Positions 1 through 63,949 are shown, counted from the whole stretch's first letter. The stretch is DNA of 63,949 nt, filler included, from Vicugna vicugna (GCA_013265495.1; 79 parts of 76 records of this genome joined end to end with filler, not necessarily neighbours in it), one strand, 5' to 3'. Program-made: numbers and translations. The notes: generated by a model from the letters alone, not told the origin.

Positions 1-499
1 ATCATTGGTCCAAATTCTTCAGCTTAATGTCCTAAATAAACACCCGTAAAATCTTGTCTCACTCCTTTAATTTTAATTTGTTTCATACAAGTCCTCAAAA
101 AAAAAAAAAAAAAACNNNNNNNNNNNNNNNNNNNNNNNNNNNNNNNNNNNNNNNNNNNNNNNNNNNNNNNNNNNNNNNNNNNNNNNNNNNNNNNNNNNNN
201 NNNNNNNNNNNNNNNNNNNNNNNNNNNNNNNNNNNNNNNNNNNNNNNNNNNNNNNNNNNNNNNNNNNNNNNNNNNNNNNNNNNNNNNNNNNNNNNNNACT
301 AGGTGGTTCATCCAGCCTTATTAATGAGAAGTATAAGAAAAGTTAAGAATGGGCAAACCAGCTAGGTTTCTCAGAGATCACAACACTCAGAGAACCTAAA
401 ATACCAGGCCAGCATGACTCTGAGGGTGTGAGATTGTGGCTCTGCAGTTGTAACAGTCAAGGGCTAAGAGAAACAGAAATGTTATTAACAACCACGGCA

Positions 500-725
500 G
501 TAGTGACTATTACACGTTGAGTTCTTACTCTGTGGCAAGTACTGTGAGAAAGCCTTTTCTTGCATTTACTTTTCCCACATCCTTATGAGATAGGTTTTAT
601 GATGATTCCTACTTTACGGATGGGGAAACTGAAACTCAGAGAGTTTGCTAAACTTGCCCAAGGTCACGTAGCAAATAGATTTTGAAAACTGGACTTTCTG
701 TCTCTAGGACTTACATGTCTAGCAC
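500..725 (-). mobile_element. MIR SINE fragment
   Basis: TTTACGGATGGGGAAACTGAAACTCAGAGAG...AACTTGCCCAAGGTCAC is the reverse complement of the MIR core. Confidence 0.8.
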
Positions 726-781
726 CTTTCTCCAGTTTGCTCTAGGCAGAGAGAAAGTTGCAGTCAACCTCTGGAGTAACA

Positions 782-881
782 NNNNNNNNNNNNNNNNNNN
801 NNNNNNNNNNNNNNNNNNNNNNNNNTTAATTAATTAANNNNNNNNNNNNNNNNNNNNNNNNNNNNNNNNNNNNNNNNNNNN
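782..881. other. Artificial scaffold linker N44-TTAATTAATTAA-N44 (first of 78 copies; last around 63712-63811)
   Basis: The same 100-bp structure recurs every 0.2-1.5 kb between unrelated sequences; the palindromic 12-mer has TAA in all frames on both strands. Confidence 0.98.
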
Positions 882-883
882 CA

Positions 884-1218
884 CCCACCCCTCTGATTCT
901 GAACATCACAAAATGCTGTGGTTGCATTCATTATGTGCATACCTCCCAGGTTTTGGCTAGGTTTCCTTCGCATGATCTTCATTAAGGAGCTGCATCAAGA
1001 AGTTTAAAGAGGCTATTCTTACATCTTAGCGGAGGAGTCTGCAAAAAATTTAAATGGCTTTGAAGTGAGAGTTTACCAGGGACAGAGAGGTCGCAGGTCC
1101 TAGTCAACAGTGTCATGAAGCAAAATGTTCTTCAAAGGCTCAGAGTGGCTTCTGAACGTGGAGTCGTGGAGTCGGCAGGGAGGAGGTGACAGGCAGTGAG
1201 TGGGGTGAGAGACACAGG
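884..1218. repeat. Multicopy segment of unknown class, copy 1 (inverted paralog at 57668-58002)
   Basis: Read by eye as a close reverse-complement match over ~335 bp, with scattered substitutions. Confidence 0.9.
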
Positions 1219-2049
1219 GTACACTCCCCCAGCTGGGGGAGAATTGGTTTTTTTCCAGTTTTCCAAACAATTTCTTACTACCTTTTTCTCTTATTTTCAC
1301 ATACCATTTCCTACGAATTAAGCATATCAATGTCAGTCATTTGGGCTGCTTGGGAGAAGCTACATGATGACATTCACAGGGCTGGAAATGACAGCCACAC
1401 CAGTCTAGGTTGAAAGACCAGTGGGGTTATTTCCAAGGATCCAAGGTAAGGCATGTAGAAAACTCCGCAGCTTCAATGACCTCATCTCAATGCTCGGGCC
1501 AATAAAACTACCGAGCAAAGTGCGTGATGATTATGGCCAANNNNNNNNNNNNNNNNNNNNNNNNNNNNNNNNNNNNNNNNNNNNTTAATTAATTAANNNN
1601 NNNNNNNNNNNNNNNNNNNNNNNNNNNNNNNNNNNNNNNNTCAATAATCATCAATATATGATATTATTAATGCCATATTTTATATCATTTTATACTGGGC
1701 CTTTGCAAACTGATGTGGAAAAGTGTGTTCTTTGCACTTACAGCCATAAGCGGCTAGTGGTTCTGTCCTGGACAGCACATTTCTAGACAGAAGAAAAATG
1801 TAAATCTTCCAATTTCATCTCACAAAGCTATTTGGAACTTGAAGGCAAACACCTTACTGAGCATAACATTTAATTTCAGCACCATGCCTAAGGATGGAGG
1901 AAGCTTAAGTGAAATATGAGCAATTAAATCTGACGTTGAAAAGTAGTACTAAAACACAACCAAGATAGGTCTATAGTTGAAAATTTTAGAAAACATATGA
2001 ACACAATGTCACACTAATAGAAATAAAAGTCTATAAATCTGAGGGACGT

Positions 2050-2164
2050 TGAAATGAAATTGTTCGGACACGATCCCCGTATCTCATATCTTACAAAAAT
2101 TATCAGTACAATCAAATCAGATATTTACATGTGATGGGTAAAACAATAAAAGTTTTAGGAAGTA
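2050..2164 (+). mobile_element. Old LINE-1 (L1M) ORF2 fragment
   Basis: GATCCCCGTATCTCATATCTTACAAAAATT...AAAACAATAAAAGTTTTAGGAAG resembles the L1 ORF2 segment encoding [28 protein letters not shown]. Confidence 0.6.
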
Positions 2165-2730
2165 NNNNNNNNNNNNNNNNNNNNNNNNNNNNNNNNNNNN
2201 NNNNNNNNTTAATTAATTAANNNNNNNNNNNNNNNNNNNNNNNNNNNNNNNNNNNNNNNNNNNNGCACACATGAAGCATTTAACACACTGGCACTTAGCA
2301 GAGTTCACTTTGTGCGGCCACCACGCTTGGTGTTTGTCAGAGCCATAAAGGAAACATTGGTCTATTGAGGATGCACTAGTAGCCCCTTGGCTAGGTTGTG
2401 AATTTGGTGATTTACTTTAATGCGTGTAACTCTGTGTGCAATGGGCAGTTATTTTCATGGACAGATGAGGAATCTCAGGGTAAAAAACACTGTGAAATTT
2501 GCCGAAAGTCAGACCATAATTTTGGGTGCAGGGTCCTCTGTTCTGCATGGGCCCCTGGGCCTTCTGCCCTCTCCGTTCAGCACCAGAGCCAGATGTGGGT
2601 TCGGCTGTTTCTCAATATCCAGCACAAGACACACCTGGCCCTGCGTTGCTTGAGCAAAAACTCCTGAGGAGAGGCAGTTAGAAAAGTGATAAACCTAAAA
2701 ACAGACGACTGCAAACTGTGATCAGCTCTG

Positions 2731-3099
2731 AAAAGGAAAGGAACACGTCTCACCGTGCAGAGCTGGGAGCTTTCCCGTCGGGGCTGCTCTGGGGGCATTC
2801 ATTTCAGCTATACAAGCTCTGCTGCTGCACCAAGGCAGGAAGACAGGGCGCGTGTGCCAGGTAGACAGGACCTTGTTAATCTTACTCACTCCCCATTCAG
2901 CTGCAGCTGTCACGGGCACTTACCTAGCAAAAAGGTGTCGGCCATAATCATCACGCACTTTGCTTGGTAGTTTTATTGGCCCCACCTTTGAGATGAGGTA
3001 ATTGAACCTGGGGAGTTTGCTGCATGCCCGTGATTACCTTGGAAATACCCCACTGGTTTTTCCACCTAGACTGGTGTGGCTGTCATGTCCCAGCCCTTT
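2731..3099 (+). repeat. Multicopy segment of unknown class, copy 1 (paralog at 39775-40141)
   Basis: Colinear match GGAAAGGAACACGTCTC...GGCCATAATCATCACGCACTTTGCTTGGTAG...GTCATG.CCCAGCCCT with small indels. Confidence 0.9.
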
Positions 3100-3208
3100 G
3101 AATGGCATNNNNNNNNNNNNNNNNNNNNNNNNNNNNNNNNNNNNNNNNNNNNTTAATTAATTAANNNNNNNNNNNNNNNNNNNNNNNNNNNNNNNNNNNN
3201 NNNNNNNN

Positions 3209-4392
3209 GAATATAGTATACAGAATACTTAATAAACAATTAAAAATTGAATGCAGAACACAGAATATTGAATATAAAATACATAATACTGAATATATAA
3301 TTTGGAATATAGAATGTAGAAAACAGAATAAAAAATATAGCTTAAAGAATACTGAAGCCAGATTTTGGAACATGNNNNNNNNNNNNNNNNNNNNNNNNNN
3401 NNNNNNNNNNNNNNNNNNNNNNNNNNNNNNNNNNNNNNNNNNNNNNNNNNNNNNNNNNNNNNNNNNNNNNNNNNNNNNNNNNNNNNNNNNNNNNNNNNNN
3501 NNNNNNNNNNNNNNNNNNNNNNNNNNNNNNNNNNNNNNNNNNNNNNNNNNNNNNNNNNNNNNNNNNNNNNNNNNNNNNNNNNNNNNNNNNNNNNNNNNNN
3601 NNNNNNNNNNNNNNNNNNNNNNNNNNNNNNNNNNNNNNNNNNNNNNNNNNNNNNNNNNNNNNNNNNNNNNNNNNNNNNNNNNNNNNNNNNNNNNNNNNNN
3701 NNNNNNNNNNNNNNNNNNNNNNNNNNNNNNNNNNNNNNNNNNNNNNNNNNNNNNNNNNNNNNNNNNNNNNNNNNNNNNNNNNNNNNNNNNNNNNNNNNNN
3801 NNNNNNNNNNNNNNNNNNNNNNNNNNNNNNNNNNNNNNNNNNNNNNNNNNNNNNNNNNNNNNNNNNNNNNNNNNNNNNNNNNNNNNNNNNNNNNNNNNNN
3901 NNNNNNNNNNNNNNNNNNNNNNNNNNNNNNNNNNNNNNNNNNNNNNNNNNNNNNNNNNNNNNNNNNNNNNNNNNNNNNNNNNNNNNNNNNNNNNNNNNNN
4001 NNNNNNNNNNNNNNNNNNNNNNNNNNNNNNNNNNNNNNNNNNNNNNNNNNNNNNNNNNNNNNNNNNNNNNNNNNNNNNNNNNNNNNNNNNNNNNNNNNNN
4101 NNNNNNNNNNNNNNNNNNATTTAGAACATGGAATGCAGAACATAGAATTTAGAATATAGAATACAGAATACATAATATACAATTTAGAATGTAGAATGGA
4201 GAACACAGAATTTAGAATATATATAAAGAATACTGCATATAGAGTTTAGAATATAGAATTTAAAACAAACAATATAGAATATAGAATACAGTATATAGAA
4301 TCCAGAATAAAGAACATGATATGCAGAACACAGAATTTAGAATAGAAATTACATAATACTGAGTATAGAATTTAGAATATAGAATGTAGAAC
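3209..4392 (-). repeat. SatE: AT-rich heptamer-based satellite, (ATAGAAT)n strand shown, internal gap
   Basis: Degenerate AGAAT/ATAGAAT repeats with recurring GAACATGGAATGCAGAACACAGAATTTAG landmark. Confidence 0.9.
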
Positions 4393-4599
4393 NNNNNNNN
4401 NNNNNNNNNNNNNNNNNNNNNNNNNNNNNNNNNNNNTTAATTAATTAANNNNNNNNNNNNNNNNNNNNNNNNNNNNNNNNNNNNNNNNNNNNTTAATATC
4501 TCACTGCTGGCTGATATTGAAACTCCAAAGTGAGAGACGAAGCATAGCTGTAAACTGAAGGAGAATTAAAAATGTGTCTAACATGCACATAAAACCCCT

Positions 4600-5244
4600 C
4601 AGCAATATCCAGGAGACTTATTGGAACATAGCATTTAAGTAAAATGTGTGAAGTTATTAGGTGACCGCTAAGCTAACAAAAGAGATAGTTCTGTTGACAA
4701 GTGATAATAGAACAAAGACTTTATAGATTTGTTCAGGAAATGTACCAAAAAAAAAAGCAGTAAGAACAAAAATTTTTTTCCACAATTGCCAAATTATATT
4801 ACTTTAAATGTTCAGTTTTCAGAAAAATAAGAACAAGTTTATGAGACATGCAAAGAATCACAAAACTGTGCTACACAATAGGGAAAAAAAGAGTAAAGAA
4901 ACTGTCCCTGAGAAAACTTAGATGTGGGATACACTTTACAAAGACTTTATATCAACTTCTACAAATATCTCCCAAGAACTAAAGTAAATCATGTTTCATG
5001 AACTTAAGGAAAATATGAGAGTTATGCCTTGCCTAATATAAAAATGTTTCCATATACTTATAGATGACATGTGAGTGGATACAGAAATTACAAAGGATTT
5101 CACACACACTGAAACACAATTAGAAGTAACAAATGAGTTTAGCAAGATTGTTGGATATCAAATCATTATAAAATATTATTTGAAATTCTATACAATAGTA
5201 GTGGACAAATTCCATACATTTATGATCTTGCATATAAAAGATAA
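4600..5244 (+). mobile_element. Ancient L1M fragments (5'/ORF1-proximal region and ORF2)
   Basis: A-rich; GAGACATGCAAAGAA, AAAGACTTTATATCAAC, TTAGAAGTAACAAATGAGTTTAGCAAGATTG (LE.TNEFSK.VGY.I, ORF2 RT region). Confidence 0.6.
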
Positions 5245-5344
5245 NNNNNNNNNNNNNNNNNNNNNNNNNNNNNNNNNNNNNNNNNNNNTTAATTAATTAA
5301 NNNNNNNNNNNNNNNNNNNNNNNNNNNNNNNNNNNNNNNNNNNN

Positions 5345-6080
5345 CTGTAAGTATTATTGGGGGAGTGATTTCTTATTTCAGTAGTTTGATAATACAATTT
5401 TATTTACACTTGGTGTATGTTTTCTGCTCAGAAATCTGCTGATAGCCTAATGGAGGTTCCTTTGTAGATTGTCATAACATTTTTGGCTGAATTTAAAATA
5501 TTACTCTGTCATTGACTTGCCAATTTGCAAATGGCGTATCTTGAAGGAGGTCCCTTTGTCTTAAAGTTATTGGTCTTTTNNNNNNNNNNNNNNNNNNNNN
5601 NNNNNNNNNNNNNNNNNNNNNNNNNNNNNNNNNNNNNNNNNNNNNNNNNNNNNNNNNNNNNNNNNNNNNNNNNNNNNNNNNNNNNNNNNNNNNNNNNNNN
5701 NNNNNNNNNNNNNNNNNNNNNNNNNNNATTTCCTCACTTTTTATCATCTTGTATCTCTGCCCTCTCCTATCATTTCTAGATTTGTATTGGTGAGTTTTCT
5801 ATTCTCCCTTCCACCAAGACAGTCTACTTCCAATGCTTTCTGTTGCATTCTTCATCTCATTTATTAAGTTCTCCTTTTCCTCCAATAATATTTGTTTATT
5901 TTATAGATTCAGTCTCTTTGGTAATGTATTTCTTATCATAATTTATTTTATTCCTGAGCACACTAAACTGCTTTCTCAGTTTTGTTTTTTGTACTGAGTT
6001 TGTGTATGACACCTATTTGGATTCTCAATTAGTTACATGGCAATATACCATGAATTTTAAGTTTGTTTGCTGCAAGGCTG
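5345..6080 (-). mobile_element. Ancient L1 ORF1-region fragment
   Basis: TTTTCTGCTCAGAAATCTGCTGATAGCCTAATGGAGGTTCC is antisense to the ORF1 G.PIRLSADFS motif. Confidence 0.7.
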
Positions 6081-6084
6081 ACAT

Positions 6085-6156
6085 TGTGTGTGTGAGTTTG
6101 TGTGTGTGCAGGTGTGTGTGCGTGTGTGTCTGTGTTTGTGTCAGTGTCTGTGTGTG
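6085..6156. repeat. Imperfect (TG)n microsatellite
   Basis: TGTGTG runs at the contig end. Confidence 0.85.
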
Positions 6157-7888
6157 NNNNNNNNNNNNNNNNNNNNNNNNNNNNNNNNNNNNNNNNNNNN
6201 TTAATTAATTAANNNNNNNNNNNNNNNNNNNNNNNNNNNNNNNNNNNNNNNNNNNNAATCTGCTTCTGTGTGGGCAGACCTTGACCTTGCTAGGCAGTGA
6301 GGAGAGAGATGTATGCCAACATGTTAACAATGATTGGGACTTCCTTGGTTGCTTTCATCATCACCTTCACCACCAGAGGTCAGGGAAACCTTTTGATTAA
6401 TCAGAGGCCCTGAAAGTGATACAGGAAAGTATTGATTTAAAAGTAATATTTATTTAGGGCTTCCTATGAACTGATTGCTTAAACTGTGGTCCTATTTAAT
6501 CTTCACAACCACTCTTATCAAATTGGTATGGATAAATCTCAGGTGTATCCAAAATAAGTCTCTGTGTCAAGTTGTGATATTTTTAGGCCTCTTAGGTCTT
6601 TAGGTTCATCTGGGCACCAGACATAAGGCAGTTCAACTTAATGCCCTTGCCCTAAGCTCCAGGTGCCAAGAATTGGCCAATTTGTACTTTGGATTAAATG
6701 GATGCTCAAAAAGGATCATAAAGGTAAACTGTAGATTTTTTTTGACTAACCAGACTCCTTTCAACATTGAAATCCTAGACTTCAGNNNNNNNNNNNNNNN
6801 NNNNNNNNNNNNNNNNNNNNNNNNNNNNNTTAATTAATTAANNNNNNNNNNNNNNNNNNNNNNNNNNNNNNNNNNNNNNNNNNNNGAAGGAGAGAAGAGG
6901 AATGTCCACCTGGCGGCCTCCATCAGTTTTATTCCAGCCACAAGGTGCCTCTAGGGCAGCACAGCTAACAAGCCCCACATAAGGAAAGTCGGCATCCACA
7001 CTGCCCCTGCCTTCCCGAAGTAGCCCCGATGCCCATATCCCAGCCTGTGAATGGTCTTCTAATGATCCCCCACTTGGTGGCACCCTCCCCCTCTTCCCCG
7101 CTACACACAGATACACAGAGCCACGACAGCCTTCCCAAAGCACAAATTTGATTACATCAACCCCTCTTCAAACACTTCAGAGGCTCCCTGGTAGAGTTCT
7201 AGCCCCACCCCAGACCNNNNNNNNNNNNNNNNNNNNNNNNNNNNNNNNNNNNNNNNNNNNNNNNNNNNNNNNNNNNNNNNNNNNNNNNNNNNNNNNNNNN
7301 NNNNNNNNNNNNNNNNNNNNNNNNNNNNNNNNNNNNNNNNNNNNNNNNNNNNNNNNNNNNNNNNNNNNNNNNNNNATTCTAGGCTAAGTCAACTTCTGAC
7401 AATGCTAAGTTCTCAAGAAGCAAATACATTTTGCTTACAAATGTGGCTACACTCTGTCTCCCCTAGACTCACAGAAGTGCACGTGTTATGAATAAATGAA
7501 TGACGGGTTGGGTCTCAAAGGGACCGACATACCTGCTCTCGCCCATCACGACCCTTTTGTCTATAGTATATCAGAAGCAAAACCAGAAGTACCTTTACTT
7601 AGGGTCACTTTCTGTTGACACCCTTCACTGCCTACTGTGTCAGTTCTAGTAAAACTCAACTTATTCCAAAGCCCTACACCACGGACTCTCTCCAGTGTCC
7701 TCCCCAGTAGGGGCTCCCTCCACCCTGGACCGCACAGGGCACTTCCCCGGGTCCCCACGCCAAAAGCCTCCAGGCCTCTACCCGGGCTNNNNNNNNNNNN
7801 NNNNNNNNNNNNNNNNNNNNNNNNNNNNNNNNTTAATTAATTAANNNNNNNNNNNNNNNNNNNNNNNNNNNNNNNNNNNNNNNNNNNN

Positions 7889-8583
7889 ATATATATATAT
7901 GGGGATACTACCTCCAAATCGGTTTTACACTGAAAAATACACGAACTTTAAACGGACACTGGGAAACATTCTGAGAAACCAGGGAAGATCTTTCTACTGC
8001 AAACCATTGTCTTTTTGCTAAAAGAACAAACGTCTCTCCACATGCTCAATTCTGAGAATTAATTGTGTGTGAAAGCCGTCAATCACCTAGCACCTTGGGA
8101 ACACACAGAATCTTTTCAGTGGGAAACTACTCTATATACATATATATAGGGAGGTACAAGCTCCAACTCGTGTCTAAAGTGAAAAGTGTATCAACATCAA
8201 AACGGCACTAGAAAACATACAGAGAAACCAGAGTAAATGTTTCAACTGCAACACATTCCCTTCATGTTAGATGAAAAAAGTCTCACCTCATGCTCAATTC
8301 TGAGAGTTAAGTGTATGTGAAAGCCGTCAACCAGCTAGCTTGTTTGGAAAACACACTTTCTTTACACTGGAAAACTATACTATATAAATATATATGGGGA
8401 GGTAATATTTCCAACTCGGTTTACAGTGAAAACTGCATGAAATTCAAACAGGCACTAGGAAACCTACTGAGAACCCAAGTTAGCGTTTCTATTGCAAACC
8501 ATTCCTTTTAGGTTAGATGAACGAAAATCTCTCCAAAGTACACTGTATATATATATATGGGATGGTACTAGCTCCAACTCGGT
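7889..8583 (+). repeat. SatD: ~249-bp satellite
   Basis: TATATATGGGGAGGTA..CTCCAACTCGG motif at ~7893, 8141 and 8391; same family at 22495 and 53918. Confidence 0.9.
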
Positions 8584-8683
8584 NNNNNNNNNNNNNNNNN
8601 NNNNNNNNNNNNNNNNNNNNNNNNNNNTTAATTAATTAANNNNNNNNNNNNNNNNNNNNNNNNNNNNNNNNNNNNNNNNNNNN

Positions 8684-9902
8684 ACAGTTATTCCTAGGTA
8701 GATGATGTAGTTTAAACTCCTTCACTGCACTTAGAGAGGCACTGGATATTACTTGGTTTACAGCTCAACCCCCACCTTCGCTCAAAGCCCAGCCTAGGAG
8801 AACACTCAAGGAAGTCAAGCTAAGGGATTCTACTAGATCCCTGGTGCTGCTGTTAGTTGGAGGAGCCTCCCCACACTCAGGAAACGAGAACAATTCTTCG
8901 CACGTGTGCTGGTGGTGTGGAAACTGAGTCCACACATTTTTCCTGGGGCACAGGTATTCCTAGGTTGGAGGATGTAGTTTAAACACCTCCACATCCCATT
9001 GATAGGCACTCGCTAATACTTCGTTTTAGAGCCCAACCTCCAATTTCTCCCGCAATCCTGGCAGGGCAAGCCATCACTTAATACAAGCTAAGGGATTTTA
9101 TTGAACCTAGATGCTGCTGTCACAATGAGGAACTTCCCAACACTCAGGACTCCGGAGACACTCTTGTGTGTGGGGGAGGTGTGCATCCCCAATCCACGCA
9201 GATGAATGGTGACACAGGTGTTCCCGGGTAGGGGAGTTCCCTAAGTAATTCCTCAGTCAATCGGTTGGCACAAGATTCTACTTGGCCTCCAAGCACAACC
9301 CTCAGCNNNNNNNNNNNNNNNNNNNNNNNNNNNNNNNNNNNNNNNNNNNNNNNNNNNNNNNNNNNNNNNNNNNNNNNNNNNNNNNNNNNNNNNNNNNNNN
9401 NNNNNNNNNNNNNNNNNNNNNNNNNNNNNNNNNNNNNNNNNNNNNNNNNNNNNNNNNNNNNNNNNNNNNNNNNNNNNNNNNNNNNNNNNNNNNNNNNNNN
9501 NNNNNNNNNNNNNNNNNNNNNNNNNNNNNNTGTTGCTTCTTGGACTTCAAGCCCAAACCCCACTTTCCCCCACACTCCAGCCTCGGCATGCCATCAGGGA
9601 AGACAAGCTTTGGGATTCTATTAGAACCCAGGCGCTGCTGTCAGTTGGAGGAGTCTCCCCAAACTCAGGATACCTGAACAAATCTTTATGTGTATGATGG
9701 TTTTGGGGATACATAGTCCACGCAACTTTATGGGGGCACAGGTGTTCCCAGGAAGGGAATGTACTTTAAACACCTCCACTGCCCATAGAGAGGCACTCGC
9801 TTTTACTTGGCATTAGCGCCCAACCCCCACCTTCGTTCCAAGCCGGTCCTTGGAAATCACACAGGGAAATCAACCTAAGGGATCCTATTAGATCCCAGAT
9901 GC
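8684..9902 (+). repeat. SatB: ~267-bp satellite with divergent monomers
   Basis: GCTGCTGT.AGTTGGAGGA.CCTCCCCACACTCAGGA at 8846, 9113 (spacing 267) and 9633. Confidence 0.9.
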
Positions 9903-10204
9903 NNNNNNNNNNNNNNNNNNNNNNNNNNNNNNNNNNNNNNNNNNNNTTAATTAATTAANNNNNNNNNNNNNNNNNNNNNNNNNNNNNNNNNNNNNNNNNN
10001 NNCTACCTTGGATTTGTATGGATAAGTGAAGCAGTTTGCTAAGAACAAAAGACCAGGTTAGAATACAGGCTGGTGTAGCTCAGCAGGTTATCCTGAGCCA
10101 GCGCTGTGACAGAGGGCGGGGCCTTCGGGAAAGGGGAGGGTCAAGGGGGAGGGGGGTCCTACCCTCCCTGAGCTGACACTTTCATGGCAAACACCTTCAC
10201 CAGG

Positions 10205-10557
10205 TGAAGAATTTGGAGTTTCTTCTAAGAAGAGTGGATTTGAAAAGTCCTAAAAGCGCGGGAGTGACACAATCCCATTTGTCTCAAGTAAGGGAGAACG
10301 GCTGTGGGGCCACTTGGGAGACTCGTGAGTCCAGGTGGGCAGTGTTGGTGGCTTCACTTGAGCGGTGGGGCGGTCAGTGAGTAAAAGCGAACAGATTTTA
10401 GGCATGTTTAGATGGTAAAAAGGACAGGATGAATGCTGTCTGTGAAGGTAGGATGAAGTAAGGCACAGGTTTCTGGGTGGATTCATGAGGTAAATGATGG
10501 TCCTGCTTTGCTCTGTGGAGGGAAAGCTACAGAGGGAGCTCTGGGGGAAAACTGATG
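10205..10557 (-). mobile_element. LINE-2 fragment
   Basis: G-rich L2-type motifs (GTCCAGGTGGGCAGTGTTGGTGGCTT, GATTTTAGGCATGTTTAGATGGTAAAAAGGACAGGA, AGGTTTCTGG...ATGATGGT). Confidence 0.55.
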
Positions 10558-10657
10558 NNNNNNNNNNNNNNNNNNNNNNNNNNNNNNNNNNNNNNNNNNN
10601 NTTAATTAATTAANNNNNNNNNNNNNNNNNNNNNNNNNNNNNNNNNNNNNNNNNNNN

Positions 10658-11477
10658 GAAGTCCAGGAAATACCTTCCCTGACCTTGGGGAAGCAGCCTC
10701 GGCCACAGGGATATCCTGTAAACACGCCTAACATTCCCTGGCACAGAGACATTAGGAAAACCCTCAGGGGAGACGAGCTTAGGCATTCCGTTAGAACCCA
10801 CGGGATGCCGACCGTTGGTGGAACCTCACCACGCTCAGGATTCCGGAACCATTGTCAGTGCATGGGGGAGCTCGAGAGACAACTCCACGCAGCTCTCTTC
10901 ATTCACAGGTGTTCCCTNNNNNNNNNNNNNNNNNNNNNNNNNNNNNNNNNNNNNNNNNNNNNNNNNNNNNNNNNNNNNNNNNNNNNNNNNNNNNNNNNNN
11001 NNNNNNNNNNNNNNNNNNNNNNNNNNNNNNNNNNNNNNNNNNNNNNNNNNNNNNNNNNNNNNNNNNNNNNNNNNNNGAACCTCCCCACGCTCAGGATTCC
11101 GGAACCATTGTCAGTGCGAGGGGGAGCTCGAGAGACAACTCCACGCAGCTCTCTTCAGTCACAGGTGTTCCCTGTTCGGGGAAGTCCGGGAAAGAGCTCC
11201 CCTGAACTTGAGGAGACAGCCTTGGGCACTGGGATATCCTGTAAACCACCCTAGCATTCCCTGGCACAGAGAAATTTGGAAAACCCTCAGGGGCGACGAG
11301 CTTAGGCAGTCCGTTAGATCCGACGTGCTGACGACCGTTGATGGAACCTCCCCACGCTCAGGATTCCGGAAAAATTGTCAGTGCGTGGGGGAGCTCTAGA
11401 GACAACTTCACGCAGATCTCTTCAGTCACAGGAGTTCCCTATTCGGCTAAGTCCGGGAAATAACTTCCCTAACCTTG
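10658..11477 (+). repeat. SatA: GC-rich 267-268-bp satellite
   Basis: Repeated GGAACCTCCCCACGCTCAGGATTCCGGAACCATTGTCAGTGCGTGGGGGAGCTCGAGAGACAACTCC. Confidence 0.95.
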
Positions 11478-11577
11478 NNNNNNNNNNNNNNNNNNNNNNN
11501 NNNNNNNNNNNNNNNNNNNNNTTAATTAATTAANNNNNNNNNNNNNNNNNNNNNNNNNNNNNNNNNNNNNNNNNNNN

Positions 11578-12107
11578 GTTTGAGGAATCCGTGATGCATG
11601 AAACATGTTCGTAGTAAGGAATTCCATGGTTATGTAAACAATGCAAATTACATGTGCAGTGGTGAGATTTCGCTCAAAGAGGTTTTTCTGGGGCAAAATG
11701 TCTGATTTTAGAACCTGGTGATAGGAAAAACCTATGAAGTCAGAGTAAATATGTCTAAATTTATATACGCCTTGTTCGGAGGATGAAAGGTCAGTAATCC
11801 ACATGCTCACAAGTCAGAAATGCATGATTGCCAAATCCNNNNNNNNNNNNNNNNNNNNNNNNNNNNNNNNNNNNNNNNNNNNNNNNNNNNNNNNNNNNNN
11901 NNNNNNNNNNNNNNNNNNNNNNNNNNNNNNNNNNNNNNNNNNNNNNNNNNNNNNNNNNNNNNNNNNNNNNNNNNNNNNNNNNNNNNNNNNNNNNNNNNNN
12001 NNNNNNNNNNNNNNNNNNNNNNNNNNNNNNNNTCTAGATGAATCCTTTTATAGAAGTTAAAAATTAGTAAACCACATGCTCTCAATTCAAAATGCATGTT
12101 TGTCAAA
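11578..12107 (+). repeat. SatC: AT-rich ~246-bp monomer / ~740-bp trimer satellite
   Basis: Matches 61372-62284 (GAGGAATCCGTGATGCATG, CATGGTTATGTAAACAATG, AATCCACATGCTCACAA). Confidence 0.9.
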
Positions 12108-12375
12108 NNNNNNNNNNNNNNNNNNNNNNNNNNNNNNNNNNNNNNNNNNNNTTAATTAATTAANNNNNNNNNNNNNNNNNNNNNNNNNNNNNNNNNNNNN
12201 NNNNNNNCAGAAATCAACCGACGGCTATGTATTGCGGGTGTGCCCATATTACCGGAACAATATTTTCCCTTAGAGGTTCTCTGTGTACTGTGAAATGTTA
12301 GAAAGTTTAAAGACACGTGAAATATTCAACTGAAAATGGACACACTTCCCTCCGTTGCTACAGTGCATACAGACC

Positions 12376-12610
12376 TGAACAAAAGGAAAGAGGGAAGAAC
12401 AAAGGCTGATGGGATGCTAGTGGGTAGAATCACTTTTAACTTAGGAACCTCTCGTCGGATGCAGCCCCTCCCCCAACACTGACAAGATGCAGCAGCCTTT
12501 GGGGATGGCAGTTAGCGGTTGGATTCCAGGTGGAATGTTGGTGTGTACCGCGAGGCTTGTTGTGGCTGGTGGATCCTAGGTAACCGGGCAGAGTTCTGTG
12601 GGTAGATCAG
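12376..12610. repeat. Multicopy segment of unknown class, copy 1 (paralog at 33354-33584)
   Basis: TGAACAAAAGGAAAGAGGGAAGAA...TTAGGAACCTCTCGTCGGATGCAGCCCCTCCCCCA...GGGCAGAGTTCTGTGGGT.GATCA is shared. Confidence 0.9.
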
Positions 12611-13207
12611 TGCGATGGAGGTGCTGCCGCCCTCTGTGGAGCTTGGTTTAGGTCTTTGGTCAAGGTAGCTGTGTCAGTTCGAGATACTGCTGCTGCCCAA
12701 AGACCTGAGTTCACGGGTCAGTTTCCAGAAATTGAAAGGGCAGACAGTGGAAGATCTGCCTGTCTTCAGCTTACTGGAGAGGCTCCGAGGTCCTTTCAGA
12801 CTTGCCCAGTCCTGTTGAAGTCGACTTTATGGGAGACACGAAGAGAAGCTGGCCGAAAATATGGCTGCACGGATTGAGGAGAGATGCGAACACATTGATG
12901 AGAGATGTTCTGCTACAATAGAGAATACTGGCCTGGAGACAGCTGTAGAGGATAGCAGGCTCGAAAGGCATTCATAGAGTAGGCTCGAAAGGCATTCATG
13001 AGACATATTGATCCTCGCTGATANNNNNNNNNNNNNNNNNNNNNNNNNNNNNNNNNNNNNNNNNNNNTTAATTAATTAANNNNNNNNNNNNNNNNNNNNN
13101 NNNNNNNNNNNNNNNNNNNNNNNATCAAATTCAAGCTTAGAGCACAATTTTTCAGTTATACATGAATACACACGTACATTCATTGTCACATTCTCTTTTG
13201 CTGTGTT

Positions 13208-13392
13208 CTCCTGTGCACTTTAAATCATCTCTAGATTACTCACTGTATCTAATACAACATGAATGCTATGTAAGTAGTTGTCAGTGCATGGCAAATTCAA
13301 GTGTTGCTTTTTGAAACTTTCTGTTTTTTCAAGAATATTTTCAAATAACAGTTAGTTGAATCTGCTGGATAGGGAGCCCCTAGATACAGAGA
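13208..13392 (+). mobile_element. MER2/MER2B-like TcMar-Tigger DNA transposon fragment
   Basis: CTTTAAATCATCTCTAGATTAC...AATGCTATGTAAGTAGTTG...GGCAAATTCAAGT.TTGCTTTTTG...GTTGAATC...GATACAGAG. Confidence 0.75.
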
Positions 13393-13646
13393 AACCCCAA
13401 GCTCTTCCTTTCCACCTATTATGTAGCGCAGAAGGTATAGGGACAACTAGTGGGAAAGGAGGGCCTGCCTGGAGAGGAAGGAGGAAGGACCGCAGTGGAA
13501 GCCAGCTATTACCCTTACTGGAGCTAGCTGATAGCAGTGCAGTGAGNNNNNNNNNNNNNNNNNNNNNNNNNNNNNNNNNNNNNNNNNNNNTTAATTAATT
13601 AANNNNNNNNNNNNNNNNNNNNNNNNNNNNNNNNNNNNNNNNNNNN

Positions 13647-14615
13647 ATACTATATTCTGCATTCCGTATTCTATATTCCATATTCTGTGTTATATATTCT
13701 ATATTATAAATAAATATATTATAAATACTATATTCAATATTATGTATTCTATAATCTAAATTCTCTGTTCTGCATTGCATTTCTAAATCCTGAGTTCTAT
13801 ATTCCCTTTTATATATAATATATTTTGTGTTTTTCATTCTATATTCTATGTTCTATATTCTGCATTCCGTATTCTATATTCTATATTCTGGGTTCTACAT
13901 TCTATACTCAAAATTCTACATTCAGTATTCTGTATTCTATATTCAAAATAATGTATTCTGCATTCCATGTTCTAAATTCTACTTTATTCTATATTCTATA
14001 TTCTGTGTTCTTCATTCTATATTCTAAATTCTATATTCAGTATTATGTATTCTATATTCTAAATTCTGTGTTCTGAATTCCATATTCTAAATTCTGGCTT
14101 CTCTATTCTCTATTCTCTATTCTATATTCTGTGTTCTACATTCTATATTCTAAATTCTATATAAAGTATTCCGTATTTTATATTGTATATTCTGTGTTCT
14201 TCATTCTATATTCTAAATTCTATATTCAGTATTCTGTATTCTATATTCTGAATTCTGTGTTCTGCATTCCATGTTCTAAATTTTTTGTTCTATATTCTCT
14301 ATTCTCTATTCTCTATTCTGTGTTCTACATCCTATATTCTGAACTCAGCATTATGTATTCTATATTCTTAATTCTGAGTTGTACATTCTATATTCTAAAT
14401 TCTAACTTCAGGTTTCTGTATTCCATATTCTAAATTCTGTGTTCTGAATTCCATGTTCTTAATTCGGGGTTCTGTCTTCTGTTTTTCATATTCTATATTC
14501 TGTGTTCTATTTTCTATATTCTGTATTCTATATTCAGAATTCCGTATACTTTATTCTGTATTCTGTGTCCTACATTCTATATTCTAATTTCTATATTCAG
14601 TATTCCGTATTCTTT
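13647..14615 (+). repeat. SatE: (ATTCTAT)n-based satellite
   Basis: Continuous degenerate heptamers with TGTGTTCTGCATTCCATGTTCTAAATT landmarks. Confidence 0.95.
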
Positions 14616-14715
14616 NNNNNNNNNNNNNNNNNNNNNNNNNNNNNNNNNNNNNNNNNNNNTTAATTAATTAANNNNNNNNNNNNNNNNNNNNNNNNNNNNN
14701 NNNNNNNNNNNNNNN

Positions 14716-14772
14716 AGTATTCCGTATTTTATATTGTATATTCTGTGTTCTTCATTCTATATTCTAAATTCT
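14716..14772 (+). repeat. SatE 57-bp scaffold, identical to 14165-14221
   Basis: Direct sequence identity by inspection. Confidence 0.9.
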
Positions 14773-14872
14773 NNNNNNNNNNNNNNNNNNNNNNNNNNNN
14801 NNNNNNNNNNNNNNNNTTAATTAATTAANNNNNNNNNNNNNNNNNNNNNNNNNNNNNNNNNNNNNNNNNNNN

Positions 14873-15529
14873 CAGAGAACTCTTGTGACTGAAGAGAGCT
14901 GCGTGGAGTTGTCTCTTCAGCTCCACCACGCACTGACAATAGTTCAGGAATCCTGAGCGTGGGAAGTTCCACCAACGGTCGGTAGCGCGTGGGTTCTAAC
15001 GGAATGCCTAAGCTCGCCTCCCCTGAGGGTTTTCCTAATGTTTCTGTGCCAGGGAATGCTAGGGGTGATTGCAGGATATCCCGGTGACCGAAGCTGTCTC
15101 CCCAAGTTCAGAGAAGTTTTTTATCGAACTTCCCCAATCAGGGAACTCCTGTGACTGAAGAGAGCTGCGTGGAGTTGTCTCTCGAGATCCCCCACGCACT
15201 GACAATGGTTCCGGAATCCTGAGCGTGGGGAGGTTCCACAAACGGTCGGCAGCTCGTGGGTTATAACGCAATGCCTAAGCTTGTGTCCCCTGAGGGTTTT
15301 CCTAATTTCTCTGTGCCAGGGAATGCTAGGGGTGATTGCAGGATATCCCAGGGTCCGAGGCTGCCTCCCCAAGGTCAGGGAAGGTATTTCTCGGACTTCC
15401 CCGAACAGGGAACACCTGTGACTGAAGATAGCTGCGTGGAGTTGTCTCTCGAGCTCCCCCACGCACTGACAATGGTTCTGGACTCCTGAGCGTTCAGAGG
15501 ATCCACCTACGGTCGACAGCGCTTGGGTT
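14873..15529 (-). repeat. SatA, about 2.5 monomers
   Basis: AAC.CCTGTGACTGAAGA at 15144 and 15411 (period 267). Confidence 0.95.
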
Positions 15530-15991
15530 NNNNNNNNNNNNNNNNNNNNNNNNNNNNNNNNNNNNNNNNNNNNTTAATTAATTAANNNNNNNNNNNNNNN
15601 NNNNNNNNNNNNNNNNNNNNNNNNNNNNNTGTTTTATTATGTAAATAAATGTTTTTGTATTTCAAGAAACTTGTATGATATCCTGGCTCTTTGAGAAGTA
15701 TTTTGTAAGATACTTAGATAACCTAATGTTGGAAAAATACAAACGTGACTTTTATGAATATAGGCATAGTATAGATCTGTTGGTTTTTGTACAGTGCAAG
15801 ACATGAGGCCTAGGAGAGCTTTGCTTCCGATAGCCAGGAGGACAGTTCCCATGTCTCAGTTTCCCCTCCAGTAAAATGAAGTGGCTGGACTNNNNNNNNN
15901 NNNNNNNNNNNNNNNNNNNNNNNNNNNNNNNNNNNTTAATTAATTAANNNNNNNNNNNNNNNNNNNNNNNNNNNNNNNNNNNNNNNNNNNN

Positions 15992-16540
15992 TTGGAGGCT
16001 GGCAATCTGTAATTTCTTTTTCTTTTTTGCCTTTTCATTTTTTTTTTTTTTTGGAAGTTCTACTCCCCATTCTAAGGAAGAGTTGTCAGAATAAAATTGN
16101 NNNNNNNNNNNNNNNNNNNNNNNNNNNNNNNNNNNNNNNNNNNNNNNNNNNNNNNNNNNNNNNNNNNNNNNNNNNNNNNNNNNNNNNNNNNNNNNNNNNN
16201 NNNNNNNNNNNNNNNNNNNNNNNNNNNNNNNNNNNNNNNNNNNNNNNNNNNNNNNNNNNNNNNNNNNNNNNNNNNNNNNNNNNNNNNNNNNNNNNNNNNN
16301 NNNNNNNNNNNNNNNNNNNNNNNNNNNNNNNNNNNNNNNNNNNNNNNNNNNNNNNNNNNNNNNNNNNNNNNNNNNNNNNNNNNNNNNNNNNNNNNNNNNN
16401 NNNNNNNNNNNNNNNNNTCTCCTCAAGGTGGGTATTTCCCGTTATCTTTCAACCAGGCCCCACCCAGTATGTCTCCACTGGGTGGGTAATTCTCCCCAGT
16501 ATCTTTCAACTGGAGGGCCAGGTACCTGGATACACCACCT
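15992..16540. repeat. Multicopy segment of unknown class, copy 1 (paralog at 33691-34236)
   Basis: TTGGAG.C.GGCAATCTGT.ATTTC and TCTCCTCAAGGTGGGTATTTCC...GTACCTGGATACACC are shared. Confidence 0.9.
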
Positions 16541-16889
16541 AATAAAACTCAGGATTATCAACGAATATGGGAGATCCGAGAACCAGGAGAGACTCATCCA
16601 AATTCATCTGGACTCCCCGAGGAGGGTATGGGCACAAAGGGCCACTGCTGGTACCAAGGCTCCGGTTACTCGGAGAGTTGAGGTGGAGAGAAGTCTGCTC
16701 TAGGTCCCTTCATGGTGTCCTAAACTGTTGACTGAAATATATGTGCAGTCTAACAGATAAGAGTTATGTTTTATTTGGCGGGAGGACTCNNNNNNNNNNN
16801 NNNNNNNNNNNNNNNNNNNNNNNNNNNNNNNNNTTAATTAATTAANNNNNNNNNNNNNNNNNNNNNNNNNNNNNNNNNNNNNNNNNNNN

Positions 16890-17729
16890 ATCACTCTTTG
16901 ACCCCACAAAAACCCTCTTGGAGCGAATTCTACCTTAGAGATAAGTAATTTGAATAGATCCAATCTAAATGATATTCCGTGTTTCGTTCATGCTACATAT
17001 ATGATGGATTCGACAAACATATATTCCTGAGGTGAGCTCATCTTGATTACCAATGTTTCATCCACTATAAAAGGAATATTTTCATCTAGACACATGTAAA
17101 ATTTTCACAAGCTTTCCCTAACACCAGGTTCGAATTCGTGCATTTTTCACAGAAGNNNNNNNNNNNNNNNNNNNNNNNNNNNNNNNNNNNNNNNNNNNNN
17201 NNNNNNNNNNNNNNNNNNNNNNNNNNNNNNNNNNNNNNNNNNNNNNNNNNNNNNNNNNNNNNNNNNNNNNNNNNNNNNNNNNNNNNNNNNNNNNNNNNNN
17301 NNNNNNNNNNNNNNNNNNNNNNNNNNNNNNNNNNNNNNNNNNNNNNNNNNNNNNNNNNNNNGGTTTTTCCTATCACCAGGTTCTAAAATCGGACATTTGG
17401 CACCAGAAAACGCTCTTTGAGCGAATTCTCACCAATAAACATGTAATTTACATTGTTTACATAACCATGGCATTCCGGATTATGAACATGTCCATGCATC
17501 ATGGATTCCTCAAACATGAATTTCTGAGTTGTGAACATGCGAATGACTGATGTTTCAACTACCAAACAAGTTACTTATGCACTCTGAAATATTTACTTTG
17601 ACTTTGTAGCTTCTTTCTATCACCAGTTACAAGAGTCACACTTTGATCCCACAAAAACGTTCTTGGAGCGAATTCTTCCTTAGAGTTATGTAATTTGATT
17701 ACATTACATCTACATAATATTCCGTGTTC
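16890..17729 (-). repeat. SatC
   Basis: Reverse complement of SatC motifs (TTCGAATTCGTGCATTTTTCACAG, TTACATTGTTTACATAACCATG). Confidence 0.92.
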
Positions 17730-17829
17730 NNNNNNNNNNNNNNNNNNNNNNNNNNNNNNNNNNNNNNNNNNNNTTAATTAATTAANNNNNNNNNNNNNNN
17801 NNNNNNNNNNNNNNNNNNNNNNNNNNNNN

Positions 17830-18278
17830 AATATTTTTTTGTGAAAAATGCACGAATTCGAACCTGGTGTTAGATAAAGCTTGTGAAAATGTTTACATGT
17901 TTCTAGATGAAAATATTGCTTTTATAGAGGAAGTAAGATTAGTAATCCAGATGACCTAAATTCAGGAATGTATATTTGTCGAATTCGTCATATATGTAGC
18001 ATGTGGAACACGGAATATCATGTAGATGGAATCTGTTCAAATTAAATATCTCTAGGGAAGAATTCGCTCCAAGAGGGTTTTTGTGGGATCAAAGTGTGAT
18101 TCTTGAAACTGGTGATAAGCAGAAGCTACAAAGTCAAAATAAATANNNNNNNNNNNNNNNNNNNNNNNNNNNNNNNNNNNNNNNNNNNNNNNNNNNNNNN
18201 NNNNNNNNNNGTTTGAGGAATCCGTGATTGATTAATCATGCTCGTAATACGGAATTCCATGGTTATGTAAACAATTTA
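17830..18278 (+). repeat. SatC
   Basis: GTGAAAAATGCACGAATTCGAACCTGGTGTTAG; GGGATCAAAGTGTGATTCTTGAAACTGG. Confidence 0.92.
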
Positions 18279-19450
18279 NNNNNNNNNNNNNNNNNNNNNN
18301 NNNNNNNNNNNNNNNNNNNNNNTTAATTAATTAANNNNNNNNNNNNNNNNNNNNNNNNNNNNNNNNNNNNNNNNNNNNACATTTAATATAACAGTGCATT
18401 TTACATAAGCATGTATAAGATATGGCGTACTACAGTTCATATTGTTAAATAACATATATATTATATAATAGACAGCTATGGATATATTTTGTATTATCTT
18501 ATATGTTACACATTACACATTCTATATTACATGTTAATAATTGCACTTCCTGTTTATATTAGTAACTGCTTGTCATGGGGGGTCCCATTCTCTCTGCGAC
18601 CTTCTCTCCCTGATTACAGGGATTTGGGTCAGACTGCGCTACACTATGTCCCGAGTCTGCGTCTTTCTTTGTGTACGTGTGTCGTCGGGGTATGTGCGTG
18701 CATCTGCGCAATGAGTGAGCAGGCATTTCTCTAGCAATAAATCCAAGCTGGAAGGCATCAGGATAGCACCCCACCAAACACACAAAGAGCTATTACTAAG
18801 ACTTAAAATAGAAGGCAAAGAGACCAATCTAATTTACTGGTTCTAGAAAACAACGGAAAATCTCCCCAAAAGCAACCAGATCAAATATGAAAATTCGGGC
18901 TCAAGCTTATTTTTGAACACAGATGGAAAAGTTCCTCAAAGTCTGAGTAGAATCCAGCTGATATCAAGAAAGACCCACTGGGACCCCAGAGAGGACTTGG
19001 GCTGAGGCCAGGGTCTCTGGGGAGTCCCTGCGAGGGGGAGAACATGCACTGTGGAGATGGAGAGCTGAAGAGGTCTTAAACTACAGGGCAGATGCCCCTT
19101 TGAAGGAGAGAGACGCGGAGGTTTCAGCGTGGATCTCTGACCCTCTGCAGGAGAAGATGCCATCACTGGACACCACGCCAGGGAGCTCACTGATGCTCTA
19201 GGTGGTACGGCCAGGTGCCTCAGCCTGGTCCTTCACATCCAAGGAGCCCAGTCCAGAAAAAGGTCTTACCCATCTGGTAGCATCACCCAGAGCCACTGTG
19301 GCAGCTGTTCTCAGCTCCTTCCCTCACTGTGCTGAGCTCATGGCCCTGGGNNNNNNNNNNNNNNNNNNNNNNNNNNNNNNNNNNNNNNNNNNNNTTAATT
19401 AATTAANNNNNNNNNNNNNNNNNNNNNNNNNNNNNNNNNNNNNNNNNNNN

Positions 19451-19513
19451 TGACACAACATTGTAAAATGATTATAAATCGATAAAAAAATGTTTAAAAA
19501 AATTTTAAAAAAA
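19451..19513 (+). mobile_element. LINE-1 extreme 3' end with A-tail
   Basis: TGACACAACATTGTAAAATGATTATAAATC.ATAAAAAAA resembles the laurasiatherian L1 3' terminus. Confidence 0.65.
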
Positions 19514-20436
19514 GTTGTCTAATGTGTAAAGGTTCTGATTAAGCCATGAACATCCGTAACTTACTCTCTGAAGTAGTAATACACCTGTATCAGGCCCAAT
19601 TTTCCACAATTTTAATAATCTATCTCCTTGAAAATTTCATCTTAGGGTAGATTTCCATGAATTGGTTTACTAAGAAATGTTATTCGATAATATGTATTTT
19701 ATTCCTTAAATCAAAAGCAACATTTGCTATTGTCTCTATTAAAAAAAGCCAGTTTTATTATAAACATATGCATTATTATATTTAATTCTCATTATTTGTT
19801 ATTAGTAATCTGAAAATATTTTAGACTACTAGGAAGAGAATGATAGTATACAGGAATATTACGAGTTTTAGTAATTTTCACAAAACAAATATTAGCTTTG
19901 TCTTTCTCTGGGATTACCATTTTGTTTCATCTTATTTCCTGGCCTAGGATATTAAAAGCGATATTATATTGATGATATAATGCTCCCTTGATTTTTTTTT
20001 CTGAATTAAACAAGTAATCATCTTTACTTTGCATCACTGTGTTTACTGTTTCAGATACAAATGCTGTTCTTTATCATTATATATAATGATAAGCCTGTTT
20101 ATTAAGATTTGGTTTCAATTAGATCAAATTACTTTGGAGTACATTAAAGTGTATAATATCTTATTTAACATATTGTTGTGCAATTTTTAGTAGGGCTTGT
20201 CTTTGTTTTATATCAACCTGGATGATTTTATATATGTAACTTCATGCTACATCATGGAGCTCTGCTTGGCATAATTGTATTTAGATGTGCATATTCAGCA
20301 GTAATTTCAACAGTTCTTGCCTTTGTCATATTTTGGNNNNNNNNNNNNNNNNNNNNNNNNNNNNNNNNNNNNNNNNNNNNTTAATTAATTAANNNNNNNN
20401 NNNNNNNNNNNNNNNNNNNNNNNNNNNNNNNNNNNN

Positions 20437-21474
20437 ACATGAGCACCTAAGTACATAAAACAACTACCAACAGAGATAAAGGGGGAAACTGATGGGAATA
20501 CAGTCATTGTCAGAAATTTTAACACCACATTAACATCACTAGACAGATCTTCCAGAAAGAAAATAAAGAAGACAACAGAGAAATTAAATGATACAATAGA
20601 AAAATTAGATTTAGTGGATATTTTCAGAGCATTACAACCCCCTAGAATAGGATATATATTCTTTTTAAGTGCNNNNNNNNNNNNNNNNNNNNNNNNNNNN
20701 NNNNNNNNNNNNNNNNNNNNNNNNNNNNNNNNNNNNNNNNNNNNNNNNNNNNNNNNNNNNNNNNNNNNNNNNNNNNNNNNNNNNNNNNNNNNNNNNNNNN
20801 NNNNNNNNNNNNNNNNNNNNNNNNNNNNNNNNNNNNNNNNNNNNNNNNNNNNNNNNNNNNNNNNNNNNNNNNNNNNNNNNNNNNNNNNNNNNNTTGAAAT
20901 TAAAGAATACCTTGAGACAAATGAAAATGAAAACACAACCACACAAAACTTTTGGGACGCAGCAAAAGCAGTGCTAAGAGGAAAGTTTAGGGCGATACAG
21001 GCCTTCCTCAAATAAGAACAATATCATATAAACAATCTAACCCACCAGTTAAAAGAACTAGAAACAGAAGAGCAAAAACACACAAAAGTCAGTAGAAGGA
21101 AGGAAACAATAAAGATCAGGGAGGGAATAAATAAAATAGAGATAAAAAAATAAAGAAAATAATCAAACGAAAAGGTAGTTTTTTGAAAGAGTAAATTAAA
21201 TCGACAAACCTCTGGCCAAACTCACAAAGAAGAAAAAAGAGAGAACACAAATTTCTAAAATAAGAAAGGAAAATGGAGAAATTACATCAAATTACATAGA
21301 AATACTGAATATCATATGAGAATATCATGAAAAACTACATGGAAAAAATGGATAACTTAGAGGAGATGGACAAGTTTCTGGAAACATACATAACACCAAG
21401 TCTGAATCAAGAAGAAACTGACCACTTGAAACAAACTGATCACTAGGAATGAAATCGAATAAACAATAAAAAAA
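20437..21474 (+). mobile_element. Relatively young LINE-1 ORF2 fragment (endonuclease domain and linker), disrupted
   Basis: Translates to GAPKYIKQL..EIKGETDGNTVIV.NFNT.LTSLDRSSR and [31 protein letters not shown]; frameshifts and stops follow. Confidence 0.95.
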
Positions 21475-22158
21475 NNNNNNNNNNNNNNNNNNNNNNNNNN
21501 NNNNNNNNNNNNNNNNNNTTAATTAATTAANNNNNNNNNNNNNNNNNNNNNNNNNNNNNNNNNNNNNNNNNNNNGAATATTTTTATGAACGATTATTCTA
21601 CAAGTGTGTATCCAGGCTGTATCCTGTGTATCCATAACACTTTCTCTGACGAGAAGTGAACTGCACATTCAAATGAACTGCCATCACAACTGTGGACTTT
21701 CTAAATCACAGGACAAATTGAAGAGCATGATAAACACTTGTAGTCTAATGGTGTCAGTCGCATGAAAGATGTGCTGTGCTGTNNNNNNNNNNNNNNNNNN
21801 NNNNNNNNNNNNNNNNNNNNNNNNNNNNNNNNNNNNNNNNNNNNNNNNNNNNNNNNNNNNNNNNNNNNNNNNNNNNNNNNNNNNNNNNNNNNNNNNNNNN
21901 NNNNNNNNNNNNNNNNNNNNNNNNNNNNNNNNNNAACTGCATGTTAAACCTATATTCCTGCTCTTTATTCAGTATCTATCATGGATTCATATGTCTGTCT
22001 TGTTGCTGTCCTAACTGCCCCTGAAAAACAAAACACCGAAACGTAACGTGTTCATTTCCAATGCAAGCATGAGGATTGCGCTCAGTACTAACAGCATGAC
22101 TGGATAGTTGGCATTCATATTTACTTATAATTGATTATGTGTCCCTTTTGGCTTTTAG

Positions 22159-22187
22159 GTTCTACTGAAAAATATCCTCACCTGAAG
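22159..22187 (+). CDS. ANKRD26: 29-bp internal exon of an ANKRD26-family gene, (G)STEKYPHLK; functional or pseudogene status unknown
   Basis: Acceptor TCCCTTTTGGCTTTTAG|GTTCTACTGAAAAATATCCTCACCTGAAG|GTAAAA donor; size, phase and peptide resemble the recalled ANKRD26 ESPERYLHLK exon and the 29-bp repeat exons of ANKRD30/36. Confidence 0.65.
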
Positions 22188-22215
22188 GTAAAAACTTTTA
22201 TACTTTTATCTTGAA

Positions 22216-22304
22216 TTTTTTTTTAATGAGGGTACTGGGAATTTAGCCTAGGACCTCATGCACTGCTAAGCAGGCACTCTGCCACTGAGCTAGACCCTCC
22301 CCCC
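22216..22304 (-). mobile_element. tRNA-derived SINE, vic-1-like (camelid), with TTGAATT target-site duplication
   Basis: Minus strand GGGGGAGGGTCTAGCTCAGTGGCAGAGTGCCTGCTTAGCAGTGCATGAGGTCCTAGGCTAAATTCCCAGTACCCTCATTAAAA: A box TAGCTCAGTGG, degenerate B box, A-tail; TTGAATT at 22211 and 22305. Confidence 0.8.
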
Positions 22305-22494
22305 TTGAATTATTACTACAGATTGTATCAAATGCACATGATTAAACATTGCTAAGCAGGCACTCTGCCACTGAGCTAGACCCTCCCCCCTTGANNNNNN
22401 NNNNNNNNNNNNNNNNNNNNNNNNNNNNNNNNNNNNNNTTAATTAATTAANNNNNNNNNNNNNNNNNNNNNNNNNNNNNNNNNNNNNNNNNNNN

Positions 22495-23225
22495 TGTGGA
22501 GAGACGTTCATTCATCCAGCACAAAGGGAACGAGTTGCAAGGGAAATAATTACTGTGGTTTCTCAGTCTGTTCCCTAGTGCCCGGTGGAATTTCCTACGG
22601 TTTGCACTGTAAAACTGAGTTGAAGTTAGTTCCTCCCCATATATATGTAAGGACTGGAGTTTGCAACTGAATAGAAACTTTATGTTCCCTTCAAGTTAGG
22701 TGAAGGACGGCTTTAACACCCACTTATCTCTCAGAACTGAGCATGTGTAGAGACGTTCGTTCATCCAGCAAAAAGGGAGCGGGTTGTAGGAGAAACACTT
22801 ACTCTGTATTCTCAGTCTGTATCCTAGTGCCGGTTTGTAGTTCCTGCAATTTGCACTGTAAAACCGAGTTGCAGCTTGTACCTTCCCATATATATGTATG
22901 GTGTGGGGTTTGCAACTGAAAAGAAACTTTGTGTTCGTTTCAAGCTAGATGTAGGACGGCTTTCACACACACATATCTCTCAGAACTGAGCATGTGGAGA
23001 GACGTTCGTTCATCCAGCACAAAGGGAACGGGTTACAGGTGAAACACTTACTCTGGTTTCTCAGTCTGCTTCCTAGTGCCGCTTTGAAGTTCCTGCAGTT
23101 TTCACTGTAAAACCGAGTTGGAGCTTGTACCTCCCCATATATATGTATGGACTGGAGTCTGCAACTGAAGAGAAAACAATGTAGGTGACGGACGGCTTTC
23201 ACACACACTTATCTCTTAGAACTGA
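22495..23225 (-). repeat. SatD, about 3 monomers
   Basis: TGTG.AGAGACGTTC.TTCATCCAGC at 22495, 22744 and 22993 (period 249). Confidence 0.95.
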
Positions 23226-23325
23226 NNNNNNNNNNNNNNNNNNNNNNNNNNNNNNNNNNNNNNNNNNNNTTAATTAATTAANNNNNNNNNNNNNNNNNNN
23301 NNNNNNNNNNNNNNNNNNNNNNNNN

Positions 23326-24106
23326 CTGTATTTCTATTTTGTTTGTTGTAATTTCTCCATTTTCCTTTCTTATTTTGCTAATTTGTGCTCTCTCTTTTTT
23401 CTTCTTTGTGAGTTTGGCCAGTGTTTGTCAATTTTATTTACTTTTTCAAAACACCAGCTTTTGATTTGGTTGATTTTTTCTATGGTCTTGTTAATTTCTA
23501 TTGTATTTAATTCCTCTCTGATCTTTATTATTTCCTTCCTTCTGCTGCTTTTTGGGGCTTTTTGTTCTTCTTTTTCTAATTCATTCAGGTGGTGGGTTAA
23601 CTTGTTTATTTGAGATTGTTCTTCTTTTTTGAGGAAGGCCTGTATCGCTATAAACTTCCCTCTTAGCACTGCCTTTGCTGTGTCCCATAGGTTTTGAGTG
23701 GTTGTGCTTTCATTATCATTTGTCTCANNNNNNNNNNNNNNNNNNNNNNNNNNNNNNNNNNNNNNNNNNNNNNNNNNNNNNNNNNNNNNNNNNNNNNNNN
23801 NNNNNNNNNNNNNNNNNNNNNNNNNNNNNNNNNNNNNNNNNNNNNNNNNNNNNNNNNNNNNNNNNNNNNNNNNNNNNNNNNNNNNNNNNNNNNNNNNNNN
23901 NNNNNNNNNNNNNNNNNNNNNNNNNNNNNNNNNNNNNNNNNNNNNNNNNNNNNNNNNNNNNNNNNNNNNNNNNNNNNNNAAATATCCACCTAGTTTTTCT
24001 ATTGTAGTATTTAACTTCTCTGTTGCCTTGTTTATTTTCTGTCTGGAAGATCTGTCTAGTGATGTTAATGCAGTGTTAAAGTCTCCAACTATGATTGTAT
24101 TGTATT
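23326..24106 (-). mobile_element. Young LINE-1 ORF2 fragment (EN/linker)
   Basis: ORF LRGKFIAIQAFLKKEEQSQINKLTHHLNELEKEEQKAPKSSRRKEIIKIREELNTIE. Confidence 0.95.
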
Positions 24107-24206
24107 NNNNNNNNNNNNNNNNNNNNNNNNNNNNNNNNNNNNNNNNNNNNTTAATTAATTAANNNNNNNNNNNNNNNNNNNNNNNNNNNNNNNNNNNNNN
24201 NNNNNN

Positions 24207-24414
24207 CAAAAAACCAGCTTTTGGTTTGGTTGATTTTTTCTATGGTCTTGTTAATCTCTATTGTATTTAATTCCTCTCTGATCTTTATTATTTCCTTCCT
24301 TCTGCTGCTTTTTGGGGCTTTTTGTTCTTCTTTTTCTAATTGATTAAGGTGGGGGTTAACTTGTTTATGTGAGATTTTTCTTCTTTTTTGAGGAAGGCCT
24401 GTATTGCTATAAAC
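24207..24414 (-). mobile_element. Young LINE-1 ORF2 fragment, same subfamily as 23448-23655
   Basis: Near-identical to the matching part of the previous scaffold. Confidence 0.95.
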
Positions 24415-24514
24415 NNNNNNNNNNNNNNNNNNNNNNNNNNNNNNNNNNNNNNNNNNNNTTAATTAATTAANNNNNNNNNNNNNNNNNNNNNNNNNNNNNN
24501 NNNNNNNNNNNNNN

Positions 24515-24912
24515 GCTGCAGAAGAAATGATCAATAAAATGAAAAGTCAAGAAACACAATGGGAGAATATATTTGAAATTATATTTTCCAATCTAGTGTT
24601 AATATCCAATATATATGGCAAACTCTAACCCCACAACAACAACAAAAAAGACCAAACAATCCAATTAAAAAAATGTCCATAGGAACTGAATAGATTTATA
24701 TGAATCAATTTTCTATAGAAAACATACAGTTGGCTAAATGACACATGAAAATATGTTCAGAATTTTAAATTATTAGGAAAGTCATAAACCAAGAATGAGA
24801 CAAGACCTCACAATTGTCAGAAGGCTCTCGTCAAAAAGAAAACAAATAGATATTGGTGAGATTGTGGAGAACATGGAACATCATGGACACTGTTGATAGG
24901 AATGCAAATTAT
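24515..24912 (+). mobile_element. Older LINE-1 ORF2 C-terminal fragment
   Basis: ATGGGAGAATATATTTG, AACAATCCAATTAAAAAAATG, ACACATGAAAATATGTTCA, ATTGGTGAGATTGTGGAGAA, CACTGTTGATAGGAATGCAAATT. Confidence 0.85.
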
Positions 24913-24967
24913 TGATTCCATTGCATACATACATCAAATTTTCCTCATCCATTTTTGTGTCAAGGGA

Positions 24968-25408
24968 TGTTGGGTCTGTAGGCCCCTGTCTGAAGGCTCT
25001 AGAGAATAAGCCCATGGGCTGAACTGATAAACAAGCTGTGAGGATTGTCTCATATCAAGGCTGGATAAGAAATGGCCTTCTGAATGTATCCAGCATGGTT
25101 GGCTGGATAGCCTATGATGTGTAAGATCCTCAAAGGAGGACAACCTAAGACAGGCACAGCCGGCTGGATAAGTGATGGCCTACTTAATGGAGTTCCGTGA
25201 TGAACTTTAAAACAATCCTTGGTCATTTAAAAACCTGTGCTTACTGCAGGAGCATGGGGACATAAATAACAAGATTATTAACATTGTTATAACTTAGATG
25301 ATATGTGAGGCATTGTGTAAGTCCTATATAAACCCTACTTCAAAGAATCAATAAACAGAGAATTGCTTCGCTTCTTTCCAAACAGTGCTTGTGTGTATAT
25401 GATATCCT
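24968..25408 (+). mobile_element. Endogenous retrovirus LTR, truncated by the contig end
   Basis: Starts with TG; TATATAAA at 25325, AATAAA at 25350; 25118-25408 is homologous to 55753-56055 on the minus strand. Confidence 0.75.
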
Positions 25409-25508
25409 NNNNNNNNNNNNNNNNNNNNNNNNNNNNNNNNNNNNNNNNNNNNTTAATTAATTAANNNNNNNNNNNNNNNNNNNNNNNNNNNNNNNNNNNN
25501 NNNNNNNN

Positions 25509-26626
25509 CATGCGTTTCTGACTTGTGAGCATGTGGACTACAGACCTTTCACCGTCCGAACAAGGCGTATATAGACTAGGAATTATTTACTCTGACTTCA
25601 TAGGTTTTTCCTATCTCCAGGTTCTAAAATTGGACATTTGGCACCAGAAAACTCTCTTTGAGCGAATTCTCCCCAATATACATGTAATTTACATTGTTTA
25701 CATAACCATGGAATTCCGTATTACGAGCATGTTTCATGCATCACGGATTCCTCAAACATGCATTTCTGAGTTGTGAACATGCGCATGACTGATGTTTCAA
25801 CCACCAAACAAGTTACCTATGCACTCTGAANNNNNNNNNNNNNNNNNNNNNNNNNNNNNNNNNNNNNNNNNNNNNNNNNNNNNNNNNNNNNNNNNNNNNN
25901 NNNNNNNNNNNNNNNNNNNNNNNNNNNNNNNNNNNNNNNNNNNNNNNNNNNNNNNNNNNNNNNNNNNNNNNNNNNNNNNNNNNNNNNNNNNNNNNNNNNN
26001 NNNNNNNNNNNNNNNNNNNNNNNNNNNNNNNNNNNNNNNNNNNNNNNNNNNNNNNNNNNNNNNNNNNNNNNNNNNNNNNNNNNNNNNNNNNNNNNNNNNN
26101 NNNNNNNNNNNNNNNNNNNNNNNNNNNNNNNNNNNNNNNNNNNNNNNNNNNNNNNNNNNNNNNNNNNNNNNNNNNNNNNNNNNNNNNNNNNNNNNNNNNN
26201 NNNNNNNNNNNNNNNNNNNNNNNNNNNNNNNNNNNNNNNNNNNNNNNNNNNNNNNNNNNNNNNNNNNNNNNNNNNNNNNNNNNNNNNNNNNNNNNNNNNN
26301 NNNNNNNNNNNNNNNNNNNNNNNNNNNNNNNNNNNNNNNNNNNNNNNNNNNNNNNNNNNAAGGTGTATATAGACTTAGAAATATTTACTCTGACTTCATA
26401 GGTTTTTCCAGTCTCCAGGTTCCAAAATCGGACTTTTGGCACCAGAAAACACTCTTTGTGCGAATTCTCACCAATACACATGAAATTTACATTGTTTACA
26501 TAACCATGGAATTCCGTATTACGAGCATGTTTGATGCATCACTGATTCCTCAAACATGCACATCTGAGTTGTGAACATGCACATGTCTGATATTTCAACC
26601 ACCAAACAAGTTACCTATGCACTCTG
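25509..26626 (-). repeat. SatC
   Basis: The same monomer type appears on both sides of the gap (AATATTTACTCTGACTTCATAGG...CATAACCATGGAATTCCGTATTACGAGCATG). Confidence 0.92.
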
Positions 26627-26726
26627 NNNNNNNNNNNNNNNNNNNNNNNNNNNNNNNNNNNNNNNNNNNNTTAATTAATTAANNNNNNNNNNNNNNNNNN
26701 NNNNNNNNNNNNNNNNNNNNNNNNNN

Positions 26727-27206
26727 TCAGAGTCAGTCCTAGGGAAACACTCAGGGATTACAAACTAAGGGTTTTTACTAGAATCCACAAGCTTCTGTCA
26801 CCTGAAATTGCCAGCCCACACTCAGGATAGCAGAAAACTTCTTCATGTGTGTTCCGGTAGTGGGGATACACAGTCCACGCTTTTTTCATGGAGCACAGGT
26901 ATTCCCATGTTGTGGGTTTTTCGTTAATAACCTCCAAATCCCATGGAGAAGCACTCGCTAATACTTGGATTTAGAGCCCAACCCACCCGTTCCCCAGCAC
27001 TCCGTATCAGGCAACCAAACAGGGTAGACAAGTTAAGCGATTTTATAAGAACCAAGGCCCTGCTNNNNNNNNNNNNNNNNNNNNNNNNGAGGAGGCTGTC
27101 TCAGGATAACTGTGCAAGTGTTCGTGTGTGTGCTGGAGGCGTGGAAACAGACTCCACGCATATATATGGGTGCACAGGTGTTCCCAGGTTAGGGATGTAG
27201 TTTAAA
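26727..27206 (+). repeat. SatB
   Basis: CCCACACTCAGGA, GCACTCGCTAATACTTGG.TTTAGAGCCCAAC, GCACAGGTGTTCCCAGGTTAGGGATGTAGTTTAAA. Confidence 0.88.
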
Positions 27207-27306
27207 NNNNNNNNNNNNNNNNNNNNNNNNNNNNNNNNNNNNNNNNNNNNTTAATTAATTAANNNNNNNNNNNNNNNNNNNNNNNNNNNNNNNNNNNNNN
27301 NNNNNN

Positions 27307-28488
27307 GGGATGCCTGAGCTGGTCTCCCCTGAGGGTTTCCCTAATGTCTCTTTGCCAGGGAATTTTAGGGGGGGTTTGCAGTAAATCCCAGTGACAGAGG
27401 CTGCCTCCCCAAAGGTAGGGAAGGTATTTCTCAGACTTTCCCGAACAGGGAACACCTGTGACTGAAGAGAGCTGCGTGGAGTTGTCTCTCGAGCTCCCCC
27501 ACGCACTGACAATGGTTCCGGAATCCTGAGCGTGGGGAGGTTCCACCAACGGTCGGCAGCGCGTGGGTTCTAACGGGATGCCTGAGCTCGTCTCCCCTGA
27601 GTGTTTTCCTAAAGTCTCTGTGCCAGGGAATGCTAGGGGGGGTGTGCAGGAATTCCCAGTGACAGAGGCTTCTTCCCCAAGTTCAGGGAAGATATTTCTC
27701 GGACTTCCTCGAACAGGGAACACCTGTGACTGAAGAGAGCTGCGTGGAGTTGTCTCTCGAGCTCCCCCACGCACTGACAATGGTTCCGGAATCCTGAGCG
27801 TGGGGAGGTTCCACCAACGGTCGGCAGCGCGTAGGTTCTACCGGGATGCCTGAGCTGGTCTCCCCTTAGGGTTTCCCTAATGTCTCTGTGCCAGGGAATG
27901 CTAGGGGAGGTTTGCAGAAAATCCCAGTGACAGAGGCTGCCTCCCCAAGGTCAGGGAAATTATTTCTCGGTCTTCCCCGAACAGGGAACACCTGTGACTG
28001 AAGAGAGCTGCGTGGAGTTGTCTCTNNNNNNNNNNNNNNNNNNNNNNNNNNNNNNNNNNNNNNNNNNNNNNNNNNNNNNNNNNNNNNNNNNNNNNNNNNN
28101 NNNNNNNNNNNNNNNNNNNNNNNNNNNNNNNNNNNNNNNNNNNNNNNNNNNNNNNNNNNNNNNNNNNNNNNNNNNNNNNNNNNNNNNNNNNNNNNNNNNN
28201 NNNNNNNNNNNNNNNNNNNNNNNNNNTATCGGACTTCCTCGAACAGGGAACACCTGTGAGTGAAGAGAGCTGCGTGGAGTTGTCTCTCGAGCTCCCCCAC
28301 GCACTGACAATGGTTCCGGAATCCTGAGAGTGGGGAGGTTCCACCAACGGTCGGCAGCGCGTGGGTTCTAACGGTATGCCTGAGCTCGTCTCCCCTGAGG
28401 TTTTCCCTAATTTTCTGTGCCAGGGAATGCAAGGGGGAGTTTTCAGGAAATCCCAATGACAGAGGCTGCCTCCCCAAGGTCAGGGAAG
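27307..28488 (-). repeat. SatA
   Basis: AACACCTGTGACTG at 27451, 27719 and 27987 (period 268). Confidence 0.95.
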
Positions 28489-28588
28489 NNNNNNNNNNNN
28501 NNNNNNNNNNNNNNNNNNNNNNNNNNNNNNNNTTAATTAATTAANNNNNNNNNNNNNNNNNNNNNNNNNNNNNNNNNNNNNNNNNNNN

Positions 28589-29036
28589 AAGGTAATCAAC
28601 AGGCACATGAAAATGGTCAACATCACTAACCATGAGAAAAAATCAAGAACATAACTCAATGAGATATTATGCCACTTCTGTCAGAATGACTATGATCAAA
28701 AAGGTAACAAACATAAATATTGGTGAGGATGTAAGAAAAAGCACCCTGCTGCACTGCTTGAGTGAATGTAAATTTGTGCTGCTTCTGTGGAAAACAGTAT
28801 GGAGTTTTATCTAAAAATTAAAAATAAAATATGAACCAATATTTCCATAACTAGATACTTATTCCTAGAAAATAAAAACACAAATCAGAAAAGATAAATT
28901 CAACGCTATTTTATTTCATTCACTGTGGCATTATTTACAATAGGCAGGCTATAAAAGAAAATTAATTGCTTTACAATAGATGATGGATAAAGAAGATGTG
29001 TGTTTATATTATATAAATCTACCCATCTATTAACTA
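28589..29036 (+). mobile_element. Older LINE-1 ORF2 3' end fragment
   Basis: CAACAGGCACATGAAAA..TCAACATCACTAA, TTGGTGAGGATGT, TGTGGAAAACAGTATGGAG, GATGGATAAAGAAGATGTG. Confidence 0.85.
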
Positions 29037-29136
29037 NNNNNNNNNNNNNNNNNNNNNNNNNNNNNNNNNNNNNNNNNNNNTTAATTAATTAANNNNNNNN
29101 NNNNNNNNNNNNNNNNNNNNNNNNNNNNNNNNNNNN

Positions 29137-30131
29137 TCGGAGCCCGGAATGCCATGTTGATGAATTCATGTAAATTCCATATCTAGTAGGTGGAAATAGC
29201 TCCAGAACAATTTTTCTGTGAAAAATGCACAAATTCGAAACTGCTGTTAGGAAAGCTTGTGAAAATGAGAACACGTGTCTAGATGAAAATATTCCTTTTT
29301 TAGAGGATGAAAGATCAGTAATCCACATGCTCTCAACTCAGGAATGCATGTTTGTCGAACCCGTCATGCATATAGCATGTACGGAACACAAAATATCACG
29401 TCGAGGCAATCTATTCAAATTACATATCTCTAGGGTAGAATTCACTTCGAGAGGGTTTTTCTGGGATCAAAATGTGATTTTTGAAACTTGTGATAGGAAG
29501 AAGCTCCGAAGTCCAAGTAAATATTTGAAAGTGCATACGTAAATTGTTTGCTGTTTGAAACATCATTCATGCGCATGTTCACAGCTCAGAAATGCATGTT
29601 TGAGGAATCCGTGAGAATGAAACATGTTCAGTATACGGAATGCCATCGTTAGGTAAACAATGTAAATTACATGTGTTTTGGTGAGAATCGCTATATATAT
29701 GCCTTGTGATTGAAAGGTCAGTAATCCAAATGCTCACAACTCAGAAACTCATGTTTCTCGAATCCGTCATGCATGTATCATGTATGGAACCCGGGATGCC
29801 ATGTTGATGGAATTCAATTCNNNNNNNNNNNNNNNNNNNNNNNNNNNNNNNNNNNNNNNNNNNNNNNNNNNNNNNNNNNNNNNNNNNNNNNNNNNNNNNN
29901 NNNNNNNNNNNNNNNNNNNNNNNNNNNNNNNNNNNNNNNNNNNNNNNNNNNNNNNNNNNNNNNNNNNNNNNNNNNNNNNNNNNNNNNNNNNNNNNNNNNN
30001 NNATGTAGCATGAAAACCGAATACCATGTTGAAAGAATCTATTCAAATTACATATCTCTAGGGTAGAATTCGCTCCAAGAGGGTTTTTCTGAGATCAAGT
30101 GTGATTCTTGAAACTGGTGATATGATAGGAA
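29137..30131 (+). repeat. SatC
   Basis: Monomer order a-b-c as at 61372-62284; the c monomer has an internal deletion near 29690. Confidence 0.92.
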
Positions 30132-30231
30132 NNNNNNNNNNNNNNNNNNNNNNNNNNNNNNNNNNNNNNNNNNNNTTAATTAATTAANNNNNNNNNNNNN
30201 NNNNNNNNNNNNNNNNNNNNNNNNNNNNNNN

Positions 30232-30547
30232 ACCTGCCCTCAGACCGTGGCCTGCTCCCAGGGGGCGGGTGCGGTGCGGTCTCCGGGCCGCGGCGGCTGC
30301 GGCCGCGGGGGCATGGGGGCTGCCCCATGCGAGCCCCTGGATGTGTATGTACCCTATTCCCCCGCGGCCTGGGTTCGGGCGGTCTGTGTTTCCCCATGTT
30401 CGCGGGGTGCACGTGTGGCAGGCAGCCTTCTCCTGGGAGGCGGGTGCGGTGCTGTCAGGTTGCGGGGGGTTTGGGGGGGCGGCGGCCTGTGCCTCCACTG
30501 CCGGGAAAGGGGTCTGCCCCTGCCAGCCTGTTGATTTGCTCCCATCT
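30232..30547. promoter_or_regulatory. GC/CpG-rich island fragment
   Basis: Dense CpG, GC boxes (GGGGGCGGG at ~30261); associated gene not identifiable. Confidence 0.5.
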
Positions 30548-30647
30548 NNNNNNNNNNNNNNNNNNNNNNNNNNNNNNNNNNNNNNNNNNNNTTAATTAAT
30601 TAANNNNNNNNNNNNNNNNNNNNNNNNNNNNNNNNNNNNNNNNNNNN

Positions 30648-31665
30648 GTCTCTGTGCCAGGGAATGCTAGGGGGGTTTCCAGGATTTCCCAGAGACAGAG
30701 GATGCCTCTCCAAGGTCAGGGAATTTATTTCTCCGAATTCCAAGGACAGGGAACACCTGTGACTGAAGAGGGCTGCGTGGAGTTGTCTCTCGAGCTCCCC
30801 CAAGCACTGAAAATGGTTCCGGAATCCTGAGCGTGGGGAGGTTCCACCAACGGTCGGCAGCGCGTGTGTTCTAACGGAATGCGTAATCTCGTCTCCCCTG
30901 AGGGTTTTCCTAATGTCTCTGGGCCAGGGAATACTAGGGGTGATTNNNNNNNNNNNNNNNNNNNNNNNNNNNNNNNNNNNNNNNNNNNNNNNNNNNNNNN
31001 NNNNNNNNNNNNNNNNNNNNNNNNNNNNNNNNNNNNNNNNNNNNNNNNNNNNNNNNNNNNNNNNNNNNNNNNNNNNNNNNNNNNNNNNNNNNNNNNNNNN
31101 NNNNNNNNNNNNNNNNNNNNNNNNNNNNNNNNNNNNNNNNNNNNNNNNNNNNNNNNNNNNNNNNNNNNNNNNNNNNNNNNNNTGATTGCAGGATTTCCCA
31201 GTGACCGAGGCTGCCTCCCCAAGGTCAGGGAAGGTATTTCTCGGACTTCCCCGAACAGGGAGCACCTGTGACTGAAGAGAGCTGCGTGGATTTGTCTCTC
31301 GAGCTCCCCCACGCACTGACATTTGTTTCGGAATCCTGAGCGTGGGGATTTTCCACCAACGGTCGGCAGCTCGTGGGTTCAAACGGAATGCATAATCTTG
31401 TCTCCCCTGAGTGTTTTCATAATGTCTCTGTGCCAGGGAATGCTTGGGGTGATTGCAGGATATCCCAGTGTTCGAGGCTGCCTCCCCAAAGTCAGGGAAT
31501 GTATTTCTCGGACTTCCCCGAACAGTGAACACCTGTGACAGAAGAGATCTGCGTGGAGTTGTCCCTCGAGCTCCAGAATGCACTGACAATGTTTCCGGAA
31601 TCGTGAGCTTGGGGAGGTTGCACCAAAGTTCGTCAGCGCGTTGGTTCAAACAGAATGCCTAAGCT
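30648..31665 (-). repeat. SatA
   Basis: SatA consensus motifs in reverse complement. Confidence 0.95.
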
Positions 31666-31765
31666 NNNNNNNNNNNNNNNNNNNNNNNNNNNNNNNNNNN
31701 NNNNNNNNNTTAATTAATTAANNNNNNNNNNNNNNNNNNNNNNNNNNNNNNNNNNNNNNNNNNNN

Positions 31766-32400
31766 TGATGTCGTGATTGTCCGCACCCCGTGTGCCGGCC
31801 GTGCACCCCTTCGCAGCTTACCACCCGACCTAGACGTTCGCAGCCGCGGCCTTGGCCTAGGACCCTCGACCCTGATTCCAGCGCAGACCCCGACCCCCGC
31901 CAAGCCGCCCCGTCTTCTGCGCGCCAGGAACTGGGGCAGGGCCTGGCCGCTCTTGCTGGGGCTTTGCTCCCGCAGCTTCCAGGTCGGCCCTCGCTCAGCG
32001 CGGGGAGTCGGGGAGGGGCTCAGGGCGTGGGGGCCGCGCCCCTCCGGGGCCCTTCGTGACCCCCAGGACGGGAACTTGAGCCCCCGCCCCAGGGTGCACC
32101 CCTCGCGGCCTTCCCTTGAAAGCCGCCAATTCCTTCAGATGTTCAAGGCGGTTGCGCCCATGGTCGGGAAGTCGGTTGGTAGTGGCGTGTGTGCAGAAAC
32201 CCTGTATCATTGTCTCTCTTCAGCCCTTCACCTTTGTTTCCCGCTGAAGGCTTAGCATCAGCACCTTCCGCGGTGCCAGTGGTTCTCTCCTGAGAAAGCG
32301 TTCTTGAAAGCATGAAGTGGCAGCAGTGTTGGTGTGGAAAGTTTCAAACCTGAAGTTCCTAAATGGATTCTGCTATGGTACTGTTCGCAGTTCAGGAAGG
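31766..32400. promoter_or_regulatory. CpG island with a putative noncoding/5'UTR exon at 32224-32400 (+)
   Basis: CpG-dense 31766-32200; acceptor TGTCTCTCTTCAG ends at 32223; donor AGG|GTAAGT at 32400/32401. Confidence 0.5.
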
Positions 32401-33353
32401 GTAAGTCAGCATCGCTGTCTTGATTTCTTCAAGGGTCATTTGTTTTTTGACCTCAGTTGACGCTTCCCCCTTCCACCGCCCCGCTTTGAGCCCGACTTAA
32501 CTTTCCTATCAGCAGATAGGCATCTAGATGTCTTAGCAAAAAGACTGCGGGCTTTTCCTTCGAATTCTTGAGCTCTCAGTGTGTATGCAGCCCAAATGGA
32601 TATTTTGGAGAAGCAAGTGCAGGCTCCCGGGGCTGGCTTGAGATCCCTCNNNNNNNNNNNNNNNNNNNNNNNNNNNNNNNNNNNNNNNNNNNNTTAATTA
32701 ATTAANNNNNNNNNNNNNNNNNNNNNNNNNNNNNNNNNNNNNNNNNNNNGGAACCATGATTATTCAAAAGAAAATACTAAAGGTGATGTCAAGGTTCATT
32801 GAGAATGCATCGACCCAGTATCGCGGCTTGCATGTACTCAGCACACTTGTATTCGGAAATCAGAAGCGTGCATTCATATTCGTAAATTTTGATTCATAAG
32901 AGCATATCGTGACCTAACACAAATGCNNNNNNNNNNNNNNNNNNNNNNNNNNNNNNNNNNNNNNNNNNNNNNNNNNNNNNNNNNNNNNNNNNNNNNNNNN
33001 NNNNNNNNNNNNNNNNNNNNNNNNNNNNNNNNNNNNNNNNNNNNNNNNNNNNNNNNNNNNNNNNNNNNNNNNNNNNNNNNNNNNNNNNNNNNNNNNNNNN
33101 NNNNNNNNNNNNNNNNNNNNNNNNNNNNNNNNNNNNNNNNNNNNNNNNNNNNNNNNNNNNNNNNNNNNNNNNNNNNNNNNNNNNNNNNNNNNNNNNNNNN
33201 NNNNNNNNNNNNNNNNNNNNNNNNNNNNNNNNNNNNNNNNNNNNNNNNNNNNNNNNNNNNNNNNNNNNNNNNNNNNNNNNNNNNNNNNNNNNNNNNNNNN
33301 NNNNNNNNNNNNNNNNNNNNNNNNNNNNNNNNNNNNNNNNNNNNNNNNNNNNN

Positions 33354-33584
33354 TGAACAAAAGGAAAGAGGGAAGAAGAAAGGCCCATGGGACGCTAGTG
33401 GGTAGAATCACATTTACCTTAGGAACCTCTCGTCGGATGCAGCCCCTCCCCCATCACTGACAAGATGCAGCAGCCATTGGGGATTGCAGTTACTGGTTGG
33501 ATTCCAGGTGGAATGTTGGTGTGTACCGCTAGGCTTGTAGCTGTTGGATCCTAGGAAACCGGGCAGAGTTCTGTGGGTGGATCA
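33354..33584. repeat. Multicopy segment, copy 2 (paralog of 12376-12610)
   Basis: Direct colinear similarity. Confidence 0.9.
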
Positions 33585-33690
33585 NNNNNNNNNNNNNNNN
33601 NNNNNNNNNNNNNNNNNNNNNNNNNNNNTTAATTAATTAANNNNNNNNNNNNNNNNNNNNNNNNNNNNNNNNNNNNNNNNNNNNTAATAG

Positions 33691-34236
33691 TTGGAGACAG
33701 GCAATCTGTCATTTCTTTTTCTTTTCTTTGGTTTCTTTTCTTTATTTTTTTTGAATGTTCTATTCCCCATTGTAAGGTCGGGTTCCCAGAATAAATTTGT
33801 TGGTAAGATTTCCCACAGGGACAACTTGGTGGCATGAAGTCTTTGTCACTACCACTGCTGGAAGATTCTCTGTCACCCGAGAAAGCTGTTATGAGCCAGG
33901 AGGATGGTCCGAATTCTCGAGTTGAAAGGTTCCTCATAAGAGTTTTACTTTTATCCTGAAAAATTCAATGGTTGTAACCAAATTGATGAAAATATTAGAC
34001 CAGCCTCTTACCTAAAAGTCCTGAACCCAGTGTTTTTCAACTTGGACCCACTCGGGATGTCTCCCCTGGATGAGTATTTTCCTCATATATTTCCACCAGC
34101 CCCACTTTGGACATCTCCTCAAGGTGGGTATTTCCTGTTAACTTTCAACCAGGCCCCACCCAGTATGTCTCCACTGGGTGGGTAATTAACCCCAATTTCT
34201 TTCAACTAGAGGGCCACGTACCTGGATACACCGCCA
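33691..34236. repeat. Multicopy segment, copy 2 (paralog of 15992-16540), with an internal ~55-bp degenerate tandem repeat
   Basis: Colinear similarity; TTC(A/C)AC..CCCAC units start at 34036, 34091, 34144 and 34201. Confidence 0.88.
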
Positions 34237-34340
34237 GATANNNNNNNNNNNNNNNNNNNNNNNNNNNNNNNNNNNNNNNNNNNNTTAATTAATTAANNNN
34301 NNNNNNNNNNNNNNNNNNNNNNNNNNNNNNNNNNNNNNNN

Positions 34341-35166
34341 GGAGTTGTCTCTCGAGCTCTCCAACGCACTGACAATGTTTCCGGATTCCTGAGCGTGGGG
34401 AGGTTATACCATCGGTCGGTAGCACGTGGGTTCTAACGGAAGGCCTAAGCTCGTCTACGCTGAGGGTTTTCCTAATGTCTCTGTGCCAGGGAATACTTCG
34501 GGTGATTGCAGGATATCCCAGTGACCGAGGTTGCCTCCCAAGTTCAGGGAAGTTATTTCCCGGAATTCCCCGAACAGGGAACACCTGTGACTGATGAGAG
34601 CTGCGTGGAGTTGTCTCGCGAGTTCCCTCACGCACTGACAATGGTTCCGGATTCCTGAGCGTGGGGAGGTTCCACCGACTGTCGGCAGCGCGTGGGTTCT
34701 AACGAAATGCCTAAAATAAACTCGTCTCCCCTGAGGGTTTTCCTAATGTCTCTGTGCCAGGGAATGCTAGGGGTGATTGCAGACTATCCCAGTGACGGAG
34801 GCTGCCTCCCAAGTTCAGTGAAGTTATTTCCCGGACTTCCCCGAACAGGGAAAAACTGTGACTGAAGGAAGATGCGTGGAGTTGTCTCTCGAGCTCCCCC
34901 ACGCACTGAAATTGGTTCCGGAATCCTGAGCGTGGGGAGGTTCCACCAAATGTCGGCAGCGTGTGGGTTCAAACGGAATGCCTAAGCTCGTCTCCCCTGT
35001 GGTTTTTCCTAATGTCTCTCTCTCAGGGAATGCTAGGGGTGATTGCAGGATATCCCAGTGACCGAGGCTGCCTCCTCAATGTCAGGGAAGGTATTTCTCG
35101 GACTTCTCCGAACAGAGGACACTGTGAATGGAGAGAGCTGCGTGGAGTTGTCTCTCGAGCTCCCCC
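34341..35166 (-). repeat. SatA, about 3 monomers
   Basis: SatA motifs repeated at ~266-bp spacing. Confidence 0.95.
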
Positions 35167-35266
35167 NNNNNNNNNNNNNNNNNNNNNNNNNNNNNNNNNN
35201 NNNNNNNNNNTTAATTAATTAANNNNNNNNNNNNNNNNNNNNNNNNNNNNNNNNNNNNNNNNNNNN

Positions 35267-35992
35267 GAAAAGGAAACCCTCCTACAATGTTGGTGGGAAT
35301 GTAGTTTGGTGTAGCCACTGTGGAAAACATTATGGAGATTCCTCAAAAGACAAAAAAAAAAAAACTTATCACCTAATCCAGCAATCCCACACCTGGGCAT
35401 ATATAGAGAGGGGACCTTAATTCCAAAAGATACCTGCACCTCAATGTTCACAGGAGCACTGTTTAAAATGGCCAAGATATAGAAGCAACCTAAACGTCCA
35501 CTGGCAGATGACTGGATAAAGATGTGGTATTTAGATATAACAGAATATTACTCAGTCGTAACAAAGAAGGAAATAAGGCCATTCACAGCAACTTGGAGGG
35601 AACTGGAGATTATCTCACTAAGTGAAATAAGTCAGACAAAGACAAGTATCATATATCATATGATATAATTTATATGTGGAATTTTAAAAAATGATACAAA
35701 TGAACTTATTTATAAAACAAAAACAGACTCACAGACTTATAAATCAAACAGGAGTTTGGGATTAACAGTAAAATTTAGTATACGTAAAACAGACAAACGA
35801 CAAGGATTCACTGTAGAACACAGGGAACAATATTCAGTATCTTGAAACCTATAATGGAAAAGAACCTGAAAAAGAATAGAATATGTATATGTACAACTGA
35901 ATCACTATGCTGTATACCTGAAACTAACAAAATAGCTGTATATCTGAAACTAACAAAACATTGTAAATCAACCACATTTCAATTTAAAAAAA
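35267..35992 (+). mobile_element. LINE-1 3' end (ORF2 end plus 3'UTR, L1MA9/artiodactyl type)
   Basis: CTACAATGTTGGTGGGAATGTAG, CCAGCAATCCCACACCTGGG, CTAAGTGAAATAAGTCAGAC, CACAGGGAAC.ATATTCA, ACATTGTAAATCAAC...AATTTAAAAAA. Confidence 0.92.
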
Positions 35993-36197
35993 TTGATAAG
36001 CTCTAAATACCTTTATTCAAAGATAATCTTGAAGTCTTCCCTCTTACAAAAGTTAAAATGTGTAGCTTGAGCAGGACCAAATTATACTGGATGGGCANNN
36101 NNNNNNNNNNNNNNNNNNNNNNNNNNNNNNNNNNNNNNNNNTTAATTAATTAANNNNNNNNNNNNNNNNNNNNNNNNNNNNNNNNNNNNNNNNNNNN

Positions 36198-37048
36198 GCA
36201 TGCCATCTGGGAAGACAAGGTAAGGGATACTATTAGAACCCACGCGCTGCTATCATTTGGAAGAACCTCCCCTCAATCAGCATACCTTAAAAAGGCTGTG
36301 TGTTGTACTGGATGTGGGGAAATAGAGTCCACGCATAATTATGGGGGCAGAGTTGTTCACAGGTTAGGGATGTTATTTAACACCTTTAATGCCCATAGAG
36401 ATGCACTCGATATTACATGTTTTTAGAGCCCAACCCCCAACATTGCTCAAACGCGGCCTAGGAAGACACTCAGGGAAGTCAAGCTGAGGGATACTTTAAT
36501 ATCCCAGGTGCTGCTGTAAGTTGGAGGATCCTCCCCACATTCAAGACACGAGAACAATTCTTCGTCAGTTTGCTGGAGGTGTGAAAACAGAACCCACGCA
36601 TATTACTTTGGGCACCGGTATTCGCAGATTGAGGGTTGTAGGTAAAACACCTGCATAGCACATGGAGATGAACTCGCTAATACTTGGTTTAAGAGCCCAA
36701 ACCTCACCTGCCTCCACCCTCAGGCCTAGGCAAACCATGCAGAAATCAAGCTAAGGGATTACTTTAGAACTCACGGAATGCTCTCAGTTGGAGGAACTTC
36801 CCCCACTCAGGATTCCAGAACCCAACTTTGTGTGGGGGAGGTGTGAATCCACACCCCACGCAGATGAATGGGGGAGAGGAACTTCCCCCACTCAGGTTTC
36901 CAGAAACCAACTTTGTGTGTTGGAGGTGTGGATCCCCACCCCACGCAGATGAATGGGGGCACAGCTCTTCCCCATTTGGGAGAAGCGTTTTAAGCACTTC
37001 CTCAGTCCATTTGTGAGCACACGCAGCTAATTGAACTCCAAGAGTAAC
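36198..37048 (+). repeat. SatB with an internal 85-bp tandem duplication (36791-36960)
   Basis: SatB motifs; GAGGAACTTCCCCCACTCAGG...CAGATGAATGGGGG at 36791 and 36876. Confidence 0.9.
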
Positions 37049-37289
37049 NNNNNNNNNNNNNNNNNNNNNNNNNNNNNNNNNNNNNNNNNNNNTTAATTAA
37101 TTAANNNNNNNNNNNNNNNNNNNNNNNNNNNNNNNNNNNNNNNNNNNNGGTGACCACAGCCGGTTAGCCTGTGCTGATCAAAAGAAAGATCCCCCATGGG
37201 GTTTTGATGTGTCAGGGGATTGCTAATACCTGGCCTGCATTGAATCGTTTCATCCTGACAGCAGCCTGGGAAGTGGAAGTTTCATCTCC

Positions 37290-37540
37290 CAATTTTATTT
37301 CAACTTTTTTTGTTGAAAGTATAGTTCCTTCACAATATTGTGTTAATTCTTGGTGTACAGCATAGTGATTCACTTATACATACATATATATATTCACTTA
37401 TACATACACATATACACATATACATATATATATTATACACACATACATATATTTTTTTCTTCTCATATACATTTCCACTATAGGCTATTAAAAGATATTG
37501 AATGTAGTTCCCTGTGCTATACAGTAGGATCTTGTTGTTT
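37290..37540 (-). mobile_element. LINE-1 3'UTR end with a TA/CA-rich microsatellite
   Basis: TTGAAAGTATAGTT...TGGTGTACAGCATAGTGATTCA...GATATTGAATGTAGTTCCCTGTGCTATACAGTAGG. Confidence 0.88.
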
Positions 37541-37640
37541 NNNNNNNNNNNNNNNNNNNNNNNNNNNNNNNNNNNNNNNNNNNNTTAATTAATTAANNNN
37601 NNNNNNNNNNNNNNNNNNNNNNNNNNNNNNNNNNNNNNNN

Positions 37641-38459
37641 ATAGAATACAGAAATAGAATGTAGAATATAGAATGTAGAACACTGGATAGAGAATATAGA
37701 ATACAGAATACAGAATCCAAAATTTAGAACATGGAATGCATAATATAGAGTATAGAACATAGAATACAGAATAAAGAACACAGAATTTAGAACATGGAAT
37801 GCAGAACACAGAATGTAGAATATGGTATACAGAAAATAAAATGTAGAATACAGAATATAGAACATAGAATATTGAATATAGAATACAGAATACAGAACCC
37901 AGAATTTATAACACGGAATGAAGAACACAGAATAAAGAATGTAGAATACAGAGATAGAATGTGGAATATTGTATGTAGAACACAGAATAAAGAATATAGA
38001 AAAAAATATAGAATATTCAATATAAAACTATAGAATGTAGAACACAGAATATAGAATATAGAATACTGAACCCAGCACCCAGAATTTTGAACATGCAATG
38101 CAGAACACAGAATACAGAATATAGAATACAGAAATAAAATGTGGAATAAAGAATATAGAACACAGAATATAGAATATAAAATACAGAATATAGAATACAG
38201 AATACAGAACCCAGAATTTATAACACGGAATGAAGAACACAGAATAAAGAATGTAGAATACAGAGATAGAATGTGGAATATTGTATGTAGAACACAGAGA
38301 AAAAATATAGAATATTCAATATAAAACTATAGAATGTAGAACACAGAATATAGAATATAGAATACTGAACCCAGCACCCAGAATTTTGAACATGCAATGC
38401 AGAACACAGAATACAGAATATAGAATACAGAAATAAAATGTGGAATAAAGAATATAGAA
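37641..38459 (-). repeat. SatE with a near-perfect ~300-310-bp higher-order duplication
   Basis: CCCAGAATTTATAACACGG at 37898 and 38210; CCCAGCACCCAG at 38071 and 38370. Confidence 0.93.
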
Positions 38460-38559
38460 NNNNNNNNNNNNNNNNNNNNNNNNNNNNNNNNNNNNNNNNN
38501 NNNTTAATTAATTAANNNNNNNNNNNNNNNNNNNNNNNNNNNNNNNNNNNNNNNNNNNN

Positions 38560-39054
38560 GCTGTCAGTTGGAGGAACTTCCCTGCACTCAGAATTCCGGA
38601 ACACTTTCTTAGGAGTGGGAGAGATGTGCAGCCCCACTCCACCAAGATGAATGGAGGAAAAGGTGTTCCGTTTAGGGAGAAGTCCTCAAAGTACTTCCAC
38701 AGTGGATCAGGGGGCACTCACTGCTACTTGGCCTCCAAGCACAACCCCCAGATTTCCCTCATGGCGTGGCCTAAAGTAACACTCAGGGAACATAAGCTAA
38801 GGTATACTAATAGAACCCAGGTGCTGCTGTCAGTTTGAGGAACCTCCCCACACTCAGAATATCAGAAAAATTTCGCGTGTGTGCTGAATGTAGGGAAAGA
38901 GTTAATACATCTTTCAGGGGGCACATTTAATCCATGGTTGTGGGTTGTAGGTTAAAAACCCCCATCCCATGGATAGGCTCTCGCTAATAATTGGTTTAGA
39001 ACCCAACCCCCACTTTCCCCCACTCTCCAGCCTAGGCATGCCATCAGGGAAGAC
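38560..39054 (+). repeat. SatB
   Basis: CTGTCAGTT.GAGGAAC at 38561 and ~38827. Confidence 0.9.
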
Positions 39055-39774
39055 NNNNNNNNNNNNNNNNNNNNNNNNNNNNNNNNNNNNNNNNNNNNTT
39101 AATTAATTAANNNNNNNNNNNNNNNNNNNNNNNNNNNNNNNNNNNNNNNNNNNNTGCACCAAAACTATACCCATCCTCAAAAATACATAGGAAGGGAAAA
39201 GAAAACTTATCAAAGATAGCGAGTATTTTCATGCTATTTAAATATGTCTAAAGGAACATAATGAAATGAATTTCACCATATCTCACCTGCCTCCACCCCC
39301 CCAATTCCATGTGGGTTTCTTGAGTAGGATTCTGGGAGCAAATGAAGAAGGATATTGATGCCGTGATCCAGGCTCCCTCTGGGGTCTCCCCAGCACTTGG
39401 ATCGGCACCTGGTATAAAGTAGGTCTCAATCCGAGCCAGCTGAGTGAGTGAATGACTCACAGGCATCGAATGCGTAACATCAGTGAATTAACAGCATTCT
39501 TTGTAGGACTCAGACAATAAGCTGAGTGCCCTCTGGCCTTCTCAGCCTCACATACTATTTTGAATATGGGGTCATTTCTGGGAAAGTTATTCTGTATTGA
39601 CAAAAGGCTAGTACAATTCCAGGGTTAAGTAACTCGCCCTATGGAAATTTTATGATAAAATATTAAGAAAAAAANNNNNNNNNNNNNNNNNNNNNNNNNN
39701 NNNNNNNNNNNNNNNNNNTTAATTAATTAANNNNNNNNNNNNNNNNNNNNNNNNNNNNNNNNNNNNNNNNNNNN

Positions 39775-40141
39775 GAAGGAAAGGAACACGTCTCGCCGTG
39801 CAGAGCTGGGAGATTTCCCTTCTGGGCTGCTCTGGGTGCATTCATCTCAGCTAAACAAGCTCTGCTGTTGCAGCAAGTTAGGAAGGCAGGGCGCGTGTGG
39901 GTAGGTAGACAGGGCCTTATTGATCGTACTCATTCCCCATTAAGCGGCAGCATTCACGGGCACTTACCTAGTAAACATCGGCCATAATCATCACGCACTT
40001 TGCTTGGTAGTTTTATTGACCCCAGCTTTGAGATGAGGTCATTGAACAGAACCTGGGGGCTGCATGCCCGTGATTATCTTGCAAATACCCCAACTTTTCT
40101 TTCAATCTAGACTGGTGTGGCTGTCATGCCCCAGCCCTGTG
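39775..40141 (+). repeat. Multicopy segment, copy 2 (paralog of 2731-3099)
   Basis: Direct colinear similarity. Confidence 0.9.
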
Positions 40142-40812
40142 NNNNNNNNNNNNNNNNNNNNNNNNNNNNNNNNNNNNNNNNNNNNTTAATTAATTAANNN
40201 NNNNNNNNNNNNNNNNNNNNNNNNNNNNNNNNNNNNNNNNNTTGGGAAGCCTTCTCAGAGGGGTTAAGGAATTGGTCTGCTTAGCGATTGGTAAATTCTG
40301 TAGCAGGATTCAAGCAGGACCTTGTCAGACTTCAAGGTCATGTTCTCTCTACTGTTTCCAGTACTTCCCTCTTATACTTGGAATGGTGAAGTGGGTCAGA
40401 TTAGGAGCCTTTCAGAAAAAGTATGATTTAAGTGCCTCAGGACTGTTTCACAAAGCTCAGCGTTCTTTGATGGTTCTGAAGCATGCAGTGCTTTTCGCCC
40501 CAAATTGTCGATTATGTGGTTGCAAATGATGTATAGGTTCAAAACCACACTTCGCAGCTTTTACAGGGAACTCTCCAATTCTCCCTTGGTCGGCTTTCTT
40601 CCACGTGATGTAACCGTGCTGCAGCGTAGGCCTGAGCTTTCCATATGGAGTGAGGGTTTAATATCAAATGTTAGCATAAAACGGTCTGATGAAGAAACCC
40701 GACTTGACAATTNNNNNNNNNNNNNNNNNNNNNNNNNNNNNNNNNNNNNNNNNNNNTTAATTAATTAANNNNNNNNNNNNNNNNNNNNNNNNNNNNNNNN
40801 NNNNNNNNNNNN

Positions 40813-41478
40813 GCTTAGGCATTCCGTTAGAACCCACGCGCTGCCGACCGTTGGTTTGACCTCCCCACGCTCAGCGTTCTGGAAACATTGTCAGTGCGTG
40901 GCGGAGCTCGAGAGCAAACTCCACGCAGCTCTCTTCAGTCACAAGTGTTCCCTGTTCGAGGAAGTCCGAGAAATACCTTCCCTGACCTTGGGGAGGCAGC
41001 CTCTGTCACTGGGAATTCCTGCAAAACCACCTAGCATTCCCTGGCACAGAGACATTAGGAAAGCCCTCAGGGGAGACCAGCTCAGAACCAGCTCAGCCAT
41101 TCCGTTGAAACCCTCGCGCTGCCGACCGTTGGTTGAACCTCGCCATGCTCAGGGTTCCGGAAACAATGTCAGTGGGTGGGGGAGCTCGAGAGAAAACTCC
41201 ACGCAGCTCTCTTCAGTCACAGGTGTTCCCTGTCCGGGGAAGTCCGAGAAATACCTTCCCTGACCTTGGGGAGGCAGCCTCTGTCACTGGGAATTCCTGC
41301 AAAACCACCTAGCATTCCCTGGCACAGAGATATTAAAAAAAACCCTCAGGGGGACCAGCTCAGCCATTTCGTATTAACCCACGCGCTGCCGACCGTTGGT
41401 TGAACCTCGCCATGCTCAGGGTTCCGGAAACAATGTCAGTGGGTGGGGGAGCTCGAGAGAAAAATCCACGCAGCTCTC
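40813..41478 (+). repeat. SatA
   Basis: About 2.5 monomers sharing array-specific variants (GGGAATTCCTGCAAAACCACC, CCAGCTCAGCC). Confidence 0.95.
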
Positions 41479-41578
41479 NNNNNNNNNNNNNNNNNNNNNN
41501 NNNNNNNNNNNNNNNNNNNNNNTTAATTAATTAANNNNNNNNNNNNNNNNNNNNNNNNNNNNNNNNNNNNNNNNNNNN

Positions 41579-42089
41579 AAACACCTCCTCAAACCATAGA
41601 GAGTTCATCGAAATACTTGGTTTAGGAGCCGAAAACACAATTTCCCCCGCATTCCCGCCTAGGCTTTCCATCAGGGAAGACAAGCAAAGGGATTCAATTA
41701 GAACCCAGGCGCTGCTGTCAGTTGGAGGAACTTCCCTGCACTCAGAATTCCAGAACACATTCTTAGGTGTGGGAGAGATGTGCAGCCCCACTGCACCCAG
41801 ATGAATGGAGGAAAAGGTGTTCCGTTTAGNNNNNNNNNNNNNNNNNNNNNNNNNNNNNNNNNNNNNNNNNNNNNNNNNNNNNNNNNNNNNNNNNNNNNNN
41901 NNNNNNNNNNNNNNNNNNNNNNNNNNNNNNNNNNNNNNNNNNNNNNNNNNNNNNNNNNNNNNNNNNNNNNNNNNNNNNNNNNNNNNNNNNNNNNNNNNNN
42001 NNNNNNNNNNNNNNNNNNNNNNNCCACACTCAGAACACCAGAAAAATTCTTCGCGTGTGTGCTGGATGTAGGGAAATAGTCAAAACATA
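41579..42089 (+). repeat. SatB
   Basis: 41715-41829 and 42024-42089 closely match the two monomers at 38560-38910. Confidence 0.9.
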
Positions 42090-42980
42090 NNNNNNNNNNN
42101 NNNNNNNNNNNNNNNNNNNNNNNNNNNNNNNNNTTAATTAATTAANNNNNNNNNNNNNNNNNNNNNNNNNNNNNNNNNNNNNNNNNNNNTTTTTTTTTAG
42201 CAGTAGAAATATCTCACACCTATAATGTGTACGCAGGCTAATAATTAGACAAAAGCTAGAGATCTCATAGCTTCACTTTAAAACTTACTTATAAGATAGG
42301 TATAATAATAGTTGGAGTAAGCTGAATTTGCTTGCTCAAATCACTAAGGCTTACTATTTATGAAGCAGAGTTAAGATTTCTTCACAANNNNNNNNNNNNN
42401 NNNNNNNNNNNNNNNNNNNNNNNNNNNNNNNNNNNNNNNNNNNNNNNNNNNNNNNNNNNNNNNNTCTATTCCAGCAGAGAACTGCTCTGTCACCCAGACC
42501 CAATTTTATCTCCTTAATTGGCATTTTTGTGTCAGTGAGAAGAGCTGTAAACAAAGAATTCCATGTTATAAAACTTTAAGGTTTGGTTTACNNNNNNNNN
42601 NNNNNNNNNNNNNNNNNNNNNNNNNNNNNNNNNNNNNNNNNNNNNNNNNNNNNNNNNNNNNNNNNNNNNNNNNNNNNNNNNNNNNNNNNNNNNNNNNNNN
42701 NNNNNNNNNNNNNNNNNNNNNNNNNNNNNNNNNNNNNNNNNNNNNNNNNNNNNNTCAATATTGGTTTAATTAGTTCAATTAATATTTTCAGAGGGACAGA
42801 TAAGTGCCCAGCCTTATAATATCAAGAAGGGGAAGCATTTTTCCACTGAAACATATCTATCCCACAATATAAGCTAAGCANNNNNNNNNNNNNNNNNNNN
42901 NNNNNNNNNNNNNNNNNNNNNNNNTTAATTAATTAANNNNNNNNNNNNNNNNNNNNNNNNNNNNNNNNNNNNNNNNNNNN

Positions 42981-43783
42981 GACACTCTAGGCATGACTCC
43001 CAGGTAGACAGGCACACAGAGACACCCTAGGATGCAGCTCCATGTAGATAGGCACACAGAGACACTCTAGGCTGCACTCCCAGGTAGAGAGGCACACAGA
43101 GACACTCTAGGATGCACTCCCAGGTAGACAGGCACACAGANNNNNNNNNNNNNNNNNNNNNNNNNNNNNNNNNNNNNNNNNNNNNNNNNNNNNNNNNNNN
43201 NNNNNNNNNNNNNNNNNNNNNNNNNNNNNNNNNNNNNNNNNNNNNNNNNNNNNNNNNNNNNNNNNNNNNNNNNNNNNNNNNNNNNNNNNNNNNNNNNNNN
43301 NNNNNNNNNNNNNNNNNNNNNNNNNNNNNNNNNNNNNNNNNNNNNNNNNNNNNNNNNNNNNNNNNNNNNNNNNNNNNNNNNNNNNNNNNNNNNNNNNNNN
43401 NNNNNNNNNNNNNNNNNNNNNNNNNNNNNNNNNNNNNNNNNNNNNNCAGGTACACAGGCACTCAGAGACACTCTAGGCTGCACTTCCAGGTAGACAGGCA
43501 CACAGAGACATTTTAGGATGCACTCCCAGGTGGACAAGCAGAGAGAGAAGCACACAGAGACTCTCTAGGCTGCTCTCCCAGGTAGACAGGCCGACAGAGA
43601 CAGCCTAGGCTGCTCTCCCAGTTAGAAAGGCACAGAGACATTTAGGCAGCACTCCCAGGTAGACAGGCACACAGACACACTGTAGGCTGCATTCCCAGGT
43701 AGACAGGCAGGGAGACAAGCACACAGAGACACTCTAGTCTGCACTCCCAGGTACACAGGCACAGAGAGACAGTCTAGGCGGCA
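42981..43783 (+). repeat. 40-bp minisatellite (GACACTCTAGGCTGCACTCCCAGGTAGACAGGCACACAGA)n
   Basis: Units start at 42981, 43021, 43061 and 43101; the array continues after the gap with occasional longer variant units. Confidence 0.95.
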
Positions 43784-44403
43784 NNNNNNNNNNNNNNNNN
43801 NNNNNNNNNNNNNNNNNNNNNNNNNNNTTAATTAATTAANNNNNNNNNNNNNNNNNNNNNNNNNNNNNNNNNNNNNNNNNNNNAGTAATGTGTTGTTGAA
43901 TGACTTTTATATCACTTACAATCTGCTTTTGATGACTTTACTATTTCTTGTCTATGTCTTAAGATTGCTTTCTCTCTCCCATTCAGGGAGTGTATTGATT
44001 CTAATTAGAGTAATTAAAACTTACTTGGGGCATGATGTTTGAGCTTTGTATCAGACAGGATTATAAACTAAAGCCCCCAGCTAGTTGATAAAGTATTTGC
44101 TTGAAGAGTTAGCATACACACAGCACAGAATTCAAAAGTTGAGGAAGGATTCCCAGTGCAAGAGTGTCTCCTTCCCACTTATGTGTTGCCTTCCAGATCC
44201 CCTTGCTGGAGGAAACCAACTTTACTGGTGCTTAACCAGCAATACTTATGTGCAGGCCCATGGATTATACATAAACTTGTTTCATAAAATGGTAACAAAA
44301 TAGNNNNNNNNNNNNNNNNNNNNNNNNNNNNNNNNNNNNNNNNNNNNTTAATTAATTAANNNNNNNNNNNNNNNNNNNNNNNNNNNNNNNNNNNNNNNNN
44401 NNN

Positions 44404-44630
44404 GCGCGTGGGTTCTAACGGAAAGCCTAAGCTCATCTCCCCTGAGGTATTTCCTAATATCTCTGTGCCAGGGAACGCTAGGTGGGTTTGTAGGATATCC
44501 CAGTGTCAAAGGCTGCCTCCCCAAGTTCAGGGAAGGTATTTCTCGGACTTCCCCGAACAAGGAACACCTGTGACTGAAGAGAGCTCTGTGGAGTTGTCTC
44601 TCGAGCTCCCCCACGCACTGACAATGGTTC
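44404..44630 (-). repeat. SatA
   Basis: SatA consensus. Confidence 0.95.
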
Positions 44631-44730
44631 NNNNNNNNNNNNNNNNNNNNNNNNNNNNNNNNNNNNNNNNNNNNTTAATTAATTAANNNNNNNNNNNNNN
44701 NNNNNNNNNNNNNNNNNNNNNNNNNNNNNN

Positions 44731-45218
44731 GGAGGTTCCACCAACGGTCGGCAGCGCTTTGGTTCTAACGGAATGCCTAAGCTCGTCTCCCCTGAGGGTT
44801 TTCCTAATGTGTCTGTGCCAGGGAATGCTACGGGGGTTTGCAGGTTATCCCAGTGTCAGAGGCTGACTCCCCAAAGTAAGGGAAGGTATTTCTCGGACTT
44901 CCCCGAACAGGGAACACCTGTGACTGGAGAGAGCTGCGTGGAATGGTCTCTCGCGCACCCCCACGCACTGACAATGGTTCCAGAATCCTGCGCGTGGGGA
45001 GGTTCCACCAACGGTCGGCAGCGCGTGGGTTCTAACGGAAAGCCTAAGCTCGTCTCCCCTGATGGTTTTCCTAATGTCTCTGTGCCTGGGAATGCTAGGG
45101 GGGTTTGCAGGATATCCCAGTGACAAAGGCTGCCAACCCAATGTCAGGGAATTTTTTACTCGGACTTCCTCGTACAGGGAACAATTGTGACTGAAGAGAG
45201 CTTCGTGGAGTTGTCTCT
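44731..45218 (-). repeat. SatA
   Basis: GGAGGTTCCACCAACGGTCGGCAGCG at 44731 and 44998 (period 267). Confidence 0.95.
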
Positions 45219-45318
45219 NNNNNNNNNNNNNNNNNNNNNNNNNNNNNNNNNNNNNNNNNNNNTTAATTAATTAANNNNNNNNNNNNNNNNNNNNNNNNNN
45301 NNNNNNNNNNNNNNNNNN

Positions 45319-46162
45319 TGTATTCTACATTCTATATTCTAAATTTTATATTAAGTATTCGGTTTTATATACTCTAAATTCTGTGTTCTGCATTCCATGA
45401 TCTAAACTCTGCGTTCTTTATTCTGTTTTCCATATTCTATATTTTGTGTTCTAAATTCTATATTCTGAATACAATATTCTGCATTACGAATTCAACATAC
45501 AAATTCTGTGTTCTACATTCTATATTCTAAATTCGATATTTAGTATCCTGTATTCTATATTCTAAATTCTGTGTTCTGCATTCCATGTTCTAAATTCTGG
45601 GTTCTATATTCTCTATTCCATATTCTATATTTCGTGTTCATCATTCTATATTCTATATTCTATATTCTGCATTCCACTATATTCTATGCGTTCTGCATTG
45701 TATATTCTAAATTCTATATTCAGTATTCTGTATTCTATAATCTAAATTCTGTGTTCTGCATTCGATGTTCTATATTCAGGTTTCTATATTCTCTATTCTA
45801 TTTTCTATATTCTGTGTTCTATATTCTATATTCTAAATTCAATATTCAGTATAATATATTCTATGTTCTAATTCTCTGTTCTACACTCTGTATTCTAAAT
45901 CCTATATTCAGTATTCTGTATTCTCTATTCTTAATTCTCTGTTGTGCATTTCATGTTTTCAATTCTGGGTTTTGTATTCTGTTTTCCATATTCTATATTC
46001 TGTGTTCTATATTCTATGTTCTGTATTGTATATTCTGCATTCCGTATTCTATATTCTATATTCTGTGTTCTACATTCTATATTCTAAATTGTGTATTCAG
46101 TATTCCGTATTCTGTTTTCTATACTCTGTGTTCTATATTCTATATTCTAAATTTATATTCAN
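45319..46162 (+). repeat. SatE
   Basis: Degenerate (ATTCTAT)n. Confidence 0.93.
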
Positions 46163-46261
46163 NNNNNNNNNNNNNNNNNNNNNNNNNNNNNNNNNNNNNN
46201 NNNNNTTAATTAATTAANNNNNNNNNNNNNNNNNNNNNNNNNNNNNNNNNNNNNNNNNNNN

Positions 46262-47099
46262 GAATCACTGAAGAACAACAGTGTCTCAGAATCACAAAAG
46301 GCAGACAACCAGAAAAGGGGAAGAGAAAGCCTAAAAACGAGACAAATAATATCAGAAAACTCAGTGGATGGGAAAAATATCAGGGCTAACATTCCGTCCT
46401 AAGCAGACGAGATATTGCAGAGGGACGCGTGAATGACTTTGANNNNNNNNNNNNNNNNNNNNNNNNNNNNNNNNNNNNNNNNNNNNNNNNNAAAGCAAGT
46501 GCAAACCAATGAAAACATTGCTGTTGAATCCTGGTTGAAGACAAGGCATGAAAGACTAAAATTCGAAAGAGTCCCAGATGGAAAAGCAAGAGATAAAGAA
46601 ACAAACAATGTTTGAAAAATTATGTGTAGAAAAATCAGACTGAAACTTCCTGAAAGCCAAGGTAGAATCATCTAGGCGAATTCAGGAAGTACACAACGTC
46701 CAAAAGAGGTGGAATCCCAATAGTCTTAGCAGCAGCCGTATGATCCAAATCAACAAAGTTCATGACCATCCCAGTGATTTAAAATGCGCCTGGAGGAAAG
46801 CAACATAGTCACAATAGAACCTTCAGAGGGGTTTCAGCTGCTATTTCAGCAGCAATATTGCAGGACAGGGAGGAGTGCCAGGACATAGACCATAGCTTGA
46901 ATGGCAAAATGCTGCAATCTAGGGTAGCCTATACCACATGACCACCATTTCTAATAACAGCAGAGCTAGAGAATGCCACAGACCTGCAAATCTTAAAAGA
47001 ATTCAGCAGTTCGAAACTTATCCTAAAAGAAAGTTTGAGAATTCTGCCCTGAACGGATAAGCAGCAAGAAGAAATGGAAAGAAGAAAACCCTTATTGGA
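46262..47099 (+). mobile_element. Highly diverged LINE-1 ORF1 relic, multicopy (paralog at 50931-51385)
   Basis: 3' part reads VSAAISAAILQDREECQDI..LNGKMLQSRVAY..LKEFSSSKLILKESL, aligning with the ORF1p C-terminus LSADFSTETLQARREW.DIF..L.GKNLQPRILY..LKEF..TKP.L.E.L. Confidence 0.8.
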
Positions 47100-47199
47100 N
47101 NNNNNNNNNNNNNNNNNNNNNNNNNNNNNNNNNNNNNNNNNNNTTAATTAATTAANNNNNNNNNNNNNNNNNNNNNNNNNNNNNNNNNNNNNNNNNNNN

Positions 47200-48651
47200 A
47201 GCCTCAGTCACTGGGATATCCTGCAAACCCACCTAGCATTCCCTACACAGAGACATTAGGAAAATTCTCAGGGGAGACGAGGTTAGGCATTCCATTAAAA
47301 CTCACTCGCTGCCGACCGTTGGTGGAACTTCCCCACGCTCATGATTCCAGAACCATTGTCAGTGCGTGGGGGAGCTCGAGAGGCAACTCCACGCAGCTCT
47401 CTTCAGTCACAGGTGTTCCCTGTTCGCGGAAGTCCGAGAAATACTTTCCATGTGCTTGGGGAGGCAGCCTCTGACACTAGGATATCCTGCAAACCTCCCT
47501 AGCATTCCCTGGCACAGAGACATTAGGAAAACCCTCAGCGGAGACGAGCTTAGGCTTTCCGTTAGAACCCACGCGCTGCCGAACGTTGGTGGAACCTCCC
47601 CACGCTCAGGATTCCGGAACNNNNNNNNNNNNNNNNNNNNNNNNNNNNNNNNNNNNNNNNNNNNNNNNNNNNNNNNNNNNNNNNNNNNNNNNNNNNNNNN
47701 NNNNNNNNNNNNNNNNNNNNNNNNNNNNNNNNNNNNNNNNNNNNNNNNNNNNNNNNNNNNNNNNNNNNNNNNNNNNNNNNNNNNNNNNNNNNNNNNNNNN
47801 NNNNNNNNNNNNNNNNNNNNNNNNNNNNNNNNNNNNNNNNNNNNNNNNNNNNNNNNNNNNNNNNNNNNNNNNNNNNNNNNNNNNNNNNNNNNNNNNNNNN
47901 NNNNNNNNNNNNNNNNNNNNNNNNNNNNNNNNNNNNNNNNNNNNNNNNNNNNNNNNNNNNNNNNNNNNNNNNNNNNNNNNNNNNNNNNNNNNNNNNNNNN
48001 NNNNNNNNNNNNNNNNNNNNNNNNNNNNNNNNNNNNNNNNNNNNNNNNNNNNNNNNNNNNNNNNNNNNNNNNNNNNNNNNNNNNNNNNNNNNNNNNNNNN
48101 NNNNNNNNNNNNNNNNNNNNNNNNNNNNNNNNNNNNNNNNNNNNNNNNNNNNNNNNNNNNNNNNNNNNNNNNNNNNNNNNNNNNNNNNNNNNNNNNNNNN
48201 NNNNNNNNNNNNNNNNNNNNNNNNNNNNNNNNNNNNNNNNNNNNNNNNNNNNNNNNNNNNNNNNNNNNNNNNNNNNNNNNNNNNNNNNNNNNNNNNNNNN
48301 NNNNNNNNNNNNNNNNNNNNNNNNNNNNNNNNNNNNNNNNNNNNNNNNNNNNNNNNNNNNNNNNNNNNNNNNNNNNNNNNNNNNNNNNNNNNNNNNNNNN
48401 NNNNNNNNNNNNNNNNNNNNNNNNNNNNNNNNNNNNNNNNNNNNNNNNNNNNNTCTTCAGTCACAGGTGTTCCCTGTGCGGGGAAGTCCGAGAAAAACCT
48501 TCCCTGAACTTGGGGAGGCAGCGTCTGTCACTGGGATATCCTGCAAACCCCAGTAGCATTCCCTGGTACAGAGATATTAGAAAAATCCTCAGGGAAGACG
48601 AGCTTCGGCATTCTGTTAAAACCCATGCGATGTCGACCGTGGCTGGAACCT
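47200..48651 (+). repeat. SatA (gapped)
   Basis: SatA consensus on both sides of the gap. Confidence 0.95.
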
Positions 48652-48751
48652 NNNNNNNNNNNNNNNNNNNNNNNNNNNNNNNNNNNNNNNNNNNNTTAAT
48701 TAATTAANNNNNNNNNNNNNNNNNNNNNNNNNNNNNNNNNNNNNNNNNNNN

Positions 48752-49665
48752 CATGCCTGTAGCATGTACGGAAATATGAATATCATGTTGATGTAAACTA
48801 TTCAAATTTTATATCTCTTGGGTAGAATTCGTTCAAGAGGATTTTTCTGGGGTCAAAGTGTCATTCTGGAAACTGGTGAAAGGAAGAAACTACGAAGTCA
48901 AAGTAAATATTTCAAAGCGCATAGGAAACTTGTTTGGTGGTTGAAACATCAGTCATGCGCATGTTCACAACTCAGGAATCCGTGTTTGTCGAATCCGTCA
49001 TGCATGAAATATGTACAGAAACCGGAATGCCATGTTGATGGAATCTATTCAAATTTCATATCACTAGGGTAGATTTCACTCCAAGAAGTTTTTTCTGGGG
49101 TNNNNNNNNNNNNNNNNNNNNNNNNNNNNNNNNNNNNNNNNNNNNNNNNNNNNNNNNNNNNNNNNNNNNNNNNNNNNNNNNNNNNNNNNNNNNNNNNNNN
49201 NNNNNNNNNNNNNNNNNNNNNNNNNNNNNNNNNNNNNNNNNNNNNNNNNNNNNNNNNNNNNNNNNNNNNNNNNNNNNNNNNNNNNNNNNNNNNNNNNNNN
49301 NNNNNNNNNNNNNNNNNNNNNNNNNNNNNNNNNNNNNNNNNNNNNNNNNNNNNNNNNNNNNNNNNNNNNNNNNNNNNNNNNNNNNNNNNNNNNNNNNNNN
49401 NNNNNNNNNNNNNNNNNNNNNNNNNNNNNNNNNNNNNNNNNNNNNNNNNNNNNNNNNNNNNNNNNNNNNNNNNNNNNNNNNNNNNNNNNNAATCCACATG
49501 AAGTCAGGAACAGATGTTTTCCGGATCCGTCATGCATGAAACATGAACGGAACCCGGAATGCCATGTTGATGGAATTCATGTAAATTACATATCTATTAG
49601 GTTGAAATCGCTTCAGAAAAATTTTTCTATGAAAAATGCACGAATTCGAAAATGGTGTTAGGGAA
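48752..49665 (+). repeat. SatC (variant monomer order)
   Basis: SatC motifs; a b-type monomer is followed by another b-type start at ~49030. Confidence 0.9.
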
Positions 49666-49787
49666 NNNNNNNNNNNNNNNNNNNNNNNNNNNNNNNNNNN
49701 NNNNNNNNNTTAATTAATTAANNNNNNNNNNNNNNNNNNNNNNNNNNNNNNNNNNNNNNNNNNNNAAAACCAGATTCACAGATGATG

Positions 49788-50297
49788 TGTGTGTTCTGAC
49801 TGCTCCATTGTCTTGACTGTTACCCCCACTCTCTTTCTTTTCTTGGGCCTCACTATTCCCTGGGACACAATAATATTTAAATTAGATGAGTTGATAAACC
49901 TACAGTGGCCTCTAAGTGTTCAAGTGAAAGAGGAATCAATCAATGTTTCACTATCAATTATTATTTTTTGTTATTTTAAGAAATTGCCAGACATCTCAAC
50001 TTTCAGCAACTGCTAGCCTGATCTGCCAGCAGCGAGGCAAGACACTCTACCAGTAAAAAAATTATGACTCACTGAAGTCTCAGATTATGGCTAACAGATT
50101 TTAAAGTATTTTTAATTAAGATATGTGTATTGCTTTTTAGATATAATACTATTGCAAGCTAAATAGACTACAGTGTAGTATAACATAAATTTTATATGCA
50201 CTTGGAAACCAAAAAAATATGTGGCTCATTATACTGTGATATGTGCTTTATTGTAGTTGTCTGGAATTGAACATGCAATATCTTTGTGATATTCCTG
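49788..50297 (+). mobile_element. Tigger1 internally deleted derivative ending in its 3' TIR plus TA
   Basis: GTGTGTTCTGACTGCTCCA, CCTACAGTGGCCTCTAAGTGTTCAAGTGAAAG, then TATTTTAAGAAATTGCCA, GAGGCAAGAC..TC.ACCAG, TAGACTACAGT, GCAATATCT..GATATTCCTG-TA. Confidence 0.88.
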
Positions 50298-50374
50298 TAT
50301 ACTTTCTTCTATCATGTATCTAATTATGTCCCTATGAATCTAGTTTCATTTCTACCCATATATCACTTAGTTTG

Positions 50375-50830
50375 TAAATGCTAAGAAATTTAATACAATT
50401 TTAGGTACCACTTCACACCTACCAGGATGGCTATCATTAAAAAAAAAAAAAGACAAGCAATAACAGGAAAGAATGTGAAGAAATTGGAAACATCATACAT
50501 TGCTTTGAGTCGGGGGGATGTAAAATAGTGAAGCCAATTTGTAAGGCAGCTGGTTCTTCAAANNNNNNNNNNNNNNNNNNNNNNNNNNNNNNNNNNNNNN
50601 NNNNNNNNNNNNNNNNNNNNNNNNNNNNNNNNNNNNNNNNNNNNNNNNNNNNNNNNNNNNNNNNNNNNNNNNNNNNNNNNNNNNNNNNNNNNNNNNNNNN
50701 NNNNNNNNNNNNNNNNNNNNNNNNNNNNNNNNNNNNGGGATGTAAAGAAGCCAATTTGTAAGGCAGCTGGTTCTTCAAATAGTTGAAGAAAGAATTATCA
50801 TATGATCCAGCAACTCCACTGTTATGCCCA
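50375..50830 (+). mobile_element. Older LINE-1 ORF2 3' fragment
   Basis: TACCACTTCACACCTACCAGGATGGCTAT, GAAATTGGAAAC.TCATACATTGCT, CATATGATCCAGCAACTCCACT. Confidence 0.85.
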
Positions 50831-50930
50831 NNNNNNNNNNNNNNNNNNNNNNNNNNNNNNNNNNNNNNNNNNNNTTAATTAATTAANNNNNNNNNNNNNN
50901 NNNNNNNNNNNNNNNNNNNNNNNNNNNNNN

Positions 50931-51385
50931 CTAAGCAGACTAGATAATGCAGAGGGAAGCGTGAAAGTCTGTGAATTCAGAGGCACAGAAATCACTCGGT
51001 CAGGAGCAGACATAGGAAAGCAAGTGCAAAGCAAGGAAAACATTGCTGTTGAATCCTGGGGTAAGAAAAGGCATGAAAGACTAGGATTTGTAACAGTCCC
51101 AGATGGGAAAGCAAGAGATAAAGAGAAAAAAAAAATGTCTGAAATGTTACCTGTAGGAAACTCAGACTGAAACTTGCTGAAAGCCAAGACAGAATCATCT
51201 ATGCGAATTCAGGAAGTACACAGCGTCCAAAGGAGGTGGAATCCCAATACACCTATCAGCAGCTGTAGGATTCAAATCAACCCAGTGATTTAAAATGCGC
51301 CTGGAGGAAAGCAACCTAGTTACAAGAGAACCTCCAGAGAGGTTTCAGATGATATCTCGGCAGCAATATTGCAGGACAGGGAGGA
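50931..51385 (+). mobile_element. Diverged L1 ORF1 relic, copy 2 (paralog of 46399-46874)
   Basis: Shares GAAAACATTGCTGTTGAATCCTGG, GCGAATTCAGGAAGTACACA and CCCAGTGATTTAAAATGCGCCTGGAGGAAAGCAAC. Confidence 0.85.
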
Positions 51386-51485
51386 NNNNNNNNNNNNNNN
51401 NNNNNNNNNNNNNNNNNNNNNNNNNNNNNTTAATTAATTAANNNNNNNNNNNNNNNNNNNNNNNNNNNNNNNNNNNNNNNNNNNN

Positions 51486-52358
51486 AGTGCTTTTTCCACA
51501 GAAACATAGTTTTGAGCGATTTCCACCTAATGGATATATAATTTACATGAATTCCAACAACATGGCATTTCGGGTTCCGTACATGCTACATGTATGACGG
51601 ATTCGGCAATCATGCATTGCTGACTTGTGAGCATGTGGATTACTGACCTTTCAACCTCCGAAAAAGGCGTATATACACTTAGAAATATCTACTCTGACCT
51701 CATGGTTTTTTCTATCACCAGGTTCTAAAATCGGACATTTGGCACCAGAAATCACTCTTTGAGCGAATTCNNNNNNNNNNNNNNNNNNNNNNNNNNNNNN
51801 NNNNNNNNNNNNNNNNNNNNNNNNNNNNNNNNNNNNNNNNNNNNNNNNNNNNNNNNNNNNNNNNNNNNNNNNNNNNNNNNNNNNNNNNNNNNNNNNNNNN
51901 NNNNNNNNNNNNNNNNNNNNNNNNNNNNNNNNNNNNNNNNNNNNNNNNNNNNNNNNNNNNNNNNNNNNNNNNNNNNNNNNNNNNNNNNNNNNNNNNNNNN
52001 NNNNNNNNNNNNNNNNNNNNNNNNNNNNNNNNNNNNNNNNNNNNNNNNNNNNNNNNNNNNNNNNNNNNNNNNNNNNNNNNNNNNNNNNNNNNNNNNNNNN
52101 NNAATATACATTCCTGAGTTGAGTTCATCTGGATTATTAATCTTTCCTCCTCTAAAAAAGTAATATTTTCATCTAGACACGTGTACACATTTTCACAAGC
52201 TTTCCCTAACACCAGGTTCGAATTCGTGCATTTCTCACAAAAAAATATTTCTGGAGCGATTTCCTCGTAACAGGTATGTAATTTACATGAATTCCATCAA
52301 CATGACATTCCATGTTACGTACATGCTACATGCATGACGGATTCGGCAATCATGCATT
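51486..52358 (-). repeat. SatC
   Basis: Reverse complement of SatC motifs. Confidence 0.92.
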
Positions 52359-52784
52359 NNNNNNNNNNNNNNNNNNNNNNNNNNNNNNNNNNNNNNNNNN
52401 NNTTAATTAATTAANNNNNNNNNNNNNNNNNNNNNNNNNNNNNNNNNNNNNNNNNNNNTCCAGGGTGCTTCCCAAGGGTGGCCAACACTGGAGGGAAAGG
52501 AAGAGTTTCACATGCCCTGCTTTCTCCCCGGAATCACAACTCAATCTATTAATGTGAGGAGGGCTAGCTGTGGGCCAGGGGTCAGGGCTGTGAAGGAAGA
52601 AGCACTCTGCATGGCCCAGAGGAGTGGGGAGGAGGTATCCCTTCCATCAGTTTAAACAGGTGGTGGGATGGAACAGAATGGTGCACCCCAAGAGTTTATA
52701 AAAGGAGAAATAAGAATTTCCTTTGGGTATTAGTCTAGCCAGGAAACACAGAAGATGATTAGGAAGGAGACTTGTAAACCACTG

Positions 52785-53020
52785 TAATATTAAGTTGACA
52801 TTTGTTGAGCACCAAAAATGTGCTACATTCTTTTCTGATCGTTTTACAGAAATGAATCCTTCAATCTTCTCAACAAGCGAGTAAGGAAGGTTTGATTGTT
52901 AACCCAGTTTTACAGTGTGGAAATTGAGGCACACAGGGTAAATTGGCCAAGGTCACAGAACTAGTAAGTGGCAGAGCTAGTATTTTAACCCTGGCTATAT
53001 GGTATTGTGGCTCCCAGAAT
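52785..53020 (-). mobile_element. MIR SINE
   Basis: ACATTTGTTGAGCAC...CCCAGTTTTACAG..GGAAATTGAGGCAC...GCCAAGGTCACAGAACTAGTAAGTGGCAGAGCT. Confidence 0.85.
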
Positions 53021-53917
53021 GGGCTTTGGGTGTTTAGATGTATCTGCACCCCTCCATTTCTGTACGTCTGTGCATCAGTTAGCCCAGAAAGGACAGGGAA
53101 AGGAGAGATACAAAGGTAAAGGTGCTCACAGTTGTGTCTCGGCAACTGTCCAAAGAGTACACCATGATTAGCGTTAATTGTTTTCCAGGCAGCAGATCTG
53201 TTGATATAACAGAAATTTNNNNNNNNNNNNNNNNNNNNNNNNNNNNNNNNNNNNNNNNNNNNTTAATTAATTAANNNNNNNNNNNNNNNNNNNNNNNNNN
53301 NNNNNNNNNNNNNNNNNNTTTATTAAATACCCTTTCATGCTAGAAACAAATGTATTATACACAAAAACAGCACACAAATCAAGGTAGTACCGTGGTTACA
53401 AACGTGGGTCCGAGTTCGAGTCCTGCTCTGGAGTGACCAGTCCTGTGAGATGGAGAAATGGTAGGTCGGCTTAGCCTCTCCAGAACTGGTTTTCTGTCCT
53501 GCAGAGACGGGGCTCCCTAGGCGTCCCCCCCCCCGTAGAGGTGCTGTGGGGTGTAAATGACGCATGNNNNNNNNNNNNNNNNNNNNNNNNNNNNNNNNNN
53601 NNNNNNNNNNNNNNNNNNNNNNNNNNNNNNNNNNNNNNNNNNNNNNNNNNNNNNNNNNNNNNNNNNNNNNNNNNNNNNNNNNNNNNNNNNNNNNNNNNNN
53701 NNNNNNNNNNNNNNNNNNNNNNNNNNNNNNNNNNNNNNNNNNNNNNTTTACAAAGTACATATTGTAGATATGTTTTTCAAGCACGCATGCTTTTTTCTTT
53801 TACTATATAAGTTCTACNNNNNNNNNNNNNNNNNNNNNNNNNNNNNNNNNNNNNNNNNNNNTTAATTAATTAANNNNNNNNNNNNNNNNNNNNNNNNNNN
53901 NNNNNNNNNNNNNNNNN

Positions 53918-54682
53918 CCATATATATGTATGGAGTGGAGATTGCAATTGAAAAGAAACTTTTTTGTTCCCTTCAAACTAGGTGAAGGACGGCTTTATCA
54001 CACACTTATCTCTCAGAACTGAACATGTGGAGAGAAGTTCGTTCATCCAGCACAAAGAAAACGGGTTGCAGAGGAAACACTTACTCTGGTTTCTCAGTCT
54101 GTTTCCTAGTGCCGGTTTGAAGTCCGTGCAGTTTTCACTGTAAAACCGAGTTGGNNNNNNNNNNNNNNNNNNNNNNNNNNNNNNNNNNNNNNNNNNNNNN
54201 NNNNNNNNNNNNNNNNNNNNNNNNNNNNNNNNNNNNNNNNNNNNNNNNNNNNNNNNNNNNNNNNNNNNNNNNNNNNNNNNNNNNNNNNNNNNNNNNNNNN
54301 NNNNNNNNNNNNNNNNNNNNNNNNNNNNNNNNNNNNNNNNNNNNNNNNNNNNNNNNNNNNNNNNNNNNNNNNNNNNNNNNNNNNNNNNNNNNNNNNNNNN
54401 NNNNNNNNNNNNNNNNNNNNNNNNNNNNNNNNNNNNNNNNNNNNNNNNNNNNNNNNNNNNNNNNNNNNNNNNNNNNNNNNNNNNNNNNNNNNNNNNNNNN
54501 NNNNNNNNNNNNNNNNNNNNNNNNNNNNNNNNNNNNNNNNNNNNNNNNNNNNNNNNNNNNNNNNNNNNNNNNNNNNNNNNNNNNNNNNNNNNNNNNTTTG
54601 AAGTGCCTGCCGTTTTCACTGTAAAACCGATTTGGAACCAATACCTCCCCATATATATGTATGGAGTGGAGTTTGCAACTGA
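53918..54682 (-). repeat. SatD (gapped)
   Basis: CCATATATATGTATGGAGTGGAG, CAGTTTTCACTGTAAAACCGAGTTGG. Confidence 0.92.
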
Positions 54683-55319
54683 NNNNNNNNNNNNNNNNNN
54701 NNNNNNNNNNNNNNNNNNNNNNNNNNTTAATTAATTAANNNNNNNNNNNNNNNNNNNNNNNNNNNNNNNNNNNNNNNNNNNNTTTCTCTCTGGCTTGTAT
54801 CCCAGCCAGCGGCTTAGCGGCCCAAGCACTTCCCTCACGCTGCATGTGTCAGGGTCTTTCTCCCAGTGGTCTGTTCAGGGGTCATCTTCTGAAAACACTA
54901 AGACCAATTCAAATTCTGAACTAGGAGGATGACCCGTTTTATGTTCCCCAAATGTTTCTAGCAAGTTACCCCATGTTTTGTTTGTTTTCTTCAATAGTCC
55001 TACCTTACTGCCGTTCCGGGAGACAAGAGAATATCATTTAGCAGGATGTTTAAAAGTAGTTTTCTGTCAACTTACACCTGAAGAGGACAGCTCTTGCCCA
55101 TTTGATACTGTTGTGCTAATAAATTTTAAGGAATGGCTGATCTTTCTTTTTTTTTTTGCCTTGTGGGATATTGTGTTCATAGTAGGAGAAACTCTTACAA
55201 CAGTGTTTACACTTGGAATNNNNNNNNNNNNNNNNNNNNNNNNNNNNNNNNNNNNNNNNNNNNTTAATTAATTAANNNNNNNNNNNNNNNNNNNNNNNNN
55301 NNNNNNNNNNNNNNNNNNN

Positions 55320-55745
55320 TCTATTTAAACTAATCATGAAGAGAAGAGCAAACAAAACCAAAAAAAGCAGAAAGTGGGAAAATAAAGATCAAGGAAGAAA
55401 GAATTGAAGTAAAGATTAAAAAATAGAAAAAATCAATCAAACTGTTTCTTGAAATAGTCAACAAATCTGACAAAACTCAGTACAGGCTCACCAACAAGAA
55501 AAGAGAGAGAACACAAATAACATAAGAAATGAAAATGGGGAAAATACAAAGAGTACATGAAATTTGCAAAATATCTTAAGGGTATACCATGAACAACTGC
55601 ATGGAAACCAACTGGAAAACCTAGAAGAAATGGAGAAGTTTCAGGAATTTTGCTGCAAATAAAATTCACATAATAATTTCAATAAGTGCAAAAAGAGCAT
55701 TGTATATAATACAACATACTTTTAAGATACTCCCAACAAATTAAA
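55320..55745 (+). mobile_element. Diverged LINE-1 ORF2 fragments
   Basis: GAAGAGCAAACAAAACCAAAA..AGCAGAA, AAATCTGACAAAAC, GGAAAACCTAGAAGAAATGGA. Confidence 0.8.
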
Positions 55746-55752
55746 TTAACCC

Positions 55753-56055
55753 TGTCAGTGGCACGATATCATATACACAGAAATACGGTGTGGAGAGCAG
55801 CAGAGCAGTTCTCTTTTTATTGATTCTTAGAAAAAGGGTTTATATAGGACATTCACAATGACTCACATAACATCTAACTTATAACAATGTTAATAATCTT
55901 AAACTATTTATGTCCTCATGCTCCTGCAGTAAGCACAGGATGTTAAATGATCAAGGATTGTTTTAAAGTTCATCACGGAACTTCATTAAGTAGGCCATCT
56001 CTTATCCAGCTGTCTGTGCCTGTCTTAGGTTGTCCTCCTCTGAGGATCTTACACA
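55753..56055 (-). mobile_element. ~300-bp solo LTR (TG...CA) inside L1 sequence
   Basis: Minus strand TGTGTAAGATCCTC...CCTATATAAACCC...TCAATAAAAAG...CCACTGACA; homologous to 25118-25408. Confidence 0.75.
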
Positions 56056-56202
56056 TAATGGTGTAACATATGCAAATCAATCAATTGTGATACACCATAT
56101 CANNNNNNNNNNNNNNNNNNNNNNNNNNNNNNNNNNNNNNNNNNNNTTAATTAATTAANNNNNNNNNNNNNNNNNNNNNNNNNNNNNNNNNNNNNNNNNN
56201 NN

Positions 56203-57042
56203 CCCACGCTCATTATTCCGGAAAAATTGTCAGTGCGTGGGGAGCTCGAGCGTCAACTCCACGTAGCTCTCTTCAGTCACAGGTGTTCCCTGTTAGGGAA
56301 GTCCGAGAAATAACTTCCCTGACAAAAGGGAGGCAGCCTTGACACTGGGATATCCTGCAAACCCCCATAGCATTCCCTGGAACAGAGACATTAGGAAAAC
56401 ACTCAGGGGAGACGAGCTTAGGCATTCCGTTTGAACCCACGCGCTACCAACCTTTGGTGGAACCTCCCCACGCTCAAGATTCTGGAACAATTGTCAGTGC
56501 GTGGGGAGCTCGAGAGACAAATCCACGCAGCTCTCTTCAGTCACAGGTGTTCCCTGTTCGAGGAAGTCCGAGAAATACCTTCCCTTACTTTGGGGAGTCA
56601 GCCTCTGTCACTGGGATATCCTGCAAACCCCCTTAGCATTCCCTGGCACAGAGAAATTAGGAAAACCCTCAGGGGAGACGAGCTTAGGCATTCCGTTAGA
56701 ACCCACGCGCTGCCGACCGTTCGTGGAACCTCCCCAAGCTCAGGATTCCGGAAATATTGTCAGTGCGTGTGGGAGATCGAGAGACAACTCCATGCAGCTC
56801 TTTTCAGTCACAGGTGTTCCCTGTTCACGGAAGTCCGAGAAAAAACTTCCCTGACATTGGGGAGGCAGCCTCTGTCTCTGGGATATCCTGCAAACCCCCC
56901 TAGCATTCCCTGGCACAGAGACATTAGGAAAACCCTCAGGGGAGACGAACATAGGCATTCCGTTAGACCCACACGCTCCATTGGTGGAACCTCCCTTAGC
57001 TTAGGATTCCGGAACCATTGTCAGTGCGTGGGGGAGCTCGAG
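56203..57042 (+). repeat. SatA, about 3 monomers
   Basis: SatA consensus. Confidence 0.95.
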
Positions 57043-57142
57043 NNNNNNNNNNNNNNNNNNNNNNNNNNNNNNNNNNNNNNNNNNNNTTAATTAATTAANN
57101 NNNNNNNNNNNNNNNNNNNNNNNNNNNNNNNNNNNNNNNNNN

Positions 57143-57567
57143 AGAGCTGCGTGGAATTTCCTCTCGAGATCCCCCACGCACTGACAATGTGTGCGGAATC
57201 CTGAGCGTGCGGAGGTTCCACCAACGGTCGGCATCGTGTGGGTTCTAACGGAATGCCTAAGTTCGTCTCCCCTGAGGATTTTCCTAATATCCCTGTGCCA
57301 GGGAATGCTAGGGGGGATTGCAGGATTTCCCAGTGACAGAGGTTGCCTCCCCAAGGTCAGGGAATGTATTTCACGGACTTCCCCGAACGGGGAAGACCTG
57401 TGACTTAAAAGAGATGCGTGAAGTTGTCTCTCGAGCTCCCCCACGCACTGACAACGGCAGAATCCTGATCGTGGGGAGGTAACTCCACAGGTCGGCAGCG
57501 CGTGGGTTCTAACAGAATGACGAAGCTCGTCTCCCCTGAGGGTTTTCCTAATTTCCCTGTGCCAGGG
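57143..57567 (-). repeat. SatA
   Basis: SatA consensus. Confidence 0.95.
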
Positions 57568-57667
57568 NNNNNNNNNNNNNNNNNNNNNNNNNNNNNNNNN
57601 NNNNNNNNNNNTTAATTAATTAANNNNNNNNNNNNNNNNNNNNNNNNNNNNNNNNNNNNNNNNNNNN

Positions 57668-58002
57668 ACTGTGTCTCTCACCCCACTCACTGACTGTCAC
57701 CTCCTCCCTGCCAACTCCAAGACTCCACGTTCAGAAGCCACTCTGAGCTTTTGAAGAACATTTTGCTTCATGACACTGTTGACTAGGACCTGCGACCTCT
57801 CTGTCCCTGGTAAACTCTCTCTTCAAAGCTATTTATATTTTTTGCAGACTCCTCTGCTAAGATGTAAGAATAGCCTCTTTAAACTTCTTGATGCAGCTCC
57901 TTAATGAAGATCATGTGAAGGAAACCTAGCCAAAACCTGGGAGGTATGCACATAGTGACTGCAACCTCAGCACTTTGTGAAGTTCAGAATCAGAGGGGTG
58001 GG
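57668..58002. repeat. Multicopy segment, copy 2 (inverted paralog of 884-1218)
   Basis: Reverse-complement similarity. Confidence 0.9.
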
Positions 58003-58471
58003 AGACTCAGGAAAGGCTTTTTTAAGATAACAAGGGGAAAGTGCAAGGATGCAAGCTGTGTGAGAAAGAAACATCTAGGTCTCAGCCAGCAAGGCACCTG
58101 AGTTCAGGATGGTGTTTGGAGAGTGCAGAATTCTCACAAAAAAGAAGTGGTGGCATGGGAGGGTGGACAGTTGGGTACTTTACTGGGGAGGGAAAAAGTG
58201 GGCTGAACATTTCCTGGTTGAACAAGAGGATTGTGACATGATGTGCTTGTATTTTGGAGAGAAGGGTTTTGTGAGTACAGGCCTAGGAGTACGCTGTCTG
58301 NNNNNNNNNNNNNNNNNNNNNNNNNNNNNNNNNNNNNNNNNNNNNNNNNNNNNNNNNNNNNNNNNNNNNNAGAGCCCCAGTGCTGGGGGAGAGGCTGCCC
58401 GCCAATTGGAGCCCTGAAGGCTGCTTCGTTCCCTTAGCTGGGGCCACAGAGCTCCGTTCACAACCCACTCC

Positions 58472-58702
58472 TGTTGATACAAGGAAAAAAAAAACGTTGG
58501 GCATGAGAAGGGCTGTGTCCCATGTTTTGGTTTAGACCCTGGGATATGCCCCACCATATTTTATTCCTTGGCTTCATGCAGTAAAGAATTCAACAGCAAG
58601 CCAGTGTTGAGTAAAGGTAGATTTATTCAGAGAGATACATTGAAAGGCAAGAGGAATGTCATGAGATTTGGGGGTTTGATGCTCAGATTAAAGGTAGGTA
58701 CA
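58472..58702 (-). mobile_element. ERV1-type LTR 3' end (U5/R)
   Basis: Begins TGTTGATAC; CTTGGCTTCATGCAGTAAAGAATTCAACAGCAAGCCAG...GTAAAGGTAGATTTATT (antisense AATAAA) resembles ERV1 LTR U5 regions. Confidence 0.6.
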
Positions 58703-58802
58703 NNNNNNNNNNNNNNNNNNNNNNNNNNNNNNNNNNNNNNNNNNNNTTAATTAATTAANNNNNNNNNNNNNNNNNNNNNNNNNNNNNNNNNNNNNNNNNN
58801 NN

Positions 58803-59673
58803 AGGAGAACAAGAGAGTTCTGCCCCTCCCCAGGGGAAAGCCCAGACTTTGGGCTGCATGCACTGCGCCCACCCCCCAGGAGAAGAATAAACTGGAGAAG
58901 GGAGTTCTGTGAAACTGGGGCAGCAAAGGTTGAGATGGGAACAAATTGACCAGCTGGCCAGGGACAGCCCCCTCCGTCGCTGCCTTGGCGGCTNNNNNNN
59001 NNNNNNNNNNNNNNNNNNNNNNNNNNNNNNNNNNNNNNNNNNNNNNTGCTTTGCGACCTGGGGCAACAGAGGCTGCCCTCAGGCCAAGCTGCGGAAGAGA
59101 TGGGAGCTAAACCACCAGCTCCCAAGCGGCAGGCTCCATACCCCCGCCAACACAACGATGCCCCCGCACCCTACTGCAACCCCGGGGAAATATGACCCGG
59201 AGAAGTTTTACCTGGGAATGAGGGGCAGCAGAGGCCGTCCCCACGTCAGGCCTCCAGAGAGATGGGAGCTTATCCTCCAGCTCACCAGGGGCAGCACCCT
59301 GTCCTCTCCACCCCCTGATCTCACAGTGCCCACCTCCCAGGAGCAACCAGACCGGGTGTGGTGTCAGGCGAATCTTGGGGGGGAGAGGCCGTCCCCAGGC
59401 CAGGTCAGGGGAGAGGAGAAGAAGTGGCCCCATTAGGCGGGGCAGCCGGCCGTCGCAGCTGCCTCTGCCCCTCGACCGCATCGAGCCCGTCTCCCAGGAG
59501 CAAGCTGACCTGGAGACGGGCATCCGGCTTCTTGGGCAGCAGAGGACGCCCCCAGGATTTGCCGCAGGGAAGAGGAGAGAAAATTGACAGGCTCCGTGCT
59601 GCATGTCTTCTACCCCCGCCATCGCCACCCCCCGCACCTTAAAGTCACCGCCCAGGGCGCCCCTCCCCCAGCA
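58803..59673 (+). mobile_element. GC-rich sequence with internal degenerate repeats, probably a LINE-1 5'UTR
   Basis: Recurring GGGCA.CAGAGG.(T/C)GCCC (~59060, 59223, 59534), AAATTGAC (58943, 59581), CTCCCAGGAGCAA (59334, 59491), AGAGATGGGAGCT (59096, 59258). Confidence 0.45.
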
Positions 59674-60124
59674 NNNNNNNNNNNNNNNNNNNNNNNNNNN
59701 NNNNNNNNNNNNNNNNNTTAATTAATTAANNNNNNNNNNNNNNNNNNNNNNNNNNNNNNNNNNNNNNNNNNNNTTCCTTAGGGACCGGTTTGTAAAACAA
59801 AGCTTATCTCACTGTAATTAATAATAATAATAAAAACCTGTTAATTTACACGTAATGAGTTGATATCTGGATGGTAGTTTAAACCTTATATTCAGAATGG
59901 GTACCTGCCATGATGGGTTTTTGTTATATCAAAGATGCAGGTTTGCAGATGTTTCTGGGTAACCTAAAGTGCATGGTACCTCTCATTGATGCTTCATCAA
60001 AATGAGATTGTGCCTCTTTCTAGAAAGTACAGTGAGGCNNNNNNNNNNNNNNNNNNNNNNNNNNNNNNNNNNNNNNNNNNNNNNNNNNNNNNNNNNNNNN
60101 NCTTCTCATCTGCATCTGTTATTA

Positions 60125-60270
60125 TATGCGTTGCTTTGGGCAAGCCACTTGACTTCTTCCTGTAAAGTGTGAATAATAATAATAATACTTCTTTCACAGA
60201 GTTATGGAGGGAATTAAAGCATAGGAAAGCACCTGCCAATGTTTCTGACATACAGTTCAAATGCAATAGA
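60125..60270 (+). mobile_element. MIR SINE fragment
   Basis: TTTGGGCAAGCCACTTGAC...CTGTAAAGTG...ATAATAATACT...CACAGAGTTATGGAGGG.ATTAAA. Confidence 0.75.
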
Positions 60271-60619
60271 TAGGTTTTAGTTTTTCCTTCCTTACTCTGA
60301 GCCCACTCTTTTCNNNNNNNNNNNNNNNNNNNNNNNNNNNNNNNNNNNNNNNNNNNNTTAATTAATTAANNNNNNNNNNNNNNNNNNNNNNNNNNNNNNN
60401 NNNNNNNNNNNNNTACAGTTTTTGGTTTAAATATTTTCAGCTGTTCAGCATGCTGGCACATGGAGGATTGCATTGTGGACTCATACGCAGCACTACTTCT
60501 TGGGTGTCTCTGCCAAGAGAGTCCGCTAATAGTTCAGTGTTGTTTTATGTGTCTTAAAAAGATTCCATTGTGACAGCTTCATATTATTACCTAACTAACT
60601 TATGATTTTTTTCTTACCC

Positions 60620-61120
60620 CCTCACATTTGGTGAAATTTAGAAGATACATGTCAAAGTAAGAATATATTGGGTTTAATGAGGAAACTCCCAGGCTAATGG
60701 AGGAATGGATTTACTGTGCCATTGGTTGAAGTCAAAGAGAACGTCATCTACAACCTGTGCCCAACTGGCTTCAGGTGCAAAAATCCAGCCTCAGTGAGAG
60801 CATCAAAGACTCAATTTCTGTCTTTACACTCTGCTGTCCCCTGCATGTCATCTTGTCTTTTGCTAGCTGTCTTCACGGCCCTGTGCTGACTCTAGCTACG
60901 TGACTTGTCTACTTAACTAATGTCCAGTGGAAGAAGGTGGCCTCTTCTCGTATGTTTATTTCTAAGAGCAATGGTTTCTTTCCCCTAGGACCCCTACACA
61001 CCCACTGCAAAAAGTAGGCTTCCCCTCACCTTGGCCAAGATTGATGGCTCACTTTGTTTGATCTACCCACTGGCCAGGGAAATGGGATTACTACATGAGA
61101 TTTAGATCATCATGATTTAA
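60620..61120 (-). mobile_element. Ancient MaLR (MLT1-like) LTR
   Basis: CTGGCTTCAGG...ATCCAG, CTCTGCTGTCCCCTGCATG, TTGGCCAAGATTG, CACTGGCCAGGGAAATGGGATTAC. Confidence 0.55.
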
Positions 61121-61371
61121 CTGTGAGAAATATGTGAGTGTCTAGACATTTGGGCTGAATCAGCCCAGAAGTGGACAGGTTCTGGCTATTGGGATGGTCT
61201 CCTTTAAAAAGGGGAACACATGAATATTTTTAACAGACAAGCTCAGTAGAAGAGCCAGATTTTAAAATAAANNNNNNNNNNNNNNNNNNNNNNNNNNNNN
61301 NNNNNNNNNNNNNNNTTAATTAATTAANNNNNNNNNNNNNNNNNNNNNNNNNNNNNNNNNNNNNNNNNNNN

Positions 61372-62284
61372 CATGTTGATGGAATTCATGTAAATTATAT
61401 ATCTATTAGGATGAATTCACTCCAGAAGTATTCTTCTGTGAATAATGCACGAATTCGAAACTTGTGTTAGGGAAGGCTTGTGAAAATGTGTACACGAGTC
61501 TATATGAAATTATTCCATTAATGGAGGATGAAAAATCTGTAATCCACATGCTCTCAACTCAGGAATGCATGTTTGTCGAATCCGTCATGCATGTAACATG
61601 TACGGAACACGGAATATCATGTTGAAGGAATCTATTCAAATTACATATCTCTAGGGTAGAATTCGCTCCAAGAGGGTTTTTCTGGGATCAAAGTGTGATT
61701 CTTGAAACTGGTGATAGGAGAAGCAACGAAGTCCAAGGAACTATTTCGAAGTGCATAAGTTACTTTTTAGGTGGTTGAAATATCTGTCATGTGCATGTTC
61801 ACAGCTCAGAAATGCAATTTGAGGAATTCGTGATGCATGAATCATGTTCGGAATACGGAATGCCATGGTTATGTAAACAATGAAATTACATGTGTATTGG
61901 TGAGAATTCGCTCAAAGTGAATTTTCTATTGCCAAATGTCCGATTTCAAAACCTGGTGATACAAAAAACTTATGAAGTCAGAGTAAATATTTCAAAGTGT
62001 ATATATGCCATGTTTGGTGGATGAAAGTTCACTAATCCACATGCTCACAACTCAGAAACGCATGTTTGCTGAATCCGTCATGCGTGTAGCATTTACGGAA
62101 TCCGGAATGCCCTGTTGATTGAATGCACTTAAATTACATATCTGTTAGGTGGAAATCACTGCAGAAGAATTTTTCTGTGAAAAATGCACGAATTCTAAGC
62201 TGGTGTTAGGGAAATATTGTGAAAATCTGTACACGTGTTTAGAAGAATATTTTCCTTTTATAGAGGATGAAACATCAGTAATCC
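61372..62284 (+). repeat. SatC: one complete ~740-bp trimer plus the start of the next
   Basis: Monomer starts at 61372, 61618, 61864 and 62111 (246/246/247 bp); 62111 onward repeats the monomer type at 61372. Confidence 0.95.
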
Positions 62285-62750
62285 NNNNNNNNNNNNNNNN
62301 NNNNNNNNNNNNNNNNNNNNNNNNNNNNTTAATTAATTAANNNNNNNNNNNNNNNNNNNNNNNNNNNNNNNNNNNNNNNNNNNNAATTGACATTCAACCC
62401 AGAGCCAAAGAAGACGGGCTGAAACTTGTCGCCTGAATTTAACCAGGTAAATTTCTTGCTAAAACAAACATACCAACTCTATTCAAAGAATTAAAAAAAG
62501 AAAAACCTCCGTGTATGAAAGCATGATATAGCAGTCCAAAATTCCTCAGCATATGAAGAACAGGAGACTCTCAATTCTTACGGGAAAAGACTATTAAGAA
62601 ACATCAACATTGACATGACAAAGTTAATAGAATTACCTGAAAAAGATTTTAAAATAGAAAGTTATTTAAAATATTCTAACGAGAAATTGCAAGCACTCCT
62701 AAAATTAATAGATAGGTTGGAGGACTCAGAAATGAGGTATAAAGAAGGAA

Positions 62751-62889
62751 GGGTCCGCCGCCGCCAGCGGTCGGCCCTGAACCGCGCGCCGCCAGGAGCT
62801 CTCGGACTCGAGCCGGCGCCAAGGAGCCCGGGGCCGCCACCCGTAGCGGCCGAGCGCAGGGCCGGCTGAGCGGGACGCCGCCGCCTCCT
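62751..62889 (+). pseudogene. Probable 5' end (GC-rich 5'UTR) of a processed retrocopy; parent gene unknown
   Basis: Abrupt switch from AT-rich old L1-like DNA to CpG-dense sequence right after TAT|AAAGAAGGAA, which resembles an L1 endonuclease target. Confidence 0.45.
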
Positions 62890-62989
62890 NNNNNNNNNNN
62901 NNNNNNNNNNNNNNNNNNNNNNNNNNNNNNNNNTTAATTAATTAANNNNNNNNNNNNNNNNNNNNNNNNNNNNNNNNNNNNNNNNNNNN

Positions 62990-63711
62990 TGGTTTTGTTA
63001 ATAGGGTAATGGTGGCCTCATAGAATAACTTTGGAAATATTCGTTCCTCCTTCATTTTTTTAATAGTTTGTCGAAAGGGGTTTTAGTGAAGGAATCCAGG
63101 CATTTTATTGAAGGGGTGTTTTTAAAATTATACATTTTATTTAACTTATAATGATGGCTCTTTCCATGTTCTCAATTTTCTCTTTATTCAGTGTTGGCAG
63201 GCTGTACTTTTCTAGAAATTTGTCTATTTCTTTTAGGTGGTCCAGTTTGTTGTCACATAACAGCTCATAGTGCTTCCATAATCTTTTTTTGTATTTCTGT
63301 AATGAGAGATATTATTTCTACTCTTTCATTTCTTATTTTATTTGGGTCCACTCTATGTATTTCTTGATAAGCCTGGCTAAATGCTTACCTGTTTGTTAAT
63401 ATTTTTAAAAAATGTAAAGCTTTTGATTTTATGATTTGTAATTTGATTTTCAAATATTATTTTATTTATTTTCAACATAATGATTAAAGATTTCTCCTTC
63501 TACTGCTTTGGGTTTTGTTTGTTCTTATTTATTGTTATTTTGGGTGGCATGCTTTGTCCTTTCTATGAGGTTTTTCTTGTTCCTTGTAGAAGTCCTGATT
63601 TGCTCTCAACTTCCCTCTTAGATTTGTCTTTGGTGCATCCCATACATTTTATGAAGTCGTGTAATCGTGTTTTCAGTGTAATTTGTCTCCAGGTATGATT
63701 TTATTACCTCT
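62990..63711 (-). mobile_element. Diverged LINE-1 ORF2 fragment
   Basis: TAGGGTAATGGTGGCCTCATAGAAT, TTCTAGAAATTTGTCTATTTCTT.TAGGT..TCCAGTTTGTT, TTTCTTGATAAGCCTGGCTAAA. Confidence 0.85.
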
Positions 63712-63949
63712 NNNNNNNNNNNNNNNNNNNNNNNNNNNNNNNNNNNNNNNNNNNNTTAATTAATTAANNNNNNNNNNNNNNNNNNNNNNNNNNNNNNNNN
63801 NNNNNNNNNNNGTGTCTTTAATGTCATTGGCGACTTTTACAGTTCAGTTCACTATCTGACTTATAATATTTACCTATACTGTCTTGAAGAACTGAGGCCC
63901 AAGGCATATTCAAGTTCAGTCAAAGATTCCCCTCACTTGCCACACTCCC

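Follow-up and report, generated by a model that had tools for sequence, protein, structure and literature searches.

SatA and SatB, two abundant tandem repeats of the Vicugna vicugna genome, belong to one 267-bp satellite superfamily and are related over their full length. We put at roughly 0.7 the probability that they are two camelid branches that differ in the unit being copied, which would be a single monomer in SatA and a block of several monomers in SatB. The relationship is ordinary in kind and apparently undescribed so far for camelids: in the literature that we searched, which lay outside subscription journals and repeat databases, no paper stated a kinship between SatA and SatB or between 267-bp and 248-bp repeats. 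Term searches of the VicPac3.1 paper (PMC6598621) gave no mention of satellites, and those of PMC9547437 and bioRxiv 2026.05.25.727640 gave nothing on these repeats.

Distribution of the satellites

The window analysed is a 63,949-nt stretch of the assembly GCA_013265495.1. Positions 8684-57567 are not an array: the window is stitched from 79 unplaced scaffolds, each 57-1,452 bp long and separated from the next by an artificial 100-base spacer; because the scaffolds are unplaced, their order carries no signal of position or layering. Between these positions SatA comprises 15 segments (7,171 bp) on 11 scaffolds and SatB 8 segments (3,114 bp) on 5 scaffolds (Table 1). The SatB sample amounts to 17 monomer pieces, and its longest scaffold is 1.2 kb. 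Together with two shorter repeats, SatC and SatD, the families account for 35% of the window's called bases. Rfam and ARAGORN searches returned nothing within the satellites, and the SatA and SatB consensuses have no internal sub-repeat (best self-match 0.33).

Table 1. Satellite segments in the window, by family
Family	Position	Strand	Content	Basis or remark
SatB	8684..9306	+	types Y, Z, W in order (phases 0,1,2)	consensus alignment, order analysis, placed reads
SatB	9531..9902	+	types X, Y (phases 3,0)	shares scaffold with 8684-9306; second Y 78% like first Y
SatB	26727..27064	+	types W (end), X	high-copy variant in raw reads
SatB	27089..27206	+	type Y start	shares scaffold with 26727-27064
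SatB	36198..37048	+	types X (end), Y, Z, W	W with internal 85-bp duplication at 36791-36959
SatB	38560..39054	+	types W, X	VpaSat16 match (25-nt exact, 39013-39037); matches high-copy read variant
SatB	41579..41829	+	X/Z-like monomer, then W	W 94% identical to W in 38560-39054
SatB	42024..42089	+	type X start	shares scaffold with 41579-41829
SatA	10658..10917	+		segment call, profile search
SatA	11077..11477	+		segment call
SatA	14873..15529	-	2.5 monomers	segment call
SatA	27307..28025	-	268-bp variant, 2.7 monomers	segment call, tree
SatA	28227..28488	-		shares scaffold with 27307-28025
SatA	30648..30945	-		segment call
SatA	31183..31665	-		segment call
SatA	34341..35166	-	3.1 monomers	segment call
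SatA	40813..41478	+	distinct sub-variant, one monomer 278 bp	consensus alignment, tree
SatA	44404..44630	-		segment call
SatA	44731..45218	-		segment call
SatA	47200..47620	+		segment call
SatA	48454..48651	+		segment call
SatA	56203..57042	+	3.2 monomers	segment call
SatA	57143..57567	-		segment call
SatD	7889..8583	+	248/249-bp satellite	remote relative of SatB
SatD	22495..23225	-		by eye, matches 248-bp Lama glama candidate centromere repeat (Melters et al. 2013); SatB profile matches three successive monomers
SatD	53918..54682	-	two pieces, 53918-54154 and 54597-54682	first 30 nt of second piece identical to Melters llama repeat
SatC	61372..62284	+	~247/249-bp, AT-rich	longest of 15 segments; SatD relative
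SatC	begin 11578, 12033, 16890, 17362, 17830, 18211, 25509, 26360			other segments
SatC	begin 29137, 30003, 48752, 49491, 51486, 52103			further segments

SatA and SatB are homologous over the whole monomer

The initial annotation had proposed that the two repeats share a period of about 267 bp and colinear motifs, and both points hold. Tandem periods are 264-271 bp in SatA and 264-267 bp in SatB, and the two consensuses, of 267 and 268 bp and built independently of each other, can be aligned along their full length, with identity at 184 of 271 columns (68%) and 7 gap columns. The alignment score is 216, compared with a mean of -23 and a maximum of 22.5 for 500 dinucleotide shuffles (z=20). 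Every full 27-column block holds 14-23 matches, and since each third of SatB matches SatA by itself (0/300 shuffles for each), the likeness does not reside in one short motif. A tree of the 36 monomer pieces of at least 150 bp, out of 55, parts SatA from SatB with 100/100 support.

Identity between monomers averages 87% within SatA (449 pairs), 65% within SatB (87 pairs) and 55% between the families (423 pairs), in keeping with the earlier description of SatB as divergent. SatA had been called very uniform; it is more uniform than SatB, in a comparison that draws on monomers and reads for SatB and on window monomers for SatA, but only moderately so, at 93% to its consensus. The reported difference in CpG content is likewise real, with 12.2 CpGs per 267 bp in SatA and 5.1 in SatB (observed/expected 0.61 vs 0.32).

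Order among SatB monomers

These differences had been explained by layering: a young SatA core would be bordered, within one (peri)centromeric or short-arm region, by SatB as an old, CpG-depleted and decayed layer, much as monomeric alpha-satellite surrounds active arrays. The low identity among SatB monomers speaks for this scenario, as do their longer end branches in the tree (0.11-0.23 vs 0.03-0.09 in SatA) and a CpG observed/expected ratio that is not only lower than that of SatA but equal to the non-satellite background of the window (0.32 vs 0.34). Most reads placed on the SatB locus at 8684-9902 (74,339 of 96,929) are also less than 90% alike to it. Against the scenario stand the order of the SatB monomers, their high-copy variants and junctions, a published seven-monomer unit and the pattern of CpG differences, and we think it quite improbable. 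What stands of the layering proposal is the other half, SatA as a derived and more homogeneous branch, which is reasonably supported.

SatB monomers fall into types, with three clades supported at 96/95, 96/88 and 99/96, and the types follow one another in a recurring order, which the best fit gives as W-X-Y-Z. The period-4 contrast of 0.105 was reached by 0/150 shuffles of order within scaffolds; the corresponding counts are 12/150 for period 2, 20/150 for period 3 and 0/60 for period 5 (contrast 0.092). Monomers of the same phase are 75% identical (22 pairs) vs 64% for other phases (91 pairs), and copies of a unit on two scaffolds are 94% and 88% alike while neighbouring monomers are 50-78% alike. 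In its ordered types and in the likeness of its unit copies SatB has, in this small sample, two of the properties of a higher-order satellite. No single period fits all of SatB. At 41579 the monomer preceding W shares 77-82% identity with X and 71-73% with Z; X also runs into W at joints in the reads, one of them seen in about 1,180 reads; and the published unit has seven monomers. Between scaffolds, monomers of the same phase reach only 72-77% identity, and some of the SatB divergence therefore reflects real age between arrays.

The raw reads indicate how many such copies there are. In one Hi-C run, a data type with uneven coverage and possible duplicates, 96,929 of 12,836,656 reads (0.76%) were placed on 8684-9902; the 1.94 Gb of sequence read gave a maximum depth of about 29,000. 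This copy departs from the read majority at many places. The six loose-end consensuses listed, of 3,640-9,095 reads each and an agreement of 0.74-0.93 (five of the six at 81-93%), have counterparts on other SatB scaffolds of the window, with 28-30 of 30 positions the same or, in one case, 24/24. Four of them match 26727-27064 (30/30, 29/30, 28/30 and 24/24). Two of those listed span monomer junctions, and 9,095 reads have a loose end whose sequence is that of the junction at 41730-41759. Thousands of reads bear the exact SatB junctions of the window, which speaks against a decayed layer. Further points against such a layer are that 0/16 scaffolds bearing either family carry both, the scaffolds being short, and that the published 7-mer comes from loci which, according to PMC13751797, were chosen for strong tandem self-alignment. 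SatB is therefore probably built largely from multi-unit repeats with a set order, of which thousands of similar copies exist, and not from decayed relics.

CpG content and the SatA branch

The SatA portion of the tree is star-like, with a long stem of 0.31. No recurring order was seen among SatA monomers; the best near-full-length pair is 93.5% identical, and its neighbours are 88% identical. Under a root assumed from similarity and length, the outgroup agrees with SatB at 34 columns and with SatA at 21 (p=0.10). Derivation of SatA from one particular SatB type was not seen: SatA is about equally similar to all four types and attaches outside SatB.

At 6 of the 13 CpG sites of SatA, SatB carries 4-10 copies of TG or CA and none of the alternative form, and all 6 sites with at least four deaminated forms in SatB are one-sided in this way. 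Independent decay would be expected to give a mixture, so that CpG decay in SatB is not supported. SatD has CG at 0/13 of these sites and equals SatB at 6/13; at site 11, where SatB has CA and SatD has TG, the pattern points to an ancestral CpG. Changes on the SatA branch run 17 weak-to-strong vs 7 strong-to-weak (p=0.06; Fisher p=0.18 for the SatA vs the SatB branch); neither this count nor the outgroup count is significant by itself. On the whole, the difference in CpG content appears to stem from gain on the SatA side and not from decay on the SatB side.

The excess of transitions at SatA CpGs is only 1.6-fold, so these CpGs appear barely to decay, which would fit low germ-line methylation. 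Sequencing error was dismissed as the main source of SatA divergence, as there is no rise at segment ends (0.067, 0.083, 0.074, 0.067); the near-random transition/transversion ratio of SatA leaves some doubt on this point.

The probable 248/249-bp relatives

SatC and SatD are related to each other (score 161.5 vs a shuffle maximum of 44.5, 0/300) and remotely to SatB, a kinship that is newly reported here. The local score of the SatB and SatD consensuses is 73 vs a maximum of 45 in 300 shuffles (Gumbel p about 3e-6), and the raw monomers score 37.9 vs a null maximum of 30.2. The SatC/SatD pair is likely to be a deeper branch of the 267-bp superfamily, about 19 bp shorter.

Alternatively, the 248/249-bp and 267-bp pairs might have no relationship, or only a transposon-derived seed in common, the likeness of SatB to SatD being due to chance or partial. 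Identity in a four-way alignment is indeed only 52% between SatB and SatD and 46% between SatA and SatD, the SatD profile matched no SatA or SatB segment, and the first third of SatB was equalled by 8/300 shuffles, the other two by 0/300. Local scores of the SatA consensus with those of SatD and SatC also lie within the shuffle range (77/300 and 195/300). Nevertheless, SatB and SatD align on the same strand, and their alignment is colinear along the full monomer and keeps its register where one tandem copy meets the next; it exceeds all shuffles in two independent scoring schemes (0/300 and 0/40), and the raw monomers of SatB and of SatA each beat 40/40 shuffled sets. In addition, a search with the SatB profile returns SatD with an E value of 6e-6 and a second match at a distance of one period; the best E value among reversed decoys is 0.7. 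This alternative has little chance of being the right account.

Published camelid satellites and centromere features

Three alpaca satellites of Mendoza-Cerna et al. 2026 (PMC13751797) have lengths that are near-multiples of the monomer: VpaSat16-1836 (1,863 bp) is 7 x 266.1, VpaSat15-3718 is 14 x 265.6 and VpaSat14-1864 is 7 x 266.3. Over the opening 400 nt of the consensuses given in its supplementary Table S3, VpaSat16 resembles SatB, with SatB monomers at 266-bp spacing and a 25-nt exact match, VpaSat15 is by eye reverse-strand SatB, and VpaSat14 has only a faint likeness to it. The 1,863-bp 'monomer' of VpaSat16 is, going by its length and by these 400 nt, seven 266-bp units of SatB. The 7-mer and 14-mer lengths lend indirect support to long head-to-tail SatB arrays. 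In its available portions the paper lists VpaSat14-16 as monomers of 1.8-3.7 kb, gives no primers or FISH for them and places them among 20 'non-centromeric' candidate loci; its main text does not mention them, a 267-bp length or higher-order repeats. It also describes centromeric and short-arm satellites of camelids as largely uncatalogued and leaves centromeric loci aside.

The 248-bp repeat of Lama glama, nominated as a centromere candidate by abundance alone (2.9%; Melters et al. 2013, PMC4053949), corresponds by eye to SatD, including a 30-nt identical stretch at 54597. No higher-order structure is reported for it in the accessible part of that paper. It is 19 bp shorter than SatA and SatB and 46-52% identical to them, and the two families are likely to be its distant kin.

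With regard to role, the satellites probably serve as structural heterochromatin. SatA may be SAC-SAT, whose motif we take to be 267 bp, a length that would fit SatA or SatB. SAC-SAT is NOR-associated and specific to South American camelids (PMID 41666997, as cited in PMC13751797 and PMC13477059). The SAC-SAT paper may already state part of the SatA-SatB relationship.

A further possibility is that some or all SatB higher-order arrays are the CENP-A-bearing satellite, SatA being a non-centromeric offshoot on NOR short arms. By analogy, the higher-order organisation would be that of active primate centromeres; SatB makes up at least 0.76% of reads, and a NOR-associated satellite of presumably 267 bp exists. 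The CENP-B box has a canonical pattern of 17 bp. It has no perfect match in the 23 SatA and SatB segments, an absence compatible with centromere function; the best match in the SatB consensus has 3 mismatches, and SatA carries a similar motif, longer by one base, that is complete in 4/24 monomers. The lack of a box in SatB, the listing of VpaSat14-16 as 'non-centromeric' in PMC13751797 and the naming of the 248-bp repeat as the most abundant in llama (PMC4053949) make a centromeric SatB rather unlikely. Such a placement is compatible with two branches that differ in the copied unit, to which it adds location only.

Possible mechanism and significance

For two branches differing in the copied unit, concerted evolution would copy one monomer in SatA and higher-order units in SatB. 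Unequal exchange or gene conversion may have homogenised blocks of two, four and seven monomers in several separate SatB arrays, which would leave neighbouring monomers divergent, at 57-73% identity, and unit copies about as alike as SatA monomers. SatA would have arisen from the common ancestor along a long branch that gained GC and CpG, probably through GC-biased conversion, and would have been propagated monomer by monomer in arrays with little CpG decay.

More tentatively, and with the odds against it, all four satellites might share one ancestry in the manner of alpha-satellite, with chromosome-specific higher-order SatB arrays and the 248-bp branch competing for the centromere and SatA a CpG-gaining, weakly methylated monomeric coloniser of the NOR short arms in South American camelids. 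If so, camelids would offer a natural experiment outside primates in satellite layering and in centromere turnover without rearrangement, against a karyotype unchanged for more than 11 million years.

Reading the 1.8-3.7-kb alpaca units as 7- and 14-mers of a 266-bp monomer, linking this monomer to a homogeneous 267-bp satellite and treating both as likely kin of the 248-bp candidate centromere repeat would collapse several named repeats into one family. It would also supply definite probe sequences with which to map CENP-A and annotate complete camelid assemblies. Because related subfamilies and higher-order units are well known in primates and other mammals, the chief benefit is to research on camelids and to comparative studies of centromeres.

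Comparison with primate alpha-satellite

In primate alpha-satellite, divergent monomer types lie in fixed order and are homogenised as multi-monomer units with array-specific variants, and monomeric branches of the same superfamily adjoin the higher-order arrays. The camelid satellites differ from this in that they have no canonical CENP-B box and in that their monomeric branch, SatA, is the more homogeneous one and apparently derived. In its ordered divergent types and multi-monomer units, SatB is like alpha-satellite, the likeness drawn here being one of organisation.

One superfamily of 267-bp satellites

SatA and SatB, the two ~267-bp satellites of the window, fall in a single cluster of 23 segments by all-against-all BLAST, with SatA represented by 15 segments (7,171 bp, or 14.9% of the called sequence) and SatB by eight (3,114 bp; 6.5%). 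Consensuses built separately for each family, from 38 SatA and 17 SatB monomer pieces, align end to end with 184 of 271 columns identical and 7 gap columns, and the score of 216 compares with a maximum of 22.5 among 500 dinucleotide shuffles. The similarity extends beyond one short motif: every third of SatB matches SatA separately (0/300 shuffles each). The SatA/SatB feature is real, and the proposal of the initial annotation that they form one superfamily holds. In a monomer tree of 36 pieces of at least 150 bp (19 shorter pieces excluded), the split between them has support of 100/100.

Monomer identity is 87% within SatA (449 pairs), 65% within SatB (87 pairs) and 55% between the two (423 pairs), and the CpG observed/expected ratio is 0.61 for SatA and 0.32 for SatB, in agreement with the earlier description of SatB as divergent and with fewer CpGs. 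SatA had been called very uniform, which is slightly overstated, as its monomers are 93% identical to their consensus.

The window itself is an artificial concatenation of 79 scaffolds of 57–1,452 bp (median 781), and long-range patterns across all of it are stitching artefacts. N's account for 14,813 of 63,949 bases, and each of the 78 spacers is a 12-base stop-in-all-frames linker flanked on either side by 44 N. Because scaffold order is arbitrary, neither layers nor chromosomal position can be read from 8684–57567.

Features of the window
Feature	Positions	Remarks
SatA sub-variant	40813–41478	support 100/99; 11-bp duplication giving one 278-bp monomer
SatC	e.g. 29137–29820, 61372–62284 (of 15 segments)	AT-rich
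SatD	7889–8583, 22495–23225, 53918–54682	248/249-bp satellite
Duplication within a SatB W monomer	36791–36959	85 bp, internal, copies 92% alike
AGAATAT-type simple satellite	3209–4392, 13647–14772, 37641–38459, 45319–46161	7-bp unit with a longer period of 63 bp; makes up 6.5% of called bases
40-bp tandem repeat	42981–43783	GC-balanced, nearly without CpG; 52- and 92-bp variants
Weak Rfam tRNA match	22227–22299 (-)	35.7 bits; ARAGORN calls no tRNA here; the segment also has a direct repeat spaced 86 bp; probably a tRNA-derived SINE or pseudogene
Macrosatellite piece	12208–13023, 33354–33584	5.3-kb VpaSat08/09/11/12 short-arm macrosatellite

Probable higher-order organization of SatB

SatB had been taken for an old, decayed layer of the superfamily. 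As stated, that interpretation is not supported: its monomer types are ordered, its variants are present in high copy number, and its TG/CA forms at CpG sites are one-sided. Three monomer clades have support (W; Y; X/Z). When monomers were numbered by position within each of five scaffolds, a period of four, with the recurring order W-X-Y-Z, gave the best fit (contrast 0.105; 0/150 within-scaffold order shuffles), the corresponding shuffle counts for periods two and three being 12/150 and 20/150. A period of five gave a contrast of 0.092 (0/60 shuffles) and assigns one piece otherwise than period four does. Pairs in the same phase are 75% identical, versus 64% for other pairs, and two scaffolds have in common a W (94% identical) followed by an X (88%).

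Raw reads came from an Illumina Hi-C run (X2; 1.94 Gb) of uneven coverage, equivalent to ~0.6–0.75 genomes if a genome size of 2.6–3.25 Gb is assumed. At ≥80% identity, 96,929 of 12,836,656 reads align to 8684–9902, at depths from ~600 to 29,000, and 77% of them are <90% alike to that scaffold. Consensuses of the loose ends of reads were compared by eye, and each of the six listed, of more than 1,100, has a counterpart on another SatB scaffold in the window. Four correspond to 26727–27064 (30/30, 29/30, 28/30 and 24/24; 3,640–4,716 reads, agreement 0.87–0.93), the 30/30 match at 26801–26830 spanning a monomer junction; another equals 41730–41759 (30/30 over a junction; 9,095 reads, agreement 0.81), and another 38970–38999 (29/30; 6,369 reads, agreement 0.74). 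Given these matches, the "divergent" monomers are samples of several high-copy variants, with roughly 5,000–12,000 or more copies of each. Counted against a single tidy repeat unit are reads in which X is joined directly to W, the X-like monomer at 41579 where period four predicts Z, the 77% of reads below 90% and the uneven Hi-C coverage.

SatB has a counterpart among published alpaca satellites. Supplementary Table S3 of PMC13751797 gives lengths of 1,864 bp for VpaSat14, 3,718 bp for VpaSat15 and 1,863 bp for VpaSat16, corresponding to 7 x 266.3, 14 x 265.6 and 7 x 266.1 bp; the GenBank records given there for these three are QB059678-80. Within the first 400 nt of the VpaSat16 consensus, SatB monomers lie 266 bp apart, and VpaSat16 shares a 25-nt exact match with 39013–39037. 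VpaSat15 carries SatB on the reverse strand, as judged by eye, while the part of the VpaSat14 consensus shown has only a faint likeness. VpaSat14, VpaSat15 and VpaSat16 do not appear in the main text of PMC13751797, and neither do "267" or higher-order repeats. We consider SatB most plausibly a group of mutually diverged higher-order variants of 2, 4 or 7 monomers.

From the same series of satellites, the published VpaSat08 primer matches 12636–12655 with 2 mismatches (0/100 shuffles as good); this match, and a by-eye likeness to the start of the VpaSat11 consensus, are the basis for the macrosatellite piece in the table. Taken with the 25-nt stretch shared with VpaSat16 and the likeness of SatD to a llama repeat, the primer match identifies the source as a South American camelid.

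Probable relationship to the 248/249-bp satellites

SatC (15 segments) and SatD (four segments) each have a 249-bp consensus and are homologous to one another (60% identity; score 161.5 versus a shuffle maximum of 44.5). SatC is 37% GC, and its CpG ratio is 0.73 despite this AT-richness. Judged by eye, SatD is the candidate llama centromere repeat of Melters, for which PMC4053949 gives 248 bp and 2.9% of the genome.

The 248/249-bp pair is very probably a remote relative of SatB. A SatB profile matches SatD with an E-value of 6e-6 and yields a further hit one period off; the consensus score is 73 versus a maximum of 45 (300 shuffles; p ~3e-6), and the global score 55.5 versus 9.5 (40 rotation-free global shuffles). 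By thirds, the counts are 8, 0 and 0 of 300 shuffles, and the raw monomers of SatB and of SatA each exceed all 40 shuffled sets. Identity between SatB and SatD is just 52%, the SatD profile gives no reciprocal match to SatB, and SatA-SatD and SatA-SatC consensus scores lie inside the shuffle range.

CpG content and direction of change

The SatA consensus has 13 CpG sites; there, 47 of 141 SatB dinucleotides are TG/CA (background 15%), and at all six sites with at least four such forms they are uniformly TG or uniformly CA, which is not what independent decay in old monomers would leave. SatD, used as outgroup, has CG at 0/13 sites and agrees with SatB at six; one site (CA in SatB, TG in SatD) suggests an ancestral CpG. 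Where SatA and SatB differ, SatD sides with SatB in 34 columns, with SatA in 21 and with neither in 22 (p=0.10). Weak-to-strong versus strong-to-weak changes number 17 versus 7 on the SatA branch (p=0.06) and 7 versus 8 on the SatB branch. With counts individually weak and the root assumed, we infer that SatA gained GC and CpG along a long branch.

CpG transitions within SatA are 1.58-fold (95% CI 1.08–2.32) those at other C/G sites. Methylated germ-line DNA is expected to show a several-fold excess, far above this value, which would fit weak methylation of SatA CpGs in the germ line. Substitutions in all four long-unit satellites are transversion-rich (SatA ts/tv 182/330), with C>A as frequent per site as C>T. 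The excess occurs in shared and singleton variants alike, with no read-end trend, and part of it may be sequencing error.

No canonical CENP-B box was found. Positions 85–102 of the SatA consensus (e.g. the region of 11173–11190) resemble one, with two CpGs and one extra spacer base; the look-alike is complete in 4 of 24 SatA monomers, and chance in a GC-rich monomer can produce it.

Possible mechanism and comparison with known satellites

The homology, the difference in uniformity, the ordered types and the high-copy SatB variants point to a possible mechanism. In SatB, unequal exchange and conversion (concerted evolution) would copy whole multi-monomer units in separate arrays, whereas in SatA, concerted evolution would copy single monomers. 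SatA would be a derived branch, and the 248-bp pair would have split off earlier, losing ~19 bp.

Individual camelid members appear to be in print already, under separate names; the relationship among them and the 266-bp monomer within VpaSat15/16 were not found in the literature searched, whose coverage is incomplete. Related satellite subfamilies and higher-order units are familiar from other satellites. In kind, SatA and SatB resemble primate alpha-satellite, which likewise comprises related subfamilies and higher-order units.
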